Positions 1 to 64,000 of a stretch of DNA of 64,000 nucleotides are shown one piece after another (positions within the stretch are counted from its first letter, which is position 1; each line of letters opens with the position of its first letter). The notes beneath the pieces are model-generated. The model was given only the letters and a program-made list of their open reading frames with translations, searched no databases and was not told the DNA's origin. This DNA comes from a virus (lineage: Duplodnaviria; Caudoviricetes). The translations under genes were made by a program, and so were the position numbers. The DNA lies in the IMG/VR virus record IMGVR_UViG_3300047159_000040, positions 32,001-96,000 of that record. One strand, written 5' to 3'.

Positions 1-2996
1 GCCGATTCCGTTGATATGGCGGAAGCATTGGCGTCGATAGACGACTGAAGCGCATTGTCTCTTGACAGTCTGGCGGCTGACTCATCGGAGTCGGCTTTGT
101 TAAGCGCAGTTACTTTGGTGTCGATCTCGGTTTTGGTGTAGGCGTCGGTGATTCCGAATCCGGAAACGGTGGTCGGTTTCGATGCCAAGTTGGCGAACGT
201 CGTGTTATGAGGGTTGGTTCCGTCGGTGATCTGGCTGTGGGCGAACGCCGTTAGATCAAGATGCTTGTACGTCGAGTCTGTGTGAGACCAGTAGTATGCG
301 TCTGATTTGCTAAGATCAACGTAGATGTAGTGGATGTCTCCGGCATCGACGCCCTGATCGTTCTTTGGGAAATCCGATCTTGTGGCATATTGGAATAATC
401 CGCTCCAAGCGTGAGTAGTCGTGAGAGCAGAGCTTATCGCTGCGGCCTTGGCTGCGTCGACGTATGCTTTTACGACGCTGTTTTGAACAGGATTATACGA
501 GGCATCGGACATGGCCTTATCGACAGCCACGATTCCGACTGACGTGTCGGTGGCGCGATTGAAGGTGAATGTCAGATCGTTTCCTATCTTAGCGTTTTCG
601 GCATTGACTAGATGGAGCCCTATCTTGTAATAATAGTTATAGATAGTCCCATCGGATCTTGTGTCATATCCCGTCTGAGTTCCGCCGAAATCGGCTAAGT
701 CGATCGGAACGTACTTCTCCAATCCGCCGCTGGTTACTGGATTGGCCGAGTCCTTTGTAGGAGTCGCATCGAAAGTAAGATTATTCTGTTTGCTGCTCTG
801 AAGATTCGCTATGTCTGAGTCATTTGAAGCGATGTTGTCTGCATTTACTTTCTCGGCGGCTTTGGCTCTGGATATCTCGTTGGCGATATCGGTTCTATTG
901 GTGGAGATATCGGATTCGTTCTTGGTGACTCTGGTCTCAAGGGAGGTGGCTCTGCTGGCATTGCTTTGCGATCTTGAATCGGTCGTGATTAGCTCATTGA
1001 CGAAGTCTTTGCTCATCAAGCCATCGTTGGTTGTCGTCGCCAGCTGCACATCGTGGCCAAGATCATCCCACGACGATCCGTTCCAGACGTAATCGACGTT
1101 TGTGGCTGTGGTTCCGGAAACGCCGTCTGAAGAGCTTCCGTCATTCTCGACGGTTTCTACGACATAGACGTCTCCTACAGACATCCCGGTCAAGGCAAGC
1201 AAAGCTGCGTATGTGCTTACTTTTCCTCTGTATGTATAGGCGATGGCGGCTTTGTCGGCCACCGCTTTGAGCTGGGTATCAAGCGCCAGTATCGAAGTCT
1301 GAACGTTCGATTTTGATTTGTCTGAATCTGTAGGAAGATAGTTGCTTCCTGAATTGCTGACAGCGATATCCGCGGCAGTCAGGGAATTTATTTTATTTTC
1401 CAGATCGGTGTCTTTATTTGCTCTCGCGGTCTGCTCGTTGTCTATCCTGACGCCTAGCGCATTGTCCGCCGAGACTCTGCTATTCGTCTCCGTGGCGATA
1501 TTCGAGGCGTTCTTTGAGATATTGGAAGCATTGGCTGAGATATTTGCGGCGTTGGTTTGCTCAGCGGCTCTGGCTGTCGACGCCTCGCTCTCAAGCGACG
1601 ACTGCAAAGAGTCATCCTTGGCTTTGCGTGCGGCAGCTTCCGTTTTATCGGCGGAGTCTCTGGCTGTGGTCTCAGCCGTTAGGGCGCTGATGGTGTCGGC
1701 TGCGGTAGTGTCTATTCTCTCCAGAATAGAGGATATCTTATTGATGGTCTGCTGAACATTCTCTGAACTGTAGAGAAGGTAATCCTCAACGACATTTCCA
1801 GACTCATCGGTCGTGTAGTTATTGGCATAGATCTGAGAAGCGCTGAGCGCATTCATATGCGTCCAGATGGCATTGTCATTCGTCTCTCGAGTCTTGGCTT
1901 CGGTGCTGATATCGGTGAGAAGCTCTTGTCTCTTGATTGAGATATCGTCGCTAAGATCCTTCTTTAGGATCGTGTCTTGGCTGTCGGCATATGCTCTTGA
2001 GTTTGTTTCAGACGTATCGGTGTACGCCTTAAGCTCGGTTCTCAATGAATTATCGGCATTGGCTCTGTTGGTCGCCTCTGACGTGATGTCAGAAGATATT
2101 GATTTAATGGCTGCCGCGTTTACCAAGACATCGACTTTTATGTCATTTTCATTGGCTCTGGCCAGACTGGCTTCGGCATCGAGATTCGATTTAGCGGTGG
2201 TCGCATAAGACTCATCTTGCTGATCAACGTATTTCTTGGCAGTAACAAGAGAAGCGCTAGCCGATGCGTCGGTATATGACTTCGATGACGCCAGGTTGGC
2301 ATCGCTGTAAGCTTCGGCGGTTATGATGGTTTCGGCATCGGCTTGAATGCGGGCGGTCTTTTCTGAAGATACCGCAGCCGCGGCAGCCGATTCAACGCTG
2401 GCTATCGAAGAGTTTATAGTATCGAGAGCCGCGGTAAGCTTGGCAATCGTCGATTCCTCGAGAGTGCTTATGCTTCCGGTTCCTTCGCTCCAGATAGCTG
2501 CGACCTTGGCTATGGTCTCGGCTTGGGTTGCTGATAGAAGGCTTGAATTGGTAAGGTATTTCTTGACATCAGATCTCGTCGCTTCGATGGTCTCGGCAAT
2601 GCTGTCAGCGGAGATCGATCCGTTGGTCTTATTGGCGGCAAGCTCGGCTTTGTAGATGGCGTAATACTGCTTGAAGTACTGCTCGTATATGCGCTTGAAG
2701 TTAAGTACTTTCGATACCTGGGTCTTATAGTCGTCGTTAGTGAAGGCGATGTTATAGTCGGTAAGGATGTCCTTGGCGGCGAGTTCCTCTATCTTGGCGT
2801 TGATCTCAGTCTCAGACGTCACCTCAGCCGAAAGAGGCGAGTCGGCGTTTGATCGCAGTTCAGCGACCATCGCATCGAAATCATAGACGTATTTGTCAGT
2901 GAACGTTAAAGACACGGACGAAGTAGCGGCCGTCGTTTCAGTGGTTGTCGTAGTAGCGGAAGACTTCAATCCGGTGGTGCCTAACTTCAATGACAT
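1..2996 (-). CDS. Tail fibre / long coiled-coil fibre protein, 3' end runs out of the window
   Basis: Not in the ORF track because it is open at the window edge. ATG at 2996 with a GAGG RBS and a late promoter upstream. Translation starts MSLKLGTTGLKSSATTTTT. It has Ala/Ser/Asp-rich coiled-coil repeats and typical fibre motifs (YRGKVSTYAALLAL..VGDVYVV, YVWNGSSWDDLG, KPTTVSGFGITDAYTKTEID). Confidence 0.75.
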   Translation of the reverse strand, partial: MSLKLGTTGLKSSATTTTTETTAATSSVSLTFTDKYVYDFDAMVAELRSNADSPLSAEVTSETEINAKIEELAAKDILTDYNIAFTNDDYKTQVSKVLNFKRIYEQYFKQYYAIYKAELAANKTNGSISADSIAETIEATRSDVKKYLTNSSLLSATQAETIAKVAAIWSEGTGSISTLEESTIAKLTAALDTINSSIASVESAAAAAVSSEKTARIQADAETIITAEAYSDANLASSKSYTDASASASLVTAKKYVDQQDESYATTAKSNLDAEASLARANENDIKVDVLVNAAAIKSISSDITSEATNRANADNSLRTELKAYTDTSETNSRAYADSQDTILKKDLSDDISIKRQELLTDISTEAKTRETNDNAIWTHMNALSASQIYANNYTTDESGNVVEDYLLYSSENVQQTINKISSILERIDTTAADTISALTAETTARDSADKTEAAARKAKDDSLQSSLESEASTARAAEQTNAANISANASNISKNASNIATETNSRVSADNALGVRIDNEQTARANKDTDLENKINSLTAADIAVSNSGSNYLPTDSDKSKSNVQTSILALDTQLKAVADKAAIAYTYRGKVSTYAALLALTGMSVGDVYVVETVENDGSSSDGVSGTTATNVDYVWNGSSWDDLGHDVQLATTTNDGLMSKDFVNELITTDSRSQSNASRATSLETRVTKNESDISTNRTDIANEISRAKAAEKVNADNIASNDSDIANLQSSKQNNLTFDATPTKDSANPVTSGGLEKYVPIDLADFGGTQTGYDTRSDGTIYNYYYKIGLHLVNAENAKIGNDLTFTFNRATDTSVGIVAVDKAMSDASYNPVQNSVVKAYVDAAKAAAISSALTTTHAWSGLFQYATRSDFPKNDQGVDAGDIHYIYVDLSKSDAYYWSHTDSTYKHLDLTAFAHSQITDGTNPHNTTFANLASKPTTVSGFGITDAYTKTEIDTKVTALNKADSDESAARLSRDNALQSSIDANASAISTES

Positions 2997-3136
2997 GTAT
3001 GAATCCTCTTAACGAAATACGCGTTGATAATCAATTGTTCAAGACGACCAGATTCCAACGAGCCAAATCAAGAATTTGATATTTGGGCGAGAATAAGAAT
3101 ATATGATTTATCAAATAACAAGGAGGCATACAAGGT

Positions 3137-3265
3137 ATGCTAAAGAAAGATTCTAGCAGATACGACTGGTTAGACAATACGTCTAATCCAAAGTTGGCGG
3201 AGGCTTATTGCCGTCGTCAGCAGAATCAGAATACTAAAATCAACGAGGCCGTGAAGGCCAAGTAA
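3137..3265 (+). CDS. Small 42-aa hypothetical protein (MLKKDSSRYDWLDNTSNPKLAEAYCRRQQNQNTKINEAVKAK)
   Basis: Perfect AAGGAGG RBS at 3120-3126. The ORF fills the intergenic gap and is followed directly by a terminator. Confidence 0.55.
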   Translation: MLKKDSSRYDWLDNTSNPKLAEAYCRRQQNQNTKINEAVKAK

Positions 3266-3307
3266 AAAGAAAGGTCCTGACGCAAGCCAGGATCTTTTTT
3301 TTATTTT
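3264..3307. terminator. Bidirectional intrinsic terminator
   Basis: A-tract, AGGTCCTG-loop-CAGGATCT hairpin, then T-tract, between convergent ORFs. Confidence 0.7.
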
Positions 3308-3320
3308 CCGGACTGACGGA

Positions 3321-3509
3321 TCAAATCTTCTTAGACAGCCAGATTTGACCGATGGCCGGATTGTCTGGATTGGGGTTCTCCCCATCGGAGTACTCATGAA
3401 CCTGAGCCACGAGAGGAGCCGTCGAATTGAGACGAGATCCCGCCTTGATCTGATCGAGATTGTAAGTAGTCCCTGGGGTTCCTTTGATTCCGATAGTTCT
3501 TTTTGCCAT
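3321..3509 (-). CDS. Small tail-associated hypothetical protein
   Basis: Abuts the upstream ORF. The C-terminal P..IGQIWL motif is common in fibre-associated proteins. Confidence 0.55.
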   Translation of the reverse strand: MAKRTIGIKGTPGTTYNLDQIKAGSRLNSTAPLVAQVHEYSDGENPNPDNPAIGQIWLSKKI

Positions 3510-3510
3510 T

Positions 3511-4524
3511 TTACATGACCTTCCTGATAATGATCATTAATCTTCCGTCTATGTTCGACGGATCTACTTTCTTGCCCGTCCAGTCGACGAGAGAGAACTT
3601 GACGTATCCTGCTTTCATCGTATTATCCGAGACGTCAGACGAAACCGATGTTATCGAATATCCTGAGAATCTGTTGTATCCCACGATCTTATTCGTGTTG
3701 ATCTGAACCTCAAACTTGGGCTCAGCCATCGAATCCCCTAGAACGTCATTCTGAGCATCCCTCTCAATGGAGAATTCCATGAGCTTGGTGTCATAGAAGC
3801 ACTGGATTCCCGCTCCGCTTATCTTTGGGAGCTCGACCCATCTTAGCTTAGTCCCGGTATTCTTGCAAACAGGCTTTGCCTCATATATCCCATACGCGGC
3901 TACCTTGAGAGTGGCTATTCCGATCATCTCAGACGGATCTTCTTCTTCGGATTCGCTCGGACCGACCTCTACCTCTATTTCCTCTATGACTATGCTTGAT
4001 ATGGCGATCTTTCCGCAAGTGAAATAGAGCATTGCCTCAGTTCCATAAGATCTGAACACTCCATGGCATGCGACGGTCTCATAAGTCCCGGACAGGTCCC
4101 TCTTAAGGACAAGATCGTTGACGTCATTTGAAACAGTGATGCTGCGATCATTGGTTATCTCGATGGGAAGATTGGTCTTGCCGGCGTCCTTAGCTTTGAC
4201 CGTCAGCTGGTAGAACGTTCCTTTCTTTAGACCAAGGATATCGAAATTGAAGGTAAGCATGTCAGGCTCGAAATTAGGAGAGTTGTAAATGCTTCCGCCA
4301 TCCTCGACTGAATAGAACATTCCCTTTCCCATGTATCCGCCAGGGGTGACGATGGCTTTGGTGGTGTCGGTCGTCTTGAAAGAGGTCGTGAATTCGCTGA
4401 TTCCGTTTCTGATTGAGAACTCGTCCTTGTCTTCAAGGACGCAGTTCGAGAAATTCATATTATAGATAGTCTGCGTGATCTTCTTGACTTGTGAGGCCGT
4501 TTCTTTATCGTTCATGTTTATCAC
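3511..4524 (-). CDS. Hypothetical virion protein, beta-rich, possible carbohydrate-binding module
   Basis: 337-aa ORF in a late operon next to the tail fibre. Function is inferred from context only. Confidence 0.6.
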   Translation of the reverse strand: MINMNDKETASQVKKITQTIYNMNFSNCVLEDKDEFSIRNGISEFTTSFKTTDTTKAIVTPGGYMGKGMFYSVEDGGSIYNSPNFEPDMLTFNFDILGLKKGTFYQLTVKAKDAGKTNLPIEITNDRSITVSNDVNDLVLKRDLSGTYETVACHGVFRSYGTEAMLYFTCGKIAISSIVIEEIEVEVGPSESEEEDPSEMIGIATLKVAAYGIYEAKPVCKNTGTKLRWVELPKISGAGIQCFYDTKLMEFSIERDAQNDVLGDSMAEPKFEVQINTNKIVGYNRFSGYSITSVSSDVSDNTMKAGYVKFSLVDWTGKKVDPSNIDGRLMIIIRKVM

Positions 4525-4525
4525 C

Positions 4526-6082
4526 TCACTTCATATACAGCTGATTCTTATGCACGACCACGCCTCGGATGACGTTTCCTTCCGGAACGGTCAAGCGAAG
4601 GGTTATCTGCGATGAAGGAGATTGCTGCAGCATTTTGATGACGTGCCTGGTCTCTTTTTTGTCGGATGATTGAAGGACTAGATGGAGAGTAGGCTCGATG
4701 ATGACATCGTTTTCGTCGTAGAACTCAAGCCCTTCTCCTCCCTCTCCGTCAACCATGACGTCGATGTTGTTGCATGGAGTCTCGCTTATTAGCATCGTCA
4801 CGTCGTGGCTAGACGAAAGCTTTGGGATCGAATACTTGACGACGGTTCCTTCGGATATCGCATAGAACGAATCCTTTATCATAAGCATTCCGCTTAGATC
4901 ATATTCTTTGGCTATGATGCTGGCCCCGATCGTTCCGTCAGGGTTTCCGGCGAGTATGCGATCTTTGATGCTAAACCAGAATTTATTGTCGTATACGCTG
5001 AAGAACCCGAGGTCATCATACTCAGCGGATATTCCATACTGGTCGTATATGACCTCTGATGGGGCTTGGCCAGGAAGGTCGAGATTGTATTCCCATACGA
5101 ACGGAGATCCGTTCTTTACTCCCAATATCCAGGCATATCTGCCATTATTGCAGAGATATTTAGCCTGATACGCGAAGTCTTCCTTGGCAGGATGCGTAAT
5201 CGGATCAAGCAATTCTAGCCCAGCTCCGGCGGCGTCCTTTTTCCACACGTGAAGAATGCGACCATTCTGGCAAGGGCTGTATGATCTTCCAAGAACCGCG
5301 AATCCGACGTATCCTATCTTCTGCATGGCGATAGGAAGCTGATATCCGGATCTTCTAAGGCAATCGTATGACGCGTACTTGCATCCGGTCTCGAAGTCAC
5401 CGATGATGACCCCGTCTCTGTTGTCAGAAACCGTTATGGCGACTTTTCCGTCTCCGAGATCCTTGATTCCGATGACGTTCGGGATCTGGAACTTAAGCTC
5501 GTATAAGTCTATCGTAGGATCGAAATAGAACACTCCGTCAGATTCGGTTGCGATAAGGAACCCGCTTCCATGGGAATCGAAGTCTGATATCGAATTAGAA
5601 TCCGACACCGCTCTTTGGAACTTGTCTTTGATGGCGGTAACCGCCTGAACCGTAGAGACAAGCTTTCCGGTGGATACCTCGATCTTAGAGACGCTTCCGT
5701 CCTCGCTGAGAGCGAGAATGAATCCATCGTCCGACAATTTGATCTTGGTTATCTTCGAATCAGGGACGAACACGATGTCGGCATTCGATTCCATAGCCGC
5801 CGATGGGAAGAAGCTTGGCTTCGATTCCCCGACGATCATCTGGCGGTCAAACGCGGACATGTAATCTATATCCGATCTCAAAAGATGCTTCAGCATTCCG
5901 GCAATCTCGTCGGCTTTGTACACCGTGCGCATGAAGGACTCGTTTACGTATCTAGTCGAGAAAGCGGTGCCGTTGTAGCAGACTATGCCGCCAAGATCAG
6001 GGCTGTACCCAGCCTTGAGATTCTCGAACTGATTGAGCTTGTCGATGACTTTCTGGTCAAGCTCTTTTTCCTGAACCTTCAT
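4526..6082 (-). CDS. Hypothetical virion protein, probable beta-propeller
   Basis: 518 aa with repeated short strands ending in D/G turns (LALSEDGSVSKI, LIATESDGVFYF). Late promoter at 6105-6116. Confidence 0.6.
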   Translation of the reverse strand: MKVQEKELDQKVIDKLNQFENLKAGYSPDLGGIVCYNGTAFSTRYVNESFMRTVYKADEIAGMLKHLLRSDIDYMSAFDRQMIVGESKPSFFPSAAMESNADIVFVPDSKITKIKLSDDGFILALSEDGSVSKIEVSTGKLVSTVQAVTAIKDKFQRAVSDSNSISDFDSHGSGFLIATESDGVFYFDPTIDLYELKFQIPNVIGIKDLGDGKVAITVSDNRDGVIIGDFETGCKYASYDCLRRSGYQLPIAMQKIGYVGFAVLGRSYSPCQNGRILHVWKKDAAGAGLELLDPITHPAKEDFAYQAKYLCNNGRYAWILGVKNGSPFVWEYNLDLPGQAPSEVIYDQYGISAEYDDLGFFSVYDNKFWFSIKDRILAGNPDGTIGASIIAKEYDLSGMLMIKDSFYAISEGTVVKYSIPKLSSSHDVTMLISETPCNNIDVMVDGEGGEGLEFYDENDVIIEPTLHLVLQSSDKKETRHVIKMLQQSPSSQITLRLTVPEGNVIRGVVVHKNQLYMK

Positions 6083-6187
6083 TTATAGCGCCTCGATGAA
6101 TGCATAATCAATTGTTCGAGAGGCTATATCAGGCCAAATCTGGGATTTATTTATTTTTTTCCGCGATGGCGGCTCAAACAACCGATT

Positions 6188-6682
6188 ATGGCAACAAAAA
6201 CACACAATCCATCAGTTACTAAGACAATTACTATACAGTTCGACACCGAGCCAATAGCTTATGCCCGTGAGAGATTCACCAAGTTCGGAGGAGCCGGGCA
6301 TGGCAGATTCTACAATCCAAGGGCATCCGTCATCGACGCTTACAACAAAGCTGCCAAAGCGATGCTAAGCGACGAAGACCGATCGTTTCTCGATGCGCTG
6401 ATCAACGACAAAGCCGCTGACTATCAGCTAGAGATCAGCGGAAAGTTTTACGTTGCCATCCCTAAATCAGCTCCTGAGTGGAAGAAGAAGCTTATGGAGG
6501 ATGGCAGCATCCGCCCTTGCATCAGGCCAGACGTCGATAACTTCATAAAGCTCATATTAGACGCCATGCACGGAGTCCTATACGAAGACGATAAGAGAGT
6601 CGTGTCTATCTCATCTAATAAATTCTATTCCGAAAGCCCACGAACCGAGCTGACTGTAAAAGTATCGGTGTTTAAGAACTAG
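6188..6682 (+). CDS. rusA: RusA-family Holliday junction resolvase
   Basis: RPDVDNFIKLILDAM..YEDDKRVV catalytic motif, and the KFYSESPRTE tail typical of RusA. Confidence 0.9.
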   Translation: MATKTHNPSVTKTITIQFDTEPIAYARERFTKFGGAGHGRFYNPRASVIDAYNKAAKAMLSDEDRSFLDALINDKAADYQLEISGKFYVAIPKSAPEWKKKLMEDGSIRPCIRPDVDNFIKLILDAMHGVLYEDDKRVVSISSNKFYSESPRTELTVKVSVFKN

Positions 6683-6690
6683 CCCGCCGA

Positions 6691-6699
6691 TGTTATAAT
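6691..6699 (+). promoter_or_regulatory. Extended -10 sigmaA promoter (TGTTATAAT)
   Basis: Exact TGnTATAAT, followed by an AAAGGA RBS and the ATG at 6724. Confidence 0.55.
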
Positions 6700-6723
6700 A
6701 TCCGTACGAAAGGACTAAAAATT

Positions 6724-7552
6724 ATGAAAAAGTATTTCTTAATCAGCGATATCCATGGCTTCTATGACGCGATGACCGAGTCATTGACCGAAGCCGGATA
6801 TGACCCAAAAAAACAAAGATCACGTCCTTGTAGTCCTTGGCGATCTCTTCGACAGAGGAGACAACCCCAAGGAGATCAAGGCATACCTTGATGAGATCCC
6901 TGATGAGCGCAAGATCCTCATTCGCGGAAACCACGAGGCTCTTTTCCGTGATCTCATCAGAAGAAAAGCCGTTTATAACATCGATATCTCAAACGGAACG
7001 TTCAGCACTCTCTGCGATTTCTGCGGATATCATGGATGCTATGACTATTTCGACAAAGACCCCAGCATGGGAAAGTTCGCATCGATGTGCGACCAATGCA
7101 AGTGGTATATCGACTGGGTATTCGGAAAAGACTCGAAGTGGGTAAATTATTTCGAGCTTGGTAACTACATCATGGTTCATAGCTGGGTTCCTATCTTAAT
7201 CCCTAACGACGACATGATCTACGACGGAGATCTCATTCTGGCAAGCTACAACCCAGATTGGCGCAAAGCAAGCCAGCATGACTGGGAGATGGCGGCTTGG
7301 GTATGGCCAATCAGAGCCATCTATAAGAAGCTTCTTCCTCCAAAGAAGACCATGATCTTCGGCCACTGGTGCACAAGCGATCTCCATAGCGAGTTCGATG
7401 AGCCTAAGCCGTGCTTTGAAGACAATACCACGTTCGTTGGAAAGAGATGCATCGGACTCGATGCGACAACGGTGGTTAGCGGATATTGCAACGTCGTCGT
7501 ATTAGAGCAGTCCGATGATGGAAAAGTTCGTCGTCTTCCTATCAAAGACTAA
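6724..7552 (+). CDS. Calcineurin-like metallophosphoesterase with an apparent +1 frameshift at the A7 run (6807-6813)
   Basis: Motif I (SDIHG) is in the frame starting at 6724. GDLFDRG, GNHE, H and GHW motifs are in the frame of ORF 6800-7552. Removing one A joins them (YDPKNKDHVLVVLGD). Confidence 0.85.
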
Positions 7553-7587
7553 AAAAGACCTGGCATCGAGCCAGGCCTTTTCTTTTT
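7551..7587. terminator. Bidirectional intrinsic terminator
   Basis: AAAAAAG-ACCTGGC-loop-GCCAGGC-CTTTT between convergent genes. Confidence 0.7.
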
Positions 7588-7589
7588 GA

Positions 7590-9218
7590 TCACATGCTCG
7601 ACTTGATCTGCAGAAGCATTGAATCTAGCTCCGTCTTGCCTATAAGGCTTCGGCTGGCAAGCGTCTCAGACGCCATCCTTAGCTTGGTCTCGAACAAAGC
7701 GTCATCCATAGACATCGTGGAAAGAACGGTGCAGTCGCTGGTATTGGAGGCGTCATCCCCATTATTGAGGCGTTTAAGATCCGAATCGGATATCCCGATT
7801 ATCCCGAAAGCGCCTGACTTGGTTGATATATGCCTGAAGTTGCCATACTTCTTCTTGTTTCCGATGCATAGCGCAAGATAAGAGAACACATCAGGGCTCT
7901 CTGGCTTTTTATTTCCGTGGAGGCCATTGATCGAATTATTCTCTTTTTCGTCTATGACGTCTATCCGGCACAGCATTAGGCTGCGCCTTACTCTCGAAGA
8001 AACGTACACCGAGAATCCTTCGACGAACTTGAATCTTGAGTCTTTCTTGTTCATCAGGGAAACGATCTTATCAACGGTGTCTCTGTTAAAGTAGTAGTTT
8101 GAGTTATCGGACATGGCGTACTTATCGGCGGTGCTAGTGTCAGTATCTACCCTGAACTGAGTGCATATCGATCCTTTGTGCTGATAGAATACCCTGACGA
8201 ATCTGTTCGATCCGCTGAACTCAGTTCCGACTTTGATGGCTACGCATTTATCGACTCCGTTGAGCTTCTTGTAGTATTTGATCTTCTCATTTTTGACTAT
8301 GGCGCGCATGCTTTTAATGACATCGGGAGGGATCAGATCGTATGATCTGTCGTCTATGAGTTTGATCTCATGGAAGTCATCGTCATCCAAGGTTCTAGGG
8401 AACTTCAGCTTGTATATCTCGCAGCTCATCTCAGCCATCGTGCTATACGACCCATGCTGACTGGTGGCGTCTATGGCATAGTCAAAGACAAAAGTGCCTA
8501 ATTCCTTTTTTCTGATGCTGACGTCCTGCCCGACTGAATCTGGTGTTCCGTAGCACATACGACCTTTTGAGAATTCAAGATTGACATATGTTCCGACTAC
8601 GTCATAAAGGCCGGTCGAGAAAATGCTTATGGATGAGGATGAGTTTTCGATATTGAACTTGGCGAATCGGAAATTATTTTTTATTTCATCGAAAAGATGC
8701 TCATCGTTCTTGTGGCATGAGCCGAATGTTATGAGAGAGATGCTGTCCATCCAGCTGATGATTCTGCTCTCAATGAGATCTTCTGACGAGTTGGGATCCT
8801 CGTTGCTTCTTCGATAAAGCATTATCTCAGTCTCTATGACGATCTGACGCATCTGCGATCCTCTGTCAAGATTGGATCTTTCATCCGTGAAGATATTGAC
8901 GATGTTGGTTGGGCATACGATTATGAACGGGTATCTGTCAGCTGATCTGCTGCGGCATGGCATCTCGATCTGATCCGTAAGAAGAAGCGATGCCGGCGTG
9001 GCCGATCCATTGGAAGAGCTGGAGATCATGGACTCGTCATTTTTCTTAGCATCCGACGCGGTATCCTTCAAAGGCGGATACCCATAGCAAAGTATCGCCG
9101 AGTAACTGTATCTGTTGCTCGTCTTGTTGTAGATATATTCCATCAGCTCTGAAGAAGTTATCATATCATCCGTCCTTAGCAACACAAGCATAACATCTTG
9201 AATCGGCATTTGCAACAA
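7590..9218 (-). CDS. Hypothetical protein (start uncertain)
   Basis: 542-aa ORF with no motif recognised. Confidence 0.7.
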   Translation of the reverse strand: MLQMPIQDVMLVLLRTDDMITSSELMEYIYNKTSNRYSYSAILCYGYPPLKDTASDAKKNDESMISSSSNGSATPASLLLTDQIEMPCRSRSADRYPFIIVCPTNIVNIFTDERSNLDRGSQMRQIVIETEIMLYRRSNEDPNSSEDLIESRIISWMDSISLITFGSCHKNDEHLFDEIKNNFRFAKFNIENSSSSISIFSTGLYDVVGTYVNLEFSKGRMCYGTPDSVGQDVSIRKKELGTFVFDYAIDATSQHGSYSTMAEMSCEIYKLKFPRTLDDDDFHEIKLIDDRSYDLIPPDVIKSMRAIVKNEKIKYYKKLNGVDKCVAIKVGTEFSGSNRFVRVFYQHKGSICTQFRVDTDTSTADKYAMSDNSNYYFNRDTVDKIVSLMNKKDSRFKFVEGFSVYVSSRVRRSLMLCRIDVIDEKENNSINGLHGNKKPESPDVFSYLALCIGNKKKYGNFRHISTKSGAFGIIGISDSDLKRLNNGDDASNTSDCTVLSTMSMDDALFETKLRMASETLASRSLIGKTELDSMLLQIKSSM

Positions 9219-9263
9219 TACGCAGATACCTTCTGGGGAACTTTCTCACGTCAACAATGAATT

Positions 9264-11681
9264 ATGCCAGATATAAGGCTTCATGACATTCCTCTGGGTA
9301 CTTTCCTGAAGTATTTCACCAGCGACGATTACAGCAAAGAATCAAGCACGGCGTATTATGACAACGCCTGCGTTTTCTATAAGAAGAAGGCCGATTATAC
9401 CGTCAATTCCAAGACCGTTTCATATTACAAATACTCGATAATCTACATGCTCAGCAATAACAGCCCGTCGACGTGGATTGCACTTCCATCGAAGACAAAG
9501 GCTTATTTCAATCCTATGGTTATTGAGACGATGAGCAACTATGACTCGGTCATCGACAACGACGCCGCCCAATACAGAACCGGATCGAATGATTCCGTAT
9601 CAGTGACGACTAATCCGGATCAGGTTGACGATTCATATGCTATAGCCGTGAGCAGCAAAGCAGTCTCCGATGTCGGGAACATCTTCATGGAGTCATCTTC
9701 CATAACGCCTTTTCAGTACGAATACCTAAATCTGGACAGCGGACATTGCTATTCGCAAGTTGTTTACGACAGCTCGTCGGCTACGATATATGACGCATCC
9801 ATGCATGACTATTTCACTGACAAATCATTAGATATCATAAAGTCTGGAGTGACGATCTCCGAAATAGCCAACGGCAGCGATTACATGCCTTATAAGATCA
9901 ATGACGCCACATCATACGCTGTGTATCTGAAAGGATCCGTCATAGGAATCCTTTATAAAAACAAAGAGATCGTCATAGCGAAGCGAGATCAACTGACCGA
10001 CGCCATAAGCGTCGTCGGATCCGATGGGGTCAGCACGCTTGAGAGATATGCGGACTCTCTAAGAAAATACTCCGGAATCGGATCTGAGGAAGCCCTCTTG
10101 GCGTCAAAGCTCCTGGACGGGACGTTCGGAATGGTATATGACTATAAGTCAATGTCATTCTGCATAGGATTCGCCGAAACGGCGTCATGCCAGACGCTGT
10201 ACACGAGAAAGCCATATACCGACGATCTTGAGAAATCGGCATATCTCGGGTATCTTCCCGATGACATCGTATCAGGAGAATCAACGAACAAGTCGTACAC
10301 CAGCTACGTCAGAAACGGAATAATAGCCGTTGACTCCAGCTATGGATTCAGAGATCTTGGGTATTGCTCGTCTTATGCCTATTCAGGGGACGATATGACT
10401 TGCGTCATACCTTCGACGATCTATGTGAATTCCGGAGAGATAATCCGGATAAAAAATAAAAAATCCGGATCTGGCGTAGTCAAGGAATTCTACGGAAAGG
10501 TATCATCGATTTCGGCATCGTCGAGCAGCCAGACGATCACGCTAAGCAAAATCACCGTTGGAACCAAAGACACCTGCGACTTCGTCACGGCTAACCTTCC
10601 GCTGTCAGACATGCTTGACGTGTCCAATGAGGTAAGCAACGTAACCGTAACGACGGCTTATCAGTATGACACATCAAAGATAGCATCAGTCATGAATTAC
10701 TTCAATATATCCGGAATGGCGGCGTCATATTCAATATCGATTCCTTTTGAGTTCTCGGATATCGTGGCTTACTTCGGAACGAATGCGATACCGTCTCTTG
10801 AATCTGGATCCAGAGGCTCGCTTCTAAGCGAATACGACGTCTATCAAAGACGCGGAAACGCCATAAATGGCATCATCGATGGAAAGCTTCTCCCAGGATC
10901 CAATGGGTCATTCGCAGGAGATATTTCCTACGGCATGTCAGACAGCCTTCTAAAAATGGATATCATATGCAATGGCATAACGTCATTGCTCGAGAATGAC
11001 CAAGTCAAAACCGATTATGCGTATCCTGCGATTTTCAATAAGCTATCGACGAAATCAAATGCCGTCAAGCTTATCAAGAAAGACAGCTCTTCTTATTCGG
11101 ACTACTCCATCAAAGGTCTCAGCGATTTCGTTGCTGAGGCCAGATCGACTCCGTCTGACATGGCCGAAGCCGATCTAAAGATGCAGAAGATGAACGCCTA
11201 TGCCAGACTGTTCGATTACTACAAAGACCAAACCGATGAGGATATCAAAGGCCGCTATATTGACAGCATCGCCATGAAGAACCACTCTGAGTCAGCTAAT
11301 TCGTCAAGCATAAGCTACTCGCAGTCGGATTCCGCCGATATCAAAAAGAATTATAAGTACCAGACCAAAGACATCGCCGACATGTATGACTCGATTTCGT
11401 CGATGATAAAGTCCGCTTATTCAGAATCATACTCAGACGCTGCCACATACATGGAGTCGGATGACGGATCCGGAAAAGACGTCTCGATCAGGAAATCCTA
11501 TGAGAGATTCATCAAGTCTAAGATAACCGAGGCCATGAAGTTCAACGAGCAGTCTATAGACGAAATGTACGGAAACACGGTTCCTTACGTGTCTCTGTCC
11601 AAGATATCCGCCGATAATTTCGAATCGATCGAGAAGAAGATATTGTCAGGCGATTACAGCATCGCCATAAGAAGGGAATGA
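9264..11681 (+). CDS. Large Ser/Tyr/Asp-rich hypothetical, probably a virion protein, leaderless
   Basis: 805 aa. The ATG coincides with the predicted +1 of the late promoter at 9253-9264. Confidence 0.75.
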   Translation: MPDIRLHDIPLGTFLKYFTSDDYSKESSTAYYDNACVFYKKKADYTVNSKTVSYYKYSIIYMLSNNSPSTWIALPSKTKAYFNPMVIETMSNYDSVIDNDAAQYRTGSNDSVSVTTNPDQVDDSYAIAVSSKAVSDVGNIFMESSSITPFQYEYLNLDSGHCYSQVVYDSSSATIYDASMHDYFTDKSLDIIKSGVTISEIANGSDYMPYKINDATSYAVYLKGSVIGILYKNKEIVIAKRDQLTDAISVVGSDGVSTLERYADSLRKYSGIGSEEALLASKLLDGTFGMVYDYKSMSFCIGFAETASCQTLYTRKPYTDDLEKSAYLGYLPDDIVSGESTNKSYTSYVRNGIIAVDSSYGFRDLGYCSSYAYSGDDMTCVIPSTIYVNSGEIIRIKNKKSGSGVVKEFYGKVSSISASSSSQTITLSKITVGTKDTCDFVTANLPLSDMLDVSNEVSNVTVTTAYQYDTSKIASVMNYFNISGMAASYSISIPFEFSDIVAYFGTNAIPSLESGSRGSLLSEYDVYQRRGNAINGIIDGKLLPGSNGSFAGDISYGMSDSLLKMDIICNGITSLLENDQVKTDYAYPAIFNKLSTKSNAVKLIKKDSSSYSDYSIKGLSDFVAEARSTPSDMAEADLKMQKMNAYARLFDYYKDQTDEDIKGRYIDSIAMKNHSESANSSSISYSQSDSADIKKNYKYQTKDIADMYDSISSMIKSAYSESYSDAATYMESDDGSGKDVSIRKSYERFIKSKITEAMKFNEQSIDEMYGNTVPYVSLSKISADNFESIEKKILSGDYSIAIRRE

Positions 11682-11682
11682 C

Positions 11683-11907
11683 ATGGCAAGCACCGTAAGC
11701 ACAACCGCGACTTCAACAACAGGATCATCTTCCACCAAAACGACCGCCGATTACATCGCGGACTATAAAACGGCTTGCAGCGACATGATAGACTCAGCCA
11801 GGGATTATATGTCCGAATATTCGTCCTATTGCACGAAGTCAGGAAAAGACGTCAAGTCGCTTAAGACGAAGATGAAAGAGAAGATAGCCAGAGGAATCTC
11901 GCAATGA
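11683..11907 (+). CDS. Small Ser/Thr-rich hypothetical protein
   Basis: Tightly packed between neighbouring ORFs. Confidence 0.6.
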   Translation: MASTVSTTATSTTGSSSTKTTADYIADYKTACSDMIDSARDYMSEYSSYCTKSGKDVKSLKTKMKEKIARGISQ

Positions 11908-12566
11908 ATATAAACACCCTTAAGCAATCTATCGTTTCTTATTACGCGGCATCAAATGCCTTCGCCGATGACGAATATTCCGATCAAGACAGAATATTGT
12001 CTTCGTGCATGATGTTCGAATATGCCATGCGGGTGTCGGAATCAGGAAAGTCAGCCACCGCAAGCGATGTCGTTTCGTCATATGCCGACACCTTCTCTGG
12101 AAAGATAATCGATATGCGAGACAGCAGCACCGGATACTGGGAAGCCGCCGACTCATTGAAATCAACTGGGAAAGATGACTTCCTTCAGCTAAACAGCGCC
12201 GAGATATCCAACATATGCGCCATTCTGTCAAACAGCGTGGCAAAAGCTCCGTTCTCCATAAGCAAGTTCGACGAGACCACATACGGATTCTCCGATCTTC
12301 CGATCGACAAGATCTCTTATCTGAATTCGATGCACAACTCGGTAATGGCCACGATAGCGAAGTACTTCGTGTTTTACTTCGGAATAAAAGAATCGGATGT
12401 CCATATCGACTATGCCAGCGATGGGATGTACCCTGGAAGGGAGATCTGGTTCCATATCGATGGGATAAGCCTTCCTAAGATCATCAGATCGATACGGAAT
12501 GACATCGGAATAAGCTTATTCTCATATGAGATAAGATCTGGGTCGATACGGGTGATCGCAGCATAG
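11904..12566 (+). CDS. Hypothetical protein
   Basis: 220 aa, ATGA overlap with the previous gene. Confidence 0.7.
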   Translation: MNINTLKQSIVSYYAASNAFADDEYSDQDRILSSCMMFEYAMRVSESGKSATASDVVSSYADTFSGKIIDMRDSSTGYWEAADSLKSTGKDDFLQLNSAEISNICAILSNSVAKAPFSISKFDETTYGFSDLPIDKISYLNSMHNSVMATIAKYFVFYFGIKESDVHIDYASDGMYPGREIWFHIDGISLPKIIRSIRNDIGISLFSYEIRSGSIRVIAA

Positions 12567-12608
12567 AAAAAGCGGAATGCCGAAGCACTCCGCTTTATTT
12601 TATTTTTT
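12567..12608. terminator. Bidirectional terminator
   Basis: AAAGCGGAATGC-CGAA-GCACTCCGCTTT hairpin with A/T tracts. Confidence 0.65.
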
Positions 12609-13778
12609 CGGAGACGCCGATATCGACGGAGGCATAAGCTCTGTTATGTCCGTTGGGGCTGAGCTGATCTGAGACAGCTTCTTCGCCTTACCGCTTTCGA
12701 CGTCTTTGATGGCCTGCTCAGGAACGGCATCTTGCTGAGCCTGAGCCGGAACGGCGTATTTCGCATTAAGACGGCGCAGGATCTGATCCCAGGTTTCGAT
12801 CTCCGATTCGAATCCGCAGGACGATCTTGCGATCTGTCTCTCGGTGTCTTTGAGATCAAGCACCTCGTTATGGGCGCATCTTTCGAACGCATCCTGATAC
12901 TTCAGGACGAAGTCATAGAAGATCTTCTCGTCTTCCTCGCGAAGCTTGGCGGCTTCCGGATCTGGGTTGTTCCAGAATGGGCATTGCAGCAAGTAATAGA
13001 CGTAGAACATCGCCCCGATGACGTGAAGATCGCGTCCAGGGGTATGGCGTCTGTCGTATTCGGCGACGAGAAGCTCGGTCGATTTGATGAGCTCCGGGAT
13101 CGCTTCCATGAGGAATCCGAACTTCGATTTGCGCTTGGTTGTGCTGTTCGGGTTATAGACCCAGACATACGTCGCGCATTCGAACATGATCTGATCCTTG
13201 GTGCATGCCAAGACGAGGGAATTGTAATAGGAGTCCTCATGATGGCGAAGCTCTTTCGGGAATCTGAAGTTGCCTTCGACGAGGAATTGACGCCTCCAGA
13301 ATCTGCCATGGAGGAACGTGTTGTCGGGATTGTGCCGATAGAAAACGGTGTCTCCGGTTTTGGGATCGATGATCTGCTCGATGAAATACGAGTTGACGAT
13401 GTCGTGGAAGCTGTCTTGATTCTTGACGAACTGCTGGAATTCGCGCATCTCGGTGATCGTGCAAAGGCAGTCGTCCGCATCGACGAAGAACACATAATCT
13501 GCATGCGATGCGTCGATTCCGTCTTGCCGCATGGTTCCAGGACCGCAGTCTTCAGTGCGGATGATCTGGGTGAAAGTCGTTCCTGAAATGTTGTTGCGGA
13601 ACTGATCAAGATACTTCTCGCTGACGGGATCGCCTCCGCCGTCGGTAACGAGGATGACCCCAAGGGTCTTGTATTTGATTCCGATCTGAGACGCAAGCAT
13701 GGAGAAGAGGCCGAACATCTGAGCCTCGGTCTCTTTGTAATGCGGGATGATGACGTCAATCGTAGGTGTGTCTGCCAT
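12600..13778 (-). CDS. Glycosyltransferase family 2 (GT-A fold)
   Basis: IDVIIPHY, ILVTDG, GPG..RQ.GI, VFFVDADD (DxD), and the HEDSYY acceptor motif. Confidence 0.9.
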   Translation of the reverse strand: MADTPTIDVIIPHYKETEAQMFGLFSMLASQIGIKYKTLGVILVTDGGGDPVSEKYLDQFRNNISGTTFTQIIRTEDCGPGTMRQDGIDASHADYVFFVDADDCLCTITEMREFQQFVKNQDSFHDIVNSYFIEQIIDPKTGDTVFYRHNPDNTFLHGRFWRRQFLVEGNFRFPKELRHHEDSYYNSLVLACTKDQIMFECATYVWVYNPNSTTKRKSKFGFLMEAIPELIKSTELLVAEYDRRHTPGRDLHVIGAMFYVYYLLQCPFWNNPDPEAAKLREEDEKIFYDFVLKYQDAFERCAHNEVLDLKDTERQIARSSCGFESEIETWDQILRRLNAKYAVPAQAQQDAVPEQAIKDVESGKAKKLSQISSAPTDITELMPPSISASPKK

Positions 13779-13815
13779 TAAATTAGTCCTTCTTCAAAGA
13801 TATTCTAATCTTCGC

Positions 13816-14577
13816 CTATTTCGTTTGCAACGGGAAGATTTTATTTATTTTTTCCGCATATAGGCGATTCTGCTCGTCGGTGAGCTTCGGATCCTGCATG
13901 AGGATCTCAAGGCGGGAGACCACGTTGTCGGCGAACAGCTCGCAGTTCTCTTTGCGTTTGCGGCGAAGGCAGCATTCCTCAAACGAATGGAAGAAATCAT
14001 GGATTCTCGGGATGATCGTGACGAGGGCGTCCTCATGCGATTTGATCGCCGAATAATCAAGCCCTTTGACGATTCCGGATTCGACGAACTTCTTGGTGTC
14101 GTAGAAATCTGGCTTTGAGAAAGGGGAAGCCGCCATCTTGGCGATGACGTTCAATTCCTTGGCCTCGACGACTTGGGTGTGAGCCTGGCGCTTCGAAGGA
14201 TCCTTTCCTCCATTCTTGAGCAGGCTTGCCTTGGCCACCGAATACGTGGCGTCCAGAGACTGAAGCCTGAACATCCACGCATTGATCGGCATTGGGTTTG
14301 ACTTGCCTTTCGGATCGAGGATGAGATCGGGATTCTCTTTCTTGAATTCTTCGAATCCGGAAACGCTGCGATTGGAGATGATGTAGTACATCTCCGTTTG
14401 CTGGGCGGCGTTCATCGCCGGAATGAATCTTCGAAGTCTGAGAACCGCGCTCATGGCTTTGTCTCCATCGTCTTCTTTGTCGATCTTCTCCAAGAAATCG
14501 ACGAGCTTGAAAAAGACGTCCGAGGACAGATCTTTCAATTTGTCGCTATTGGCTGGATTAGGATTTTGTTGTTCCAT
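13816..14577 (-). CDS. Hypothetical protein
   Basis: Likely start MEQQN at 14577, just after the stop of the upstream gene. Confidence 0.7.
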   Translation of the reverse strand: MEQQNPNPANSDKLKDLSSDVFFKLVDFLEKIDKEDDGDKAMSAVLRLRRFIPAMNAAQQTEMYYIISNRSVSGFEEFKKENPDLILDPKGKSNPMPINAWMFRLQSLDATYSVAKASLLKNGGKDPSKRQAHTQVVEAKELNVIAKMAASPFSKPDFYDTKKFVESGIVKGLDYSAIKSHEDALVTIIPRIHDFFHSFEECCLRRKRKENCELFADNVVSRLEILMQDPKLTDEQNRLYAEKINKIFPLQTK

Positions 14578-14581
14578 TGGA

Positions 14582-15427
14582 TTACCCCGCGATGCTGAGA
14601 TCATCGAGAATGACCATTCTCAGGTCGTTCTTGAAGTTAGAGAACGCCGACGGATCATTGAGCACGGACAGATAGAGATCAGCCGCATCCTGGTCGTCGA
14701 CGATGGCGATTCCGGATCCGTAGTTGTCCAGGAGCTCGAGCAGCCTGGAATTGTACTCTTCGTACATATCCATGTTGGCGATCTGGTGGAATAGATCGGT
14801 TCCGCTGTCGATATTCGATTTGATGTCGTCGACCATCTCAGGCATGAAGTGGATGAGGATGGCCAGATCATAGTTCTTGAACTTCTTCTTGTCTTGCTGC
14901 ATGAAGAGGTCGTCGACGTACTCAGAGCTCTGGGAGATCGTCTTATAGCGGTCGATGAACTCGTCTTCGCGCTCTTCGAGCTTGGATCTGAAGTAGTCCA
15001 GGAGATTCTGATAGTTGCGGACGAAGAAGAACTCATAGAGGGTTTCGAGATGATCGAGGGTGTCTTCGGTTGAAACGATGCTGAGATCATCGCCGGTGCA
15101 GACGGCGTATTTCTTGCGGAGGCCGTCATTGACAAGCGAAGCGAGCTCGGCGACGTCGTCTTTCATCGCCGCGAGCTCATCGTCTCCGGCACCATTGGCC
15201 AAACGGAGATACTTCTCTTTGAAGTTGGTGACGTAGTTGATTCTTGTGTTGGTCGGAGTTTTCTCGTCGATGATGTCCGAGATGTTGTCAAAGATGATGT
15301 CTTTTGACAGCTCATCCTCGATATTGAGGATCCTGGTGGCCGTGTCATAAACCTCGGTGTCAAGATACGTGCTCGCATAGCTCTTATTGGTAGGAATAGC
15401 CGATTCGGATTTGTTTTCTTCTTCCAT
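14582..15427 (-). CDS. Acidic hypothetical protein downstream of terminase
   Basis: 281 aa with a GAGG RBS. Confidence 0.75.
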   Translation of the reverse strand: MEEENKSESAIPTNKSYASTYLDTEVYDTATRILNIEDELSKDIIFDNISDIIDEKTPTNTRINYVTNFKEKYLRLANGAGDDELAAMKDDVAELASLVNDGLRKKYAVCTGDDLSIVSTEDTLDHLETLYEFFFVRNYQNLLDYFRSKLEEREDEFIDRYKTISQSSEYVDDLFMQQDKKKFKNYDLAILIHFMPEMVDDIKSNIDSGTDLFHQIANMDMYEEYNSRLLELLDNYGSGIAIVDDQDAADLYLSVLNDPSAFSNFKNDLRMVILDDLSIAG

Positions 15428-15467
15428 GGCAGATTGCCCTCTATGATGGATTTATTTAATTATTTCC

Positions 15468-17462
15468 CTAATTATTGTCGTCGTTGCCGTTCATGTCGCA
15501 GATCGATCTGAAGAACGATGAGTCATCGCTGGATTTGTCAGGTCCTTTCTTTGAGGCGGCTAAGTCGGAGTTGATCTTATGCTGGTCTTCGACGATAGCC
15601 TGAGACCAGTATCCTCCGAGCGATCCTCCAGCCATGACGTTCTCGTTCTGGATGATCGTTTTGACCATTGCCCTTGAGTCAGCCGATCCGGCTCCTCTGG
15701 CATTGGCTTCGGTTGCGATGGCGCTGATATGATAAAGCTTCTGGAAGTTCTGGCCGTACTGAAGGGCGTATCTGAAAATAAGATAGCTCATCAAAACGTC
15801 GTCGTGCTCGCCGGTGGCAGCCTCTATCTTGCCATTGCGCCCTCTGGCTAGGTTCTTGATGTCGTCGTACAGCCATGGCGAGACGATCTTGTCGTATTCG
15901 TCAGCGACGATTCCTCCAAGAAGATCATACATCGCCGCACGGGACTCTTTCGTAGTATCGACGCCATAGACGATCGTCTTGGTCTTTCTCTTGACGGTCA
16001 ATCCGCTGACCTGGGTCTTCTCGGCTTGCTTATCCTTGGTCTCGCGATAAATTCGCGGCTCAAGCTCCGGGTCTTTGATCAGAGCGTCCAGAATATTAAG
16101 TCCATAGCTGTTCTTTTCGACAACCAATATCGCATGATTGAAGAAAAGCTTCATCAGAGTCTTTATGAGATTCTTGAACTCTTCGGTGTCGATTCTCGAG
16201 TTCTTGAAGCATCCGACCATATGGAAATCAATCGGGCTTATGATCGAGATAACCGAGTTATCTTGAGAAAGTCCGCCCGATACGTCGCAGCTAAGGATGT
16301 AGTTCATCGACAGATCCGGATCTTCGTAGAATTCGATTCCGTATCCGCTTACGTTAAGATGAAGCTTCGGCTGTTTGACATAGTGATAGATCCTATCAAG
16401 CTGGTCTTCTGAGAAGACGTTGTTGACGTCGGTCTTCGGCCATTCGAGAAGGAAGTCTCTCTTGAGAATGAACGTGTCGTTGAGCTCACGGGCCTTGGCT
16501 TGGATCCAAGTCTCGGAGTATCCGAGCGCCTTATAATCGTACTCTATATAGACGATATCGTTGCTTGATGTCTTCTTGATGTAATCCTCAAGCTCGGCAT
16601 CGGTCATGTCGTACATTCTCTCGTCGAATCTGGCCGAGCTTCCGATGATCGTGTTCTTGACGTATTCGCCAGTCGATCCCTTATAGATGTTTCCAGGGGT
16701 CGTCGTGATCGATATGCCGCGAGGGCCGCCAGTGCTCTTGGCTATTTCAGCTGCCTTAGACCAAGCCGGGACTGCCGCGCCCCAAATGGTCTTATTGTGC
16801 GCCATGAAGGCGATTTCGTCGAGATAAAGAAACGGGACGGTAAGTCCGCGTCCGATCTTATCCGCCATCTCATCGCTTGAGGCCGATGCCTTGCATACCA
16901 TGACGTTATTTAGTTTGGCGGTGCGCTTAGACTCCATGTTATCCGTGTCGCTGTCGCTTCCGACTATGGCAAGAAGCCATTTGGGGAGCAACTCGCGGAT
17001 GTCCTTATAGCGTCTAAGGTTCTCCAAGGCGTTGTCGCTTTGCTTGTTGAGATAGACGAAAGTGCTGTTCTCGGCTCCGAAGTTCATCAGCCAAGTGTCG
17101 TAGGCGATCGTGCCGATGGTCTTTCCTGCCTGACGCATGAGAATGGCTATGAAGTTTATGCTCTTCCATTTGCAGAAGCTGATCGCAAGGTTTCCCAAAT
17201 TAAGGCCGTATCGGGATCCGCCTGTTACGTTAGGCTGAGGTATTCTGACTACTTCCCTTAGATAATACCAAGGATTTCTGATGATCTCGTTGAAGATCTT
17301 GACTTGCTGCTCCATCGTGAGATTCGCAGAGAAAGGATCAACTCCGACAAGAGAGCTGTCATACAAGGCAAGCATGAATTTGTTGTTATTGATGCCCTTT
17401 AGTCTGAGAACCTTCGAGACTTCGAGGAACGATAAGTTTTTGGTTGTTGTGTCGTAAATCAT
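15468..17462 (-). CDS. terL: Terminase large subunit
   Basis: Walker A RQAGKT, Walker B YLDEIAF, coupling motif ITTTP, and RNase H-like nuclease motifs SCDVSGG, VVEKN and HDDVLMS. Confidence 0.95.
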   Translation of the reverse strand: MIYDTTTKNLSFLEVSKVLRLKGINNNKFMLALYDSSLVGVDPFSANLTMEQQVKIFNEIIRNPWYYLREVVRIPQPNVTGGSRYGLNLGNLAISFCKWKSINFIAILMRQAGKTIGTIAYDTWLMNFGAENSTFVYLNKQSDNALENLRRYKDIRELLPKWLLAIVGSDSDTDNMESKRTAKLNNVMVCKASASSDEMADKIGRGLTVPFLYLDEIAFMAHNKTIWGAAVPAWSKAAEIAKSTGGPRGISITTTPGNIYKGSTGEYVKNTIIGSSARFDERMYDMTDAELEDYIKKTSSNDIVYIEYDYKALGYSETWIQAKARELNDTFILKRDFLLEWPKTDVNNVFSEDQLDRIYHYVKQPKLHLNVSGYGIEFYEDPDLSMNYILSCDVSGGLSQDNSVISIISPIDFHMVGCFKNSRIDTEEFKNLIKTLMKLFFNHAILVVEKNSYGLNILDALIKDPELEPRIYRETKDKQAEKTQVSGLTVKRKTKTIVYGVDTTKESRAAMYDLLGGIVADEYDKIVSPWLYDDIKNLARGRNGKIEAATGEHDDVLMSYLIFRYALQYGQNFQKLYHISAIATEANARGAGSADSRAMVKTIIQNENVMAGGSLGGYWSQAIVEDQHKINSDLAASKKGPDKSSDDSSFFRSICDMNGNDDNN

Positions 17463-17630
17463 GATGTTTGTCCGAAAATTATTTTTATTTCGGCGTGGCT
17501 AATGATTTGTTGAAGCCATTTTAGCCAAAAATGTAGATCCCGACCCCTCCGCCTGACGAACAATTGATTATAGAAAATCGGCGAATTCCCATGATTGGGC
17601 CATCGCAAGATATCCGGAGGACCAGATATA

Positions 17631-19613
17631 ATGTCAAATACATACACGTTTCCGCATGTGAATGTCACTTCTTACGCGAAGATTCACGCAGCGGCCGAAG
17701 CCGAGGAGAGCACTGCAACCACGATGTTCGCTCCGTTCGTTTCGTCAAAAGGACCGGAGAACACCATCGTCAAAGTGGCCACTTATTCCGACTTCGTTTC
17801 GATGTTCGGAACCCTGGATTTCAAAGATCAGGGGCAAATGGTTCTCAATATCGGCCAGTGGCTCACCGGAGGCGGAGTCGTATACGCTTATCGTATGACG
17901 AAGGCCGCGACGAGCTATACCGCCGACCTTGAATGCAAGAAAGAGAAGAATACCAGCGGCGCAACCGTTTTCAATTATTATGCCGAGGTCAATGACAGCA
18001 GCACTTCGATTCAGATCAGCGGAATCGGAATCGGCCTTAAGCTGCATTCCGAAAGCGCTGATGCGATTCCTTATCTCACTTATACGATAATCGAGTCCGG
18101 ATCTTCTTCTGACACTGGCATAGTCGCCGGGTCTGTCGGAGTGAAAACCACCGACGACTCTTATAGCACGAAGCTTTCCGCTCTTTACGTGTCGCTCGGA
18201 GAAAGCGAAGGAACCACCGGAGAAACGGCTGCTTCATCAACCAACTATGGCGTTTCGCAAATCAAGATAAGAAACAGCAAATACTACCTCATCTTGAACA
18301 ACGAGTCGATCTTAAGGGATACCAATGTGTCGGTTTCCGATGCCATAAGCGCCAAGCTTGCCATCACGACTGGAACTGATGTCTTGGTCGGAGGAGTTGA
18401 TTCTGGAATCAAAGTCCTCGCCGATGGGATCAAAGCTTCAGGAACCTGCTACGACTATATCACTAAGGCCGCCAGAAAGGATACCATCACCGCCAAGTAC
18501 AGCGGAACGTATTACAACGGAGTGAGCGTTCGCATCATCGGAACGTCTGACACCGCGATGACAATTTACGTCTACGTCAATGGAAGCGACTATCCTGTCG
18601 AATCGTATAAGGGAATCACCAAAGACACCTTATACAAAGTCAGCGACGCATCCGATTATGTCGGAGCGATCAAACTTGATTCCACCACCGGAATAACCAC
18701 GAGCCTCTCGATCAAAGCCGACTTGTCTGGAGGAACCGATATCAGCTACAGCGAGGATCTCATGATCAGCGCCGTCGAAGAAGGACTTAAGTCAAGGCTT
18801 GAGACTCCTGTCGACGTGTTCCTCGATCCTGGATATTCGTTCGACTCCAAGATTCGCCTTATCGACGAATTCTGCGGAACGACCGATACCACCGCCCCAA
18901 GAGATGATGTCACGCTCGTCTTGTCTGAATACGCCTATGATCTGACCGACGGATCCATGAAAGACGCGATGTCGTCATTCAGCTGGCCTACTTCATATGA
19001 CGGAGTCATCATGGATTACACCAACTGCTCGATGTACGATCAGTATCTCGTGGTCGTCGATAAATACTCTGCTTCTCAAGGAAGCGAGGTTTACGTGACT
19101 CCGACTTATTTCCTTGCCAATCTTCTTCCGTACAACGACGCGGTCTATGGACTGCAATGGCCGACCGCCGGGCTTTCGAGAGGAGTCCTTCCGAACAGCG
19201 ATGTGAAAGCCATCAATGCCGTTTTATCAAACGCCGAGAAGCAATCTGACTTCGATTCCGCCATCAACTACATCGAAAAAGATTCTCGCCATTATGCGTT
19301 TATGTGCCAGAGAACCGGAGTTCAGGACAATACAGCTCTTCAGTATCTCAACAACGCCCGTGTCCTCAAGAGAATGGCGCGTGAGCTTGATTCCCTCGCA
19401 AGAGGATATCTGCACGAGTTCCTCGACGCCGAGACCATTCAGATCGTCAACAAGACTCTCAATAACTACGTCGCTAACTGGGTTTCCAACAGAACTCTTA
19501 CTTATGGCAACGTAAGCGTCGCTGCCGAAGGTGACAACGCCTTGGGAATCGATTTGGATGTCAAGTTCGCAGGAACCATCGAGCTCATCAATGTCAGAAT
19601 CGTCGTCGAATAG
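17631..19613 (+). CDS. Contractile tail sheath protein
   Basis: N-terminal FPHVNV..SSKGPEN...FVSMFG and C-terminal RVLKRMAREL...FLDAET motifs typical of sheath proteins. GGAGG RBS before the ATG at 17631. Confidence 0.9.
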   Translation: MSNTYTFPHVNVTSYAKIHAAAEAEESTATTMFAPFVSSKGPENTIVKVATYSDFVSMFGTLDFKDQGQMVLNIGQWLTGGGVVYAYRMTKAATSYTADLECKKEKNTSGATVFNYYAEVNDSSTSIQISGIGIGLKLHSESADAIPYLTYTIIESGSSSDTGIVAGSVGVKTTDDSYSTKLSALYVSLGESEGTTGETAASSTNYGVSQIKIRNSKYYLILNNESILRDTNVSVSDAISAKLAITTGTDVLVGGVDSGIKVLADGIKASGTCYDYITKAARKDTITAKYSGTYYNGVSVRIIGTSDTAMTIYVYVNGSDYPVESYKGITKDTLYKVSDASDYVGAIKLDSTTGITTSLSIKADLSGGTDISYSEDLMISAVEEGLKSRLETPVDVFLDPGYSFDSKIRLIDEFCGTTDTTAPRDDVTLVLSEYAYDLTDGSMKDAMSSFSWPTSYDGVIMDYTNCSMYDQYLVVVDKYSASQGSEVYVTPTYFLANLLPYNDAVYGLQWPTAGLSRGVLPNSDVKAINAVLSNAEKQSDFDSAINYIEKDSRHYAFMCQRTGVQDNTALQYLNNARVLKRMARELDSLARGYLHEFLDAETIQIVNKTLNNYVANWVSNRTLTYGNVSVAAEGDNALGIDLDVKFAGTIELINVRIVVE

Positions 19614-19687
19614 TCGATTTCTGGCTTGAACAAGAGATTATACGCGCACTTTATTAATGTTTAGCTATTTCATCGGAGGCATCGACA

Positions 19688-20521
19688 ATGGCTGATGCAA
19701 AAAAGATTATATTCGCCGACAGGAAAGACAACCCGCTCGACTCCGTGGTTGGAGCTACAAGCCCGTTCATGACCGGCGAAACGGATACCCTTACGCCTGT
19801 TCTTGACCCGATGGTCAACGGGTATTCGTTCATCTACTGGGTTGAACTGCCTTCGTGGTTCGAGAAAGATCCTGACCTCAAATACTTCAAGATCCTCTCT
19901 CAGAAGAACTTCAAAGCCTTCCAGAACATTGCGGATATCGATCTTCAGTCGACCCCGCATCAGACCGGATTCGCTGGCAATGAAGTCGATACGATCACCG
20001 GCATTCAGAGAAACAACACCGAATTCTCGATGCGCCATATCGAATACAGCGGCGGCGTCATGAGAAAGATGTATCAGAAGTGGATCTCTTATATCCGTGA
20101 TCCGCAGACGGGAATCGCGACTTATCCTAAGCTGTTCAACGTCGAATACGGCGCCCGCAACCATACCGGGCAGCTGCTCTACGTTCAGACCAGACCGGAT
20201 GCCACCAATACCTCAAGCGACATCATCGAATACGCAGCGTTCTATTCCAACGTCTTCCCGACCAACATCCCGCTGTCGGCTCTGTACAACTATGAGCTTG
20301 GCCAGCAAGAAAGCCCGGAGATCGATATCACCTTCAAAGGATTCCCGACCATTTCGCCTGAAGTCGAGACCTACGCCAAGAAAGTGATGAAAGAGAACGT
20401 CATCTACAACGGATCCAACAACGGCATCGCGTTCATCGATTCTCTCAACACCGATGACACCGCCAAGTCCGTCGCTACCGTCGGAACGCTCAAAGACATC
20501 TTCAATCCGTCTTCGAACTGA
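19688..20521 (+). CDS. Tail tube protein
   Basis: Directly follows the sheath gene. gp19-like WISYIRDPQTG and NVFPTNI motifs. Confidence 0.8.
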   Translation: MADAKKIIFADRKDNPLDSVVGATSPFMTGETDTLTPVLDPMVNGYSFIYWVELPSWFEKDPDLKYFKILSQKNFKAFQNIADIDLQSTPHQTGFAGNEVDTITGIQRNNTEFSMRHIEYSGGVMRKMYQKWISYIRDPQTGIATYPKLFNVEYGARNHTGQLLYVQTRPDATNTSSDIIEYAAFYSNVFPTNIPLSALYNYELGQQESPEIDITFKGFPTISPEVETYAKKVMKENVIYNGSNNGIAFIDSLNTDDTAKSVATVGTLKDIFNPSSN

Positions 20522-20543
20522 TCCGATCATCCAAAGACAAACG

Positions 20544-20575
20544 AAAGCCTGGGTCTCAACGACTCAGGCTTTTAT
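20544..20575. terminator. Bidirectional terminator
   Basis: AAAGCCTGGGTC-TCAAC-GACTCAGGCTTTT. Confidence 0.7.
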
Positions 20576-20593
20576 TTTATTTTCCCCGGAAAT

Positions 20594-23104
20594 CTACTGC
20601 TGCCCGTTTCCGAAAGACGGATCCATGCCGTTGGCCATGCCGATGGCGTTATCCTTGGCTTCCTTGGCCTTCTTGTCGATCTTGGACTTCGGGGTATCGT
20701 CCTCATTGATCTTCTTGACAAACTCGTCATACTTGTCCCAAGGAACAGCTTTGAGATTCTCCCTGGCGATTGCGCCAGTGAGCTTTCCGCGCTTCTCCTC
20801 GTATTCAAGATCGCCGTTTGCCACAGGAGGAAGCATGATGTCGGTTAGCTTGGTGGCATTGTCGAGAGCCGTGTTGATCATATCGGCAAGATTGCTTTGA
20901 TTGAGGGTGCTCGGGCTCGGGAACGAGATTTCTATCGTCATGGCCTTGTCGATGGCGGCTTGCTTGTCATCGCTGCTAGATCCGACGTTGCACTGCTCAT
21001 TGATGAAAAGCTTTCTCATCATGACAGTGAACGGCTCGGTCAATAGCTTCTGATAGAATATGACGCCGCGCACGAACTGCGAATTCTGAGCCGAAAGCGT
21101 TCTGGCGTAATCGACTTCGGCCAAGGCGTCGATCAGATTCTTAGGAACGTTCATGCCTGAAAGCATGGACCCTTTAAGATCATTGAGGAATTGGTCGTTC
21201 TCATCGGCGTTCATGCCCTGAAGGGAATCGATCTCAATCGGGCGGTCGCCGCCAGCGGTCATCGGGATGAAGTAATCATCGAATTGGCCGGGGCTGTTGC
21301 TGAGAATAGTGCTGATGTCGTTGATGTTCGACATCTTGTATTCTTTGCTCTTGATGTTCTGAATAACGGTTGAGATAGCTTGCTCATAGTCGGCGTCAGG
21401 CCCTGATGCGACATAGAAGATTCTCTTGTCGTGGCTGCGTCCGAGCTTGATGAGCAATGAGTTATTAAGGACGGCGAGATAGAGTTTGGCGAAGAACACG
21501 ATCTTTCTATAGATCGAAGGAACCTTGAAATGAATGACCTCGTCAGGCGAGAAGAAGACGACGCGAACGCCTTTCTTCATCATGTAGTCCTGCTTTAGCA
21601 AGGCATACATCATGTCTTTCAGATCCTTGTTGTGCTTGAGATACGGCTTAGACATCTTCTTTGAGATTCCATCGAGGAACAGCTTTGCGATCAGCTGCAT
21701 CTTCTGGTCGCTCACCTGAGCTTCCTGAGCGGCTGCGGTCGACGCGTTAGCCAATGGCTTATTGGCTCCGTTTAGCTGGTTCGACGAAAGATTCAATCCG
21801 CCTTGGCTTGGCTGATAAGTTGTGGCGGTTCCGAGATATCCGCTGTTGGCTGGGGCGGCATTAGACGTATCGCCGAGGAAATAGAAATAGCCATACGAGA
21901 CATCGTCGACTGAAAGATCGACGACTTTTTCGGCGTCAAGATGGCGGACGACCGATCCGAGGATTCCCAGCGACTCGGTTCCGGCGCCGTCTTTGGCGGC
22001 ATCGGTTGTCTTCTTATACACGAGATCGGGAATATCGGATTGCGCCTCGTGATCCTTCGTGTTGTCTTTCGAAAGATCCGCTTCGAATCTTTCGGTCAGG
22101 ATGGCGGCCGCAGGAAGCACTTTGAAATTATCGTTTATGCATTTGCTGATGGCGTCTCCGATCTTCTTGGAGTAAATCATGGCGGCGGCTTTTGATTCCG
22201 TCTTGCCATCGCTTCCGACTACCGAAGACTGCTCATCTTTGCTGAGCGTGACGAATTCCTCTTTGAGGATATTGCGCTCATCCGAGCTCATTGAGAGATA
22301 TTGCTCTTTGGTGATTATGTCGTTGGCGGTCATTCCGCCGAGCATGGAATAATTATTATTTTCCATTCCTTCCATGATGGAAGTCATGCTCTCAAGAAGG
22401 GCTTCTTTAGAAACCGTAAATGACTCATTGAGGGTCTTGGCTGACTTTCCGGCATAGATCGGATCAGAAATCATGCTGCTCATCTCGCGATCGAGCGAAA
22501 GAACGGCTTCGTAGTCATCGCCTAAGATAAGCGTTTTCTCTACGATGTCTCCGATCTTGTCCTCGATCTTGTATTTCTTGATGATCTGTTTGCACTGATC
22601 CTCGATTAGCTCCGACTCCTTCTCGGTTTTGTCGTTGCAGCTGACGGTGAAGATGGATTTGGTGTAGTCATCAGGGCTCATGATGTTGTCTTTGTAGATA
22701 TCGAGGGCAGTAGCGCATTCAGGGATGTGCTCGAAGATGGCTTCATAGTTTTGATAATTAAGGATTCTGGCCGTGTCGCTCTGCAAGATCGACGACGCCG
22801 CCGAAACGTTTTCGGAATTGAGCATCTTCTTGATTGAGTTGTTGGCATCGAAAATGGCTTTGGTGGCATCATCGTGGCGCATCGCAAGCCCGAGGGAAAC
22901 CTCGGTGAAGTGGTCGATTACGTCGGTTCCGGTATGGAGGCCGTACTTCTTTCTTGTGTCTTCGGCTGTCTTGCGGGCGATTAGCTCGATCGTGCTGTCA
23001 TCGTCGCTGAGACGGTTATCGGATCCGAATATTGCCTCGGATGACTTGTTGGACAGCCCTTTGATCGTGGCTATTCCGACGTTGTTGTTCTGCTCATTTG
23101 CCAT
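20594..23104 (-). CDS. Portal protein (T4 gp20-like)
   Basis: PECATALDIYKDNI, KRIFYV, DDYFIP..IEIDSLQG and GMNVP motifs of the gp20 family. Confidence 0.88.
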   Translation of the reverse strand: MANEQNNNVGIATIKGLSNKSSEAIFGSDNRLSDDDSTIELIARKTAEDTRKKYGLHTGTDVIDHFTEVSLGLAMRHDDATKAIFDANNSIKKMLNSENVSAASSILQSDTARILNYQNYEAIFEHIPECATALDIYKDNIMSPDDYTKSIFTVSCNDKTEKESELIEDQCKQIIKKYKIEDKIGDIVEKTLILGDDYEAVLSLDREMSSMISDPIYAGKSAKTLNESFTVSKEALLESMTSIMEGMENNNYSMLGGMTANDIITKEQYLSMSSDERNILKEEFVTLSKDEQSSVVGSDGKTESKAAAMIYSKKIGDAISKCINDNFKVLPAAAILTERFEADLSKDNTKDHEAQSDIPDLVYKKTTDAAKDGAGTESLGILGSVVRHLDAEKVVDLSVDDVSYGYFYFLGDTSNAAPANSGYLGTATTYQPSQGGLNLSSNQLNGANKPLANASTAAAQEAQVSDQKMQLIAKLFLDGISKKMSKPYLKHNKDLKDMMYALLKQDYMMKKGVRVVFFSPDEVIHFKVPSIYRKIVFFAKLYLAVLNNSLLIKLGRSHDKRIFYVASGPDADYEQAISTVIQNIKSKEYKMSNINDISTILSNSPGQFDDYFIPMTAGGDRPIEIDSLQGMNADENDQFLNDLKGSMLSGMNVPKNLIDALAEVDYARTLSAQNSQFVRGVIFYQKLLTEPFTVMMRKLFINEQCNVGSSSDDKQAAIDKAMTIEISFPSPSTLNQSNLADMINTALDNATKLTDIMLPPVANGDLEYEEKRGKLTGAIARENLKAVPWDKYDEFVKKINEDDTPKSKIDKKAKEAKDNAIGMANGMDPSFGNGQQ

Positions 23105-23127
23105 AGTGATGCCTCAATTTAATTCAC

Positions 23128-23961
23128 TTAATCGATTGTTCGGGACGATATTTTGCGTAAGGCGGATACAAGATGCGTGTAATTCGACATCGAAACCTTA
23201 GCCAGTATCTGACTGGAATACATATAGATATTTCCATTCGGAAACACCGTTGAGTTTGTGAAAGAAGACGTATCCATCGAAGAGTCTATCCTGTCGTAAT
23301 TTAGAATGGCTGACGCTCTGATGATCGCTCCGCTCATCTCGACGAGCGATCTTTCGTCGTTGATTCTCTCAAATGATTCGTAGAAATCGGGGAATCCGGC
23401 AGTCTCGGAATATTCGGTTCCGTGGATAACCCACCAGGATATCTTCTTCTCATCGTCGGTAAGGACATCGAATATCGAAGAGAATTCATCCTTGATGTTA
23501 TCAAGATCCTTATAGGAATCTCCGACTCCTTTTCCGTAGTATGCACTGACGACGTAATCCCTGGCGTGCTTTATGGCAACCGATGATCTGGCGCTAAGAA
23601 CGGTGAATCCCTCATTCGCCAGGATGAAGCAATAAAGCTCATCTCTGGCCTTATCCTCGTCTGAAACTCCGAAGAGGCTGAATGAGAGGCTATCGCTTAT
23701 GACATCGTCTATCGACAGATATTCGTTGAACAGCATATAGCACACGTATGTGCAAAGATCTTTATTGGATATCGAAGCCAGAGCAGCGTATTTAGCTGCG
23801 GTGCTTCTGGTCATTATCACCTGGAAAAAATATTTTATTTCCTCAGGAGAGATGGATCTGAGGATATAGTTTCTTAGATCGGTGTAATTGTATTGGTCTA
23901 TCGCAGATCCGGCAAGAAGCGCCTTGGCGTTGAAGCGGATGTTTCTTGATCCGATTGTCAT
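23128..23961 (-). CDS. Hypothetical protein
   Basis: 277 aa within the coupled late operon. Confidence 0.7.
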   Translation of the reverse strand: MTIGSRNIRFNAKALLAGSAIDQYNYTDLRNYILRSISPEEIKYFFQVIMTRSTAAKYAALASISNKDLCTYVCYMLFNEYLSIDDVISDSLSFSLFGVSDEDKARDELYCFILANEGFTVLSARSSVAIKHARDYVVSAYYGKGVGDSYKDLDNIKDEFSSIFDVLTDDEKKISWWVIHGTEYSETAGFPDFYESFERINDERSLVEMSGAIIRASAILNYDRIDSSMDTSSFTNSTVFPNGNIYMYSSQILAKVSMSNYTHLVSALRKISSRTID

Positions 23962-26558
23962 ATTTTCTTGATCCCCCTTCCTCCGCCTCCGAATTTGGCC
24001 CGTCCGTTCCTTGCTGAACTGAATGCGTCATCATGGTATGTCTTAGGTTCTTCATACGTCGCTGGAAGATGAGGAACCCTCGTCACGGTAGTGGATCCTA
24101 ATCCATAATGCCATGAGAAATAGCTTTCGGTATATGACGAAACGCGCCTTGATTCGATCAAAGACCTTCTTAGGAATTCAAGCATGGCCATCAATCTGAA
24201 TCCATCATGCCCGAAGCATGGCTTGAATGTTATGGCATCGCTTTCTAGGTTTCCGGAGCATCCGTAATACATATCCTCGGACGTCATGCTGCCGAACATG
24301 AACAGAAGATATTGCTCGAACATATCGCAATACATCAATCTCTTGATCTTATCTGAGAATGATCTTATTCCTGACACATCGATGAGCTTATCGTGAACCG
24401 AATTGATGAGAAGACGGGCATATGCCCTTCGCTCAGTGTCAGTGTCAAGATCAAATTTGTTGTATGTGTCTAATCCGGCATTGGATATCATCGTCTGAAT
24501 CGTGGTGCAGAAAGCATCGAATCCGCTCAGGAACTCATTGCTCAGCTTAGATATCGCGTAATTTCTTGTCCCGGAATACTCGACTCCGAACTTGAGGGCG
24601 GTCCCCATCAGATCTTTATAGTCTGACGAATCCGATCTCATGATGATATCTGGAGAGATTCTGCCGTAATCTGAGCTCAGATTGTCTCCGAACGCCGAAT
24701 ATATCTTGTCGTTTACGAGCGATATGGCTACTGCGGCTGCCGATTTAACTATGTTTCCGGCGATCGATATCGTAGAGAATATCGTTGGGATGTACTCACG
24801 AGAGTCGTACGTATTTACGTACGCGCCCAAAGTGCTGGTTACAGATGACTTCATGGCCGATGAGCTGCAGGCCGTGGATGCGACATAATGCCTGAAGAAG
24901 CTTACCGTGGATCCGCTGACGCTCACCGACAATCCAGATTCCGGATGGATATAGGATCCATTCGAATAAAACGCGTAATCCCCCATGATGAGAGGACGGA
25001 CGCTGATTTTCGTTCCGGTGCTTGTCGAAGCGTGATATCCGGCAGATACGGATGCCGATGCCCAGTAAGTCTCATAGCCTCCGTTGGCATATCCCGAAGG
25101 AAGGATCATCGTCGACAGATACCTATCGGCATAGGCCGGAGTTCCGACTTCGCATCCATTCAGATCGTCGGAATCCGAAGATCTCAGCGACGATGATATC
25201 ACAGGATGGAACACTTCTTTTATCGCAGTCTGGAAATTCCATTCCATCAAGGCTCCGAGATGATCTTTGCTCGTTACGATGCTGGCGTTTTTGGCTGGGT
25301 ATACCTTGGTCTCGTCATAGAACGACATGAATGTGGTAGGAAACAGATTGCTCGATGAAAGGCTATCGGTTCCAAGAGCCGATCCGCTATGCTCATAAAG
25401 AGATCTGACATAAGCCGCTGACTTGTAATAGTCGAGTATCGCGGTTGAGTTGCTGTCGAACAATTCAGAGCTGCGGCTTCCGGATCCGTCTATGTTCGCC
25501 GTTTCGAAAGCGTATGCGCTGACGACTCGGTTCATGGCCATCTTGTAGAATTCTTTGACGTTGAGCGAATATCTTGGGCCAACCGATACCGACGCCCCGT
25601 AATTGATGCAAGTGTTGTAGTAATTATCGTAATCTCCGGAATATATCGTATCGTATAAGCTTGCCAGATATCCGATGGATACCGACGCCCTTACCGTGCC
25701 GTCGTCATATGACGAAGACTGCCCGAGGTATATCCCTTCGACGACATCGATTATGCTTCTGGTGGAAGCGGACAGATACCCTCTCATCACCGAAAATAGA
25801 GCGATATGGCCATCCCTGGCGTATTCAGTGCTGACGGAAATATTATATTTTTCCGGGATTAGAGAACCGAGGCGATATGCCGGTATCTTCGGTTTCACAT
25901 GCGAGCTTGTCCATTGATTAGGCGTATGAGGAAGAAGGCCGTTAATGATGATCTGGTCGCTCATCGTATGGCTTGAGTATGCACTATAGAACACTTTATC
26001 TTGGCTTACTTTGGCAAGCTCTTTCTCGGCGGTTAGAGAATGATCGGAGTCGTAATCCGGAGAATTGGAAAGGAATACGCTGGAAGACAATCCGTTTGAT
26101 GATCTGGCGAAGTTGCTGATTATGTCAGGCCTGTCGCTGTTGCTTCTCAGTTTCTCAAGGATGAGATTGATTCTTCCAGACACCGTATTATCGCTTAGGA
26201 AATCGGAGACATCGGATGCCGTCATATCCCCTGAGTAGATAAGATAAGCCAGCGCCAGAACGGCATATCCGTTTATCGATGCGAAAACCGACTCGTTGTT
26301 GAGGGCTTCTTCTCCGAGTCCGAAAGTATCCGATATCTTTGCTCTGATGTCGGAATAGCTATAATGCGGAATGGTGTATCCCATCTTGGCGAAAAAGTTT
26401 CCGTTGGCCGTTCCGACCGAAGCTGCCTCGGCATCGGATGCCTTGGAATAGCTCGAGTTCAAAAGACCCGATCTGAGATACTCCGCTGTTATCAGAGTCT
26501 CGTTTCCGGATTCGTCCTTAAGATAGTATGCCATTGTCGCCTTCCTTGAACCTGTCAT
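23958..26558 (-). CDS. Large Ser/Tyr-rich hypothetical, probably a virion protein
   Basis: 866 aa. The true start may be MAYYL at about 26534 (AAGGAAGG RBS). Confidence 0.7.
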   Translation of the reverse strand: MTGSRKATMAYYLKDESGNETLITAEYLRSGLLNSSYSKASDAEAASVGTANGNFFAKMGYTIPHYSYSDIRAKISDTFGLGEEALNNESVFASINGYAVLALAYLIYSGDMTASDVSDFLSDNTVSGRINLILEKLRSNSDRPDIISNFARSSNGLSSSVFLSNSPDYDSDHSLTAEKELAKVSQDKVFYSAYSSHTMSDQIIINGLLPHTPNQWTSSHVKPKIPAYRLGSLIPEKYNISVSTEYARDGHIALFSVMRGYLSASTRSIIDVVEGIYLGQSSSYDDGTVRASVSIGYLASLYDTIYSGDYDNYYNTCINYGASVSVGPRYSLNVKEFYKMAMNRVVSAYAFETANIDGSGSRSSELFDSNSTAILDYYKSAAYVRSLYEHSGSALGTDSLSSSNLFPTTFMSFYDETKVYPAKNASIVTSKDHLGALMEWNFQTAIKEVFHPVISSSLRSSDSDDLNGCEVGTPAYADRYLSTMILPSGYANGGYETYWASASVSAGYHASTSTGTKISVRPLIMGDYAFYSNGSYIHPESGLSVSVSGSTVSFFRHYVASTACSSSAMKSSVTSTLGAYVNTYDSREYIPTIFSTISIAGNIVKSAAAVAISLVNDKIYSAFGDNLSSDYGRISPDIIMRSDSSDYKDLMGTALKFGVEYSGTRNYAISKLSNEFLSGFDAFCTTIQTMISNAGLDTYNKFDLDTDTERRAYARLLINSVHDKLIDVSGIRSFSDKIKRLMYCDMFEQYLLFMFGSMTSEDMYYGCSGNLESDAITFKPCFGHDGFRLMAMLEFLRRSLIESRRVSSYTESYFSWHYGLGSTTVTRVPHLPATYEEPKTYHDDAFSSARNGRAKFGGGGRGIKKI

Positions 26559-27798
26559 CTTTTAGGATGAAGGCTCTTGCCTTGATGAGATAGTCTTTTA
26601 TCGTGTCAAGAGATCCTTCGGCTAATACGCTGAGCTCTTTTGATGGAACCGGCAGATTATTGACGAAATAGTCGATCAGCAACGCTGATTTTATCTTTGC
26701 GATGTCGTCTATTCCATCGATATTGCTTGACGATGTCGCGTTGGCGGTATCAAACGACAACGCCGTGAAAGGAGAATACGATTTGATGAAATCCTGGAAA
26801 GGTATCATCGCTGAGTCATCGTAGTAATAGTCTTTTCCATCGCTCGACTCGGATAGCATGAGCTTGTCGATATACCTGACGAAATCAAGCATGAATGAAT
26901 CGATGTAGCCATCAACCATTTCTGGAGAAAGCATTCTGTATCTTCCTCCGATGACGCTTACGGCTATCGAGTCAAGATGACCGTCATTGGCTAATCCGTT
27001 CTTGAATCCTGGTTCGTACAAGAACAGCGGATGATATTCAGATCCGTCATCGATTCGTTTGCATGACAGATCGCATATCTTCTTCATCCTTTCGGAGAAT
27101 TCGTTGGTCATTCCGGAAAGCGACGATGCAGATAGCTCGGAATAGGATGACATGTCCTGATAATATGTTGTTTCGGCGTCTCTCACGCTTCTGAAGCACT
27201 CGCCGGATCCTACCGCCAAAGGGCAGATGTCAGGATACACCAAATAGTTCTTCTCATACACGGAAGTGAATCCGCATGGGAACGAATTGAAGTATCCGTC
27301 TATGAAAGGCCTTAGGCTTCTAAGCGTCCCGTTTATCGAAACGTTGAATTGGGTGAGCTTCCTCTTAATGCGGCTTTCTTTGTCTTTGACTATGGCGTCA
27401 TATCCCATTCCGTCGAGCATGACCAGAAGATCATATGACGGAGTCGACGCGCCGATATCGACTAATTTCATGATGTCGTAGAAGCTTAGATCGCCGTCGG
27501 ATATTCCATAGAATATGTCATACACGGCAGCCTCATATGACGAATCGATTACCGATGCGTCGAACAACGCGATCATATCATCGGCATATCCAAGAAGATC
27601 GTCTCTATGAGATGTCTCATCGCTTGTCACGTCGTCGACGGTCTCTTTAGACACTAGAGAATCGGCGTATTTCTGATTGATGTCGGCTATGGCGTTCGAA
27701 GCCCTGGCATTGACGAATGCCTTATAGCCTCTGTATTCCGAAGCGAGGATCTTATAGCCGTTCTTGTTTATGTATGACTTGACTGGCATGGTTATCAA
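26518..27798 (-). CDS. Hypothetical protein
   Basis: 426-aa ORF in an overlapping gene chain. Confidence 0.7.
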   Translation of the reverse strand: MITMPVKSYINKNGYKILASEYRGYKAFVNARASNAIADINQKYADSLVSKETVDDVTSDETSHRDDLLGYADDMIALFDASVIDSSYEAAVYDIFYGISDGDLSFYDIMKLVDIGASTPSYDLLVMLDGMGYDAIVKDKESRIKRKLTQFNVSINGTLRSLRPFIDGYFNSFPCGFTSVYEKNYLVYPDICPLAVGSGECFRSVRDAETTYYQDMSSYSELSASSLSGMTNEFSERMKKICDLSCKRIDDGSEYHPLFLYEPGFKNGLANDGHLDSIAVSVIGGRYRMLSPEMVDGYIDSFMLDFVRYIDKLMLSESSDGKDYYYDDSAMIPFQDFIKSYSPFTALSFDTANATSSSNIDGIDDIAKIKSALLIDYFVNNLPVPSKELSVLAEGSLDTIKDYLIKARAFILKDDRFKEGDNGILS

Positions 27799-28409
27799 TC
27801 CTTCGGAAGCCTGAGATACTCCGCCAGGGATTTTATTTTTTTAATCCCCTCGACGGACAGGTCGTTCCTGTTCATGAAATCTATGTCGACCTGATTGAGG
27901 ACGATATGATCGTAATCCACCGGTATGACGTAATCGTTTATCGACATCAGCCAGTGAGACGCGTCTCCGGCCGATATGGCTCCGCTTAGAAGATCTGAAT
28001 ATAGCTTCTTTCGGCAGGCATCGGTTATCGGGTCTCCGGTAGAGCTCTGGGACACGAGCGAGAAAAGGATGTTATTGATTTCCTCAGTCTTCTCATCCAT
28101 ATACCCAGAATCGCCTTTCACGATTCCGTACTTCTGGATATCAGTCGCCGCCCTGAATTCGGCAAGCCTGGACATCTCGGTATAAAGCTCATTCTGGGTC
28201 TCGATGGACTCAGCTATAGCTTTGCCTATCGCGCTATCGGAGAACACTGGCTCGAAATCGGATATCTTCAGATCTCCTTCAAGAATGAGCTCCATGATCT
28301 TAGAGAACACGGAATCGTCGAGATAGTCGCACAGCATGTTTAGGGTGTCGTAGTCTTTCTCGCATATCCTCATCGAGTCTATGCCATCAATGATTCCTTG
28401 CTTTGTCAT
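27795..28409 (-). CDS. Hypothetical protein
   Basis: 204 aa with 4-nt overlaps on both sides. Confidence 0.7.
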   Translation of the reverse strand: MTKQGIIDGIDSMRICEKDYDTLNMLCDYLDDSVFSKIMELILEGDLKISDFEPVFSDSAIGKAIAESIETQNELYTEMSRLAEFRAATDIQKYGIVKGDSGYMDEKTEEINNILFSLVSQSSTGDPITDACRKKLYSDLLSGAISAGDASHWLMSINDYVIPVDYDHIVLNQVDIDFMNRNDLSVEGIKKIKSLAEYLRLPKD

Positions 28410-31400
28410 GCTACCAGGTCCTTGAATGATCCGGACAATGCCGAATTGCTTCCATTAACGATGTCATTGATGATGATATTTCCGTCAGTGTCGAATGAGT
28501 AAAAGAATTTCCAGACGTTTAAATACGTCGAAAGAACGTCTTTTATGGTTGAAGCATAAGACGATGAGCTGACTATGGCTTCCGTGATCTCAGATGAGCT
28601 TGTGTATTCTGAGGCGTCCGTTATCCCATATAACGAAAAGATGGCGTTGTATGCCGGGCTGTATTTAGACCCCGTCTCGTACGCGGCCATGGCGAACTTC
28701 TTAAGCGATTCAGACAATCCGGCCATGAATAAAATCGATCTGGGCGACATGCTGGTGCTTGATGCCGCTTTCATAGACGACACGATCTTGGGAATCATAT
28801 CGTTGACGTCATCTGGGCTTATGGCTGATATATAGCTATCCCACACCTCTTCCATCTTGTCGGTTACCTCGTCGTAATAATCAGACGCTGAATCTGATGT
28901 TATGAGAGTGGATAGCGTCTTCTCGAGATCGACGGAATTTAAGCTTATAGATCCTGGGATAGAAGATACCAACGCATATGGAAGCTTTGATTGATTGATG
29001 TTTCTGGAAACGAGAAGGCCATGATCTTTAAGAAGAGATCTCTCATCCTCCATGATCTTGATGCATCTCCCGCTTACGAGTTTGTTAGACAAGCCTTTGT
29101 TTTCAATGAGATCCTTTACGATATAAGACCCGATCGATTTAATGGAGTCCTTCATAACGGAGAATTCATCATCGCCTCTATCTGGGATGTGGTGAAGGAT
29201 GGCATAAGCCATAAACGCCATGTATGCGTCAAGCTTGGTCCCGTCTGTGAATTCGATGAATGCCTTAGTCCAAGATTCATAGTCTTCATCCGAATCAAAA
29301 GACATTTTATAGATCTTGGTTCCGCTGTATTCGATCGACTTCAGATCAGACGTGCTTCCGGTAAGGGCTTCTACTAACGTAGACCCGCTTGTGTATGACT
29401 TAGTCATGTACTTGCTTTGATCCGGGCATAAAAGCATGCCGTCTCTGCTGATGATATCGCTGACATCCATTATCTGAGAGCAGATGCTCACGATTGCTGA
29501 ATCGGCGAGTCCTTCGGCTTTATTGACGGAAGCTTTGGCTGATTCGATGTCTGAGTTAGATGAGATGTCTTCTACGCTCATGTCGTCAACGCTTGTGATG
29601 TTTCCGATATATCCCTGAGCGGTCGAGATCTCGTTTGATATGTCTTCTACCAGCGAATCATCGTACCCTGAGTCATTGGTCGATAGCGACGAATTGGCAT
29701 TTACGAATGTCGAAAGAACCCCGCTTATGCCGGAGATGGAAGACATGATGCTTGATTTTTTGCTTCCGGATATGATCGACATGTCGGTTAAGGCTGACAT
29801 AACGACTTGCTTTGAGCTCTCATAATTAGCCGAATTGAGATAGAAAGCAGCCGAAGTCCAGTCTTTTATTCCGATGATCTTAGACAAATCCGATACATAA
29901 GCAGCATCGGCGTCTTCATCGGCAAGGCTATCGCCAGACGCTCTAGACGATATCGATGTGCTTCCGACATTAGCGGGAGACTGGCTCATGGCGGCTGGAA
30001 CGAGATCGTCGTCCATATGCGCTTGATTAGAAGTAACCTCTGGATCGGCGATGATGTCGTATATCGGAGATCCGTTGTTGTACTTGACTCTGAGATAGAC
30101 CTCCTCATTGACGGAAGACGACCCCGAATCGGTGGCGTCTTTCACAGTGAGAGATCCGTGATAAATCGTATATCCGTAAACTTGGTTTCCTGTTTCCGGA
30201 TCCGCCAGAGGAGACACTCCGGACTCTGAGCTGACCTTGCCAAGAGTTCCGGTGCACGTGAATGCCGTAGTCGATCCATGCTTTATGACGCGGTTAACGC
30301 TGATGCTATCAGACAGCGCCTGAGGCTTGTTCTGATCGAATGAAGCGAAATCCATTGTAAGAGTGTCGTAGTAATCGAAAGGAGACGACTTGTTGGTCGC
30401 TGTCTCGATATGGTACTTCCCTGAGAATCTGACGGCGTTTGATTTGTCCCTGATGATGTACATGCTTCCATCATCTTTGGTGGCCCATCTTGAATCGCTT
30501 CCGAAAAACCAATGCGGATTGAAATAAAGCTCTGATGTTATCTTTCCGCCTTCCTCGGTCGGAGCCGGATCTTCGAATGTCGCCGTATACAGAGCTTTGC
30601 TCCAGAAGATGAGAACCGGCTGGCTTGTCTCCACGAACTTGACGTTGTTGATATGAAGAAGGCATGAGCTGACGTATATGCTTTTGAGATCGCTTTCGGT
30701 GATGTTTGACAGATCTGTTATCTCATTGGCGGTATGAAGGGTTATCAGCATATCGGCGGTCTGCCCGACGAGAGACGACGTGCTTACCTTTGACGGGAGA
30801 AGGAAAATATTTTTAATTTCCCCGGATATGATGTTCTTTCTCGTCACGGTAACATTTCCAGATGAATCGTGGGATATGGAAGGAACCACTTCGCCATTAT
30901 TCCTTGCAGAATTAACGTAATTCTCTAGAATCGCTCTGATATTCTCAATGACGTCGAATGCGTCGGTCCTGTATTTTGAAACGATGCTCGAAGACTCTCC
31001 GTTCTTAACGGAGTCGCCATACAGGGCGATATCGTCATATAGTTTTTTCAAAAGAGACGATATCGACGATGAGCTATCTGAAGACACGCTGGAATATGCG
31101 GAGATGTCTCTGCTTAGATTGGTGAATCCATTATCGGCCATGGCAAGATAGTATTCAGCCATCTCAGCAAGGCCAAGATTCTCGGCAAGGACGAATCTTC
31201 TCTTGTGAAGATTTGCCAAAGCGGTTTGAAGGGATTTCCATTTGTCAACGACATCTTCAAATTTTGTCTTCAGCGAGCTAACGTCTTCAGACGCTGACGT
31301 GTCAGATGCTTCTGAATTAAACGAGTTCTGCAGGGATTTCAGCTGAGATAGTATGGAATCTGACGAAACGGCCATCTCGCTTGTGGAATCAGTCGATGAC

Positions 31401-31537
31401 GTAATCCCCGGATATTTTAAAATATTTGGCGAATCGACGTTTTTGACAAGGGTGTTTTTAATCTCGCTCGAATTCGAGTATGCGTCAAGTATCTGGGTTG
31501 ATAGGGTTTTGAAATTAGCGTTAAAGTTGTATCTCAT
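28406..31537 (-). CDS. Large Ser-rich hypothetical virion protein
   Basis: About 1040 aa. The start is placed at MRYNF because the upstream ATG lies inside the late promoter. Confidence 0.7.
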   Translation of the reverse strand: MRYNFNANFKTLSTQILDAYSNSSEIKNTLVKNVDSPNILKYPGITSSTDSTSEMAVSSDSILSQLKSLQNSFNSEASDTSASEDVSSLKTKFEDVVDKWKSLQTALANLHKRRFVLAENLGLAEMAEYYLAMADNGFTNLSRDISAYSSVSSDSSSSISSLLKKLYDDIALYGDSVKNGESSSIVSKYRTDAFDVIENIRAILENYVNSARNNGEVVPSISHDSSGNVTVTRKNIISGEIKNIFLLPSKVSTSSLVGQTADMLITLHTANEITDLSNITESDLKSIYVSSCLLHINNVKFVETSQPVLIFWSKALYTATFEDPAPTEEGGKITSELYFNPHWFFGSDSRWATKDDGSMYIIRDKSNAVRFSGKYHIETATNKSSPFDYYDTLTMDFASFDQNKPQALSDSISVNRVIKHGSTTAFTCTGTLGKVSSESGVSPLADPETGNQVYGYTIYHGSLTVKDATDSGSSSVNEEVYLRVKYNNGSPIYDIIADPEVTSNQAHMDDDLVPAAMSQSPANVGSTSISSRASGDSLADEDADAAYVSDLSKIIGIKDWTSAAFYLNSANYESSKQVVMSALTDMSIISGSKKSSIMSSISGISGVLSTFVNANSSLSTNDSGYDDSLVEDISNEISTAQGYIGNITSVDDMSVEDISSNSDIESAKASVNKAEGLADSAIVSICSQIMDVSDIISRDGMLLCPDQSKYMTKSYTSGSTLVEALTGSTSDLKSIEYSGTKIYKMSFDSDEDYESWTKAFIEFTDGTKLDAYMAFMAYAILHHIPDRGDDEFSVMKDSIKSIGSYIVKDLIENKGLSNKLVSGRCIKIMEDERSLLKDHGLLVSRNINQSKLPYALVSSIPGSISLNSVDLEKTLSTLITSDSASDYYDEVTDKMEEVWDSYISAISPDDVNDMIPKIVSSMKAASSTSMSPRSILFMAGLSESLKKFAMAAYETGSKYSPAYNAIFSLYGITDASEYTSSSEITEAIVSSSSYASTIKDVLSTYLNVWKFFYSFDTDGNIIINDIVNGSNSALSGSFKDLVA

Positions 31538-31617
31538 AAGCTTACCAAAGCCATAATTCATTGTTGACGGCTATGTTTCAGGTAGCGGAAAAAAGCGACC
31601 CTGGCTAGCAGGATCGC

Positions 31618-33204
31618 TCAGACTTTCTCGATGGCTCTTATGATCGCGTTGTTGTATCTATCGTACCCGACGCATATCTTGTAATCCGAAGCGTTCGAAG
31701 CCCCTTCTCGAACAAGGCCTATGTATCCAATGCCATACTGAGTCTTTATTCTCAGGCTCATTCTGACGTCTGATGACGCCATTTCCGTCGAATCTCTGAA
31801 CGAATACACCCTGACAGGAAGATCGACTGTCGTCCCATCGGTTCCGGTATATGTGAAATGCATGACGGACATCGCATTGTCAGCGAAGAAGAACGTGTCG
31901 CTTGCTTCCGCTTTGAGCAACGATTCAAGCAAGGCACGATTGACATAGACGTCAATGACGAAATCGCCATCTATTCCTCCGCTGATGCTGAGAGTCATAT
32001 TCGTATAATCCGGATCGGCGGCTACCTCGCTTCCAGAGGTATAGAACTCGACTCTTACCAAAGTTGTTAGATCGATGTTCTTGCTTACGGCATATGCGTG
32101 TGCTTTCTTGAAATCGGACACCATGTAATCCATTATGTTTATGCTGGTCGTATCCTGATTTTCTTCCATGGTGAAGAGCTTGTGCATGACGTTTTGGGCG
32201 ATGAATGTCTCTCCGATGGTCGACGTGAAAGTCTTCATCTCCTTGGAAATCAAGGTAAGAGGATTAAGCGCCATCGTGTAGATTCCTTCTCCGATCGAGG
32301 ATTCGGTGCTCTCGCCGTTAAGATCTGCTTTCACAGTGACGTCATCGGCTATCGCGCTGAATTCGGTATTGTCTATGCTCATGATGAAAGCGTTAGGAAG
32401 GAATGTGGATACTTGGACTCTGGCGGTTATCTCGTATATGCCTTCAGCCATGCTTTCCCTGGATATGGTTCCTTGGGCATTAAGATCCTGGACGGTTATA
32501 AGGAGGTTGGTTCTCTCATTATAGAAATAACCGGTCTTGTTTGTTGTAGGATTTGTCTTCATTGTAACGACGCCGAATCTCTTTCCGGTTCCAGCTAAGA
32601 ACTCTTCTTCGGAAACTCGTCCGTTCTCAGTTGATATGTCGAATCCCTTCAGCTTAGAAACAACGTCTACGAATGTCTTAGGTATCTCGACATTTATCAT
32701 CTGACTGTTGTAATAACAGAACATTCCAAGCTGGAATGCTGACTTAATGTAATGAACGATATCAGAGTTTTGAATGTACGAGTTAGTCCTAATGCTCACG
32801 TTGAAATTTATGGTGATGTAGTCTTTTGAGCAATAGACCCCGAACTTCATGTTAGGATCAAGGACAACTTTGGTGTAGTTGCTATTTACATTCTTGAAAA
32901 GATATAGGTTAGGCGATGATATCTGCGGGATCTTTCCTATGCCAACGGGATCATCGATAGTGATCTCCGGGCTGAAGGTGATATCCGGATAGCTGATCTT
33001 ATTCAATCCGTTTCCGGTCAAGGCATTCTTAGATCGCTCCGATTCGGTGCTGGCCGTATCGACGTAGATGTGCTTGAAGTAGTTCTTGGGGAATTTATCG
33101 AGTATGTACTTCTTGACGTTTCCAGCAACCGACGATATGAACGTCGACGATGATGCCACGGTTTGGACTAACTTTGTCTGCTCGCTGTCTTTGAATACAA
33201 ACAT
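31618..33204 (-). CDS. Virion structural protein, possibly tail terminator/sheath stabiliser-like
   Basis: 528 aa, near-leaderless from the late promoter at 33206-33217. The N-terminal YPDITFS..ITINFNVSIRT pattern loosely resembles gp15-type proteins. Confidence 0.55.
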   Translation of the reverse strand: MFVFKDSEQTKLVQTVASSSTFISSVAGNVKKYILDKFPKNYFKHIYVDTASTESERSKNALTGNGLNKISYPDITFSPEITIDDPVGIGKIPQISSPNLYLFKNVNSNYTKVVLDPNMKFGVYCSKDYITINFNVSIRTNSYIQNSDIVHYIKSAFQLGMFCYYNSQMINVEIPKTFVDVVSKLKGFDISTENGRVSEEEFLAGTGKRFGVVTMKTNPTTNKTGYFYNERTNLLITVQDLNAQGTISRESMAEGIYEITARVQVSTFLPNAFIMSIDNTEFSAIADDVTVKADLNGESTESSIGEGIYTMALNPLTLISKEMKTFTSTIGETFIAQNVMHKLFTMEENQDTTSINIMDYMVSDFKKAHAYAVSKNIDLTTLVRVEFYTSGSEVAADPDYTNMTLSISGGIDGDFVIDVYVNRALLESLLKAEASDTFFFADNAMSVMHFTYTGTDGTTVDLPVRVYSFRDSTEMASSDVRMSLRIKTQYGIGYIGLVREGASNASDYKICVGYDRYNNAIIRAIEKV

Positions 33205-33270
33205 ATAATCGATTGTTCGAGGCCATGTCTTCGCCAGGGGAAAATTTAAAAAAAAGCCGGATCCGATAGA

Positions 33271-33987
33271 TCAGGCTTTGTCTTCGTCATCGACTTCGGA
33301 GAAGTCGTCGTTTCCGTATCGTATCTTCAGGCGGATGATGTTCTTATCGAGCTTTGCTTTGTTGATGGATTCGATGGCATCCGCGTCGGTGCATGACTTG
33401 GCTAACTCGACTTTAGACTCGAGATCGTCAGTGATGTATTTGTGGTATTTGATGTAAAAGTCGGCGAAGTTGCCATTGACCTTGCTAAGCGGGATGACTA
33501 TCCCGCCGCTATGGGCAAGCTCGTGCATGGTCGTTGACAGCGGAACCAATCCAACATTTCCGCAATAGTGCTCATTCATGACTCTTTCCGCGATCTGAAA
33601 CGCTGAGAACGTGAGATCGTCGGAATGGCTGGTATCATCGAACATGCTAGCCGCAACCACTTTGCAGATATCGTATAGGGTGAACGGATAATGGTGGAAT
33701 TCGATGGAGATATCCATATCGTCTGAATTGAGACCTGGCATAAGCGCGCAGGAGTTTAGATTGATATTCTCTTTCAGATAGTTGATGTAACGACGGTATT
33801 CCGGAGAAGTGCGAACCGTCTTCTCGATAAGGGTGACGATCTTGTTGTCAGCCAGCTGCTTCGCATTGATTCCGTATTCGGAATAATCGAATGCCGATAC
33901 ATCAAGCGCAACAGTCGTTGACTTCTCTGGCGCTCGCTGGACCGATGCGGATCCTTTGTCTAGGATAGGATTGATTGCTTGTTGCAT
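33271..33987 (-). CDS. HNH-like protein (paralog of 47781-48392)
   Basis: IEFHHYPFTLYDI...NVGLVPLSTTMHELAH beta-beta-alpha-Me-like motif. Confidence 0.65.
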   Translation of the reverse strand: MQQAINPILDKGSASVQRAPEKSTTVALDVSAFDYSEYGINAKQLADNKIVTLIEKTVRTSPEYRRYINYLKENINLNSCALMPGLNSDDMDISIEFHHYPFTLYDICKVVAASMFDDTSHSDDLTFSAFQIAERVMNEHYCGNVGLVPLSTTMHELAHSGGIVIPLSKVNGNFADFYIKYHKYITDDLESKVELAKSCTDADAIESINKAKLDKNIIRLKIRYGNDDFSEVDDEDKA

Positions 33988-34320
33988 GTTGTTGAACCTT
34001 CTTTTACTACTACTAGTATATGGTTACATACTCGATTTCATTTATCAGTATGCATATGTATGCATAGTAGTATGTATTCTTGGTTGTATCCGTGCCGGTA
34101 GATGTAGAGAGTAGGTACTTCTTTACTTCTTTATGTCCCTTTCTTCTTTCTTAGGAGGGAGAAGAAGGAGGCGACGCGATCGCCAACCATAATTTGTTGT
34201 TCCCAAAGGGTCCAGAAAATGCCGTGATTCTAATTGGTTGTTCCGGCCATTTTGCTCCCAAAAATTAAAAATCCCGTCAACTATCCATTATACGAAGACC
34301 ATCCCATGGGGGTTTCGGCC

Positions 34321-34731
34321 ATGACTGAATACAAAGACTTTACGCTCAATAATGGATCGAATGGCTCCCTTGAGGAATACACCGGCGCATCAGCGACCGT
34401 TTTAGCTATCAGGAACATCATTCTCAGCCGACCGGAAAACTTCCCGCTTACCCCATCCTTGGGATTGGACATCAGCAAATATGAGTTTGATCTTGGCGAT
34501 AGCGAGACCATGGATACCATAAAATCCGATCTTCAGCGCCAGATCAGCCTATATGTTCCGTCTGTGGATAACGTCAATGCCGAGGTGTCTCTTGTAGAAG
34601 ATGATAGCAAAAATGGACGGTTCGTGTTAGGATTTAAAGTAGAAGCAGCCACCGCCAACGATAACTTCACGGCATACTGGCTGGTTGAGGTCCAAGACGG
34701 GATCCCGCATGTGGTAAACGAGACGTATTGA
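34321..34731 (+). CDS. Baseplate wedge protein, gp25-like
   Basis: AIRNIILSRPENFPLTPSLGLDISKYEFD...I..QI..YVP matches the GPW/gp25 pattern. Confidence 0.8.
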   Translation: MTEYKDFTLNNGSNGSLEEYTGASATVLAIRNIILSRPENFPLTPSLGLDISKYEFDLGDSETMDTIKSDLQRQISLYVPSVDNVNAEVSLVEDDSKNGRFVLGFKVEAATANDNFTAYWLVEVQDGIPHVVNETY

Positions 34732-34765
34732 TGAATGAATAAGGAAAGACATCGGAGATGCATCT

Positions 34766-36001
34766 ATGCCAGAAAATAATCAGAAGCCAGCAGACAACGT
34801 CGAGGTTAAAGACACCGTTGAGATCAAGGAGTCCAAAGATAGCGCTCCGTCAGATCCAACGATCGCCAAAGTGACCGAATCGCTAAAGAAGCAATCCGAT
34901 ATCGAAACGGATTATGAGCGCCCGCTATACAATCTCAGCGACGCCGATTTCTCAAGCACCGTCATGTTCGACAGCGATGTCGACGACTATGACGATGGCG
35001 ACGAATCGGGAGCCGAGATCACCGTCGAGCCGAAGGAAGATCAGACCAAGACAAAGGCCGTTCCGTTTGATTTGTCGACCGTAAAGAGAACGACTGCCAG
35101 AAATGAGCTTGACATCGAAGGCGACATCAAGCATGCGCTCTATGCCGGAAAGTCGGCGTTCCAAATCGTCGCAGCGCAATCCGGGTACATCGCCAAGATT
35201 TCGCCTCTGGTCAACAGCGACTTCGTCGATCTGTATAACTCATCTCTGAACTCATTCGAGAGCAAGAAGCTCGTGTTCAACATCCTTTATGACAAAATTC
35301 TCGAGACGTCGGCTGGAAAGATGACATTCGACGAATGGCTTTCCAATACGTCAATCGGAGATCTCGAGACGTTCTATTACGGCCTCTATTGCTCAACGTT
35401 CGGCGATGATGGAGTGGCCAGCATGGACTGCCCATATTGCCGAAAGACCATCCAGTTCCCGCTAAGTTGCAGAAACCTCGTCAAGACCGCCGACAAAGAA
35501 AAGATGAAAGAACGCCTTGACCAAGTCTCGAAGAACGCGACTACCGCCAACGACATGAAGACTTATTCGCTTTTGAGCGAAGTCAGAAGCTATAAGCTTC
35601 CTAAGAGCGGAATCGGAGTGAAGCTCAAGATGCCAAGCCTGCATGACATGCTCGTTTTCCTCAGAGCTATCCCAGACAAGGTCGCTCAGGCTAAGTCTAA
35701 CAATCCGTCATACATCAGCACCATTCTGTCAATCGGATCCTTCTTCGTCCCGTCTAGACTCCCGGGCGGCGATATCATATACGACGAAATAACCGATTCT
35801 CAGAAGATCATAAGAATCGTGGATGAGATGGACATCGATGATGCGAATGCCCTTACGCAAATCACCACCGAGATGATCGAGAATTATCACATCACCTATT
35901 CCGTCAAGGACGTCAAATGCCCGGCATGCGGAAAAGAGATCGGCGATATTCCAGTAAATATCGAGCGCATCCTTTTTACACTGATCTTCAGGAAGATGTA
36001 G
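34766..36001 (+). CDS. Baseplate hub / tail assembly chaperone, T4 gp26-like
   Basis: Two CxxC motifs (CPYC, CPAC), and the LPKSG..VKLKMP motif typical of the gp26 family. Confidence 0.7.
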   Translation: MPENNQKPADNVEVKDTVEIKESKDSAPSDPTIAKVTESLKKQSDIETDYERPLYNLSDADFSSTVMFDSDVDDYDDGDESGAEITVEPKEDQTKTKAVPFDLSTVKRTTARNELDIEGDIKHALYAGKSAFQIVAAQSGYIAKISPLVNSDFVDLYNSSLNSFESKKLVFNILYDKILETSAGKMTFDEWLSNTSIGDLETFYYGLYCSTFGDDGVASMDCPYCRKTIQFPLSCRNLVKTADKEKMKERLDQVSKNATTANDMKTYSLLSEVRSYKLPKSGIGVKLKMPSLHDMLVFLRAIPDKVAQAKSNNPSYISTILSIGSFFVPSRLPGGDIIYDEITDSQKIIRIVDEMDIDDANALTQITTEMIENYHITYSVKDVKCPACGKEIGDIPVNIERILFTLIFRKM

Positions 36002-36324
36002 TGATAAGTTCCAACGACTCCGATGACGTCAAAGCCCATAAGATTCAGACGATCATCAATAATCGGAAGGAGTTGGAGAACCTGAAAGAGTCTAAAGCCG
36101 AGGAGATCGTAACTTATCTCGATCTCTTCGGAGGCCAAATCTCGTTGCTTGAGATCATGAATATGCCAATATCGTTGCTCAGGCAATTGAAGGCCGCCAA
36201 GATCAAAGAGAAAGAATTGATGTCTAAGAGCAGAGCCAAAGCCAGCAAATCGCTTACTCCGGCATACGTATCTGCGCCAAACAGCACCGCGGGAAAGAAT
36301 AATCCATCCGCGAAAAGGAAGTGA
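36001..36324 (+). CDS. Small gp51 / tail assembly chaperone T-like protein (GTG start, or a -1 frameshift extension of the upstream gene)
   Basis: LFGGQISLLEIMNMPISLLRQL motif. The frame is open from 35917 and is -1 relative to the upstream gene. Confidence 0.6.
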   Translation: MISSNDSDDVKAHKIQTIINNRKELENLKESKAEEIVTYLDLFGGQISLLEIMNMPISLLRQLKAAKIKEKELMSKSRAKASKSLTPAYVSAPNSTAGKNNPSAKRK

Positions 36325-36331
36325 ATTACCT

Positions 36332-36715
36332 ATGACAATTCGAGAAGCGCTCAAGGAAGTCTGCCGCATATCGGAAGACGAAGCCATCAATGAGCAAAAT
36401 TGGATGGACTCTATCCAGTACAGCGACAACATCTACGACGTCGACAAGCTTCTGACGGAGTACATCCCGCAGAAGTCGATCACGTTCCTCCCGAGTTTCA
36501 AGGGGATCCACGTCGTCGAGCAGCTTGGCATACTCAGTACCGATGAGGAGAATGAGATGAGGGTCTTCCTCGTCAAGTCTCCGGCGTTCGAGAACGATCC
36601 CGATGCCATTCGGCGCATCGAATACAATGCCAAATACATGGGCATCAAGACCAAGTACGACAAGACTACTGGCGTCATGACTCTGATCATCGTCGAAAGC
36701 TGGGCATCCAAATGA
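36332..36715 (+). CDS. Hypothetical protein
   Basis: 127 aa, ATGA overlap with the chaperonin gene. Confidence 0.7.
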   Translation: MTIREALKEVCRISEDEAINEQNWMDSIQYSDNIYDVDKLLTEYIPQKSITFLPSFKGIHVVEQLGILSTDEENEMRVFLVKSPAFENDPDAIRRIEYNAKYMGIKTKYDKTTGVMTLIIVESWASK

Positions 36716-38535
36716 AATTACGAAACAAAACGAACCAATACATCTGCCTCAAGGAGAATGGCCTGGCCGTTCAATACGCCACCAACGTTTCCGAAGAGGA
36801 TATCGCAAAGCGCAAGATCAGATCCGTTCTTGAGATCATCGCCAAGAACCTCTGCGCGTCTCTTGGGCCTTATGGCTCAACCACGGTCATTCAGGATCCT
36901 GAGAAGAAGCATCTCTGCACCAAAGACGGATACGACATCATCAACAAGATGATGTTCGACGACGAAGTCGCCAACACCGTTCTCGATATCGTCCGCCAAG
37001 TCGCCAGCTCCCAGGTAACCACCGTCGGAGACGGATCGACTTCGGCGATCGTCATCGCTTCGTCGCTTTACCAGGCGCTCACCGACAAGGGAAATAAAAA
37101 ATATTTCCGCAAGGTGGCTCCGAAGGATATCGTCGATATCCTCAAAGAGATGAGCATCGAGATCGATTCTTATCTTGAGAAGGATGCTATTCAGGTCAGC
37201 GACGACATGCATCAGATCGAAACCATCGCCACAGTTGCCACCAACAACGATCCGGCTATCGGCAAGAAGATCAAAGAGGCCTATCAGATCGCCGGAAAAT
37301 ACGGATTCGTCGACAGAGACACCACCGGCAACTATGCCGTCGATACGCTTGAGAAGCAGCAGGGCATCGAATGGGACAGAGGCTATATCGACAAGTGCTT
37401 CGCCTATAACCGCCCCGATGGAACCGTCTATCATGACGATCCGCTGATCTTCCTTTTCAAAGGAACCATCACCTATGACGACATCTCACCCATCGTGGCG
37501 CCCATTCTCGGATACGCCACCGGAAACAAATCGAGAGAGCTCATAATCGTTGCCAACGCATTCGACGACGACGCGATTACTTTCTTCAAGACCAACCGCC
37601 TGATGCACCTTCAGACCAGGAACATCATCGACAAGAAGCCTGAGCTCGTTTTCACGGTAGTCGATATCGACAGCATCACCAAATCAAGCATCAACACGAT
37701 CGACGATCTCGCTCTCATGTCCGGATGCAAGATCTATGACAAATTCGTCGACACGCCAGACGAGATCGAGAATAACGCCGAGCAATTCATCGGAGCGGTC
37801 AAGAAAGCCACGATCACCCAAAGCAAGACGACCATGATCTGCTATTCGTCGAGCGACTTATCCGATCGCAAAGGCCAGAAGGCCGTAGACGATATCAAGG
37901 AAGTCACCACGAAGATCAAATCGGATCTCGATGAGCTCAGAGCGATCAAGCTCCGCACCACCGATGACGAAGTCAAGATCTTCCATCTCACCAAGAGGCT
38001 TTCCCATCTTGAAGGCAACGCCGTCGTCTATCACATCGGAGGAGAGTCCCTAGCCGAGAAGCTCAGCAAAGACCGCCTCATCGAAGACGCCATCTATGCG
38101 TCTAAATCGGCCATGGAGCATGGATACATCCCTGGCGGAAACCTCATGATCCCGAAGATCCTTACTGATCACAAGGACGACATCTCCGCCGATCTCATAG
38201 CCAAATTCCCGCATATCGAAGACAAAGCGTTCTTCGGGTATTTCGTATCCCTCATCAAAGACGCCTTCCTCGAAAGCTACCGACATGTCCTCGACAACTC
38301 CTATCTGACTGAGCGCGAGGTCAGGAAGACCATCGCAAGATGCCTTTCCGACTCCGAGATATACAACCTCAAAGCCCACAGATTCGAGTCATTCAAAGAC
38401 ACCAGCATCATCAATTCGACCGAAACCGACTCCGAGATCATGAAGAGCTGCATCTCGATCATCGGGCTTCTTGCCACCAGCAACCAGTTCATCACGAACA
38501 ACCTCGGCGTCAAAGACCTAATCCGTCGCAAGTGA
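36712..38535 (+). CDS. groEL: Phage GroEL-like chaperonin
   Basis: SLGPYG, TKDG, VGDGSTSA nucleotide-binding motif, and IEDAI..KSAMEHGYIPGG. Confidence 0.93.
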   Translation: MKLRNKTNQYICLKENGLAVQYATNVSEEDIAKRKIRSVLEIIAKNLCASLGPYGSTTVIQDPEKKHLCTKDGYDIINKMMFDDEVANTVLDIVRQVASSQVTTVGDGSTSAIVIASSLYQALTDKGNKKYFRKVAPKDIVDILKEMSIEIDSYLEKDAIQVSDDMHQIETIATVATNNDPAIGKKIKEAYQIAGKYGFVDRDTTGNYAVDTLEKQQGIEWDRGYIDKCFAYNRPDGTVYHDDPLIFLFKGTITYDDISPIVAPILGYATGNKSRELIIVANAFDDDAITFFKTNRLMHLQTRNIIDKKPELVFTVVDIDSITKSSINTIDDLALMSGCKIYDKFVDTPDEIENNAEQFIGAVKKATITQSKTTMICYSSSDLSDRKGQKAVDDIKEVTTKIKSDLDELRAIKLRTTDDEVKIFHLTKRLSHLEGNAVVYHIGGESLAEKLSKDRLIEDAIYASKSAMEHGYIPGGNLMIPKILTDHKDDISADLIAKFPHIEDKAFFGYFVSLIKDAFLESYRHVLDNSYLTEREVRKTIARCLSDSEIYNLKAHRFESFKDTSIINSTETDSEIMKSCISIIGLLATSNQFITNNLGVKDLIRRK

Positions 38536-38566
38536 AAAATAAATTATTTCCCTGGAGGCGCTGCCT

Positions 38567-38878
38567 ATGAGCAAGCAAAAGAGGAATAATGAATACGACT
38601 TCGGAGACATGATTAAAACCAAGGCTCTCAAAGGCCCTTGCGGAAGCATCAAGACGAAGACGTTCTACTACGTTGATGACGGATTCGTCATGGTGGCCGA
38701 CAAAGGAATTGTCAAATGCGAAGACGGCGTTTCGTACCTTATCGAGTCGCATCCCGTCGGAGACAGCCATCCGACCATGATGGGATTCGGAGAGGGAGAT
38801 CTTCAGAATTTGGTCATCTTCAGAGGCGAGGATGACGCCACGCAATATCTGATCGACGAAGGCGTCTCCAACAACTAA
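38567..38878 (+). CDS. Hypothetical protein
   Basis: 103 aa with a GGAGG RBS. Confidence 0.7.
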   Translation: MSKQKRNNEYDFGDMIKTKALKGPCGSIKTKTFYYVDDGFVMVADKGIVKCEDGVSYLIESHPVGDSHPTMMGFGEGDLQNLVIFRGEDDATQYLIDEGVSNN

Positions 38879-38905
38879 TTATGCAATCGCTGGAGGAAAA
38901 CATCG

Positions 38906-39760
38906 ATGGCAACTACTATAACGTTGCGGCAATTCGTTGATAACCCCAGCGGACGCGGAAGCGCATATCTTGCCAAAAGGGCCATGATCAAAGATGGCCT
39001 GAACATGACGTTCATCAAGCTGCTTCGTGAGAATCGAAGGCAGTTCATGGCGGTTCCTTACATCGAGAAGAACGGCGATATCATCTTCTGGGTAAAGGTT
39101 CCTTCGGAGCTGTATTCGATAAACAAGATCACTTACGATGTCCTGTTTGAATTCCATAGGGATCCTAAGGCATTCGACAAACGATTGGCGATAACCGATG
39201 TGACGTTCTTCTCGAATTCGCCGTCGTTCATATACACTTATGCGTATGTCTTCAATAAGATGGGATTGCTCATCCCTAAGTTCAGCTCGAAGCTTCCGTC
39301 GCAGTGCCTGACCCAGGCGCCTACGATGCGAAACCCGGTTGAGACTCTTGGATGGGAGAAGTCCATATACGTCGCCGCCAGATATTTGCTTGACGGATTC
39401 TGCCTTACGGATTCGTACATCGCAAGATATGGCCAGCATTACGACAACAGTGCCGAGGCCAATCTCTATCGCAGCATAGCCGATCCTAACACGCTGCTAA
39501 GCATCTATCAGCACGCGATGTACATGCGAGCTCAGACGCATAGGCATAAGATCAGCGCCGAAGCTATCAAGGCAAGAAATGCGCGAGCCGAGAGATTCAA
39601 TCGCCTTCAGAAGCAGAATACCCCTCGGGTAAGCCATAATGGAATTTGGGTAGTCCCTAGATCTAAGATCACCGCCAGAAAGGCCACCCGATCGATACTT
39701 AATGATGGTCATAAGCCATCGTCGTTCATCCGTCCAAGAGGGCCTAAAAGAAAAGTGTGA
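38906..39760 (+). CDS. Hypothetical protein with a basic C-terminal tail
   Basis: 284 aa, GGAGG RBS, Arg/Lys-rich end. Confidence 0.75.
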   Translation: MATTITLRQFVDNPSGRGSAYLAKRAMIKDGLNMTFIKLLRENRRQFMAVPYIEKNGDIIFWVKVPSELYSINKITYDVLFEFHRDPKAFDKRLAITDVTFFSNSPSFIYTYAYVFNKMGLLIPKFSSKLPSQCLTQAPTMRNPVETLGWEKSIYVAARYLLDGFCLTDSYIARYGQHYDNSAEANLYRSIADPNTLLSIYQHAMYMRAQTHRHKISAEAIKARNARAERFNRLQKQNTPRVSHNGIWVVPRSKITARKATRSILNDGHKPSSFIRPRGPKRKV

Positions 39761-39776
39761 AAATATCATTTTCACA

Positions 39777-39804
39777 TTGACGGACCGAACGCCTAGGCTA
39801 TAAT
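39777..39804 (+). promoter_or_regulatory. SigmaA-type promoter P1
   Basis: TTGACG-N16-TATAAT, preceded by the palindrome TGTGAAAAT-ATC-ATTTTCACA. Confidence 0.75.
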
Positions 39805-39810
39805 AGTTAT

Positions 39811-39938
39811 GTAGGTCGGATGCGTCGTTCCTTGCTTCCTACACAGGATGAAAAGCCCACTCAGCAGGGCAGCCAAGACACCGATACGCGTCCGATAGAT
39901 AACAGGAAGATCTGCCGTTAAATGCGGCAGATCTTTTT
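39811..39938 (+). ncRNA. Putative structured small RNA 1 (three-way junction) with intrinsic terminator
   Basis: Starts 7 nt after TATAAT. Outer stem 39816-25/39886-95, inner hairpins TCCT-ACAC-AGGA and GCCC-N8-GGGC, terminator AGATCTGCCG/CGGCAGATCT-TTTT. No credible ORF with an RBS. Confidence 0.6.
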
Positions 39939-39979
39939 AAACACATTTTTGTTGATGAGATCGGCATAAGTGTTATATA

Positions 39980-41284
39980 GTCAATATACTCGCCGCTTAA
40001 TCGCTTGCGCGATTTGAAGCGGGAGCTTGCGACTGCCCATCGGCGGCTCGGGATTTCTCCTGTTGGCAACCGTTCGCGGCTTTCGCCGCTGCGCCATCGC
40101 TGGCGTTGGCGTCGCATCGTGGGCCGATTGACGCCGTCGGAAAAGGACGAGCCGATTCCGACGGACTTGCGACCCCGGAAGACGCGATTTGCGCGAGATC
40201 CGGCCTGGCCGCCTGTGACCCGATAACAAAATCGAGCCCCCTGCGCCAGACGTTAATGGCTCCTATGCGGTCGTCGTTTGACGAGTATCCGCAGTTCCTG
40301 CAGACGAACCGATGGAGAGCCTTGTCCCGATTCGCCGATTCGATATGTCCGCAATGAGGGCATGTCTGGCTGGTGTACGCCGGATCGACTTTGACGACGG
40401 CTGATCCGACCTTTTCGGCCTTGTATGACAGTTTCTGCTCAAAATCGTAATAAGGCCACGACATCTGCTCATAGCGCGCGTATCCGCGCTTGGCCATGGT
40501 CCGCGACTTCACTCCGGTCAGATCCTCTATGACGAAGACCGTCCCAGCGGGATGGGCCGCAACGAGTGCCTTGGACACGCGATGATTGACATCGCGCATG
40601 TAACGGTTCTCTCGATGGCCTATCTCGCGAAGGCGCCGTCTTGACGACGGGGTTCCTCGCTTCTGAAGCTTCTTCCTGAGATTCATCGCCTTGTATCTGT
40701 AATCCCGGAGCTTTCCTCCGGAAAAGAACGTCGTTTTTTCCATCCGAATCATACGCCGTGACGAGGTTGATCAGTCCGCGATCTATGCCGACGATGTTGA
40801 CGACCCCATAGCTCTTGACCGGGTCTATGTCATCGACTTCTTTGTGAAGCGACACGATGAGAAAGAATATCCCGTTTCCGTCAGACCACAGCTTGGACGT
40901 GCCAAGCGTCCACGATCCGTCGAAGTAGCGCTCAAATGATTTGATGCTATAGCGCATCTTAAGACGGCCTATCTTGCTGTTTATGGATACGATGCCGTCT
41001 TTTTTGAACGAGAAGTCGTTGCCGTACACCTCGTCGCACTGCGGAACGGAGAACCTGATCGGATCCTTATGGCGGAAAGCTTTGCTTTTGCCAACCGCGT
41101 TGTATTTGGCCCGGACGGCCCTGATGACGGATTCCGATATCTGCGCTGTTAGCCCGAACTTCGATCTTATGTCGCGGTACGTGCCATCATTCATAGAAGA
41201 CTGCCCAAGATCGTGCGTCCGGTAAACATAGATCCGACAGGAAGATCTGCACGCGTGAATGCGGCAGACGTCATCGTGTCGACG
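39980..41284 (-). mobile_element. IS200/IS605-family (IS1341-type, tnpB-only) element with a defective or mis-assembled left end
   Basis: tnpB is followed on the minus strand by a right end ...GAGTATATTGAC at 39980. No tnpA is present. GC content is higher than the flanks. Confidence 0.8.
39997..41194 (-). CDS. tnpB: TnpB RNA-guided nuclease, split by a +1 frameshift in an A6 run near 40735 and disrupted at the 5' end
   Basis: RuvC-I VGIDRG, RuvC-II VIEDL, YTSQTCPHCG..CRNCG zinc finger, RuvC-III NDDRIGAIN. The C-terminal tail overlaps the expected omegaRNA. Confidence 0.9.
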
Positions 41285-41291
41285 ATTTTTG

Positions 41292-41321
41292 TTGATGAGA
41301 TCGGCATAAGTGTTATATAAT
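41292..41321 (+). promoter_or_regulatory. SigmaA-type promoter P2
   Basis: TTGATG-N18-TATAAT. The predicted +1 (41328) is the first base of the long hairpin. Confidence 0.65.
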
Positions 41322-41327
41322 GATGTT

Positions 41328-41429
41328 GCTCAGGGAGATGGTTCCTGAATTTAAGAAAACGTCTGATGTTATCTCCTTTCACCGGAACGTTTGGATCTTA
41401 AATTCAACCTCCTTACCATCTCCTTGGGC
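41328..41429 (+). ncRNA. Putative rod-shaped small RNA 2, or structured leader of bS21, exposing anti-SD motifs
   Basis: 15-bp stem 41328-42/41415-29 (two G-U pairs fix the strand), 11-bp stem 41346-56/41396-406, and apical stems. Unpaired ACCTCCTT bulge and ATCTCCTTT loop. Confidence 0.65.
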
Positions 41430-41509
41430 TTAATTGCTAAATAGGATCAACAAGGAAGTTATAATAGCATCCGCCATAGAGCGGACGAAAGGTCGGGTGA
41501 TTTACCCAT

Positions 41510-41683
41510 ATGATCAAAGTCGAAGCACGCGAAGACGAGTCTCTCGAGGATTTGCTCAGACGGTTCAAACGCCAAGTCTCGCAATCCGGAGTAATGCTTG
41601 AATGCCAGATGCATGAATGCTATCGCACTCCAGCCGAGAAGAAGCTAGTCAAACGTCAGTGGCACCAGCGATACGATCGCTAA
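41510..41683 (+). CDS. rpsU: Ribosomal protein bS21 homolog (57 aa, missed by the ORF track)
   Basis: MIKVEAREDESLEDLLRRFKRQVSQSGVMLECQMHECYRTPAEKK matches the bS21 pattern ESLE.ALRRFKR...G...E....E.Y.KP. Confidence 0.88.
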   Translation: MIKVEAREDESLEDLLRRFKRQVSQSGVMLECQMHECYRTPAEKKLVKRQWHQRYDR

Positions 41684-41721
41684 TGCCTCCTATGAATATA
41701 TCAAAGGATAGGTGATGCTCG

Positions 41722-43332
41722 TTGAGCGAAGAAATTGAAGAACATGAGGTTACTCCTGAGCAGATTGCCAAGGACGCCTCTGACCAGATCTTCTACGGAA
41801 CCCCAGATGGGGATAAGTTCAGGATCGCATTCGACCAGCTGTTTGAGCAACAAAAGCTGGAAGTGTATGATTTATTTGAAATGAGCGCCAAACGCAATTT
41901 CAAGAATCTGACTCCTCTCGTGGTTACAACGTATGAGGAGATCTTTTTCGATGAAGGCGGGCGCTTCAACGACGACATGACCATGCCGATGCTCAGGCTT
42001 CTGAATGCCCAAAGCAAGATCATGATCTCGTCGGAGATGCCGGTTTCAGACTTCATCGCATTGATGGATTCCGTGATGGACTCTGCTGATGGCCTTCTCA
42101 TCAAAACGATCAGCAAATTCGTCGATGCTAACTATAGCCTGGATCTTAATGGCATCATCGATGATGCCGTGAAGAAGAGCCATGCCGTCAATGAGGAGCT
42201 CATGATCAGAGATGACCATGCCAAGATCCTTCTCAAGATAGCGTATCTCTATCGAATCTTCATCCCTCTGATGTCGCAGTACTTCCTTTACAGCAAGTCG
42301 CTGTTCTCGAAATCAGCGGCATCCGCAGATGATGACGACGATGACGATTACGCCTTCGACGATGTCAACAGGATGCTGTTCTCGCACCTGTTCGATATCT
42401 ATGCCGGAGACGGCGACGCCTTGAGAAACAAGCTTTACAAGCTGACTTACTCAAGAGTCATCAAGACGGCGTTCTCGTCGAAGAAATATTGGGCAAAGGC
42501 CAAGAATGTCGGAATCACCAAAGAGACCGTCACTCTCGACATCTACGATAAGCTTCAGACGAATGCCGTCGCCAAGCTCGTCATGGATCCCAATCTCAAC
42601 ATCGTCAGCTTCCTGCAGTCAGTCATCAACAACCAGATCAAGTTCTTGATGCAAAACAAGTTCAAGGATCACTATGTCATCATCGACGCCAAAGACGATG
42701 ATTCGACAGCCACCGCCGATGACGATGACGACGATATGAGCGAATTCGAACGGGTCGAGATCGACACCGCCCGCAAGGACGAAGGCCAGAAGATCCTCCG
42801 AGATCTCAACATCGAGGAGACCATCCGAAAGCTTCCTGACATGATGGACGTGTCCGTCACAGAGCCTGAAATCGATCATGCCATCGTGACCAAGATGCCT
42901 CGCGTCAATTCCATCCAGGAGATGATCATAAGCCTCATGATGGATAAGTACTTCGAAGACGTCGACGCCATCAAGCATCTCGATTCACGTCAGTATGCAA
43001 AAGTGCTGATCTGCTGCTGCAAATACCTCCAGAAGCGCAAGTTCACGGTTCTTCCGGAGATCATGGTCAGCAAATGCGACAAGCAGCGCGAGAGAGTCGG
43101 CATCACCGGAAACAAGATCCGCGAGAAGATCGAGGATTCGAAGATGTACAAAGAGCTCTTCTCGACTAAGTACGGCTGCTTCACAGACGATGCCGAAAGA
43201 CCGATGGCTTCAATCATCAGCTCCGTGTATCTCTCCGTATTCAAGGACGATGAGAACAAGAGCGTGTTCGACGGCTCCATCAAGATCGGAGACGTCGCTG
43301 AGGAGCTGGTCAATCTGGCTCACTTGGTATGA
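41722..43332 (+). CDS. Hypothetical acidic protein, candidate sigma-like promoter-specificity subunit of the non-virion RNAP (AR9 gp226 / phiKZ gp68-like)
   Basis: 536 aa, all-helical appearance. Size and position near the chaperonin and primase fit; the similarity is recalled, not computed. Confidence 0.4.
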   Translation: MSEEIEEHEVTPEQIAKDASDQIFYGTPDGDKFRIAFDQLFEQQKLEVYDLFEMSAKRNFKNLTPLVVTTYEEIFFDEGGRFNDDMTMPMLRLLNAQSKIMISSEMPVSDFIALMDSVMDSADGLLIKTISKFVDANYSLDLNGIIDDAVKKSHAVNEELMIRDDHAKILLKIAYLYRIFIPLMSQYFLYSKSLFSKSAASADDDDDDDYAFDDVNRMLFSHLFDIYAGDGDALRNKLYKLTYSRVIKTAFSSKKYWAKAKNVGITKETVTLDIYDKLQTNAVAKLVMDPNLNIVSFLQSVINNQIKFLMQNKFKDHYVIIDAKDDDSTATADDDDDDMSEFERVEIDTARKDEGQKILRDLNIEETIRKLPDMMDVSVTEPEIDHAIVTKMPRVNSIQEMIISLMMDKYFEDVDAIKHLDSRQYAKVLICCCKYLQKRKFTVLPEIMVSKCDKQRERVGITGNKIREKIEDSKMYKELFSTKYGCFTDDAERPMASIISSVYLSVFKDDENKSVFDGSIKIGDVAEELVNLAHLV

Positions 43333-43526
43333 GAGACCCTAAGCGAATAGACGTCGATCTTAACAGGATCAAGAAGATCTGGAAGCGATATCCTGATCTT
43401 CGCCTTGGCCAGCTAATCGGAAACGTAATCAGCTCGGAATACCTATATTACATCGAGGATTCCGATTTGGTATCAGCTATCGAAAAGCACTATGATTCTG
43501 TTCCGGATCCTGGAAATAAAAAATAA
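43329..43526 (+). CDS. Small conserved phage protein (MRDPKRI..W..YPDLRLGQL family)
   Basis: Characteristic motif, and ATGA overlap with the previous gene. Confidence 0.8.
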   Translation: MRDPKRIDVDLNRIKKIWKRYPDLRLGQLIGNVISSEYLYYIEDSDLVSAIEKHYDSVPDPGNKK

Positions 43527-43584
43527 TTTCCTTTGCATCCAAGCCTTCCTTGCCTTATCATAATGGCGAGAGAAGGCTTTTTAA

Positions 43585-44634
43585 ATGAATGCGGATGATG
43601 AAATAGCAAGCGAGCAGATCAAGAAGACGATCCTGGCATCGTGCCGGCCGGCTTATTTGACGACCGATAGAAAGGACATCCGCGTGAGATGCCCTTATTG
43701 CGGCGATTCCCATACGCATGCCGACAGCGCTCACTTTTACATTCATGTCGAGCCTCCGTTCATGTACCATTGCGTAAGATGCGGAGCCCATGGAATGCTC
43801 AATCCAAACGTCCTCAAGGATTTGAAGATCTACAACAATGACGCTTCGTTGGCGGTCATGGAATCGGCCAAGCGCGCAAGGGCTAGCGACGATTTCAGAT
43901 TTCATCATTACAAGAAGACACTTGATTTGACTCCATCGGATATGTCTGCGGCAAGCAGATCGCTGTCTTATATCAACGGGCGCATCGGAACCGATCTTTC
44001 GGCAGATGACGCCATCAGGTATTACAGCGTCGTTCTTGATCCGATCGGATTCTTCAATAAGAATGGGATCAAGGCACCAAATCAGTTCAACTTCGCTGAA
44101 TCGGTCGGCTTTGCGTCTTCAGACAGAAGTCATATCATCTTCCGTGATATGAGCGGGACGCAGGAGAAGCGCTACAATAACCTAAGATTGGCCGGAGAGG
44201 ATGAGGATGCCAGCAAGATATATTCGGTGTCTTCAGATGACAATTATCCTCTTACGACAAGCCTTAGCACGACGTTAGTCGTAGCTGAGGGAATCTTCGA
44301 TATAATCGGAATCTGCGAGAATCTGTATAGACGTCACGACCCGGATCCTTCGGCATATCGGTTCATGGATGGATTCGTCTTTCTCGCCTGCTGCGGAAAA
44401 GGGTATCCGACAACGATAACGAGCTGCTTCCGAAAGCTTGGATCTGTAGGGATGCCCATTAGAATCTATTCCGATGATGATGTCGATCCTGATTTCTACA
44501 GAGATATGCTCAGCGAAGAGCCCACCCTTGGATATTCCGACATCGAACTGCATTACAATGGATTCCCAGGCGAGAAGGATTTCGGAGTCCCTTCAGCAAA
44601 AATAAGCGAGAAACAATCCATTATATTGAATTAG
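43585..44634 (+). CDS. DNA primase (zinc-binding domain plus TOPRIM)
   Basis: CPYCGDS...CVRC zinc finger, and TOPRIM motifs VAEGIFD, YSDDD and KDFG. Confidence 0.88.
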   Translation: MNADDEIASEQIKKTILASCRPAYLTTDRKDIRVRCPYCGDSHTHADSAHFYIHVEPPFMYHCVRCGAHGMLNPNVLKDLKIYNNDASLAVMESAKRARASDDFRFHHYKKTLDLTPSDMSAASRSLSYINGRIGTDLSADDAIRYYSVVLDPIGFFNKNGIKAPNQFNFAESVGFASSDRSHIIFRDMSGTQEKRYNNLRLAGEDEDASKIYSVSSDDNYPLTTSLSTTLVVAEGIFDIIGICENLYRRHDPDPSAYRFMDGFVFLACCGKGYPTTITSCFRKLGSVGMPIRIYSDDDVDPDFYRDMLSEEPTLGYSDIELHYNGFPGEKDFGVPSAKISEKQSIILN

Positions 44635-44647
44635 GGATGGCTCAACT

Positions 44648-45424
44648 ATGGGGTACATTGGAAATAGCACTACGGCTGATCTAATCGTTGCCATCATAGT
44701 GATGGTTCTTATAGATCTTATAGCATTCTCTTTTCTGAGACGACGCTGGGTAATGATCAGCACCGCTTTGTTTGAGACTCTAGGGATCATATCGTATTGC
44801 TGCGGAATGGTATATACGCTGTATCTGTCATTCGCGGCCGCGCTTGTCGTAATCATGGCGGCGTTCTTCTCCAACTCATCCGATATTCGGTTCATCTTCG
44901 CCAACGATCTCAAAGGAAAAGATGAGAGCAAGATGGTCAAGGCCATATCCGGAAGAGGAGGCGTGTCCCAGGAAGATCTAGATTCGGCTTATTCGCAAGT
45001 CGAAAATGCCGTCATCACGATGAGCAAGCAGAGAATGGGAGCCATCATGACGTTTGAGAAGAAAGACAATCTCGACAGCGTCATATCAGCCGGAAGCGGA
45101 GCCAGAATCAATGCCCAAGTATCAAGCGAGATAATCCAAGGGTTGTTCTATCCTGGAGGAAGACTCCATGACGGAGCCATGATCATCAGAGGAAACAGGA
45201 TCATCGCAGCCAGCGTGTACTTCACTCCTTCCAAGAGAAACATCACCGCTAAATGCGGATCTCGCCATAGAGCCGCTTACGGCATCAGCGAGACTACGGA
45301 TTCCGTTACCGTGCTTGTAAGCGAGGAAACGGGAAAGATATCCATATTCTTCAAAGGAACGGCCATCTTGGTAACCCCTGATAACTTCCTTAAAGTCTTC
45401 CAGAAATGCATGAATGCCGCCTGA
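44648..45424 (+). CDS. dacA: Membrane-anchored diadenylate cyclase (CdaA/DacA-type, DisA_N domain)
   Basis: Three N-terminal hydrophobic helices, with intact LHDGA, GSRHRAA and VSEETG motifs. Confidence 0.92.
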   Translation: MGYIGNSTTADLIVAIIVMVLIDLIAFSFLRRRWVMISTALFETLGIISYCCGMVYTLYLSFAAALVVIMAAFFSNSSDIRFIFANDLKGKDESKMVKAISGRGGVSQEDLDSAYSQVENAVITMSKQRMGAIMTFEKKDNLDSVISAGSGARINAQVSSEIIQGLFYPGGRLHDGAMIIRGNRIIAASVYFTPSKRNITAKCGSRHRAAYGISETTDSVTVLVSEETGKISIFFKGTAILVTPDNFLKVFQKCMNAA

Positions 45425-45438
45425 GGGAAATAAAAAAT

Positions 45439-45915
45439 ATGTTCGGACATAATAAAAGCGTCGATGCTCCTAATCCAGTTCAGGCTCCCACTTCATACAA
45501 AGAGTGGGCGGATGACTTCGGATTCCTTAATCTCATCATGAACAAGAAACTGTCCATCACCAAGGATTATTACATCAAGCCTCTTGCTGAGACTCAGCTT
45601 GACAAGAACCTTTACATCAATGACGAAGAGATCAACGAGATGTATGACAACGTCGTCGTTGAGATCGTAAAAGCTCTGTCGGATAACTACGTCAATTATC
45701 TCGTGTCGAAGTACTTCGCAAGCAGGGATGAGCTCATCGTATTCATCTCTGAGAGCGTATATGCCGAGCTTGTCGCTTCGGCGGTTAATGCCAACACCAA
45801 GAAGATCAGCCGAGACATCCGATCAAAAGATCGGATCGCCGCTGCAGCCTCATTAGCGTCACGCAAAGAAGGCGTCATCAACGCTGTCGCTGAAAACTCA
45901 GCTAAAAAACAGTAG
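45439..45915 (+). CDS. Hypothetical protein
   Basis: Start MFGHN after a GAGG RBS. Confidence 0.7.
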   Translation: MFGHNKSVDAPNPVQAPTSYKEWADDFGFLNLIMNKKLSITKDYYIKPLAETQLDKNLYINDEEINEMYDNVVVEIVKALSDNYVNYLVSKYFASRDELIVFISESVYAELVASAVNANTKKISRDIRSKDRIAAAASLASRKEGVINAVAENSAKKQ

Positions 45916-45972
45916 CATCTGCGTGATGCTGGTGATATCATATTTACGACAAAGGAAAGGTGATAAATTCAT

Positions 45973-46503
45973 ATGCAGAAACCTAAAGTAATCGACGATC
46001 CTAACGAAGCGGCTGCCTCATCGGCCATCGGAGCTGATGGAGAGCACAAGGCCAAGAAAGAGCTCGAGGCCGAGGATCTCAAGGAAAGCTTTGCAGGAGA
46101 GACAGTTTTGTCTGGCGACAATTACGTCGTCAAGAACTATCCGTCTTCCCCGTTCAAGCACAAAGAGACCTATGCCATCTTCGTTAAGGGAGGCTGGGAA
46201 TTCCCGAGCTTATCGGCTCTCTCGTTCAACGAAAGATCCAAAGTCTTGGAATACTTCTCAGAAGCCAAATCCGGAGCCAACATCCCGGAAGACATCGCCA
46301 AGCTTCTGCCAGCCGGATACGATTATCGCTTCGGGTATTACTTCAACATCAACCTCGACAAGGCTCATTACAGCGGATTCAAAGCGCTCAAAGAGAGATT
46401 CTCTTCCCTCAGCGAGATGAAAATCGCTATTGAGGCTTATATCAAGGCTTCGAAGAAATACACGTTCGACGGATCAGCTCATTCTACTGGCGCCGTTGCC
46501 TGA
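45973..46503 (+). CDS. Hypothetical protein
   Basis: 176 aa with an AAGG RBS. Confidence 0.7.
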   Translation: MQKPKVIDDPNEAAASSAIGADGEHKAKKELEAEDLKESFAGETVLSGDNYVVKNYPSSPFKHKETYAIFVKGGWEFPSLSALSFNERSKVLEYFSEAKSGANIPEDIAKLLPAGYDYRFGYYFNINLDKAHYSGFKALKERFSSLSEMKIAIEAYIKASKKYTFDGSAHSTGAVA

Positions 46504-46522
46504 TCTCCGGAAAATAAAAAAT

Positions 46523-46555
46523 AACCCCAGGCAGAGAATGCTTGGGGTTTTCTTT
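46523..46555. terminator. Bidirectional terminator
   Basis: AACCCCAGGCA-GAGAA-TGCTTGGGGTTTT. Confidence 0.7.
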
Positions 46556-46558
46556 CGC

Positions 46559-47788
46559 TCAAACGACTTTGGACATCGATAGCACTATAGAAATTGTGTA
46601 AGTCTTAAAATCAGTCGTGCTTATCGAATATGATTCTTCGGATATCGTATAGTATCCTGATATGCTATCAAGGCTTGCCGTTATCAGAACCGACGTATCG
46701 GGGGTGAAGTAATTAGGATTGATGCTTGCTAGGCTTATCCTAGTGGCTTTAGTCGAGTTGTGGATGAGAGACTTCTCGAAGATGTCTTTCTGAAGGTTAT
46801 TCCAGATGTATCTCACCTTACCGTTGTCGGTATTATTGTCGTATTCCCTTCTGATCCCATTAAGATCATCGTCGTAAGAGCTTATGATGGACGTCTGGCC
46901 TACGCTATCCATGAATACGTCTGTCACGGTTCCGACAGCAGGATCGTTCTTTCTGTAAATACGGGTGTTTTCGGTATCCTTGTCGACCTGGATGTTTGAG
47001 AACAGATTCTCGTCAGTCACCTCAGATGCTTTCTTGGTTATTATTTCGAACATCCTGGCATGGACGGTATCGCTGTTTGCCATAGGATCGAACAGATATG
47101 TCTTTCCAGTGTCAAAGAACACGGACATCGAATTATTGTAGAATCCATATTGATTCTGCAGGAATCTCATGGCAGGAACGACATTCATTGGAGGTATTAT
47201 CAGAGATTCCTCTCGGTCAATGTTGTCAGATGGCTGCATCACGAGGCTGTTCCCTGAAGGAATAACTCCCGACAGAATGCTTACCGCGATATCGTTCATG
47301 CTGGCATTCTCATATACCTCGTTTATGACTGAGTTATTGATGGCCAGAAGATCTTTCGGTATGCAATCAAGCTCATAATCGACCTTGATATTCTGCGTCT
47401 TGCTGCTTGATTCCGTTGAGTCTGCGTCATCGTCGGAGTCTTGGGACTGGACGTTTGTCGTAAGGGCTTTGTCATATGGGGTAAGTATCGTTTCGACGAT
47501 GGTATCCTCCATCGCATTAGACGTCGGGCTCGTTTCGTCGTTTGACACAGTAGGATCTATCGCATAACTGTAGACGCCTAGAGAAATGTCAGATTTAAGA
47601 TCTCTGATCGTATCTCTTAGCGATTTCTCTATTCTCAGGTTCAAGACATACAACGGAAGGCAGTTCGCTATGAAGTCTTTCTTGACGTTCACGCTTGTCA
47701 CATATCCGCTGAGATCCATAGACTGATCTCCGTTGCTATCAAGAAGATATGCCTTAACGATGAAGCGATCTACTTTTTGATTATACAT
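46559..47788 (-). CDS. Virion structural protein, possibly baseplate hub
   Basis: 409 aa. The pattern LIIPPMN...FL...FFD and a C-terminal SGYY.I..E is reminiscent of hub proteins. Confidence 0.5.
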   Translation of the reverse strand: MYNQKVDRFIVKAYLLDSNGDQSMDLSGYVTSVNVKKDFIANCLPLYVLNLRIEKSLRDTIRDLKSDISLGVYSYAIDPTVSNDETSPTSNAMEDTIVETILTPYDKALTTNVQSQDSDDDADSTESSSKTQNIKVDYELDCIPKDLLAINNSVINEVYENASMNDIAVSILSGVIPSGNSLVMQPSDNIDREESLIIPPMNVVPAMRFLQNQYGFYNNSMSVFFDTGKTYLFDPMANSDTVHARMFEIITKKASEVTDENLFSNIQVDKDTENTRIYRKNDPAVGTVTDVFMDSVGQTSIISSYDDDLNGIRREYDNNTDNGKVRYIWNNLQKDIFEKSLIHNSTKATRISLASINPNYFTPDTSVLITASLDSISGYYTISEESYSISTTDFKTYTISIVLSMSKVV

Positions 47789-48392
47789 TCAAGATTCCGC
47801 CTTCATCAGTCATTCTTCCATCGTCAGATTGTTTTTCCATATCGGCGATTTTCTTGATTAACTCTGCAGAAACCCCGTCTTTGTACTTATTCATGAACGC
47901 TTTGTAATCTCCGAACACCTGCGTTTTTGAAATGAACAAATGCCCGTCATGAGCCAATTCGTGATTTGTCTTTGTCAGAGGGACTAATCCAATCCTGTTC
48001 GCGAAGTGCTCTCTCATGACTTCGTCAGCTATGGAATATGACGTGAATTTGTCATCATGGGTAAGGTGATAAGACACAACAGTATCGATTATGTCATATA
48101 GCGAGAACGGATAGTGGTGGAACTCTATCGTGGCATCGGCATTGGATATGTTGGATAGGATGTCATCATGGTTCATCGTATCGTAGTTGGTCTTAAGCAG
48201 GCCAAGATACTGGCTGTACTCATGCGAAGTCCTTATCATACGCTCGACGCTTTTGATGAATGCCGTTATTGATGCTTCATCGAAAGAGTCTGAGAAGTAG
48301 AGAGACTCGCTGAATGGGGAAGAGCTGCTTTTGGCAGTCGGCCCGTTCTTTGTATCGACAAAGTCTATGTTTCCTATCTTGCTGTCGCTCAT
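47781..48392 (-). CDS. HNH-like protein (paralog of 33271-33987)
   Basis: IEFHHYPFSLYDI...RIGLVPLTKTNHELAH. Confidence 0.65.
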   Translation of the reverse strand: MSDSKIGNIDFVDTKNGPTAKSSSSPFSESLYFSDSFDEASITAFIKSVERMIRTSHEYSQYLGLLKTNYDTMNHDDILSNISNADATIEFHHYPFSLYDIIDTVVSYHLTHDDKFTSYSIADEVMREHFANRIGLVPLTKTNHELAHDGHLFISKTQVFGDYKAFMNKYKDGVSAELIKKIADMEKQSDDGRMTDEGGILNV

Positions 48393-48516
48393 GATGTTAA
48401 TCCTCGATAATCTGTTGTTGACCGATATTTTTAAATTTTTCCCTCATGGCGACGCGCCTTTAGGCCTAAGCGGAAAGGGGCCTCTCGAACAATTGATTAT
48501 TATCAGAGGATATCGA

Positions 48517-51500
48517 ATGGCATCTGGATACAATTTCAAGACGGCGTCTGAAGTAAATAGCATAGCCAATAAGTTCCGCACATCGATCGATGCGGAGTAT
48601 TTGGCCCACTTAGCCGCCAACTATTCGACTACTTCGTCGGCTACGTCCTATAACGTTCCCGATGGAATGACCACGCGCCTTGCAGATGCAACGGCATTCA
48701 TTCTCAATTCGTCAATCAAGGATAGCACCACCATCGACGAAGCCGAGACTCAGCTTAGCTATATCTTCGGTAAGTTCCTTACGAAGTACTTCGAGACGGG
48801 GCTTACCACGGATGACATTCTGTCTCTCATGAACTATGTCACGGCTTACAACAGCGAAGACAAGCAGTATTACAGCACGCATTATCCTCAGGCCGTATTT
48901 GGAGTATCCAACGATGAAGGATCGTCTTTCTTCAAAGACGCCATCGTAAAGTACATAGACCTGTATTTCAGCAGCATCGTTCTTGCTGTCTCTGATGGTA
49001 AAACGAATCTGTCGTTCAGTTACTCGACTGTTCCTAGCAGCGTTTTTACGGCATATTCCGATGAAACGTCTGCCGGAAGCGCGACTTACGGAGTAAGCAG
49101 CTCAGCTCAGACATTCACCGGAAATTCTCTGAGCGCCAGATTCCTTAAGGATCCGACGAGCACATACAAAAGCTCGCTTGCTCTTAAAGGAATCATAAAA
49201 TACATAGCTTCATTGGCGATGTATTCGGCAATCAAAGAATATCTAAGCTCAGTTGGAATGGAGTCTCCCGTCACCGTAGAGATAACGACTTCAAACACAG
49301 TCGGAGATTCGGTTGATTACCAGACAGAGACTATAAACAACGTTATCTACGACATATACGTCAAGAACGCATCTGGAGACTATATCAAGAAGGATTTCTC
49401 CTCATACAATAAGATCCAGACCGCGACGTATTACGTTCTTAACAGCGTGACCAATGGCAGCTCATACAAGGAGAAGCTATTCTCCGTGTCGTGGACTATA
49501 GCGTCATATTCAGTCAATCATTCAAAGTCATCGTATTCTGGAAAGGACGCCGTCAATACCGTAAAAGGGTATCTGATGAATCAATCAACCGGACTGTTTG
49601 AGACTATAGCAGGAATCGATGAGGTATGCTACGACATTCCTAACTATACGGTTTTATCAACAGATTCCAAGGTATTCTTATCTAGCATAGGATCAGGATC
49701 AGATGATCTTAGCAAGTCGATTCTCTTAATGCCGTCCGAGCCAGTCTATGCGTCAAGCACAGACTATCATATGACGGTTGATATGTTCCCGACGTATTCT
49801 GGAGAATCCTATAAGGAAAAGGGAGAGATAGTAGAGTATTTTATCAGAACATTGGCCAAATCTAAGATTCAGTACATGTTCTTCGCCAATGGATCTGAGG
49901 CATACAAAAACTCAGCTACCCTAGACGAGTTCATAGACATGAATGACGGAAAGCTGATAGCCATGATGTCATTCAAGAAGATCGCTTTGAGCCAGACGCA
50001 ATATTCGGCTCTTGTTTCGATGCTCAGCAACAATGGCGAATCAGCCGAAACAAGCGCTTATAAGAACATCGATGGCAATTATCTCATCAATCTAAGCGTC
50101 ATGTACAAGGAGCTCAATCCGGTTTATCGCGAGATCGAATACTCCGATCTGATCGAATATGCCGCAACAGGAATCGACTCGGCCCACCTTTTCGATGACT
50201 CGACGAGATATGATTCGATAATCAGCTACACCAACAAGCTGATCTTATCTGACAATGCCGTGGCTTGCTTGGGAGCTCTGCGCGTCCATCCATACTATTG
50301 CCGAAGAGCCAAAGAGAGCGACATCATCCAGTATATGACTGGAAGCTATATCGGATATGGCGTTAACAGCAGCGAGAAGAACGAGATCACGAAGTTCCTC
50401 GACATGTATCGTCAGACCAGGGATTTCTATTACAGGAATATTTTAAATAAATCCTTCATTCTGGATGACAATTACAAGGCATATGAACATATCTTCATTC
50501 TTGACTATGCCCTCATAAGATTCCTGTCATATAAACAGGATGAGCTTCATAACATCAATTATTATGACGACACTGATATCGATAACTTTCTTGACAGCTA
50601 TGGCTTGAATGCCTTGAAGGATTCAGCCGCTTTCTACAATCAGTTCGAGTACAAGAAACGAATGGTAGCCAACTATAACAGCCTCGTCAGAAGCAAGGGA
50701 AGCCGCCAAGTCATGAGCATGCTTCAAAGCATATTCAGCGACAGCGTTTATAGCGTTACCGTTAATCGATACGTTCTCGTGTCTTTGAACGGAGTCTCAG
50801 ACGGGACCGATGGAAACAAGGAATTCTATGAGAACTCATCAAAAGAAGTCATGCAGGACAACAGTCTGTCTCAGTATCCTAGGCTGGTATTCGTCCGCAT
50901 TCCTTATGACGCAGTCAATGAGCACGAAGCCGTCATGTCGGCAATCTCAAACAACGACTTCTCAGAATATTCAGACTTCGTCAAAGACGATTCGACATAT
51001 TGGAAGATAGGACAGGATCTTATCTCCAAGGAGATTAGCGGAGCCGTAAGCACAAAGTACAGCGGATATGAGCTTTCTGAAAGCATCGCAAAGGTTTATG
51101 CGATGACGAGGTATTGCATATCGGCGATGTCGATCATCGAGAAATACGGATCAAAGCATTACCTCACAAGCACCTCCGATCAGCGCGGAGCCGTTTCCCT
51201 TGATTACGTCGATACCGACGTGAAGAGCTCGTCAGACAACGTCGATCTATATCAATACTACAGAGCGATATGGGATGCGTTCGAGTATTATCTATACAAG
51301 AAGCAGGAAGAGTCGCTCAAGCTTCTTGACGACAAGCATTTCAATCCGTTCATGACGATGACTAATCGATATGGCATAGCGTCAGCATGGCCTTCCGGAA
51401 ACGATAAGGATCTGGCCATAATAAACAACCTGATAAGCATTTACGACACGGCCGCATCTAATGTAAGCGCCAAGAACATTCAAGATTACGGCACTCTTTA

Positions 51501-52407
51501 TTCGAACGTCTATAATTTGAGAAAAGCGTCGCTGCTAAAATTCTGCGAGACCATCGGAAATACAGGGGTAGACGGTCTGACGTCTATTGATCAGATCATG
51601 GATTATGCCGACGGCCTTTGCATTATCTACCATATGATATCGTCGAAGTGGAGCAACGATGGCATCGTCAACTTCTTGAAATACATGTGCGCCAAGAACT
51701 CAGATACGGCATCATTCTCATCCGTTTTGGCCAATGCCGGAACCGGGATGCCGTTCTCGATATTGTATAAATACATCATCAGCCCGATGATCAAGCTTCC
51801 GATCGACTATTATGGAAATGGTCTGCTGAATGGGTCTATGTCTGATTCTCTTTTGAGAAACAACGAATTCGAAGATCTCATAGAATACGTCATAAACAAC
51901 GTTTACACCGATGCTTCGATGAGCTACGGATCTAAACTTGAGACATCTTCGACATACGGATACAGAGGTTCTTCACTAAAGTCGATCGACGTCACGGGAA
52001 TAAGCACGATCGACAGCTCTTTCCAGAAAGTTACCGATTCATTAAGCAGTTCTTCATTGATAAGCGTTTTCTTTGGATCTGGGTATGCGTCTATGACGGC
52101 GGATGCTATATCCGATAAGATAACCGAAATGATAAGCGACGCAACCGAGAAAGCCGAGAATCTTGACGACATGAGCATTCTCTATTCGACGTCGTCCAAT
52201 TCCAACAACGCGGCGGCATTCATAAACGCCGCTCTAACGATGTTCATATCGTATACAAGCCAGATCTATGATGTTAAACTATATAAGACATACGACACCA
52301 AATCGGAATGCATGCCCGTGACCGACTCCGTCACCCATGCCAAGAGATCCGTTAGAACCGATGTGATGTATTCAGATGAATCAGTAACGATAAAGAAGGT
52401 GGCATGA
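48517..52407 (+). CDS. Large baseplate wedge-like structural protein
   Basis: Start MASGY after a GAGG RBS and a late promoter. Y..LVRSKGS..M....F motif of gp7/P2 gpI-type wedge proteins. Confidence 0.6.
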   Translation: MASGYNFKTASEVNSIANKFRTSIDAEYLAHLAANYSTTSSATSYNVPDGMTTRLADATAFILNSSIKDSTTIDEAETQLSYIFGKFLTKYFETGLTTDDILSLMNYVTAYNSEDKQYYSTHYPQAVFGVSNDEGSSFFKDAIVKYIDLYFSSIVLAVSDGKTNLSFSYSTVPSSVFTAYSDETSAGSATYGVSSSAQTFTGNSLSARFLKDPTSTYKSSLALKGIIKYIASLAMYSAIKEYLSSVGMESPVTVEITTSNTVGDSVDYQTETINNVIYDIYVKNASGDYIKKDFSSYNKIQTATYYVLNSVTNGSSYKEKLFSVSWTIASYSVNHSKSSYSGKDAVNTVKGYLMNQSTGLFETIAGIDEVCYDIPNYTVLSTDSKVFLSSIGSGSDDLSKSILLMPSEPVYASSTDYHMTVDMFPTYSGESYKEKGEIVEYFIRTLAKSKIQYMFFANGSEAYKNSATLDEFIDMNDGKLIAMMSFKKIALSQTQYSALVSMLSNNGESAETSAYKNIDGNYLINLSVMYKELNPVYREIEYSDLIEYAATGIDSAHLFDDSTRYDSIISYTNKLILSDNAVACLGALRVHPYYCRRAKESDIIQYMTGSYIGYGVNSSEKNEITKFLDMYRQTRDFYYRNILNKSFILDDNYKAYEHIFILDYALIRFLSYKQDELHNINYYDDTDIDNFLDSYGLNALKDSAAFYNQFEYKKRMVANYNSLVRSKGSRQVMSMLQSIFSDSVYSVTVNRYVLVSLNGVSDGTDGNKEFYENSSKEVMQDNSLSQYPRLVFVRIPYDAVNEHEAVMSAISNNDFSEYSDFVKDDSTYWKIGQDLISKEISGAVSTKYSGYELSESIAKVYAMTRYCISAMSIIEKYGSKHYLTSTSDQRGAVSLDYVDTDVKSSSDNVDLYQYYRAIWDAFEYYLYKKQEESLKLLDDKHFNPFMTMTNRYGIASAWPSGNDKDLAIINNLISIYDTAASNVSAKNIQDYGTLYSNVYNLRKASLLKFCETIGNTGVDGLTSIDQIMDYADGLCIIYHMISSKWSNDGIVNFLKYMCAKNSDTASFSSVLANAGTGMPFSILYKYIISPMIKLPIDYYGNGLLNGSMSDSLLRNNEFEDLIEYVINNVYTDASMSYGSKLETSSTYGYRGSSLKSIDVTGISTIDSSFQKVTDSLSSSSLISVFFGSGYASMTADAISDKITEMISDATEKAENLDDMSILYSTSSNSNNAAAFINAALTMFISYTSQIYDVKLYKTYDTKSECMPVTDSVTHAKRSVRTDVMYSDESVTIKKVA

Positions 52408-52904
52408 TGGAACAGGATGAATATACCCCAGTCGGTACTTTCGTGATAACGGACAAGACTGGCAAGACTATCGCCGAAGGGCATAACAGGATCGTCAACA
52501 CCGGCAGAAGCGTATTGGCCAAGGTGTTTTGCTCAGGAATGAGATTCTCAGGCGGAGAGCTCATAAGCAGCGTGTCAAGCTCTTACAAATTCACCAACAT
52601 AAAATTCGGGAGCTCAACGGATGCCACCACCGCAGACCATGCGATTCCGACGGCTTCCATCATAAGCGATCTTACAATTCCGGTTACCTCGTCTGTTGCC
52701 GCGTTCAACGAGAGCTCAAGATCGATCACGTTCACGATGTCGCTCGTGGGAAAGACTCAGTCTTATGTCATAACCGAAGCATGCCTTTGCTATTCGGACA
52801 CGGCAGCATCGAGCACTGAGAGCCTGTTCTCAAGATTCACGTTCGATCCGGTTTATCTTAACTCCGGAGATTACGATACAATAACCTATATCATAAGGTT
52901 CTGA
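52404..52904 (+). CDS. Tail collar / fibre-attachment-like protein
   Basis: HNRIVNTGR...ITEACL...LFSRFTF pattern. Confidence 0.65.
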   Translation: MMEQDEYTPVGTFVITDKTGKTIAEGHNRIVNTGRSVLAKVFCSGMRFSGGELISSVSSSYKFTNIKFGSSTDATTADHAIPTASIISDLTIPVTSSVAAFNESSRSITFTMSLVGKTQSYVITEACLCYSDTAASSTESLFSRFTFDPVYLNSGDYDTITYIIRF

Positions 52905-52908
52905 GGTC

Positions 52909-53595
52909 TTGGCCATGGAAAAAAATAAAATATCCGAGAAAGCATTCCTCGTCAACAACGACATCTACGGCGAGGTCTCTATCAAAGACTCCGATGGAAA
53001 TGTCCTTCTTGATAAAAAGAACATGATCGTCCTGTCAGGGCGCAGAGCCATCATGAACGTCCTATTCTCTAACACATCGGCGTACTTATTCAACACGATG
53101 TACATGGGATCGGGAACTGATCTCAGCAATCAGAACATGACAGCATCGGATGCCAAGGTGAGCATCTCATTCGGTATACCGAGCGTTTATTATACCGGAG
53201 TCACATTGTCCTCATCGTCGTCATCGTCTTACACCTACACCTTCGGAACATACAACAATTCCTCGTCTAAAACAAGCACTTCGCAAACAGTCTCGTCGGC
53301 ATCCGTTAGCGCAGGCGATGAAATCAGCCTGGTGACAACGACTGCCGAATCCGTGTCCGGAGGCCAATTCGCATACATGGTCGATTCGTCAAGCGCCGTC
53401 CCTGAATGCCACATCTGCTGCAAATACAAAGAGACGTCGTCTCAGCACGCCATAACGGAGATGGGACTAATGTCCATGTCCGCTGGGTCATATCCAGTAG
53501 CATCGTCAGACACGCTGTTCTCAAGAGTCGTATTCGATCCGGTCTATCTGATGCCTGGGTCGTCATATCAGATCGATTACCACATATACTTCTGA
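52909..53595 (+). CDS. Tail collar / fibre-attachment-like protein (tandem paralog)
   Basis: KNMIVLSGR...ITEMGL...LFSRVVFDPVYL, sharing its C-terminus with the previous gene. Confidence 0.65.
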   Translation: MAMEKNKISEKAFLVNNDIYGEVSIKDSDGNVLLDKKNMIVLSGRRAIMNVLFSNTSAYLFNTMYMGSGTDLSNQNMTASDAKVSISFGIPSVYYTGVTLSSSSSSSYTYTFGTYNNSSSKTSTSQTVSSASVSAGDEISLVTTTAESVSGGQFAYMVDSSSAVPECHICCKYKETSSQHAITEMGLMSMSAGSYPVASSDTLFSRVVFDPVYLMPGSSYQIDYHIYF

Positions 53596-53643
53596 TTCGC
53601 CGATTCATTGGAAATAAAATTATTTTAGTAAGAGGCTGTCGCA

Positions 53644-54855
53644 ATGGCACAAAGAAGGCATTTGACTGATTCGGAGACGCAGGAAGTCCTTGCTCTCACG
53701 AGAAAAGACATCAACATGACATTGCTTAAGCGGTACTTCGCCGCCATTAACGATGCGCCAGCCCCGCGTTTTCACACCAACGATATCATGACATTGCCTG
53801 CCGGAAAGCTTTACAACAAAACGGCAGTCGAGACCACCATCGGAAGATACATCTTCGAGATGTTCGTCCTTCCTACGAAGTATCTCATGAAATACGGATA
53901 CATCAATACCCCATTCACCGGAGATGTTCTTGAGGGAACGGAGAATAAGCTGGCCAACATGCTTCTTAACGATGAGATCACCGTCCAGGACTACGCGTCC
54001 TATCTCGATAACGGAGAATGGATATCCATGGGCCAAGCCTATTACATCACCCCGTCTCTTAGCTTTGACTTCATGCAGCCTCTTCCAGACGTCATCGCCA
54101 AGAAGAACGAGCTGTTCAAGCAATACGACAAGGAGCTGTCTTCCGGAGATACCAACGTCGCTTCTAAAGTCGAGAATGAGCTCCTCGACATGGCCAAGAA
54201 AGAGTTGAAGGCAAAGGGCGATCCTTCGATGGACTTCTATAATCAGGGCGGCGAATTCAAATTCCCCGTTGCTTATAAGAAGACGTCTATCATGGGCGGA
54301 ATCGTCGATGATATCAACAAGGGCGGAGTCGATGTCCTTAAGTCGAACTACATCGACGGAATCACCAAAGAGGACTTCGCCAAGTTCGCGAACCTCACCG
54401 TCGATGGCGGATACGCCAGAGGCGTCAAGACCCAGGAAGATGGCTATATGACCAAGAAGTACAACAACGCCATGCAAACCGTCGTCCTTGACGAAAAAGG
54501 ATCCGATTGCCATACGCATCAGACCCTTCAGGTAACCATTTACCCTGAGCTTAAGACAATGTTCTTATATCGCTATATAGTTGAGGGCGGCAAGTACAAA
54601 TTGCTCGATGACTCCAACATAGATCAGTATGTCGGAAAGGTCGTGAGCCTGAGATCGCCGATGCTCTGCACCGGAGATAAGATTTGCAATATATGCGCCG
54701 GAGAACTATATTATAAAATGGGTATCGAGAATATCGGCCTTCTATCCAACACGGCATCCGGAAACCTCATGAACCTCTCAATGAAGAAGGTCCACGACTC
54801 AACCGTCAAGTTCATCAAGATAGACGCGTCGAAATACATCACTCAGCTAAGTTAG
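53644..54855 (+). CDS. Phage multisubunit RNA polymerase beta-prime fragment (bridge helix and zinc-binding region)
   Basis: TTIGRYIF, ARGVKTQEDGYMTKK (bridge helix), DCHT, and LRSPMLC...ICNICAG. Confidence 0.88.
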   Translation: MAQRRHLTDSETQEVLALTRKDINMTLLKRYFAAINDAPAPRFHTNDIMTLPAGKLYNKTAVETTIGRYIFEMFVLPTKYLMKYGYINTPFTGDVLEGTENKLANMLLNDEITVQDYASYLDNGEWISMGQAYYITPSLSFDFMQPLPDVIAKKNELFKQYDKELSSGDTNVASKVENELLDMAKKELKAKGDPSMDFYNQGGEFKFPVAYKKTSIMGGIVDDINKGGVDVLKSNYIDGITKEDFAKFANLTVDGGYARGVKTQEDGYMTKKYNNAMQTVVLDEKGSDCHTHQTLQVTIYPELKTMFLYRYIVEGGKYKLLDDSNIDQYVGKVVSLRSPMLCTGDKICNICAGELYYKMGIENIGLLSNTASGNLMNLSMKKVHDSTVKFIKIDASKYITQLS

Positions 54856-54873
54856 CTGGAAAGGTAGCATGGT

Positions 54874-55050
54874 ATGGCCAATGCATCAAAGTCCGACAAA
54901 CGTTCTATCGAAATCAGATATGACGTCGCTATTATGGAATCATCCGACGGAACCGTAACCGCATATGGCCATGGCGGAAGAGTGGTAGCCGTCGCTAAAT
55001 CAATGGCTGGCCTTGAAAAATGTCTGAAGAAACAACAGAAACTGTCGTAG
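54874..55050 (+). CDS. Small 58-aa hypothetical protein
   Basis: Fills the gap after the RNAP gene and has a GAAAGG RBS, but overlaps the next ORF by 31 nt. Confidence 0.4.
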   Translation: MANASKSDKRSIEIRYDVAIMESSDGTVTAYGHGGRVVAVAKSMAGLEKCLKKQQKLS

Positions 55051-55583
55051 ACGATAAGATAACCGAAGCGGATAAGGCGCTAATAAAAGCCATATCAGGA
55101 GTCATCAATTCCGATATGGATCCCATCAGCAAAAGCCTCTCCAAGATGGTCGATAAGAAATGCATCGCCAAGCTAAGCTTTGGCGCTTTTCTTATACTGG
55201 CATGGATGGCGTTCACCATATTCTCGATTCTGATGTACGCCCACAGCCCGTCTAACACGATGTATTCGATAATGATGATAGGATCTTGCATAGTTCTGGT
55301 ATCGGCAATCATAGACTTCGCCATCACTTTTCATAAGAATATGTCAGATTGCTACGATAGGCATCGGAAGCTCATGGATAAATTGACGGAGATGCTCGAA
55401 TGCGCCGAATCGATAGCCGACAGCATAGATTCGAGCGACACGATGTATTCGAATTACATAAACATGATGGACAACAAGATATCAGAGATGCATGACATCT
55501 ACATGAAATCCAGGTCTCTTGAGAATGATTTCTGCAAGAAGTGGCGAATCAAATCAAAAGACGGCAACAATCAATTATCGTAA
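55020..55583 (+). CDS. Membrane protein (two TM helices plus coiled coil)
   Basis: Two long hydrophobic segments. Confidence 0.65.
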   Translation: MSEETTETVVDDKITEADKALIKAISGVINSDMDPISKSLSKMVDKKCIAKLSFGAFLILAWMAFTIFSILMYAHSPSNTMYSIMMIGSCIVLVSAIIDFAITFHKNMSDCYDRHRKLMDKLTEMLECAESIADSIDSSDTMYSNYINMMDNKISEMHDIYMKSRSLENDFCKKWRIKSKDGNNQLS

Positions 55584-55599
55584 TCTCGAGGCAATAACA

Positions 55600-56181
55600 A
55601 TGAGAAAGATCACTATCCTTGACGAAGAATACAACAAAGCGCAAATGCTTGATATCATGGGAAGCCGTGCTGCAGACGCAGCCCTTTCCGTCTTCGAAAG
55701 CAAAGCGTCTGAAATGGCGCATAAATGCTATGAAGGAATGACCGAATCGGCATTGGATTGCCCGGGATTCTTCGAAGTTCGCAATGATCCAACCGTCAAA
55801 TTCTTCCTTTCAGAGAAGACCGCGAAGGCCCTTGCCTCGAAAGTAAGATCAGGATTCGGAGAGACTTCTCTTGAAGAAGCCATTAAGGTCGGAGTCGAAT
55901 CGGAAAGATTCCTCAAGCCGCAATCAAAAGACGACTTTGGGCTGGTTGAGGCGTTCTATCGCGGAGCAGACATCAAGTCTAACGGAAGCGGACTGGTCGT
56001 CACCAAATCAAAGATCGGAGCTGGATCGGAATTGCTTGAAGGATATGATCGGCTTAGATCAGATCTGTTCTGCATGATGCAATCTCCTACCGATTATGAT
56101 GAGCCGGCCCTCAAGAATGTCCTTGAAGGATTGATGATCATCTGCGACGTCTGCGGCGTCAATCCGGAAAATAAAAAATAA
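55600..56181 (+). CDS. Hypothetical late protein
   Basis: Start MRKIT after a GAGG RBS and the late promoter at 55566. Confidence 0.7.
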   Translation: MRKITILDEEYNKAQMLDIMGSRAADAALSVFESKASEMAHKCYEGMTESALDCPGFFEVRNDPTVKFFLSEKTAKALASKVRSGFGETSLEEAIKVGVESERFLKPQSKDDFGLVEAFYRGADIKSNGSGLVVTKSKIGAGSELLEGYDRLRSDLFCMMQSPTDYDEPALKNVLEGLMIICDVCGVNPENKK

Positions 56182-56197
56182 ATAGGGAAGTCCAAGC

Positions 56198-56770
56198 ATG
56201 CCTGAAAAGATCATTTTGGAAAAGGCATCGCCTGAGCTTAAGCAGCTGGAGGAGATGCTCGTTCACGTAGAGCCATCTCTGCCCGCGGTCATAGAGAATT
56301 CGGTTTATTACGCCAGACTTAAATATGCCCTGTTCCCAGAGATATACAGTTTCTGCAGGGAAAAGACCGAGCTTAGGGACGATCTCAATATCCTAAGGCT
56401 CAACGTCGGAGAGCCCATGAGCGAAGACAAGATCCGAGACTACATGGATGCCATGATGGAGCATTACAACGATTCCGAGAACAACATCGGCATCGATTAC
56501 CATCTTGAGATAACCCGAATCGATTATGGCCTGGCTGTGTTCGCCGTCATCAAGCGAGACGAGATCTACATGAAGAAATTCGTATTCAGATTCAGAAAGA
56601 ACCTCGCCGACGGAATCAACGGTCTGTCGAATGCCGGAGTTCCGATCTCGCAGACGCAGAGCACCGAAGGCGATTCGCAGGACAACATCGATCCTAATGA
56701 CGCCATGTCAAAGCGAAGGAAGGCGTTCAGCGATTTAGATAAGAAGACAAGAGGACCTGCCAATCAATGA
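56198..56770 (+). CDS. Hypothetical protein
   Basis: 190 aa. Confidence 0.7.
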   Translation: MPEKIILEKASPELKQLEEMLVHVEPSLPAVIENSVYYARLKYALFPEIYSFCREKTELRDDLNILRLNVGEPMSEDKIRDYMDAMMEHYNDSENNIGIDYHLEITRIDYGLAVFAVIKRDEIYMKKFVFRFRKNLADGINGLSNAGVPISQTQSTEGDSQDNIDPNDAMSKRRKAFSDLDKKTRGPANQ

Positions 56771-57507
56771 CTTACCCATTTTTCAAGGAAGAGCAATTCG
56801 GATCGAGGACTCAGCTCACGTTCACCGGAGAGGAACTGGATATATTCCTTCCTTCCGATTATTTCGATGACTCCGTGGACATGGCTGAAATCGTATCCGA
56901 GTTCATCGACTGCATGGGTATCTTCTGCTTCAAGACAGACGGCCATCTCTATCAGATAACGATGCCTATCAGAATACGTTTCAGCTTCTCTTCGAAATAC
57001 ACCAAGACGATGCGTCTTCTTCCTGGCATGCCAGAAGCTGACTATACCGTTTTCGTCCTCAATCGGGGAGACGCGTTCATCTATGATCTTCTGCATAAGG
57101 AGAGCAACCAGGACATCGAATTCATGTTCTCGAAGATGATCGCTTTCGGAAAGATCCCGCCATCGCTTCCTTATAGAAAGTCGATCGATCTCGTGATGCA
57201 GTCTCTGATCATTTCCGGCGTCAAGTCGAAGATAGGAGTCCCCCTTCTAAGCCTTGAGGTCGTCCTATCCGAGCTGTACAGAAACAAGAACAACACGTCT
57301 CAGCCGTTCAGAATGCTGGCTGGGTCAGGTCGCGGAACGGATTATGACTTCAAGCTCGTGCGGATGACGAAGATCCCTGAGCTAAACTCGACGTTCACCG
57401 GAATATGCGGAGAGGATTCGAACCATCAGATCGTATCCGCCATCTACAAGACCAAGACGCATCAGGAAGAGAAAGACACGCCTATCGAGAAGATCCTCAA
57501 GTATTGA
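56767..57507 (+). CDS. Probable extreme C-terminal piece of RNAP beta-prime
   Basis: LEVVLSELYR and STFTGICGED..QIVSAI resemble the beta-prime HIEVIVRQM and SFISAASFQET..VL..AA motifs. Confidence 0.55.
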   Translation: MTYPFFKEEQFGSRTQLTFTGEELDIFLPSDYFDDSVDMAEIVSEFIDCMGIFCFKTDGHLYQITMPIRIRFSFSSKYTKTMRLLPGMPEADYTVFVLNRGDAFIYDLLHKESNQDIEFMFSKMIAFGKIPPSLPYRKSIDLVMQSLIISGVKSKIGVPLLSLEVVLSELYRNKNNTSQPFRMLAGSGRGTDYDFKLVRMTKIPELNSTFTGICGEDSNHQIVSAIYKTKTHQEEKDTPIEKILKY

Positions 57508-57536
57508 AAAGACTGCCAGTCGGCAGTCTTTTTCTT
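57507..57536. terminator. Bidirectional terminator
   Basis: AAAAGACTGCC-AGTC-GGCAGTCTTTTT. Confidence 0.75.
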
Positions 57537-57539
57537 TGC

Positions 57540-58238
57540 TTAAGCTACGGTTACTCTGGTGACGTAAGAGGATTTGACGAACTGATCTTGCCACTTCTGG
57601 ATCAAGGCGTCTCTCTTCTCGGTGGCGCTATCGACCATATCGAAGAACGGCTCGATGTTTCCATAAGGAGTGCTCATGCTCTGGAAGCGGTGCCTGATCG
57701 GATACAACGAGATAAGGACATCGCATAGGCATAGCTGCAGGAACTCGTCCCTTAGGCCGATCGGGATAGTCTTTAGATGCTTAGGATGAATCGCTTTGAC
57801 CTCGATGATCGGATAGTCGTTCTTCAGAAGCTTAGGATAGCAGTTGACGACGTTTGGCGGCTCGAATCTGAAAGTCGTTCTAGGAAGAACGGCGCTCGTA
57901 TAATCCGCCAGGATCTGATTCTCGAATGGGTTGATCGTCATTGGAACCACGGTGGCTCCGTATTGGATCGACTGGTCGAAGTGGATCTTGTGGATCCCGA
58001 ATATCTGGATGTTGTCCTTGTTCGGGAGATAGTACCTGTTCTCGCTTCCTGGGACGATGTCAGCCGACGATAGCGTGACGTTATAGACGTACGGGAAGAA
58101 CTTGCTGAACGTCTTCAGGCTCTCGTCGAAGACGACTTTCATCATCTCCTCGTCCGAAATCTCGATCGTCTGGACGACCGACCCAAGGTTTCTCTTTAGG
58201 TATCTAAGCGCGTCCGTTGGGGTTAGTCCAGTTGCCAT
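57540..58238 (-). CDS. Neck / head-tail connector protein (T4 gp13-like)
   Basis: L..YLKRNLG..V..IEIS N-terminus, with a late promoter upstream. Confidence 0.6.
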   Translation of the reverse strand: MATGLTPTDALRYLKRNLGSVVQTIEISDEEMMKVVFDESLKTFSKFFPYVYNVTLSSADIVPGSENRYYLPNKDNIQIFGIHKIHFDQSIQYGATVVPMTINPFENQILADYTSAVLPRTTFRFEPPNVVNCYPKLLKNDYPIIEVKAIHPKHLKTIPIGLRDEFLQLCLCDVLISLYPIRHRFQSMSTPYGNIEPFFDMVDSATEKRDALIQKWQDQFVKSSYVTRVTVA

Positions 58239-58394
58239 ATGCCGTTTATTCCTCGGGAAAATAAAAATAAAATCCTCATAATCGATTGTTCAGGGCCAGT
58301 CTCTAATTCCGGCTTAGAGATATATGATTTTGGTGTGAGAGTGAGCGGCATCGGCCAATGCTTGCCTAATCCCACGTTAAAAGGAGATAAATTT

Positions 58395-58712
58395 ATGAAT
58401 GCTGAAATCATCGATAGAACATCAGCCAAACGAGAGAATGACGACATCGCCGGGGACAGGATCATCATCGCCACGCTAAAACCATTCGTCCGTGAGGTGT
58501 ACGTCCATAGAATGAACGCGTTCATCACATATTGGCTAACCGCCAAATCAGATGATCGCCATCGCCGATACAGAAACAAGATCATGGATGCCATACGGTA
58601 TCTTCAAGTAGCAGAAGCAGTAAAATACCTGTCCGAAGAATACGCCAGGCAGCAATCATTGAAATACGGGTTCGCCATCGAGCCGATCTATCCGCGCAAG
58701 AAATACGAATGA
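58395..58712 (+). CDS. Hypothetical protein
   Basis: AAGGAG RBS before MNAEII, followed by a terminator. Confidence 0.6.
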   Translation: MNAEIIDRTSAKRENDDIAGDRIIIATLKPFVREVYVHRMNAFITYWLTAKSDDRHRRYRNKIMDAIRYLQVAEAVKYLSEEYARQQSLKYGFAIEPIYPRKKYE

Positions 58713-58834
58713 AGACAGCCGCCCAGCCAGCGGCTTCTTTTTTTGCTTCCGGAGGACCAGAATGGCCAGAAGCCTACGAACAATCTATTATCGAAACGTC
58801 AGCGTCACTCACGTCGTCGGAGGAATAAAATATT

Positions 58835-59638
58835 ATGCAAGACACCGATCAGTCAGCTGAGATCCTTGGTTCAGCGTACGATATGTACCGAGCCAAGAAG
58901 ATCACCAAAGGCGCCTTTGAATCAGAGCTTAAGGATTACCTTGATAACAACGGATCGCTCAGCGATTCGATCGTTAGAATCGAGGATGAGGACGGAACCG
59001 ACTCAAGCAAGTCGTTCGTCGCAGCCGTCCTGCCTGAATTGAAGAACGGAACCTATGAAACATTCATTCTCCTCGGGGCTCACTGCCTCGACAATGACTG
59101 GATCTGCGACAGAAATAATTGCGGAGTGGTCCTGAAGAATCTTCTCGACGGGCTTAACGAAGCCGCTCAGAAAGCGATCCTCGTTCTGTCGTTCTTCGAC
59201 CGCCAAGTCGAGCATAACGAATTCACGCTGTCTGACATACTGATCGCCTATCTCAAAGTGTATTACGCAGCCATCAGCTGCTATCCGCCTTCCGTCATAG
59301 ACGCCATCACCGACAAGCACATCCTCGACATCGATGCCGTCAAGAAAGCTTTGTCTGACGCAACCGACACCGATGACGCAGCCGAGCTTCTCAAGAGATT
59401 GGATGACGACAGAGTCATGCCTAAGGTGTTCTTCACCGTCATCAATGAGCAATACAGCAGCGAGATCGCGGCCAAGACGAAGACCATGAAAGCCAAGATG
59501 GCCAAGATCACCGGTCTGACTGATCTCCCTAAGGACAATGAGCTCGGAAACACGATCATCTCCAACACCAATTCTGACATCGGAGACGGATTCGGAGGGC
59601 CGGCCGGAGAGAAAGGCGGGCCGTCTATCAAGTTCTGA
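58835..59638 (+). CDS. Hypothetical late protein
   Basis: GGAGG RBS and late promoter at 58779. Confidence 0.7.
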   Translation: MQDTDQSAEILGSAYDMYRAKKITKGAFESELKDYLDNNGSLSDSIVRIEDEDGTDSSKSFVAAVLPELKNGTYETFILLGAHCLDNDWICDRNNCGVVLKNLLDGLNEAAQKAILVLSFFDRQVEHNEFTLSDILIAYLKVYYAAISCYPPSVIDAITDKHILDIDAVKKALSDATDTDDAAELLKRLDDDRVMPKVFFTVINEQYSSEIAAKTKTMKAKMAKITGLTDLPKDNELGNTIISNTNSDIGDGFGGPAGEKGGPSIKF

Positions 59639-59660
59639 TCCGACTGGAAAAAAATAAAAT

Positions 59661-59733
59661 AAACCCGGAGTCGCATAGACTTCGGGTTTTCTTTAGCAAA
59701 ATAACCGGATCCTGATTTCTCAGGACCCGGTTA
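59661..59733. terminator. Two tandem terminator hairpins between convergent operons
   Basis: AAACCCGGAGTC/GACTTCGGGTTTT and TAACCGGATCCTGA/TCAGGACCCGGTTA. Confidence 0.7.
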
Positions 59734-59748
59734 GTCTGTCAGATCAGA

Positions 59749-61386
59749 TTAGGCGATGTCAGCAGGAGAAGTAACTGCAGTCCAGTGGCCAGCGAGGTAG
59801 CCCGGGTTGCTGTTATTCTTGACGACGATTAATCCGATGGCCGGGGTGAATGCCTGGAAGGCATGTCTCTTGGTCATCATGATTGACGGAACATACGGAT
59901 GGTTCGGATCACGATATCCGCGTTCAGTCGAGAAGGTGTACGGATAGTACTTGTAGGTCATCTGATCCTCAGCATCCGGTAAGAACACGAGGTAGAGGCC
60001 ACCTTGCGGAACGAGCGGTGAGCTGATGATCTTGAAGTTGCTGCCGTTTCCGACATAAGTTCCAAGTTCATAGTCGACCGAGACGCCATCGACAGTCTGG
60101 CCTTGGCCACCGCGGAATTCCCAGTTGACGTTGCTGATGAGAGCAGTGTCGATCGGGTTGCCGACGATGCTGAAGGTGCCAATCTGGAAGTATGACGCCT
60201 GTTTGATTAATTGAGCGACGTGGTCGATCAACGGCTTAAGCTCTTCTCTCCAGAGCTTCGGGCTGCCAGCAAAGCCAGCGGCAGGAATGCAGTCGAAAGT
60301 GAAGCTGAAGTTAGTTGCCTTATAGACAGTCGAATCGAATTCATCGACTGACGGCTGATTGAGGAATTCGTTCTCAAGGAAGTCGAGAACATCCTGGTCA
60401 ACCTTGGTCGCGAAGACGTTGGTCATCGTGTCGATGACTTCGGCAGTCTGGTCGATCTTGTAGAGCGCTTGCATATCCTGGAGTTGCTCAATGGTGATAG
60501 GAGCATTGAGGTGCGTTCCAGTCGGAATTGCGATGTTGATACGCTTGGTTTCGAACATCAAGCTGTATCCAGAATCGTTGAATTCGGTTGATTGATGAAC
60601 GCGGAACACGATCCTGCATTTAGCAGGAGCAGTTCCGATCCAGCCCATATCAACAAGGCCTTTAGCGAAATCGACATTGACAGCGAGCTTGTAAGTCTTA
60701 GTGCCATCCTTGCTGGTGACAGTAACGACGGAGCTTCCATCAGTGCCCAAGATCTTGTTTAAAACAACGGTCTTGTCGATAGCAGTATCTCCAACCCCGA
60801 TGCTGTAGAGCTTAGTTCCACGATCGAGATTGGTGACGGCTTTTCCATCGCTTCCAGTAAGTAACTTCGCGCCAAGGCCAATCTTGGTTTCATCGAAAGT
60901 AGCTTCGGTGTAATCTTTCAGAGCTTGGTTTGCATCAGCAACAGTAGCGTTGCCAAGCGTATTTTGTCCAGCAGCTCCGATCAATCCTTTCGGAAGCTCG
61001 ACGCGATTGCCATCTTTGTCTTCGAAATACGGCTTAAGATAGCTGACGGTGAGGTACGGCGAATCGGCGACTTGGGTCTTGATCGCGTTCTTAAGCGCGA
61101 AACGCGGCCAAAGCTTGCGGATGACGGGCATGCTCATAGAAGCGATCGGGGTGATGCCGGAGACCGATTCTGCGAGGAGTTGCTGTTTGTTGGTGTTCGC
61201 CATGAGCTGCGACATAACCGCGGCATCATCGGCAGATGCACCCTGGGTGAGACTTTCGACGTAAGTGTGGAAGAGTTCAGGATCATTCTCGACTTCACCG
61301 AAGCCATTTCCGAGAATGCTGAGCTGCATCGACTTGAACGTGTCATAGGTCTCACGGAGAATTGACTTATAATCTGAATTTTCCAT
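59749..61386 (-). CDS. Major capsid protein (T4 gp23-like)
   Basis: Cleavable N-arm ending LLAES, PVIRK, TIEQLQDMQALYKID, and YKYYPY...PSIMMTKR. Strong codon bias. Confidence 0.9.
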   Translation of the reverse strand: MENSDYKSILRETYDTFKSMQLSILGNGFGEVENDPELFHTYVESLTQGASADDAAVMSQLMANTNKQQLLAESVSGITPIASMSMPVIRKLWPRFALKNAIKTQVADSPYLTVSYLKPYFEDKDGNRVELPKGLIGAAGQNTLGNATVADANQALKDYTEATFDETKIGLGAKLLTGSDGKAVTNLDRGTKLYSIGVGDTAIDKTVVLNKILGTDGSSVVTVTSKDGTKTYKLAVNVDFAKGLVDMGWIGTAPAKCRIVFRVHQSTEFNDSGYSLMFETKRINIAIPTGTHLNAPITIEQLQDMQALYKIDQTAEVIDTMTNVFATKVDQDVLDFLENEFLNQPSVDEFDSTVYKATNFSFTFDCIPAAGFAGSPKLWREELKPLIDHVAQLIKQASYFQIGTFSIVGNPIDTALISNVNWEFRGGQGQTVDGVSVDYELGTYVGNGSNFKIISSPLVPQGGLYLVFLPDAEDQMTYKYYPYTFSTERGYRDPNHPYVPSIMMTKRHAFQAFTPAIGLIVVKNNSNPGYLAGHWTAVTSPADIA

Positions 61387-61513
61387 GTGATATGGACCTT
61401 CCAAGTTTATTCATTCGTCCAACGATAGTACGCGGGCATTTATTTATATGAATGGTGTGTGAATGATTTTAATCGCTTTTCAACTGATGCGATGGCGGTT
61501 TTGGCGTCCGGCG

Positions 61514-62119
61514 TCATTCGTCGCCGATTTCGTCCAATTTTAGGATTGCGCGGATCTGCTTGATCGTATTGATAAGCTCGACTCTCAGCAAACCGTAGAC
61601 ATACAGATTTCGTTCATATGGGTCATCGACGAAAGCCCCAGATTTGTAAGCGTCGATCTTGTCCTTGATTAAATCAAGATTCTTGATCGCCTCTGACAAA
61701 CTAGACTTATCGACATTCTCATCTTCGAATCTGTCAGTCTCCGTCTTGTTGAGCGCTTCCTCGATGCGATCAGCGTGGTCTTTCAGCGAATCGATGAGAC
61801 CGAACACGCGCAGCTTCTTCTGACGATCAAGCTCAACTTCGGTTCCAATCGAATCTTGTTGCGACTGGATAAGTTGAGGATCTTCTTGCGGTTGCTGCAG
61901 GTACGCGGCGTCATTCATTGCTTCGGGCTGCGCATTAGCATCCTGTTGCTGACCAGCGCTAGGATCAGCCTGTTGGGGCTGCGCCGAAGGCTGGCTGGCG
62001 TCGTCATTTTGGAGATTTGGGTCATCGACCGGGGCATTTAAGTCTCGGCCGTCGCCTAGTCTTGGATCAGCCGGGATCTGATATTGGACTTCGCTCAGGT
62101 TCCAGGTTCGTTTTTCCAA
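61514..62119 (-). CDS. Gln/Asp-rich probable scaffold or prohead core protein
   Basis: Directly upstream of the MCP gene. GGAGGAG RBS with a TTG start, low-complexity acidic N-half and helical C-half. Confidence 0.55.
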   Translation of the reverse strand: MEKRTWNLSEVQYQIPADPRLGDGRDLNAPVDDPNLQNDDASQPSAQPQQADPSAGQQQDANAQPEAMNDAAYLQQPQEDPQLIQSQQDSIGTEVELDRQKKLRVFGLIDSLKDHADRIEEALNKTETDRFEDENVDKSSLSEAIKNLDLIKDKIDAYKSGAFVDDPYERNLYVYGLLRVELINTIKQIRAILKLDEIGDE

Positions 62120-62490
62120 GGCCGTCTCCTCCGTGGTTCGCTCAATTCTTTTTGCGGCTGAAAAATCGGCCGCCGGACATCAAACGCATGCATCTTTGAT
62201 ATAATCGCAGAAGCGCACATTCAATGTGGGTAATTGGTTGTTCTTTTTCTAGAAGTAAAAATTTATTTTTTTCGCATAATTTGACGAACAAATAACGAAA
62301 TAGTAATAAAATGCAAAATGGCATTATGCGTCCGTAAACACGCATGGATTCTGGCATTGTTAAAACGTAATGACTAACTTTGCATTTTATAGCGTTTTTA
62401 AGTAAATCGACCAAAATCGCAAAATCACCAGACACAGCGGAGCGAACAATTGATTATCAAAATATCGTGACTAGGAGGCTCTAATCAATC

Positions 62491-63699
62491 ATGAGCTTTA
62501 TTATAAACGAGGCTGCCATCGCTAGCGAACCACGAATCGAAAGCTCGAATGCCAACGTCGTTAAGTTCGTCGCCATTCTTCAGGAAGCCGACAAGAAGAA
62601 TAGAAACGGAAGAATCTATCCGCGCCATGTCCTTGAAGAAGGAATCTCAGCGTCGCAATTCCAGGAGAAGCTCAGAACCAAGAACCTCTTCGGAGAATGC
62701 GGACATCCTCTTGACCAGTCGGTCATGCGCCAAATGAGCATCGATCAGCGCAACATCGCTTTCATCGTCGATGAGGTTTGGTGGGATGGCGATCTGCTTA
62801 TGGGCAGATGCGAAACCGCCAACACCGAAGCCGGACGAGACATGAAAGGCCTGATCGAGCAAGGAACGCAAGTCGCGTTCAGCCTTCGCGCCCAAGGAAA
62901 CGTCCATAAGGATTACAAGCAGGGAGCCGATGTCGTCGACTCTCCTATCATGATCTGCTCTTGGGATTGGGTCTGCCTTCCGAGCCACGACAAAGCTTAT
63001 CTTGATCACATCTGCGAAGATACCAGCAAGATGATGTTCCGCGTCTCCAACACGAGATCGGTTGCAGCATCGCTCAATGAGTCGCTTTCTTTATATACTA
63101 ATGGGTCGCTTACCCCGATCGATGACAAAGCGATGAAAGGCGCCTTGGTAGAGGACTATTCCTCATACTATGGAAAGCCGGCCATCCCGCAGGACAAAAT
63201 CTATGTTCCGGATTCGAGCGACGTCGTTCAGTCCATCAACAAGAACGAGACCGTCCTCATCAACGGCAGCACGGTCAAGAAAGTCTATACCGAAGACTAC
63301 GTCATGAAGGACATCCGCTCCAAGATCAGCGAATTCGGCAAGACGCCGGAAGAGCTCAACGAAGGGGAAAAAATAAAAAAACTCCGTCATGACTATTACA
63401 TGCACAAGGCCATGCATGCCCAGGACAAAGCGTCCGACATCCAAGGCCAGATGAGCGCCGAGATGCAGAAGATCATCACGCTTGCCCTTCAGTACTACTC
63501 CAAAGAAATCGCCGCCGGCCAGATGACCGAAGACGACGCCATCAAGAAATACATGACCAAAGAGCATGGCGAGGACCATGTCTCTGGTAAGTATGACAAA
63601 CTCAGCGGCAAGAAGAACGCCGCCGAGGTCGATGTCGCATACAATGCGAAGAGGGCCGAAACCCTTATGCCTGACGCCCCTACCATGGAGGGTAAATAA
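62491..63699 (+). CDS. Prohead core protease (T4 gp21-like)
   Basis: LQEADKKNRNGRIYP, GECGHP, FSLRAQG and WDWVCLPSH. Confidence 0.92.
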   Translation: MSFIINEAAIASEPRIESSNANVVKFVAILQEADKKNRNGRIYPRHVLEEGISASQFQEKLRTKNLFGECGHPLDQSVMRQMSIDQRNIAFIVDEVWWDGDLLMGRCETANTEAGRDMKGLIEQGTQVAFSLRAQGNVHKDYKQGADVVDSPIMICSWDWVCLPSHDKAYLDHICEDTSKMMFRVSNTRSVAASLNESLSLYTNGSLTPIDDKAMKGALVEDYSSYYGKPAIPQDKIYVPDSSDVVQSINKNETVLINGSTVKKVYTEDYVMKDIRSKISEFGKTPEELNEGEKIKKLRHDYYMHKAMHAQDKASDIQGQMSAEMQKIITLALQYYSKEIAAGQMTEDDAIKKYMTKEHGEDHVSGKYDKLSGKKNAAEVDVAYNAKRAETLMPDAPTMEGK

Positions 63700-63701
63700 C
63701 A

Positions 63702-64000
63702 ATGCTTACATTAGATGAAGAATTCGAGACCAAGTACGCCGCCTATTGCCAGGAGCAGGACGACGCCGAATTGGTCGGGACCGTCGAATCGATCCAAGAA
63801 GCTGAGTATCAGTTCCTCAAGAGCGTCGACAGCATCCAGAAATACATCAATCTAGTCGAAGCTGACCCAACCGTGTCAGGCGCTTCCGCCGGAGCAGGCG
63901 GAGACGAGAATGACGACAGCCATCATGATGACGGAGGCACTCGCCGTCAGCAAGCAAAGCCCGCCGCCAGCAAATCGGAAGACAAGGTAACCTATGAAGG
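63702..64000 (+). CDS. Acidic head-associated protein, partial
   Basis: GGAGG RBS, open to the window end, and I/L-x-E motifs (SIQEA, NLVEA). Confidence 0.6.
   Translation, partial: MLTLDEEFETKYAAYCQEQDDAELVGTVESIQEAEYQFLKSVDSIQKYINLVEADPTVSGASAGAGGDENDDSHHDDGGTRRQQAKPAASKSEDKVTYE

Follow-up and report, generated by a model that had tools for sequence, protein, structure and literature searches.

A/T islets in an AR9-related jumbo phage

The window analysed here comprises 64,000 nucleotides, bases 32001-96000 of a 145,948-bp phage record, and coordinates are given in window numbering unless stated otherwise. Among the genes that it carries are those for a terminase, a GroEL-like protein, DNA primase, an RNA polymerase beta-like subunit, the major capsid protein and a prohead protease. 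The phage is a jumbo phage related to Bacillus phage AR9: the capsid proteins are 36% identical, and the beta and beta-prime RNA polymerase genes are split in both. Only two motif families are enriched in its intergenic DNA. One is the AR9-type late promoter, AACA-N6-TA, which is present in 38 copies, including upstream of the sheath, protease and structural genes. The second is a separate element, the islet, defined as a pure A/T run of 13-18 bp, of which the record holds 84 in both intergenic and genic DNA.

Across the 145,948 bp, A/T runs become geometrically rarer with length, falling to three each at 11 and 12 bp. The counts then climb through 9 at 13 bp, 10 at 14 bp and 20 at 15 bp to a sharp peak of 37 at 16 bp, followed by 6 and 2 at 17 and 18 bp. 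The canonical form is GGA-(A/T)14-TCC, the frame of which is two-fold symmetric: with 16-bp islets, G precedes in 36/37 and C follows in 35/37, the first base is A in 37/37 and the last is T in 34/37, features that are valid on both strands. This GGA...TCC frame encloses 46% of islets compared to 0.6-1.1% of A/T runs of 5-9 bp, which bears out the GG/CC bracketing reported in a preliminary description of the window. The interior shows little sequence conservation apart from its A/T content; an identical 16-mer occurs at genome position 90258 and, as the reverse complement, at 133292. The preliminary description listed ~32 pure A/T runs of 13-17 bp, and all 32 positions proved real, although three runs at 22348 (15 bp), 54707 (13 bp) and 61438 (12 bp) had been missed and the runs of exactly 16 bp number 16 instead of 17.

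A third-order Markov model predicted 3.8 runs of at least 13 bp and 0.17 of exactly 16 bp, against 84 and 37 observed, an excess over chance (84 versus about 4) that is stronger than first stated. Codon-preserving shuffles did not reproduce the runs either: synonymous shuffling within genes yielded 5-8 runs of at least 13 bp and ~1.5 of 15-16 bp, whereas the real genes hold 38 and 31, respectively. As the islets exceed every null model, they are real and constitute a selected signal. A related complete phage of 241 kb whose GC content (48.4%) equals that of the islet phage contains no A/T run longer than 12 bp, an absence by which the islets are apparently lineage-specific.

Islets within genes and their spacing

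Islets deep in genes include those in a 2006-aa gene (15 bp, GG..CC, 1385..1399, minus strand; peptide ENKINS), a 542-aa gene (16 bp, 8671..8686, minus; EIKNNF) and an 866-aa gene (15 bp, GG..CC, 25838..25852, minus; EKYNIS). One of the copies overlooked initially is inside an 836-aa virion structural gene (15 bp, GG..CC, 22348..22362, minus; ENNNYS). Others lie at the midpoints of an 805-aa gene (16 bp, GG..CC, 10449..10464, plus; IKNKKS) and a 1358-aa gene (16 bp, GG..CC, 50437..50452, plus; NILNKS). Two copies are A/T balanced and without assigned strand, one in a 277-aa gene (16 bp, GG..CC, 23825..23840; EEIKYFF) and one with an atypical flank in a 1051-aa gene (16 bp, 31412..31427; PNILKYP). 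The latter gene harbors a second islet (16 bp, GG..CC, 30804..30819, minus) whose peptide GEIKNIF is conserved in a homologue of 44% identity. In the prohead protease gene (14 bp, 63368..63381, plus; EKIKK) the residues KIKK are conserved in ~79-80%-identical relatives. At its islet (15 bp, GG..CC, 37092..37106, plus), the GroEL-like gene encodes GNKKYF in place of a conserved helix that reads GLKAVA/GLRAIA in solved GroELs, and does so without an insertion. Membership is doubtful for a 13-bp run with non-canonical flanks in the beta-like gene (54707..54719, plus), also overlooked initially.

Gene-internal islets use all three reading frames and encode varied peptides, and comparison with homologues at these sites revealed no insertions or deletions. 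As proposed previously, their codons are disfavored elsewhere: outside islets AAG, AAC, ATC and TTC make up 61, 58, 66 and 89% of their families, and the rare codons that islets employ, ATT, TTT and TTA, account for 10, 12 and 5%. The 26 deep copies, most of which are in late structural genes, carry CC alike on both outward sides (24 and 21 of 26) and are near balance in A and T (fraction 0.61). Islets might be non-functional, having persisted from an AT-rich ancestor or arisen through a mutational artefact or a recurring peptide motif, and the GC content of most relatives (25-36%) renders such an ancestor plausible. However, the sharp length peak, specific flanks, use of three frames with varied peptides, lack of indels, gap filling described below and absence from the related genome of equal GC all oppose this proposal. 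It is extremely improbable, and the statistics on length, flanks and spacing already contradict it.

The islets are more evenly placed than random, with a coefficient of variation of inter-islet gaps of 0.52 versus 0.98 for random placement (0/20,000 simulations as low). At 4,979 bp, the largest gap falls well short of the 8,597 bp expected (P = 0.001). Gaps are bounded between ~0.2 and 3.2 kb, ending abruptly near the upper value with two exceptions of 3.8 and 5.0 kb. The initial description of the islets as regularly spaced goes too far: gap length is bounded at ~3.2 kb, but a search for a fixed period found none and neighboring gaps were not anticorrelated. The 26 deep internal copies plug the long gaps left by gene-boundary copies: every boundary-copy gap of >4 kb contains at least one internal islet, save that bearing a TnpB-type insertion, a pattern reproduced in 0/20,000 random placements of the internal islets. 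This insertion (~1.34 kb, 39948..41313, minus) is bounded by 26-nt direct repeats, and its presence accounts for the single islet-free 5.0-kb gap, in agreement with the earlier assignment of the largest gap to an insertion sequence. The use of three frames, the overwritten GroEL helix, the surpassed null models and the filled gaps uphold the view that a DNA-level signal is imposed on coding sequence. Overall the data support a selected signal at the nucleic acid level of which neither base composition nor protein sequence is the source.

Islets at gene boundaries, terminators and promoters

Islets mark gene starts and gene ends equally, with 32 near each where 8.6% is expected for either. An islet is present at 8/10 convergent and 7-8/10 divergent junctions. 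Boundary islets are A-rich on the sense strand (interior fraction 0.72) and, as noted originally, the A-rich strand flips with gene orientation near 31-34 kb of the window. Copies occupy the final 22 nt of a 262-aa gene (16 bp, 13838..13853, minus; next start codon 59 nt on) and the final 35 nt of a 204-aa gene (16 bp, GG..CC, 27830..27845, minus; start 31 nt on), or overlap the stop codons of the GroEL-like gene (15 bp, 38535..38549, plus; start 17 nt on) and of another gene (17 bp, 56168..56184, plus; start 13 nt on). Further islets precede start codons: one is intergenic (16 bp, GG..CC, 15450..15465, minus; start 22 nt on), a second is at the divergent junction before terminase (16 bp, 17475..17490, minus; 12 nt), and others lie upstream of DNA primase (16 bp, GG..CC, 43514..43529, plus; 55 nt) and the RNA polymerase beta-like gene (16 bp, 53612..53627, plus; 16 nt). 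Three islets directly follow a start codon served by a ribosome-binding site of its own, as in codons 2-6 at 52919..52933 (15 bp, GG..CC, plus). Two 13-bp A/T spacers, between a GAGGG ribosome-binding site and ATG (45428..45440, plus) and between GGAGG and ATG (58824..58836, plus), possibly belong to a different class.

The location of many islets 12-22 nt before a start codon or in codons 2-8, together with the A-rich sense RNA, is compatible with action in RNA, either as an unstructured A/U tract that aids ribosome loading or as a target at which an A/U-specific endoribonuclease cuts polycistronic transcripts. Nevertheless, action in RNA does not account for a fixed length with G/C flanks on both strands, for the filling of gaps, or for islets that lie between divergent promoters or deep in genes. 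Moreover, downstream of the gene-internal copies there is no start codon in frame. This role is judged highly improbable.

Approximately 12 islets double as the U-tract of hairpin terminators, eight of them at convergent junctions, which qualifies the proposal of a DNA-level signal throughout: the element is selected, but these copies are also T-rich terminator tracts. In the window, a 13-bp A-tract with non-canonical flanks (3295..3307, minus) that is assigned to this class immediately precedes a terminator hairpin; tracts of 15 bp (12594..12608, minus), 14 bp (20570..20583, minus) and 14 bp (46511..46524, plus) adjoin hairpins at convergent junctions, the first bidirectional. A 15-bp tract (33241..33255, plus) forms the T-rich tail of a minus-strand terminator with a late promoter 23 nt downstream, and a 16-bp tract (59648..59663, plus) adjoins a bidirectional terminator between a 267-aa gene and the major capsid gene. 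These islets share with the T-rich tails of intrinsic terminators a position at gene ends immediately next to a G+C-rich hairpin, on one side of it or the other. Unlike the usual tail of 7-9 U, they are pure A/T over 14-16 bp, and their internal pattern matches that of non-terminator copies. The ~70 remaining islets have no hairpin.

Islets instead might be one-way transcription stops at which, in the T-rich direction of reading, a 16-nt U-rich RNA:DNA hybrid releases the divergent phage polymerase. Every gene region would thereby be shielded from antisense or read-in transcripts of more than ~3 kb, and tracts preceded by a hairpin would also end sense transcripts. Nearly everywhere it is the sense strand that is A-rich, so that the T-rich reading is antisense, and strong hairpins lie directly upstream of that reading at 14/58 boundary islets compared to six on the other side and ~6 expected. 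Furthermore, a motif as short as the late promoter is bound to arise by chance, AR9 possesses antisense late promoters, and bounded gaps would cap the length of stray transcripts. However, gene-internal islets lack an adjoining hairpin (mean fold energy -4.4 versus -4.1 kcal/mol in controls) and their near balance of A and T makes the antisense reading not very U-rich. Several islets between divergent promoters are transcribed by nothing, and this type of polymerase is not known to terminate without a hairpin. A general stop function is judged improbable.

Several islets are situated between divergent late promoters, including one between two AACA-type motifs (16 bp, GG..CC, 6145..6160, minus) and one in a divergent region with a late-promoter-like motif on each side (16 bp, 48425..48440, minus). 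At other divergent junctions, a 13-bp tract (34260..34272, plus) is 17 nt from a late-promoter-like motif, an islet is immediately downstream of a minus-strand late promoter (16 bp, GG..CC, 58258..58273, plus), and a 17-bp tract (62256..62272, minus) is upstream of the prohead protease operon. Bacterial UP elements are A/T-rich and located upstream of promoters. In a similar manner, AACA has an islet within ~5-28 nt on its upstream side at ~8-10 of the 38 late-promoter motifs, far more than the one or so that an approximate estimate from islet density gives by chance. Unlike UP elements, most islets do not lie near late promoters, most of which lack an islet, and we know of no alpha subunit in the phage polymerase to read such an element.

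The main rival to the loading-site reading presented below is that islets are AT-rich early-type promoters of the phage's second RNA polymerase, which would melt the clamped A/T tract and initiate a few bases downstream. An AT-rich motif marks early promoters in the AR9/phiKZ-type family (PMC5312081, PMC7598289), to which the capsid, split polymerase genes and late-promoter motifs relate this phage. Early promoters of the virion RNA polymerase in this family, in which multisubunit RNA polymerases are split, are extended A/T-only elements; that of AR9 is AAATATATATTAT, then six bases, then G at +1. In a nearly matching geometry, the positions 6-8 nt downstream of the islet tract favor purines (34/45 at position 6). 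Mid-GC relatives have islets of 11-17 bp at gene boundaries, at similar density, with an AR9-like core ATATATTATAA. The islets share with the late-promoter motif the only enrichment in intergenic DNA, and 17 A-rich copies lie 12-66 nt upstream of start codons, including directly before primase, a helicase and three RNA polymerase fragments, whereas the sheath, protease and structural genes have late-promoter motifs upstream. However, known early promoters are few (~6-41 per genome), highly conserved in sequence and upstream of early operons, whereas what defines an islet is its length, its A/T content and the GGA...TCC clamps that enclose a barely conserved interior. A promoter role also accords poorly with the 26 copies deep in mostly late genes, the islets at 8/10 convergent junctions, the equal marking of gene ends and starts, the two-fold symmetric frame, the three copies downstream of start codons and the ~12 copies that would fire directly into a terminator hairpin. 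In addition, the gaps are bounded, and their filling has no evident use for a promoter. This role is possible, but doubtful.

A candidate DNA loading site

The islets tentatively are interpreted, with a probability of ~0.4, as double-stranded DNA sites for loading or nucleation of a phage-specified protein that acts over a limited distance. We infer the protein reader, its limited range and the strand bias as a side effect. The putative reader may recognize a minor groove that is free of guanine over ~16 bp, or else the ease with which this tract, clamped by G:C pairs at both ends, melts. AR9 DNA carries deoxyuridine which, if present also in this phage, would make melting still easier. From an islet the reader would spread or track along DNA, and its limited reach would require a site at least every ~3.2 kb. 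Islets are placed where the cost is lowest, in intergenic DNA, in first or last codons and at some internal positions. Transcribed copies are oriented to give A-rich RNA, except behind hairpins, where the T-rich strand serves as the terminator tail. No candidate reader emerged from the 57% of the genome that was searched, in which neither an HU-type protein nor an AT-hook motif was found. Several features count against the loading-site reading: a purely symmetric reader does not need A-richness on the sense strand at boundaries, a length range of 13-18 bp is loose for a rigid dimer, the A-rich islets before primase, helicase and polymerase fragments fit a promoter role, a pure maximum-gap rule makes 41% of islets superfluous, and adjacent gaps show no anticorrelation.

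Certain bacterial words are similarly dispersed, namely the DNA uptake sequences of Haemophilus and Neisseria, Chi and the cyanobacterial HIP1 palindrome. These words occur far above chance, in coding sequence where tolerated and enriched in intergenic terminators, and are more evenly spread than random with one per DNA piece of a few kb. The islets resemble them in abundance, in occupying tolerated coding sites, in enrichment at intergenic terminators and in even distribution. However, the bacterial words are fixed sequences of 5-12 bases in cellular chromosomes with known or suspected readers, whereas the islet is an element of composition and length in a virus. To our knowledge, no phage equivalent of dispersed recognition words has been described. 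Candidate processes that loading at the islets might serve are the formation of a coat that protects or compacts the DNA, a checkpoint for packaging or for a nuclease, or the entry of a polymerase.

Abundance and frame of the A/T islets

The analysis covered a single 145,948-bp IMG/VR virus record with a CheckV completeness of 57%, of which the window spans genome coordinates 32001–96000. The counts of A/T runs in the whole record fall geometrically from 16,183 at length 1 to three at length 11 and three at length 12, and then climb again at lengths 13–18 (9, 10, 20, 37, 6 and 2 runs, respectively). A third-order Markov model trained on the same genome predicted 3.8 runs of ≥13 bp against the 84 that were seen, which are termed islets here. 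The positions listed for the window in the preliminary description all were pure A/T runs in the window sequence. A control phage, a complete 241-kb IMG/VR relative with 48.4% GC, exhibited a clean geometric fall with its longest A/T run at ≤12 bp. The earlier proposal that the islets are imposed even on coding sequence withstood codon-preserving shuffling: 31 runs of 15–16 bp were seen in genes compared with ~1.5 after synonymous codons were shuffled. The islets employ A/T-only codons, including ATT, TTT and TTA which elsewhere account for 10%, 12% and 5% of their families, respectively. Mid-length runs are scarce outside the islets (22 runs of 9–12 bp seen compared to 75 expected). Purging of partial sites was considered in this regard, yet was rejected when the islet-free control phage was scored against the same shuffle: A/T runs of 6–12 bp inside genes were 2–4 times below synonymous-codon shuffles in both genomes. 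This depletion looks like a general trait of these mid-GC genomes, or the product of a weak null model, and was dropped as evidence because the control phage shows it to an equal or greater degree.

The canonical islet has the form GGA-W14-TCC, in which W is A or T. Among the 37 copies of 16 bp, the tract is preceded by G in 36 and by a second G in 29, begins with A in all 37, ends with T in 34, and is followed by C in 35 and by a second C in 25. The GGA...TCC frame occurs in 46% of all islets vs. ~1% of A/T runs of 5–9 bp. The frame thus is identical on both strands. The interior is conserved loosely, near AAATAAAAAATAAWTT, and is A-richer on the sense strand; per-position conservation within the tract is weak (A at 50–90%), and nothing is fixed except for the initial A, the final T and the flanks. 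Two islets (genome coordinates 8391–8405 and 9292–9307, numbered on the whole record) are mirror copies.

The 26 internal copies, which lie deep inside genes, have the strictest frame, with a first A in 25 of 26 and a last T in 24 of 26. The outward CC is equally frequent on either side of these copies and their A/T balance is near even (0.61). All three reading frames are used and the encoded peptides are varied. In the GroEL-like gene, the islet encodes the peptide GNKKYF, which in alignments with solved chaperonins lies opposite the GLRAIA/GLKNVA helix and involves no insertion. An origin by insertion of A/T filler within GGCC or GGATCC was rejected, as islet lengths are not multiples of three and alignments with homologs show no indels at the islets. 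The islet peptide KIKK of the prohead protease is retained in two relatives (~79–80% identity). Similarly, the peptide GEIKNIF in a 1051-aa protein is intact in a 44%-identical homolog, in which a second islet of the same protein is aligned with IKIF, flanked by prolines. This retention is suggestive only as a hint of conservation, and at the protein level, because the adjoining sequence is conserved too.

Distribution of islets along the genome

The islets had been proposed to be regularly spaced. Their evenness was upheld, with a coefficient of variation of 0.52 compared to 0.98 for random placement, but a fixed period was not, the best phase coherence of 0.28 being within the random range. 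Gaps are distributed fairly evenly over ~0.2–3.2 kb and then end abruptly, with exceptions of 3,765 bp and 4,980 bp only. The larger of these contains a TnpB-type element of ~1.34 kb with a Cas12f1-like TNB domain (window 39948–41313, minus strand) that lies between 26-nt direct repeats. The tnpB gene seemingly is split into overlapping frames (window 39997–40752 and 40469–41194, minus strand). When the 58 boundary copies, which are at or near gene edges, were held fixed, each gap of >4 kb was interrupted by one or more of the 26 internal copies, save the gap bearing the insertion. The evenness of the real internal copies was never matched by random placement within coding sequence (0 of 20,000 trials). 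Internal copies are not forced by a shortage of intergenic room; a 570-bp intergenic stretch (genome 130995–131566) carries no islet. A minimal-cover rule was rejected, as neighboring gaps show no correlation and 41% of islets could be removed without producing any gap of >3.2 kb. The left end of the record (genome 1–3300) is unique in islet density, with seven islets in 3.2 kb and virtually no called genes.

Placement was assessed against 114 genes (88% coding) called simply from codon usage, and some start codons therefore are approximate. On this gene set, 46 of the 84 islets fall between genes or lie across a gene edge. Gene starts and gene ends each have 32 islets nearby, approximately four times the random expectation. 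Islets occupy 8 of 10 convergent, 7 of 10 divergent and 32 of 93 co-directional junctions, and an eighth divergent junction would be gained if the start of a 1358-aa gene were moved. Three islets occupy codons 2–8, immediately after start codons that have their own ribosome-binding site. Compact G+C-rich hairpins abut about 12–14 of the 84 islets, which in one direction read as a T-rich terminator tail of 14–16 nt. The hairpins are enriched at boundary islets on the T-tail side alone (14 vs. 6, with ~6 expected), and those adjoining internal islets were not enriched over controls. Intrinsic termination was rejected as the identity of the class, as the remaining islets, including all internal copies, have no adjacent hairpin.

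Kinship of the phage and the promoter question

The record encodes a gp23-type capsid protein, prohead protease, T4-type baseplate protein, tail sheath, terminase and a GroEL-like protein. At the capsid, the phage shares 36% identity with Bacillus phages AR9 and PBS1 and more weakly matches Staphylococcus, Listeria and Yersinia phages from the AR9/PBS1 group. A split multisubunit RNA polymerase is present, with beta/beta-prime fragments in three separate genes: a beta-prime fragment with an Rpb1_2 domain (genome 117657–119111) and two beta-like fragments (window 53644–54855, plus strand; genome 110601–112505). Distribution of beta and beta-prime fragments over separate genes is common to this phage, AR9 and phiKZ. 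Judged from the capsid match and the split polymerase genes, the phage is an AR9-like jumbo phage. Its GC content is 49%, whereas most relatives are at 25–36%. The capsid protein as sole query recovered no close relatives from IMG/VR, and alignment-based scans of IMG/VR, JGI metagenomes and GTDB genomes returned distant relatives only, most of which are AT-rich. Closer homologs, with identities of 77–98%, were identified for individual proteins. An exact 20-mer islet search of IMG/VR yielded one match, on an unrelated giant-virus contig. The best clues to the host point to Clostridia; the best relatives of the tnpB gene, at only 53–56% identity, are from uncultured Clostridia and Mogibacterium. 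Neither Rfam families nor tRNAs were detected when the window was scanned for them. A diadenylate cyclase (DAC) domain protein (window 44648–45424, plus strand; Pfam E = 1.4e-34) has a late-promoter-like motif upstream.

The promoters of AR9 form two classes, early and late (PMC5312081; review PMC7598289). Early promoters, which the virion polymerase reads, comprise an AT-rich AAATATATATTAT, six bases and then G at +1, whereas late promoters have the form AACA-N6-TA/G (PMC5312081, PMC7598289). The early promoters known so far occur in small numbers upstream of early operons and exhibit high sequence conservation (PMC5312081, PMC7598289). The late-promoter motif GAACAATCGATTAT (AR9 form AACA-N6-TA) has 38 matches genome-wide with up to three mismatches, including window 6177–6189, 17559–17571 and 62445–62457 on the plus strand and 33205–33217 on the minus strand. 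Many matches lie 22–47 nt 5′ of sheath, protease and structural genes. For several matches the TA abuts the ATG so that the predicted transcript starts at AUG and would be leaderless. The phage therefore possesses the late promoter class, which is separate from the islets. The AR9 polymerase requires deoxyuridine in the late-promoter motif, and the DNA of the phage studied here may therefore contain uracil as well, which would make the islets still less stable.

The islets and GAACAATCGATTAT are the only motif families enriched in intergenic regions. Thus, by elimination, the islets could be the early promoter class of the phage RNA polymerase, of the AR9/phiKZ type, as the late motif already is assigned. 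This identity is considered somewhat less probable than the loading sites proposed below. The phage does encode split multisubunit polymerases. Seventeen islets sit 12–66 nt 5′ of genes, replication and transcription genes among them; A-rich copies are at this distance from primase, a helicase and the three polymerase fragments. Two distant mid-GC relatives, a 17.7-kb IMG/VR contig (55% GC) and a GTDB MAG contig (50.5% GC), also have A/T islets of 11–17 bp at gene boundaries. These islets possess an AR9-like core, ATATATTATAA, and are spaced roughly 2 kb apart without the GGA...TCC frame, and one is followed by a terminator hairpin where two genes converge. Purines are enriched 6–8 nt downstream of islets in the present phage, a signal that is confounded with ribosome-binding sites. 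However, the highly conserved AT-rich core of ~10–13 nt expected of an early promoter is absent, the islets instead being set by composition, length and symmetric clamps. Moreover, islets are as frequent at gene ends as at starts and occupy eight convergent junctions, about 12 islets would fire into a hairpin, three are 3′ of a start codon, the 26 copies deep within genes are mostly in structural genes, and gaps are filled without obvious promoter use.

A sigma-70-type host promoter was rejected: a consensus scan (−35/−10, 16–18 bp spacing) of window 1–20000 found 25 sites compared to 25.7 in shuffles, and no −35-like element is present upstream of islets. A ~60-nt repeat with a host-type promoter appearance (TTGCTT, A/T-rich spacer, TATAAT) occurs at genome 102485–102560 and 124420–124495, and the non-canonical 14-bp A/T runs at genome 102485 and 124420 are spacer-like within TTGCTT...TATAAT. 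One copy adjoins a second transposase gene (genome 123057–124403, PHROG transposase). A 12-bp A/T run at window 61438–61449 includes TATAAATA, a T4 late-promoter word, ~34 nt before the start of the capsid gene (window 59749–61404, minus strand), upstream of which no AACA-type motif was found.

Proposed loading sites and their meaning

The best explanation, with a probability of roughly 40%, is that the islets are loading sites on the phage DNA. Such a site would be read at the level of the duplex, either via a minor groove that lacks guanine or because the tract melts easily, would have to be reachable from anywhere on the genome, and would be placed wherever the cost is lowest. One duplex-level rule of this type would cover placement at gene ends and convergent junctions, ahead of hairpins, after start codons and within genes, as well as the filling of gaps. 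The A bias of the sense strand then would be a side effect: K/N-rich peptides may be better tolerated than F/I/L/Y-rich peptides, and long U-rich RNA stretches may be avoided unless termination is wanted. Loading sites and promoters are not fully exclusive, as polymerases too belong to the machines that track along DNA. A search of the record, which represents 57% of the genome, produced no match to an HU-family reader protein, and no AT-hook motif was detected among the 114 called proteins.

Chi, DNA uptake sequences and HIP1 are far above chance, occur inside coding sequence at the cost of codon choice, and are more even than random along the genome, and the islets behave likewise. More tentatively, the islets might constitute a genome-wide 'self' tag under a spacing constraint, such that a moving or spreading machine meets GGA-W14-TCC within ~3 kb. 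Candidate readers are a coat protein with a protective or compacting role for which the islets are nucleation points, a packaging nuclease that chooses its cuts there, or a nuclease whose activity is shut off there. A tag of this kind, imposed on protein-coding sequence, would amount to a virus-borne equivalent of Chi or uptake sequences. The site is estimated here to occur almost never by chance in a host genome.

Phage genomes usually are viewed as genes with local regulatory sites. Here a signal of composition and length outranks codon choice, and even a conserved chaperonin helix, and recurs at bounded intervals over at least 146 kb. Should the RNA polymerase of the phage be the reader, the range of early promoter forms in the AR9/phiKZ group would be widened and the question would arise of why promoters are needed within late genes. 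With any other reader, the islets would be the first case in which a virus is described to have a dispersed signal for identity or loading, and their sequence would offer a handle toward a new genome-organizing or genome-protecting protein of jumbo phages.
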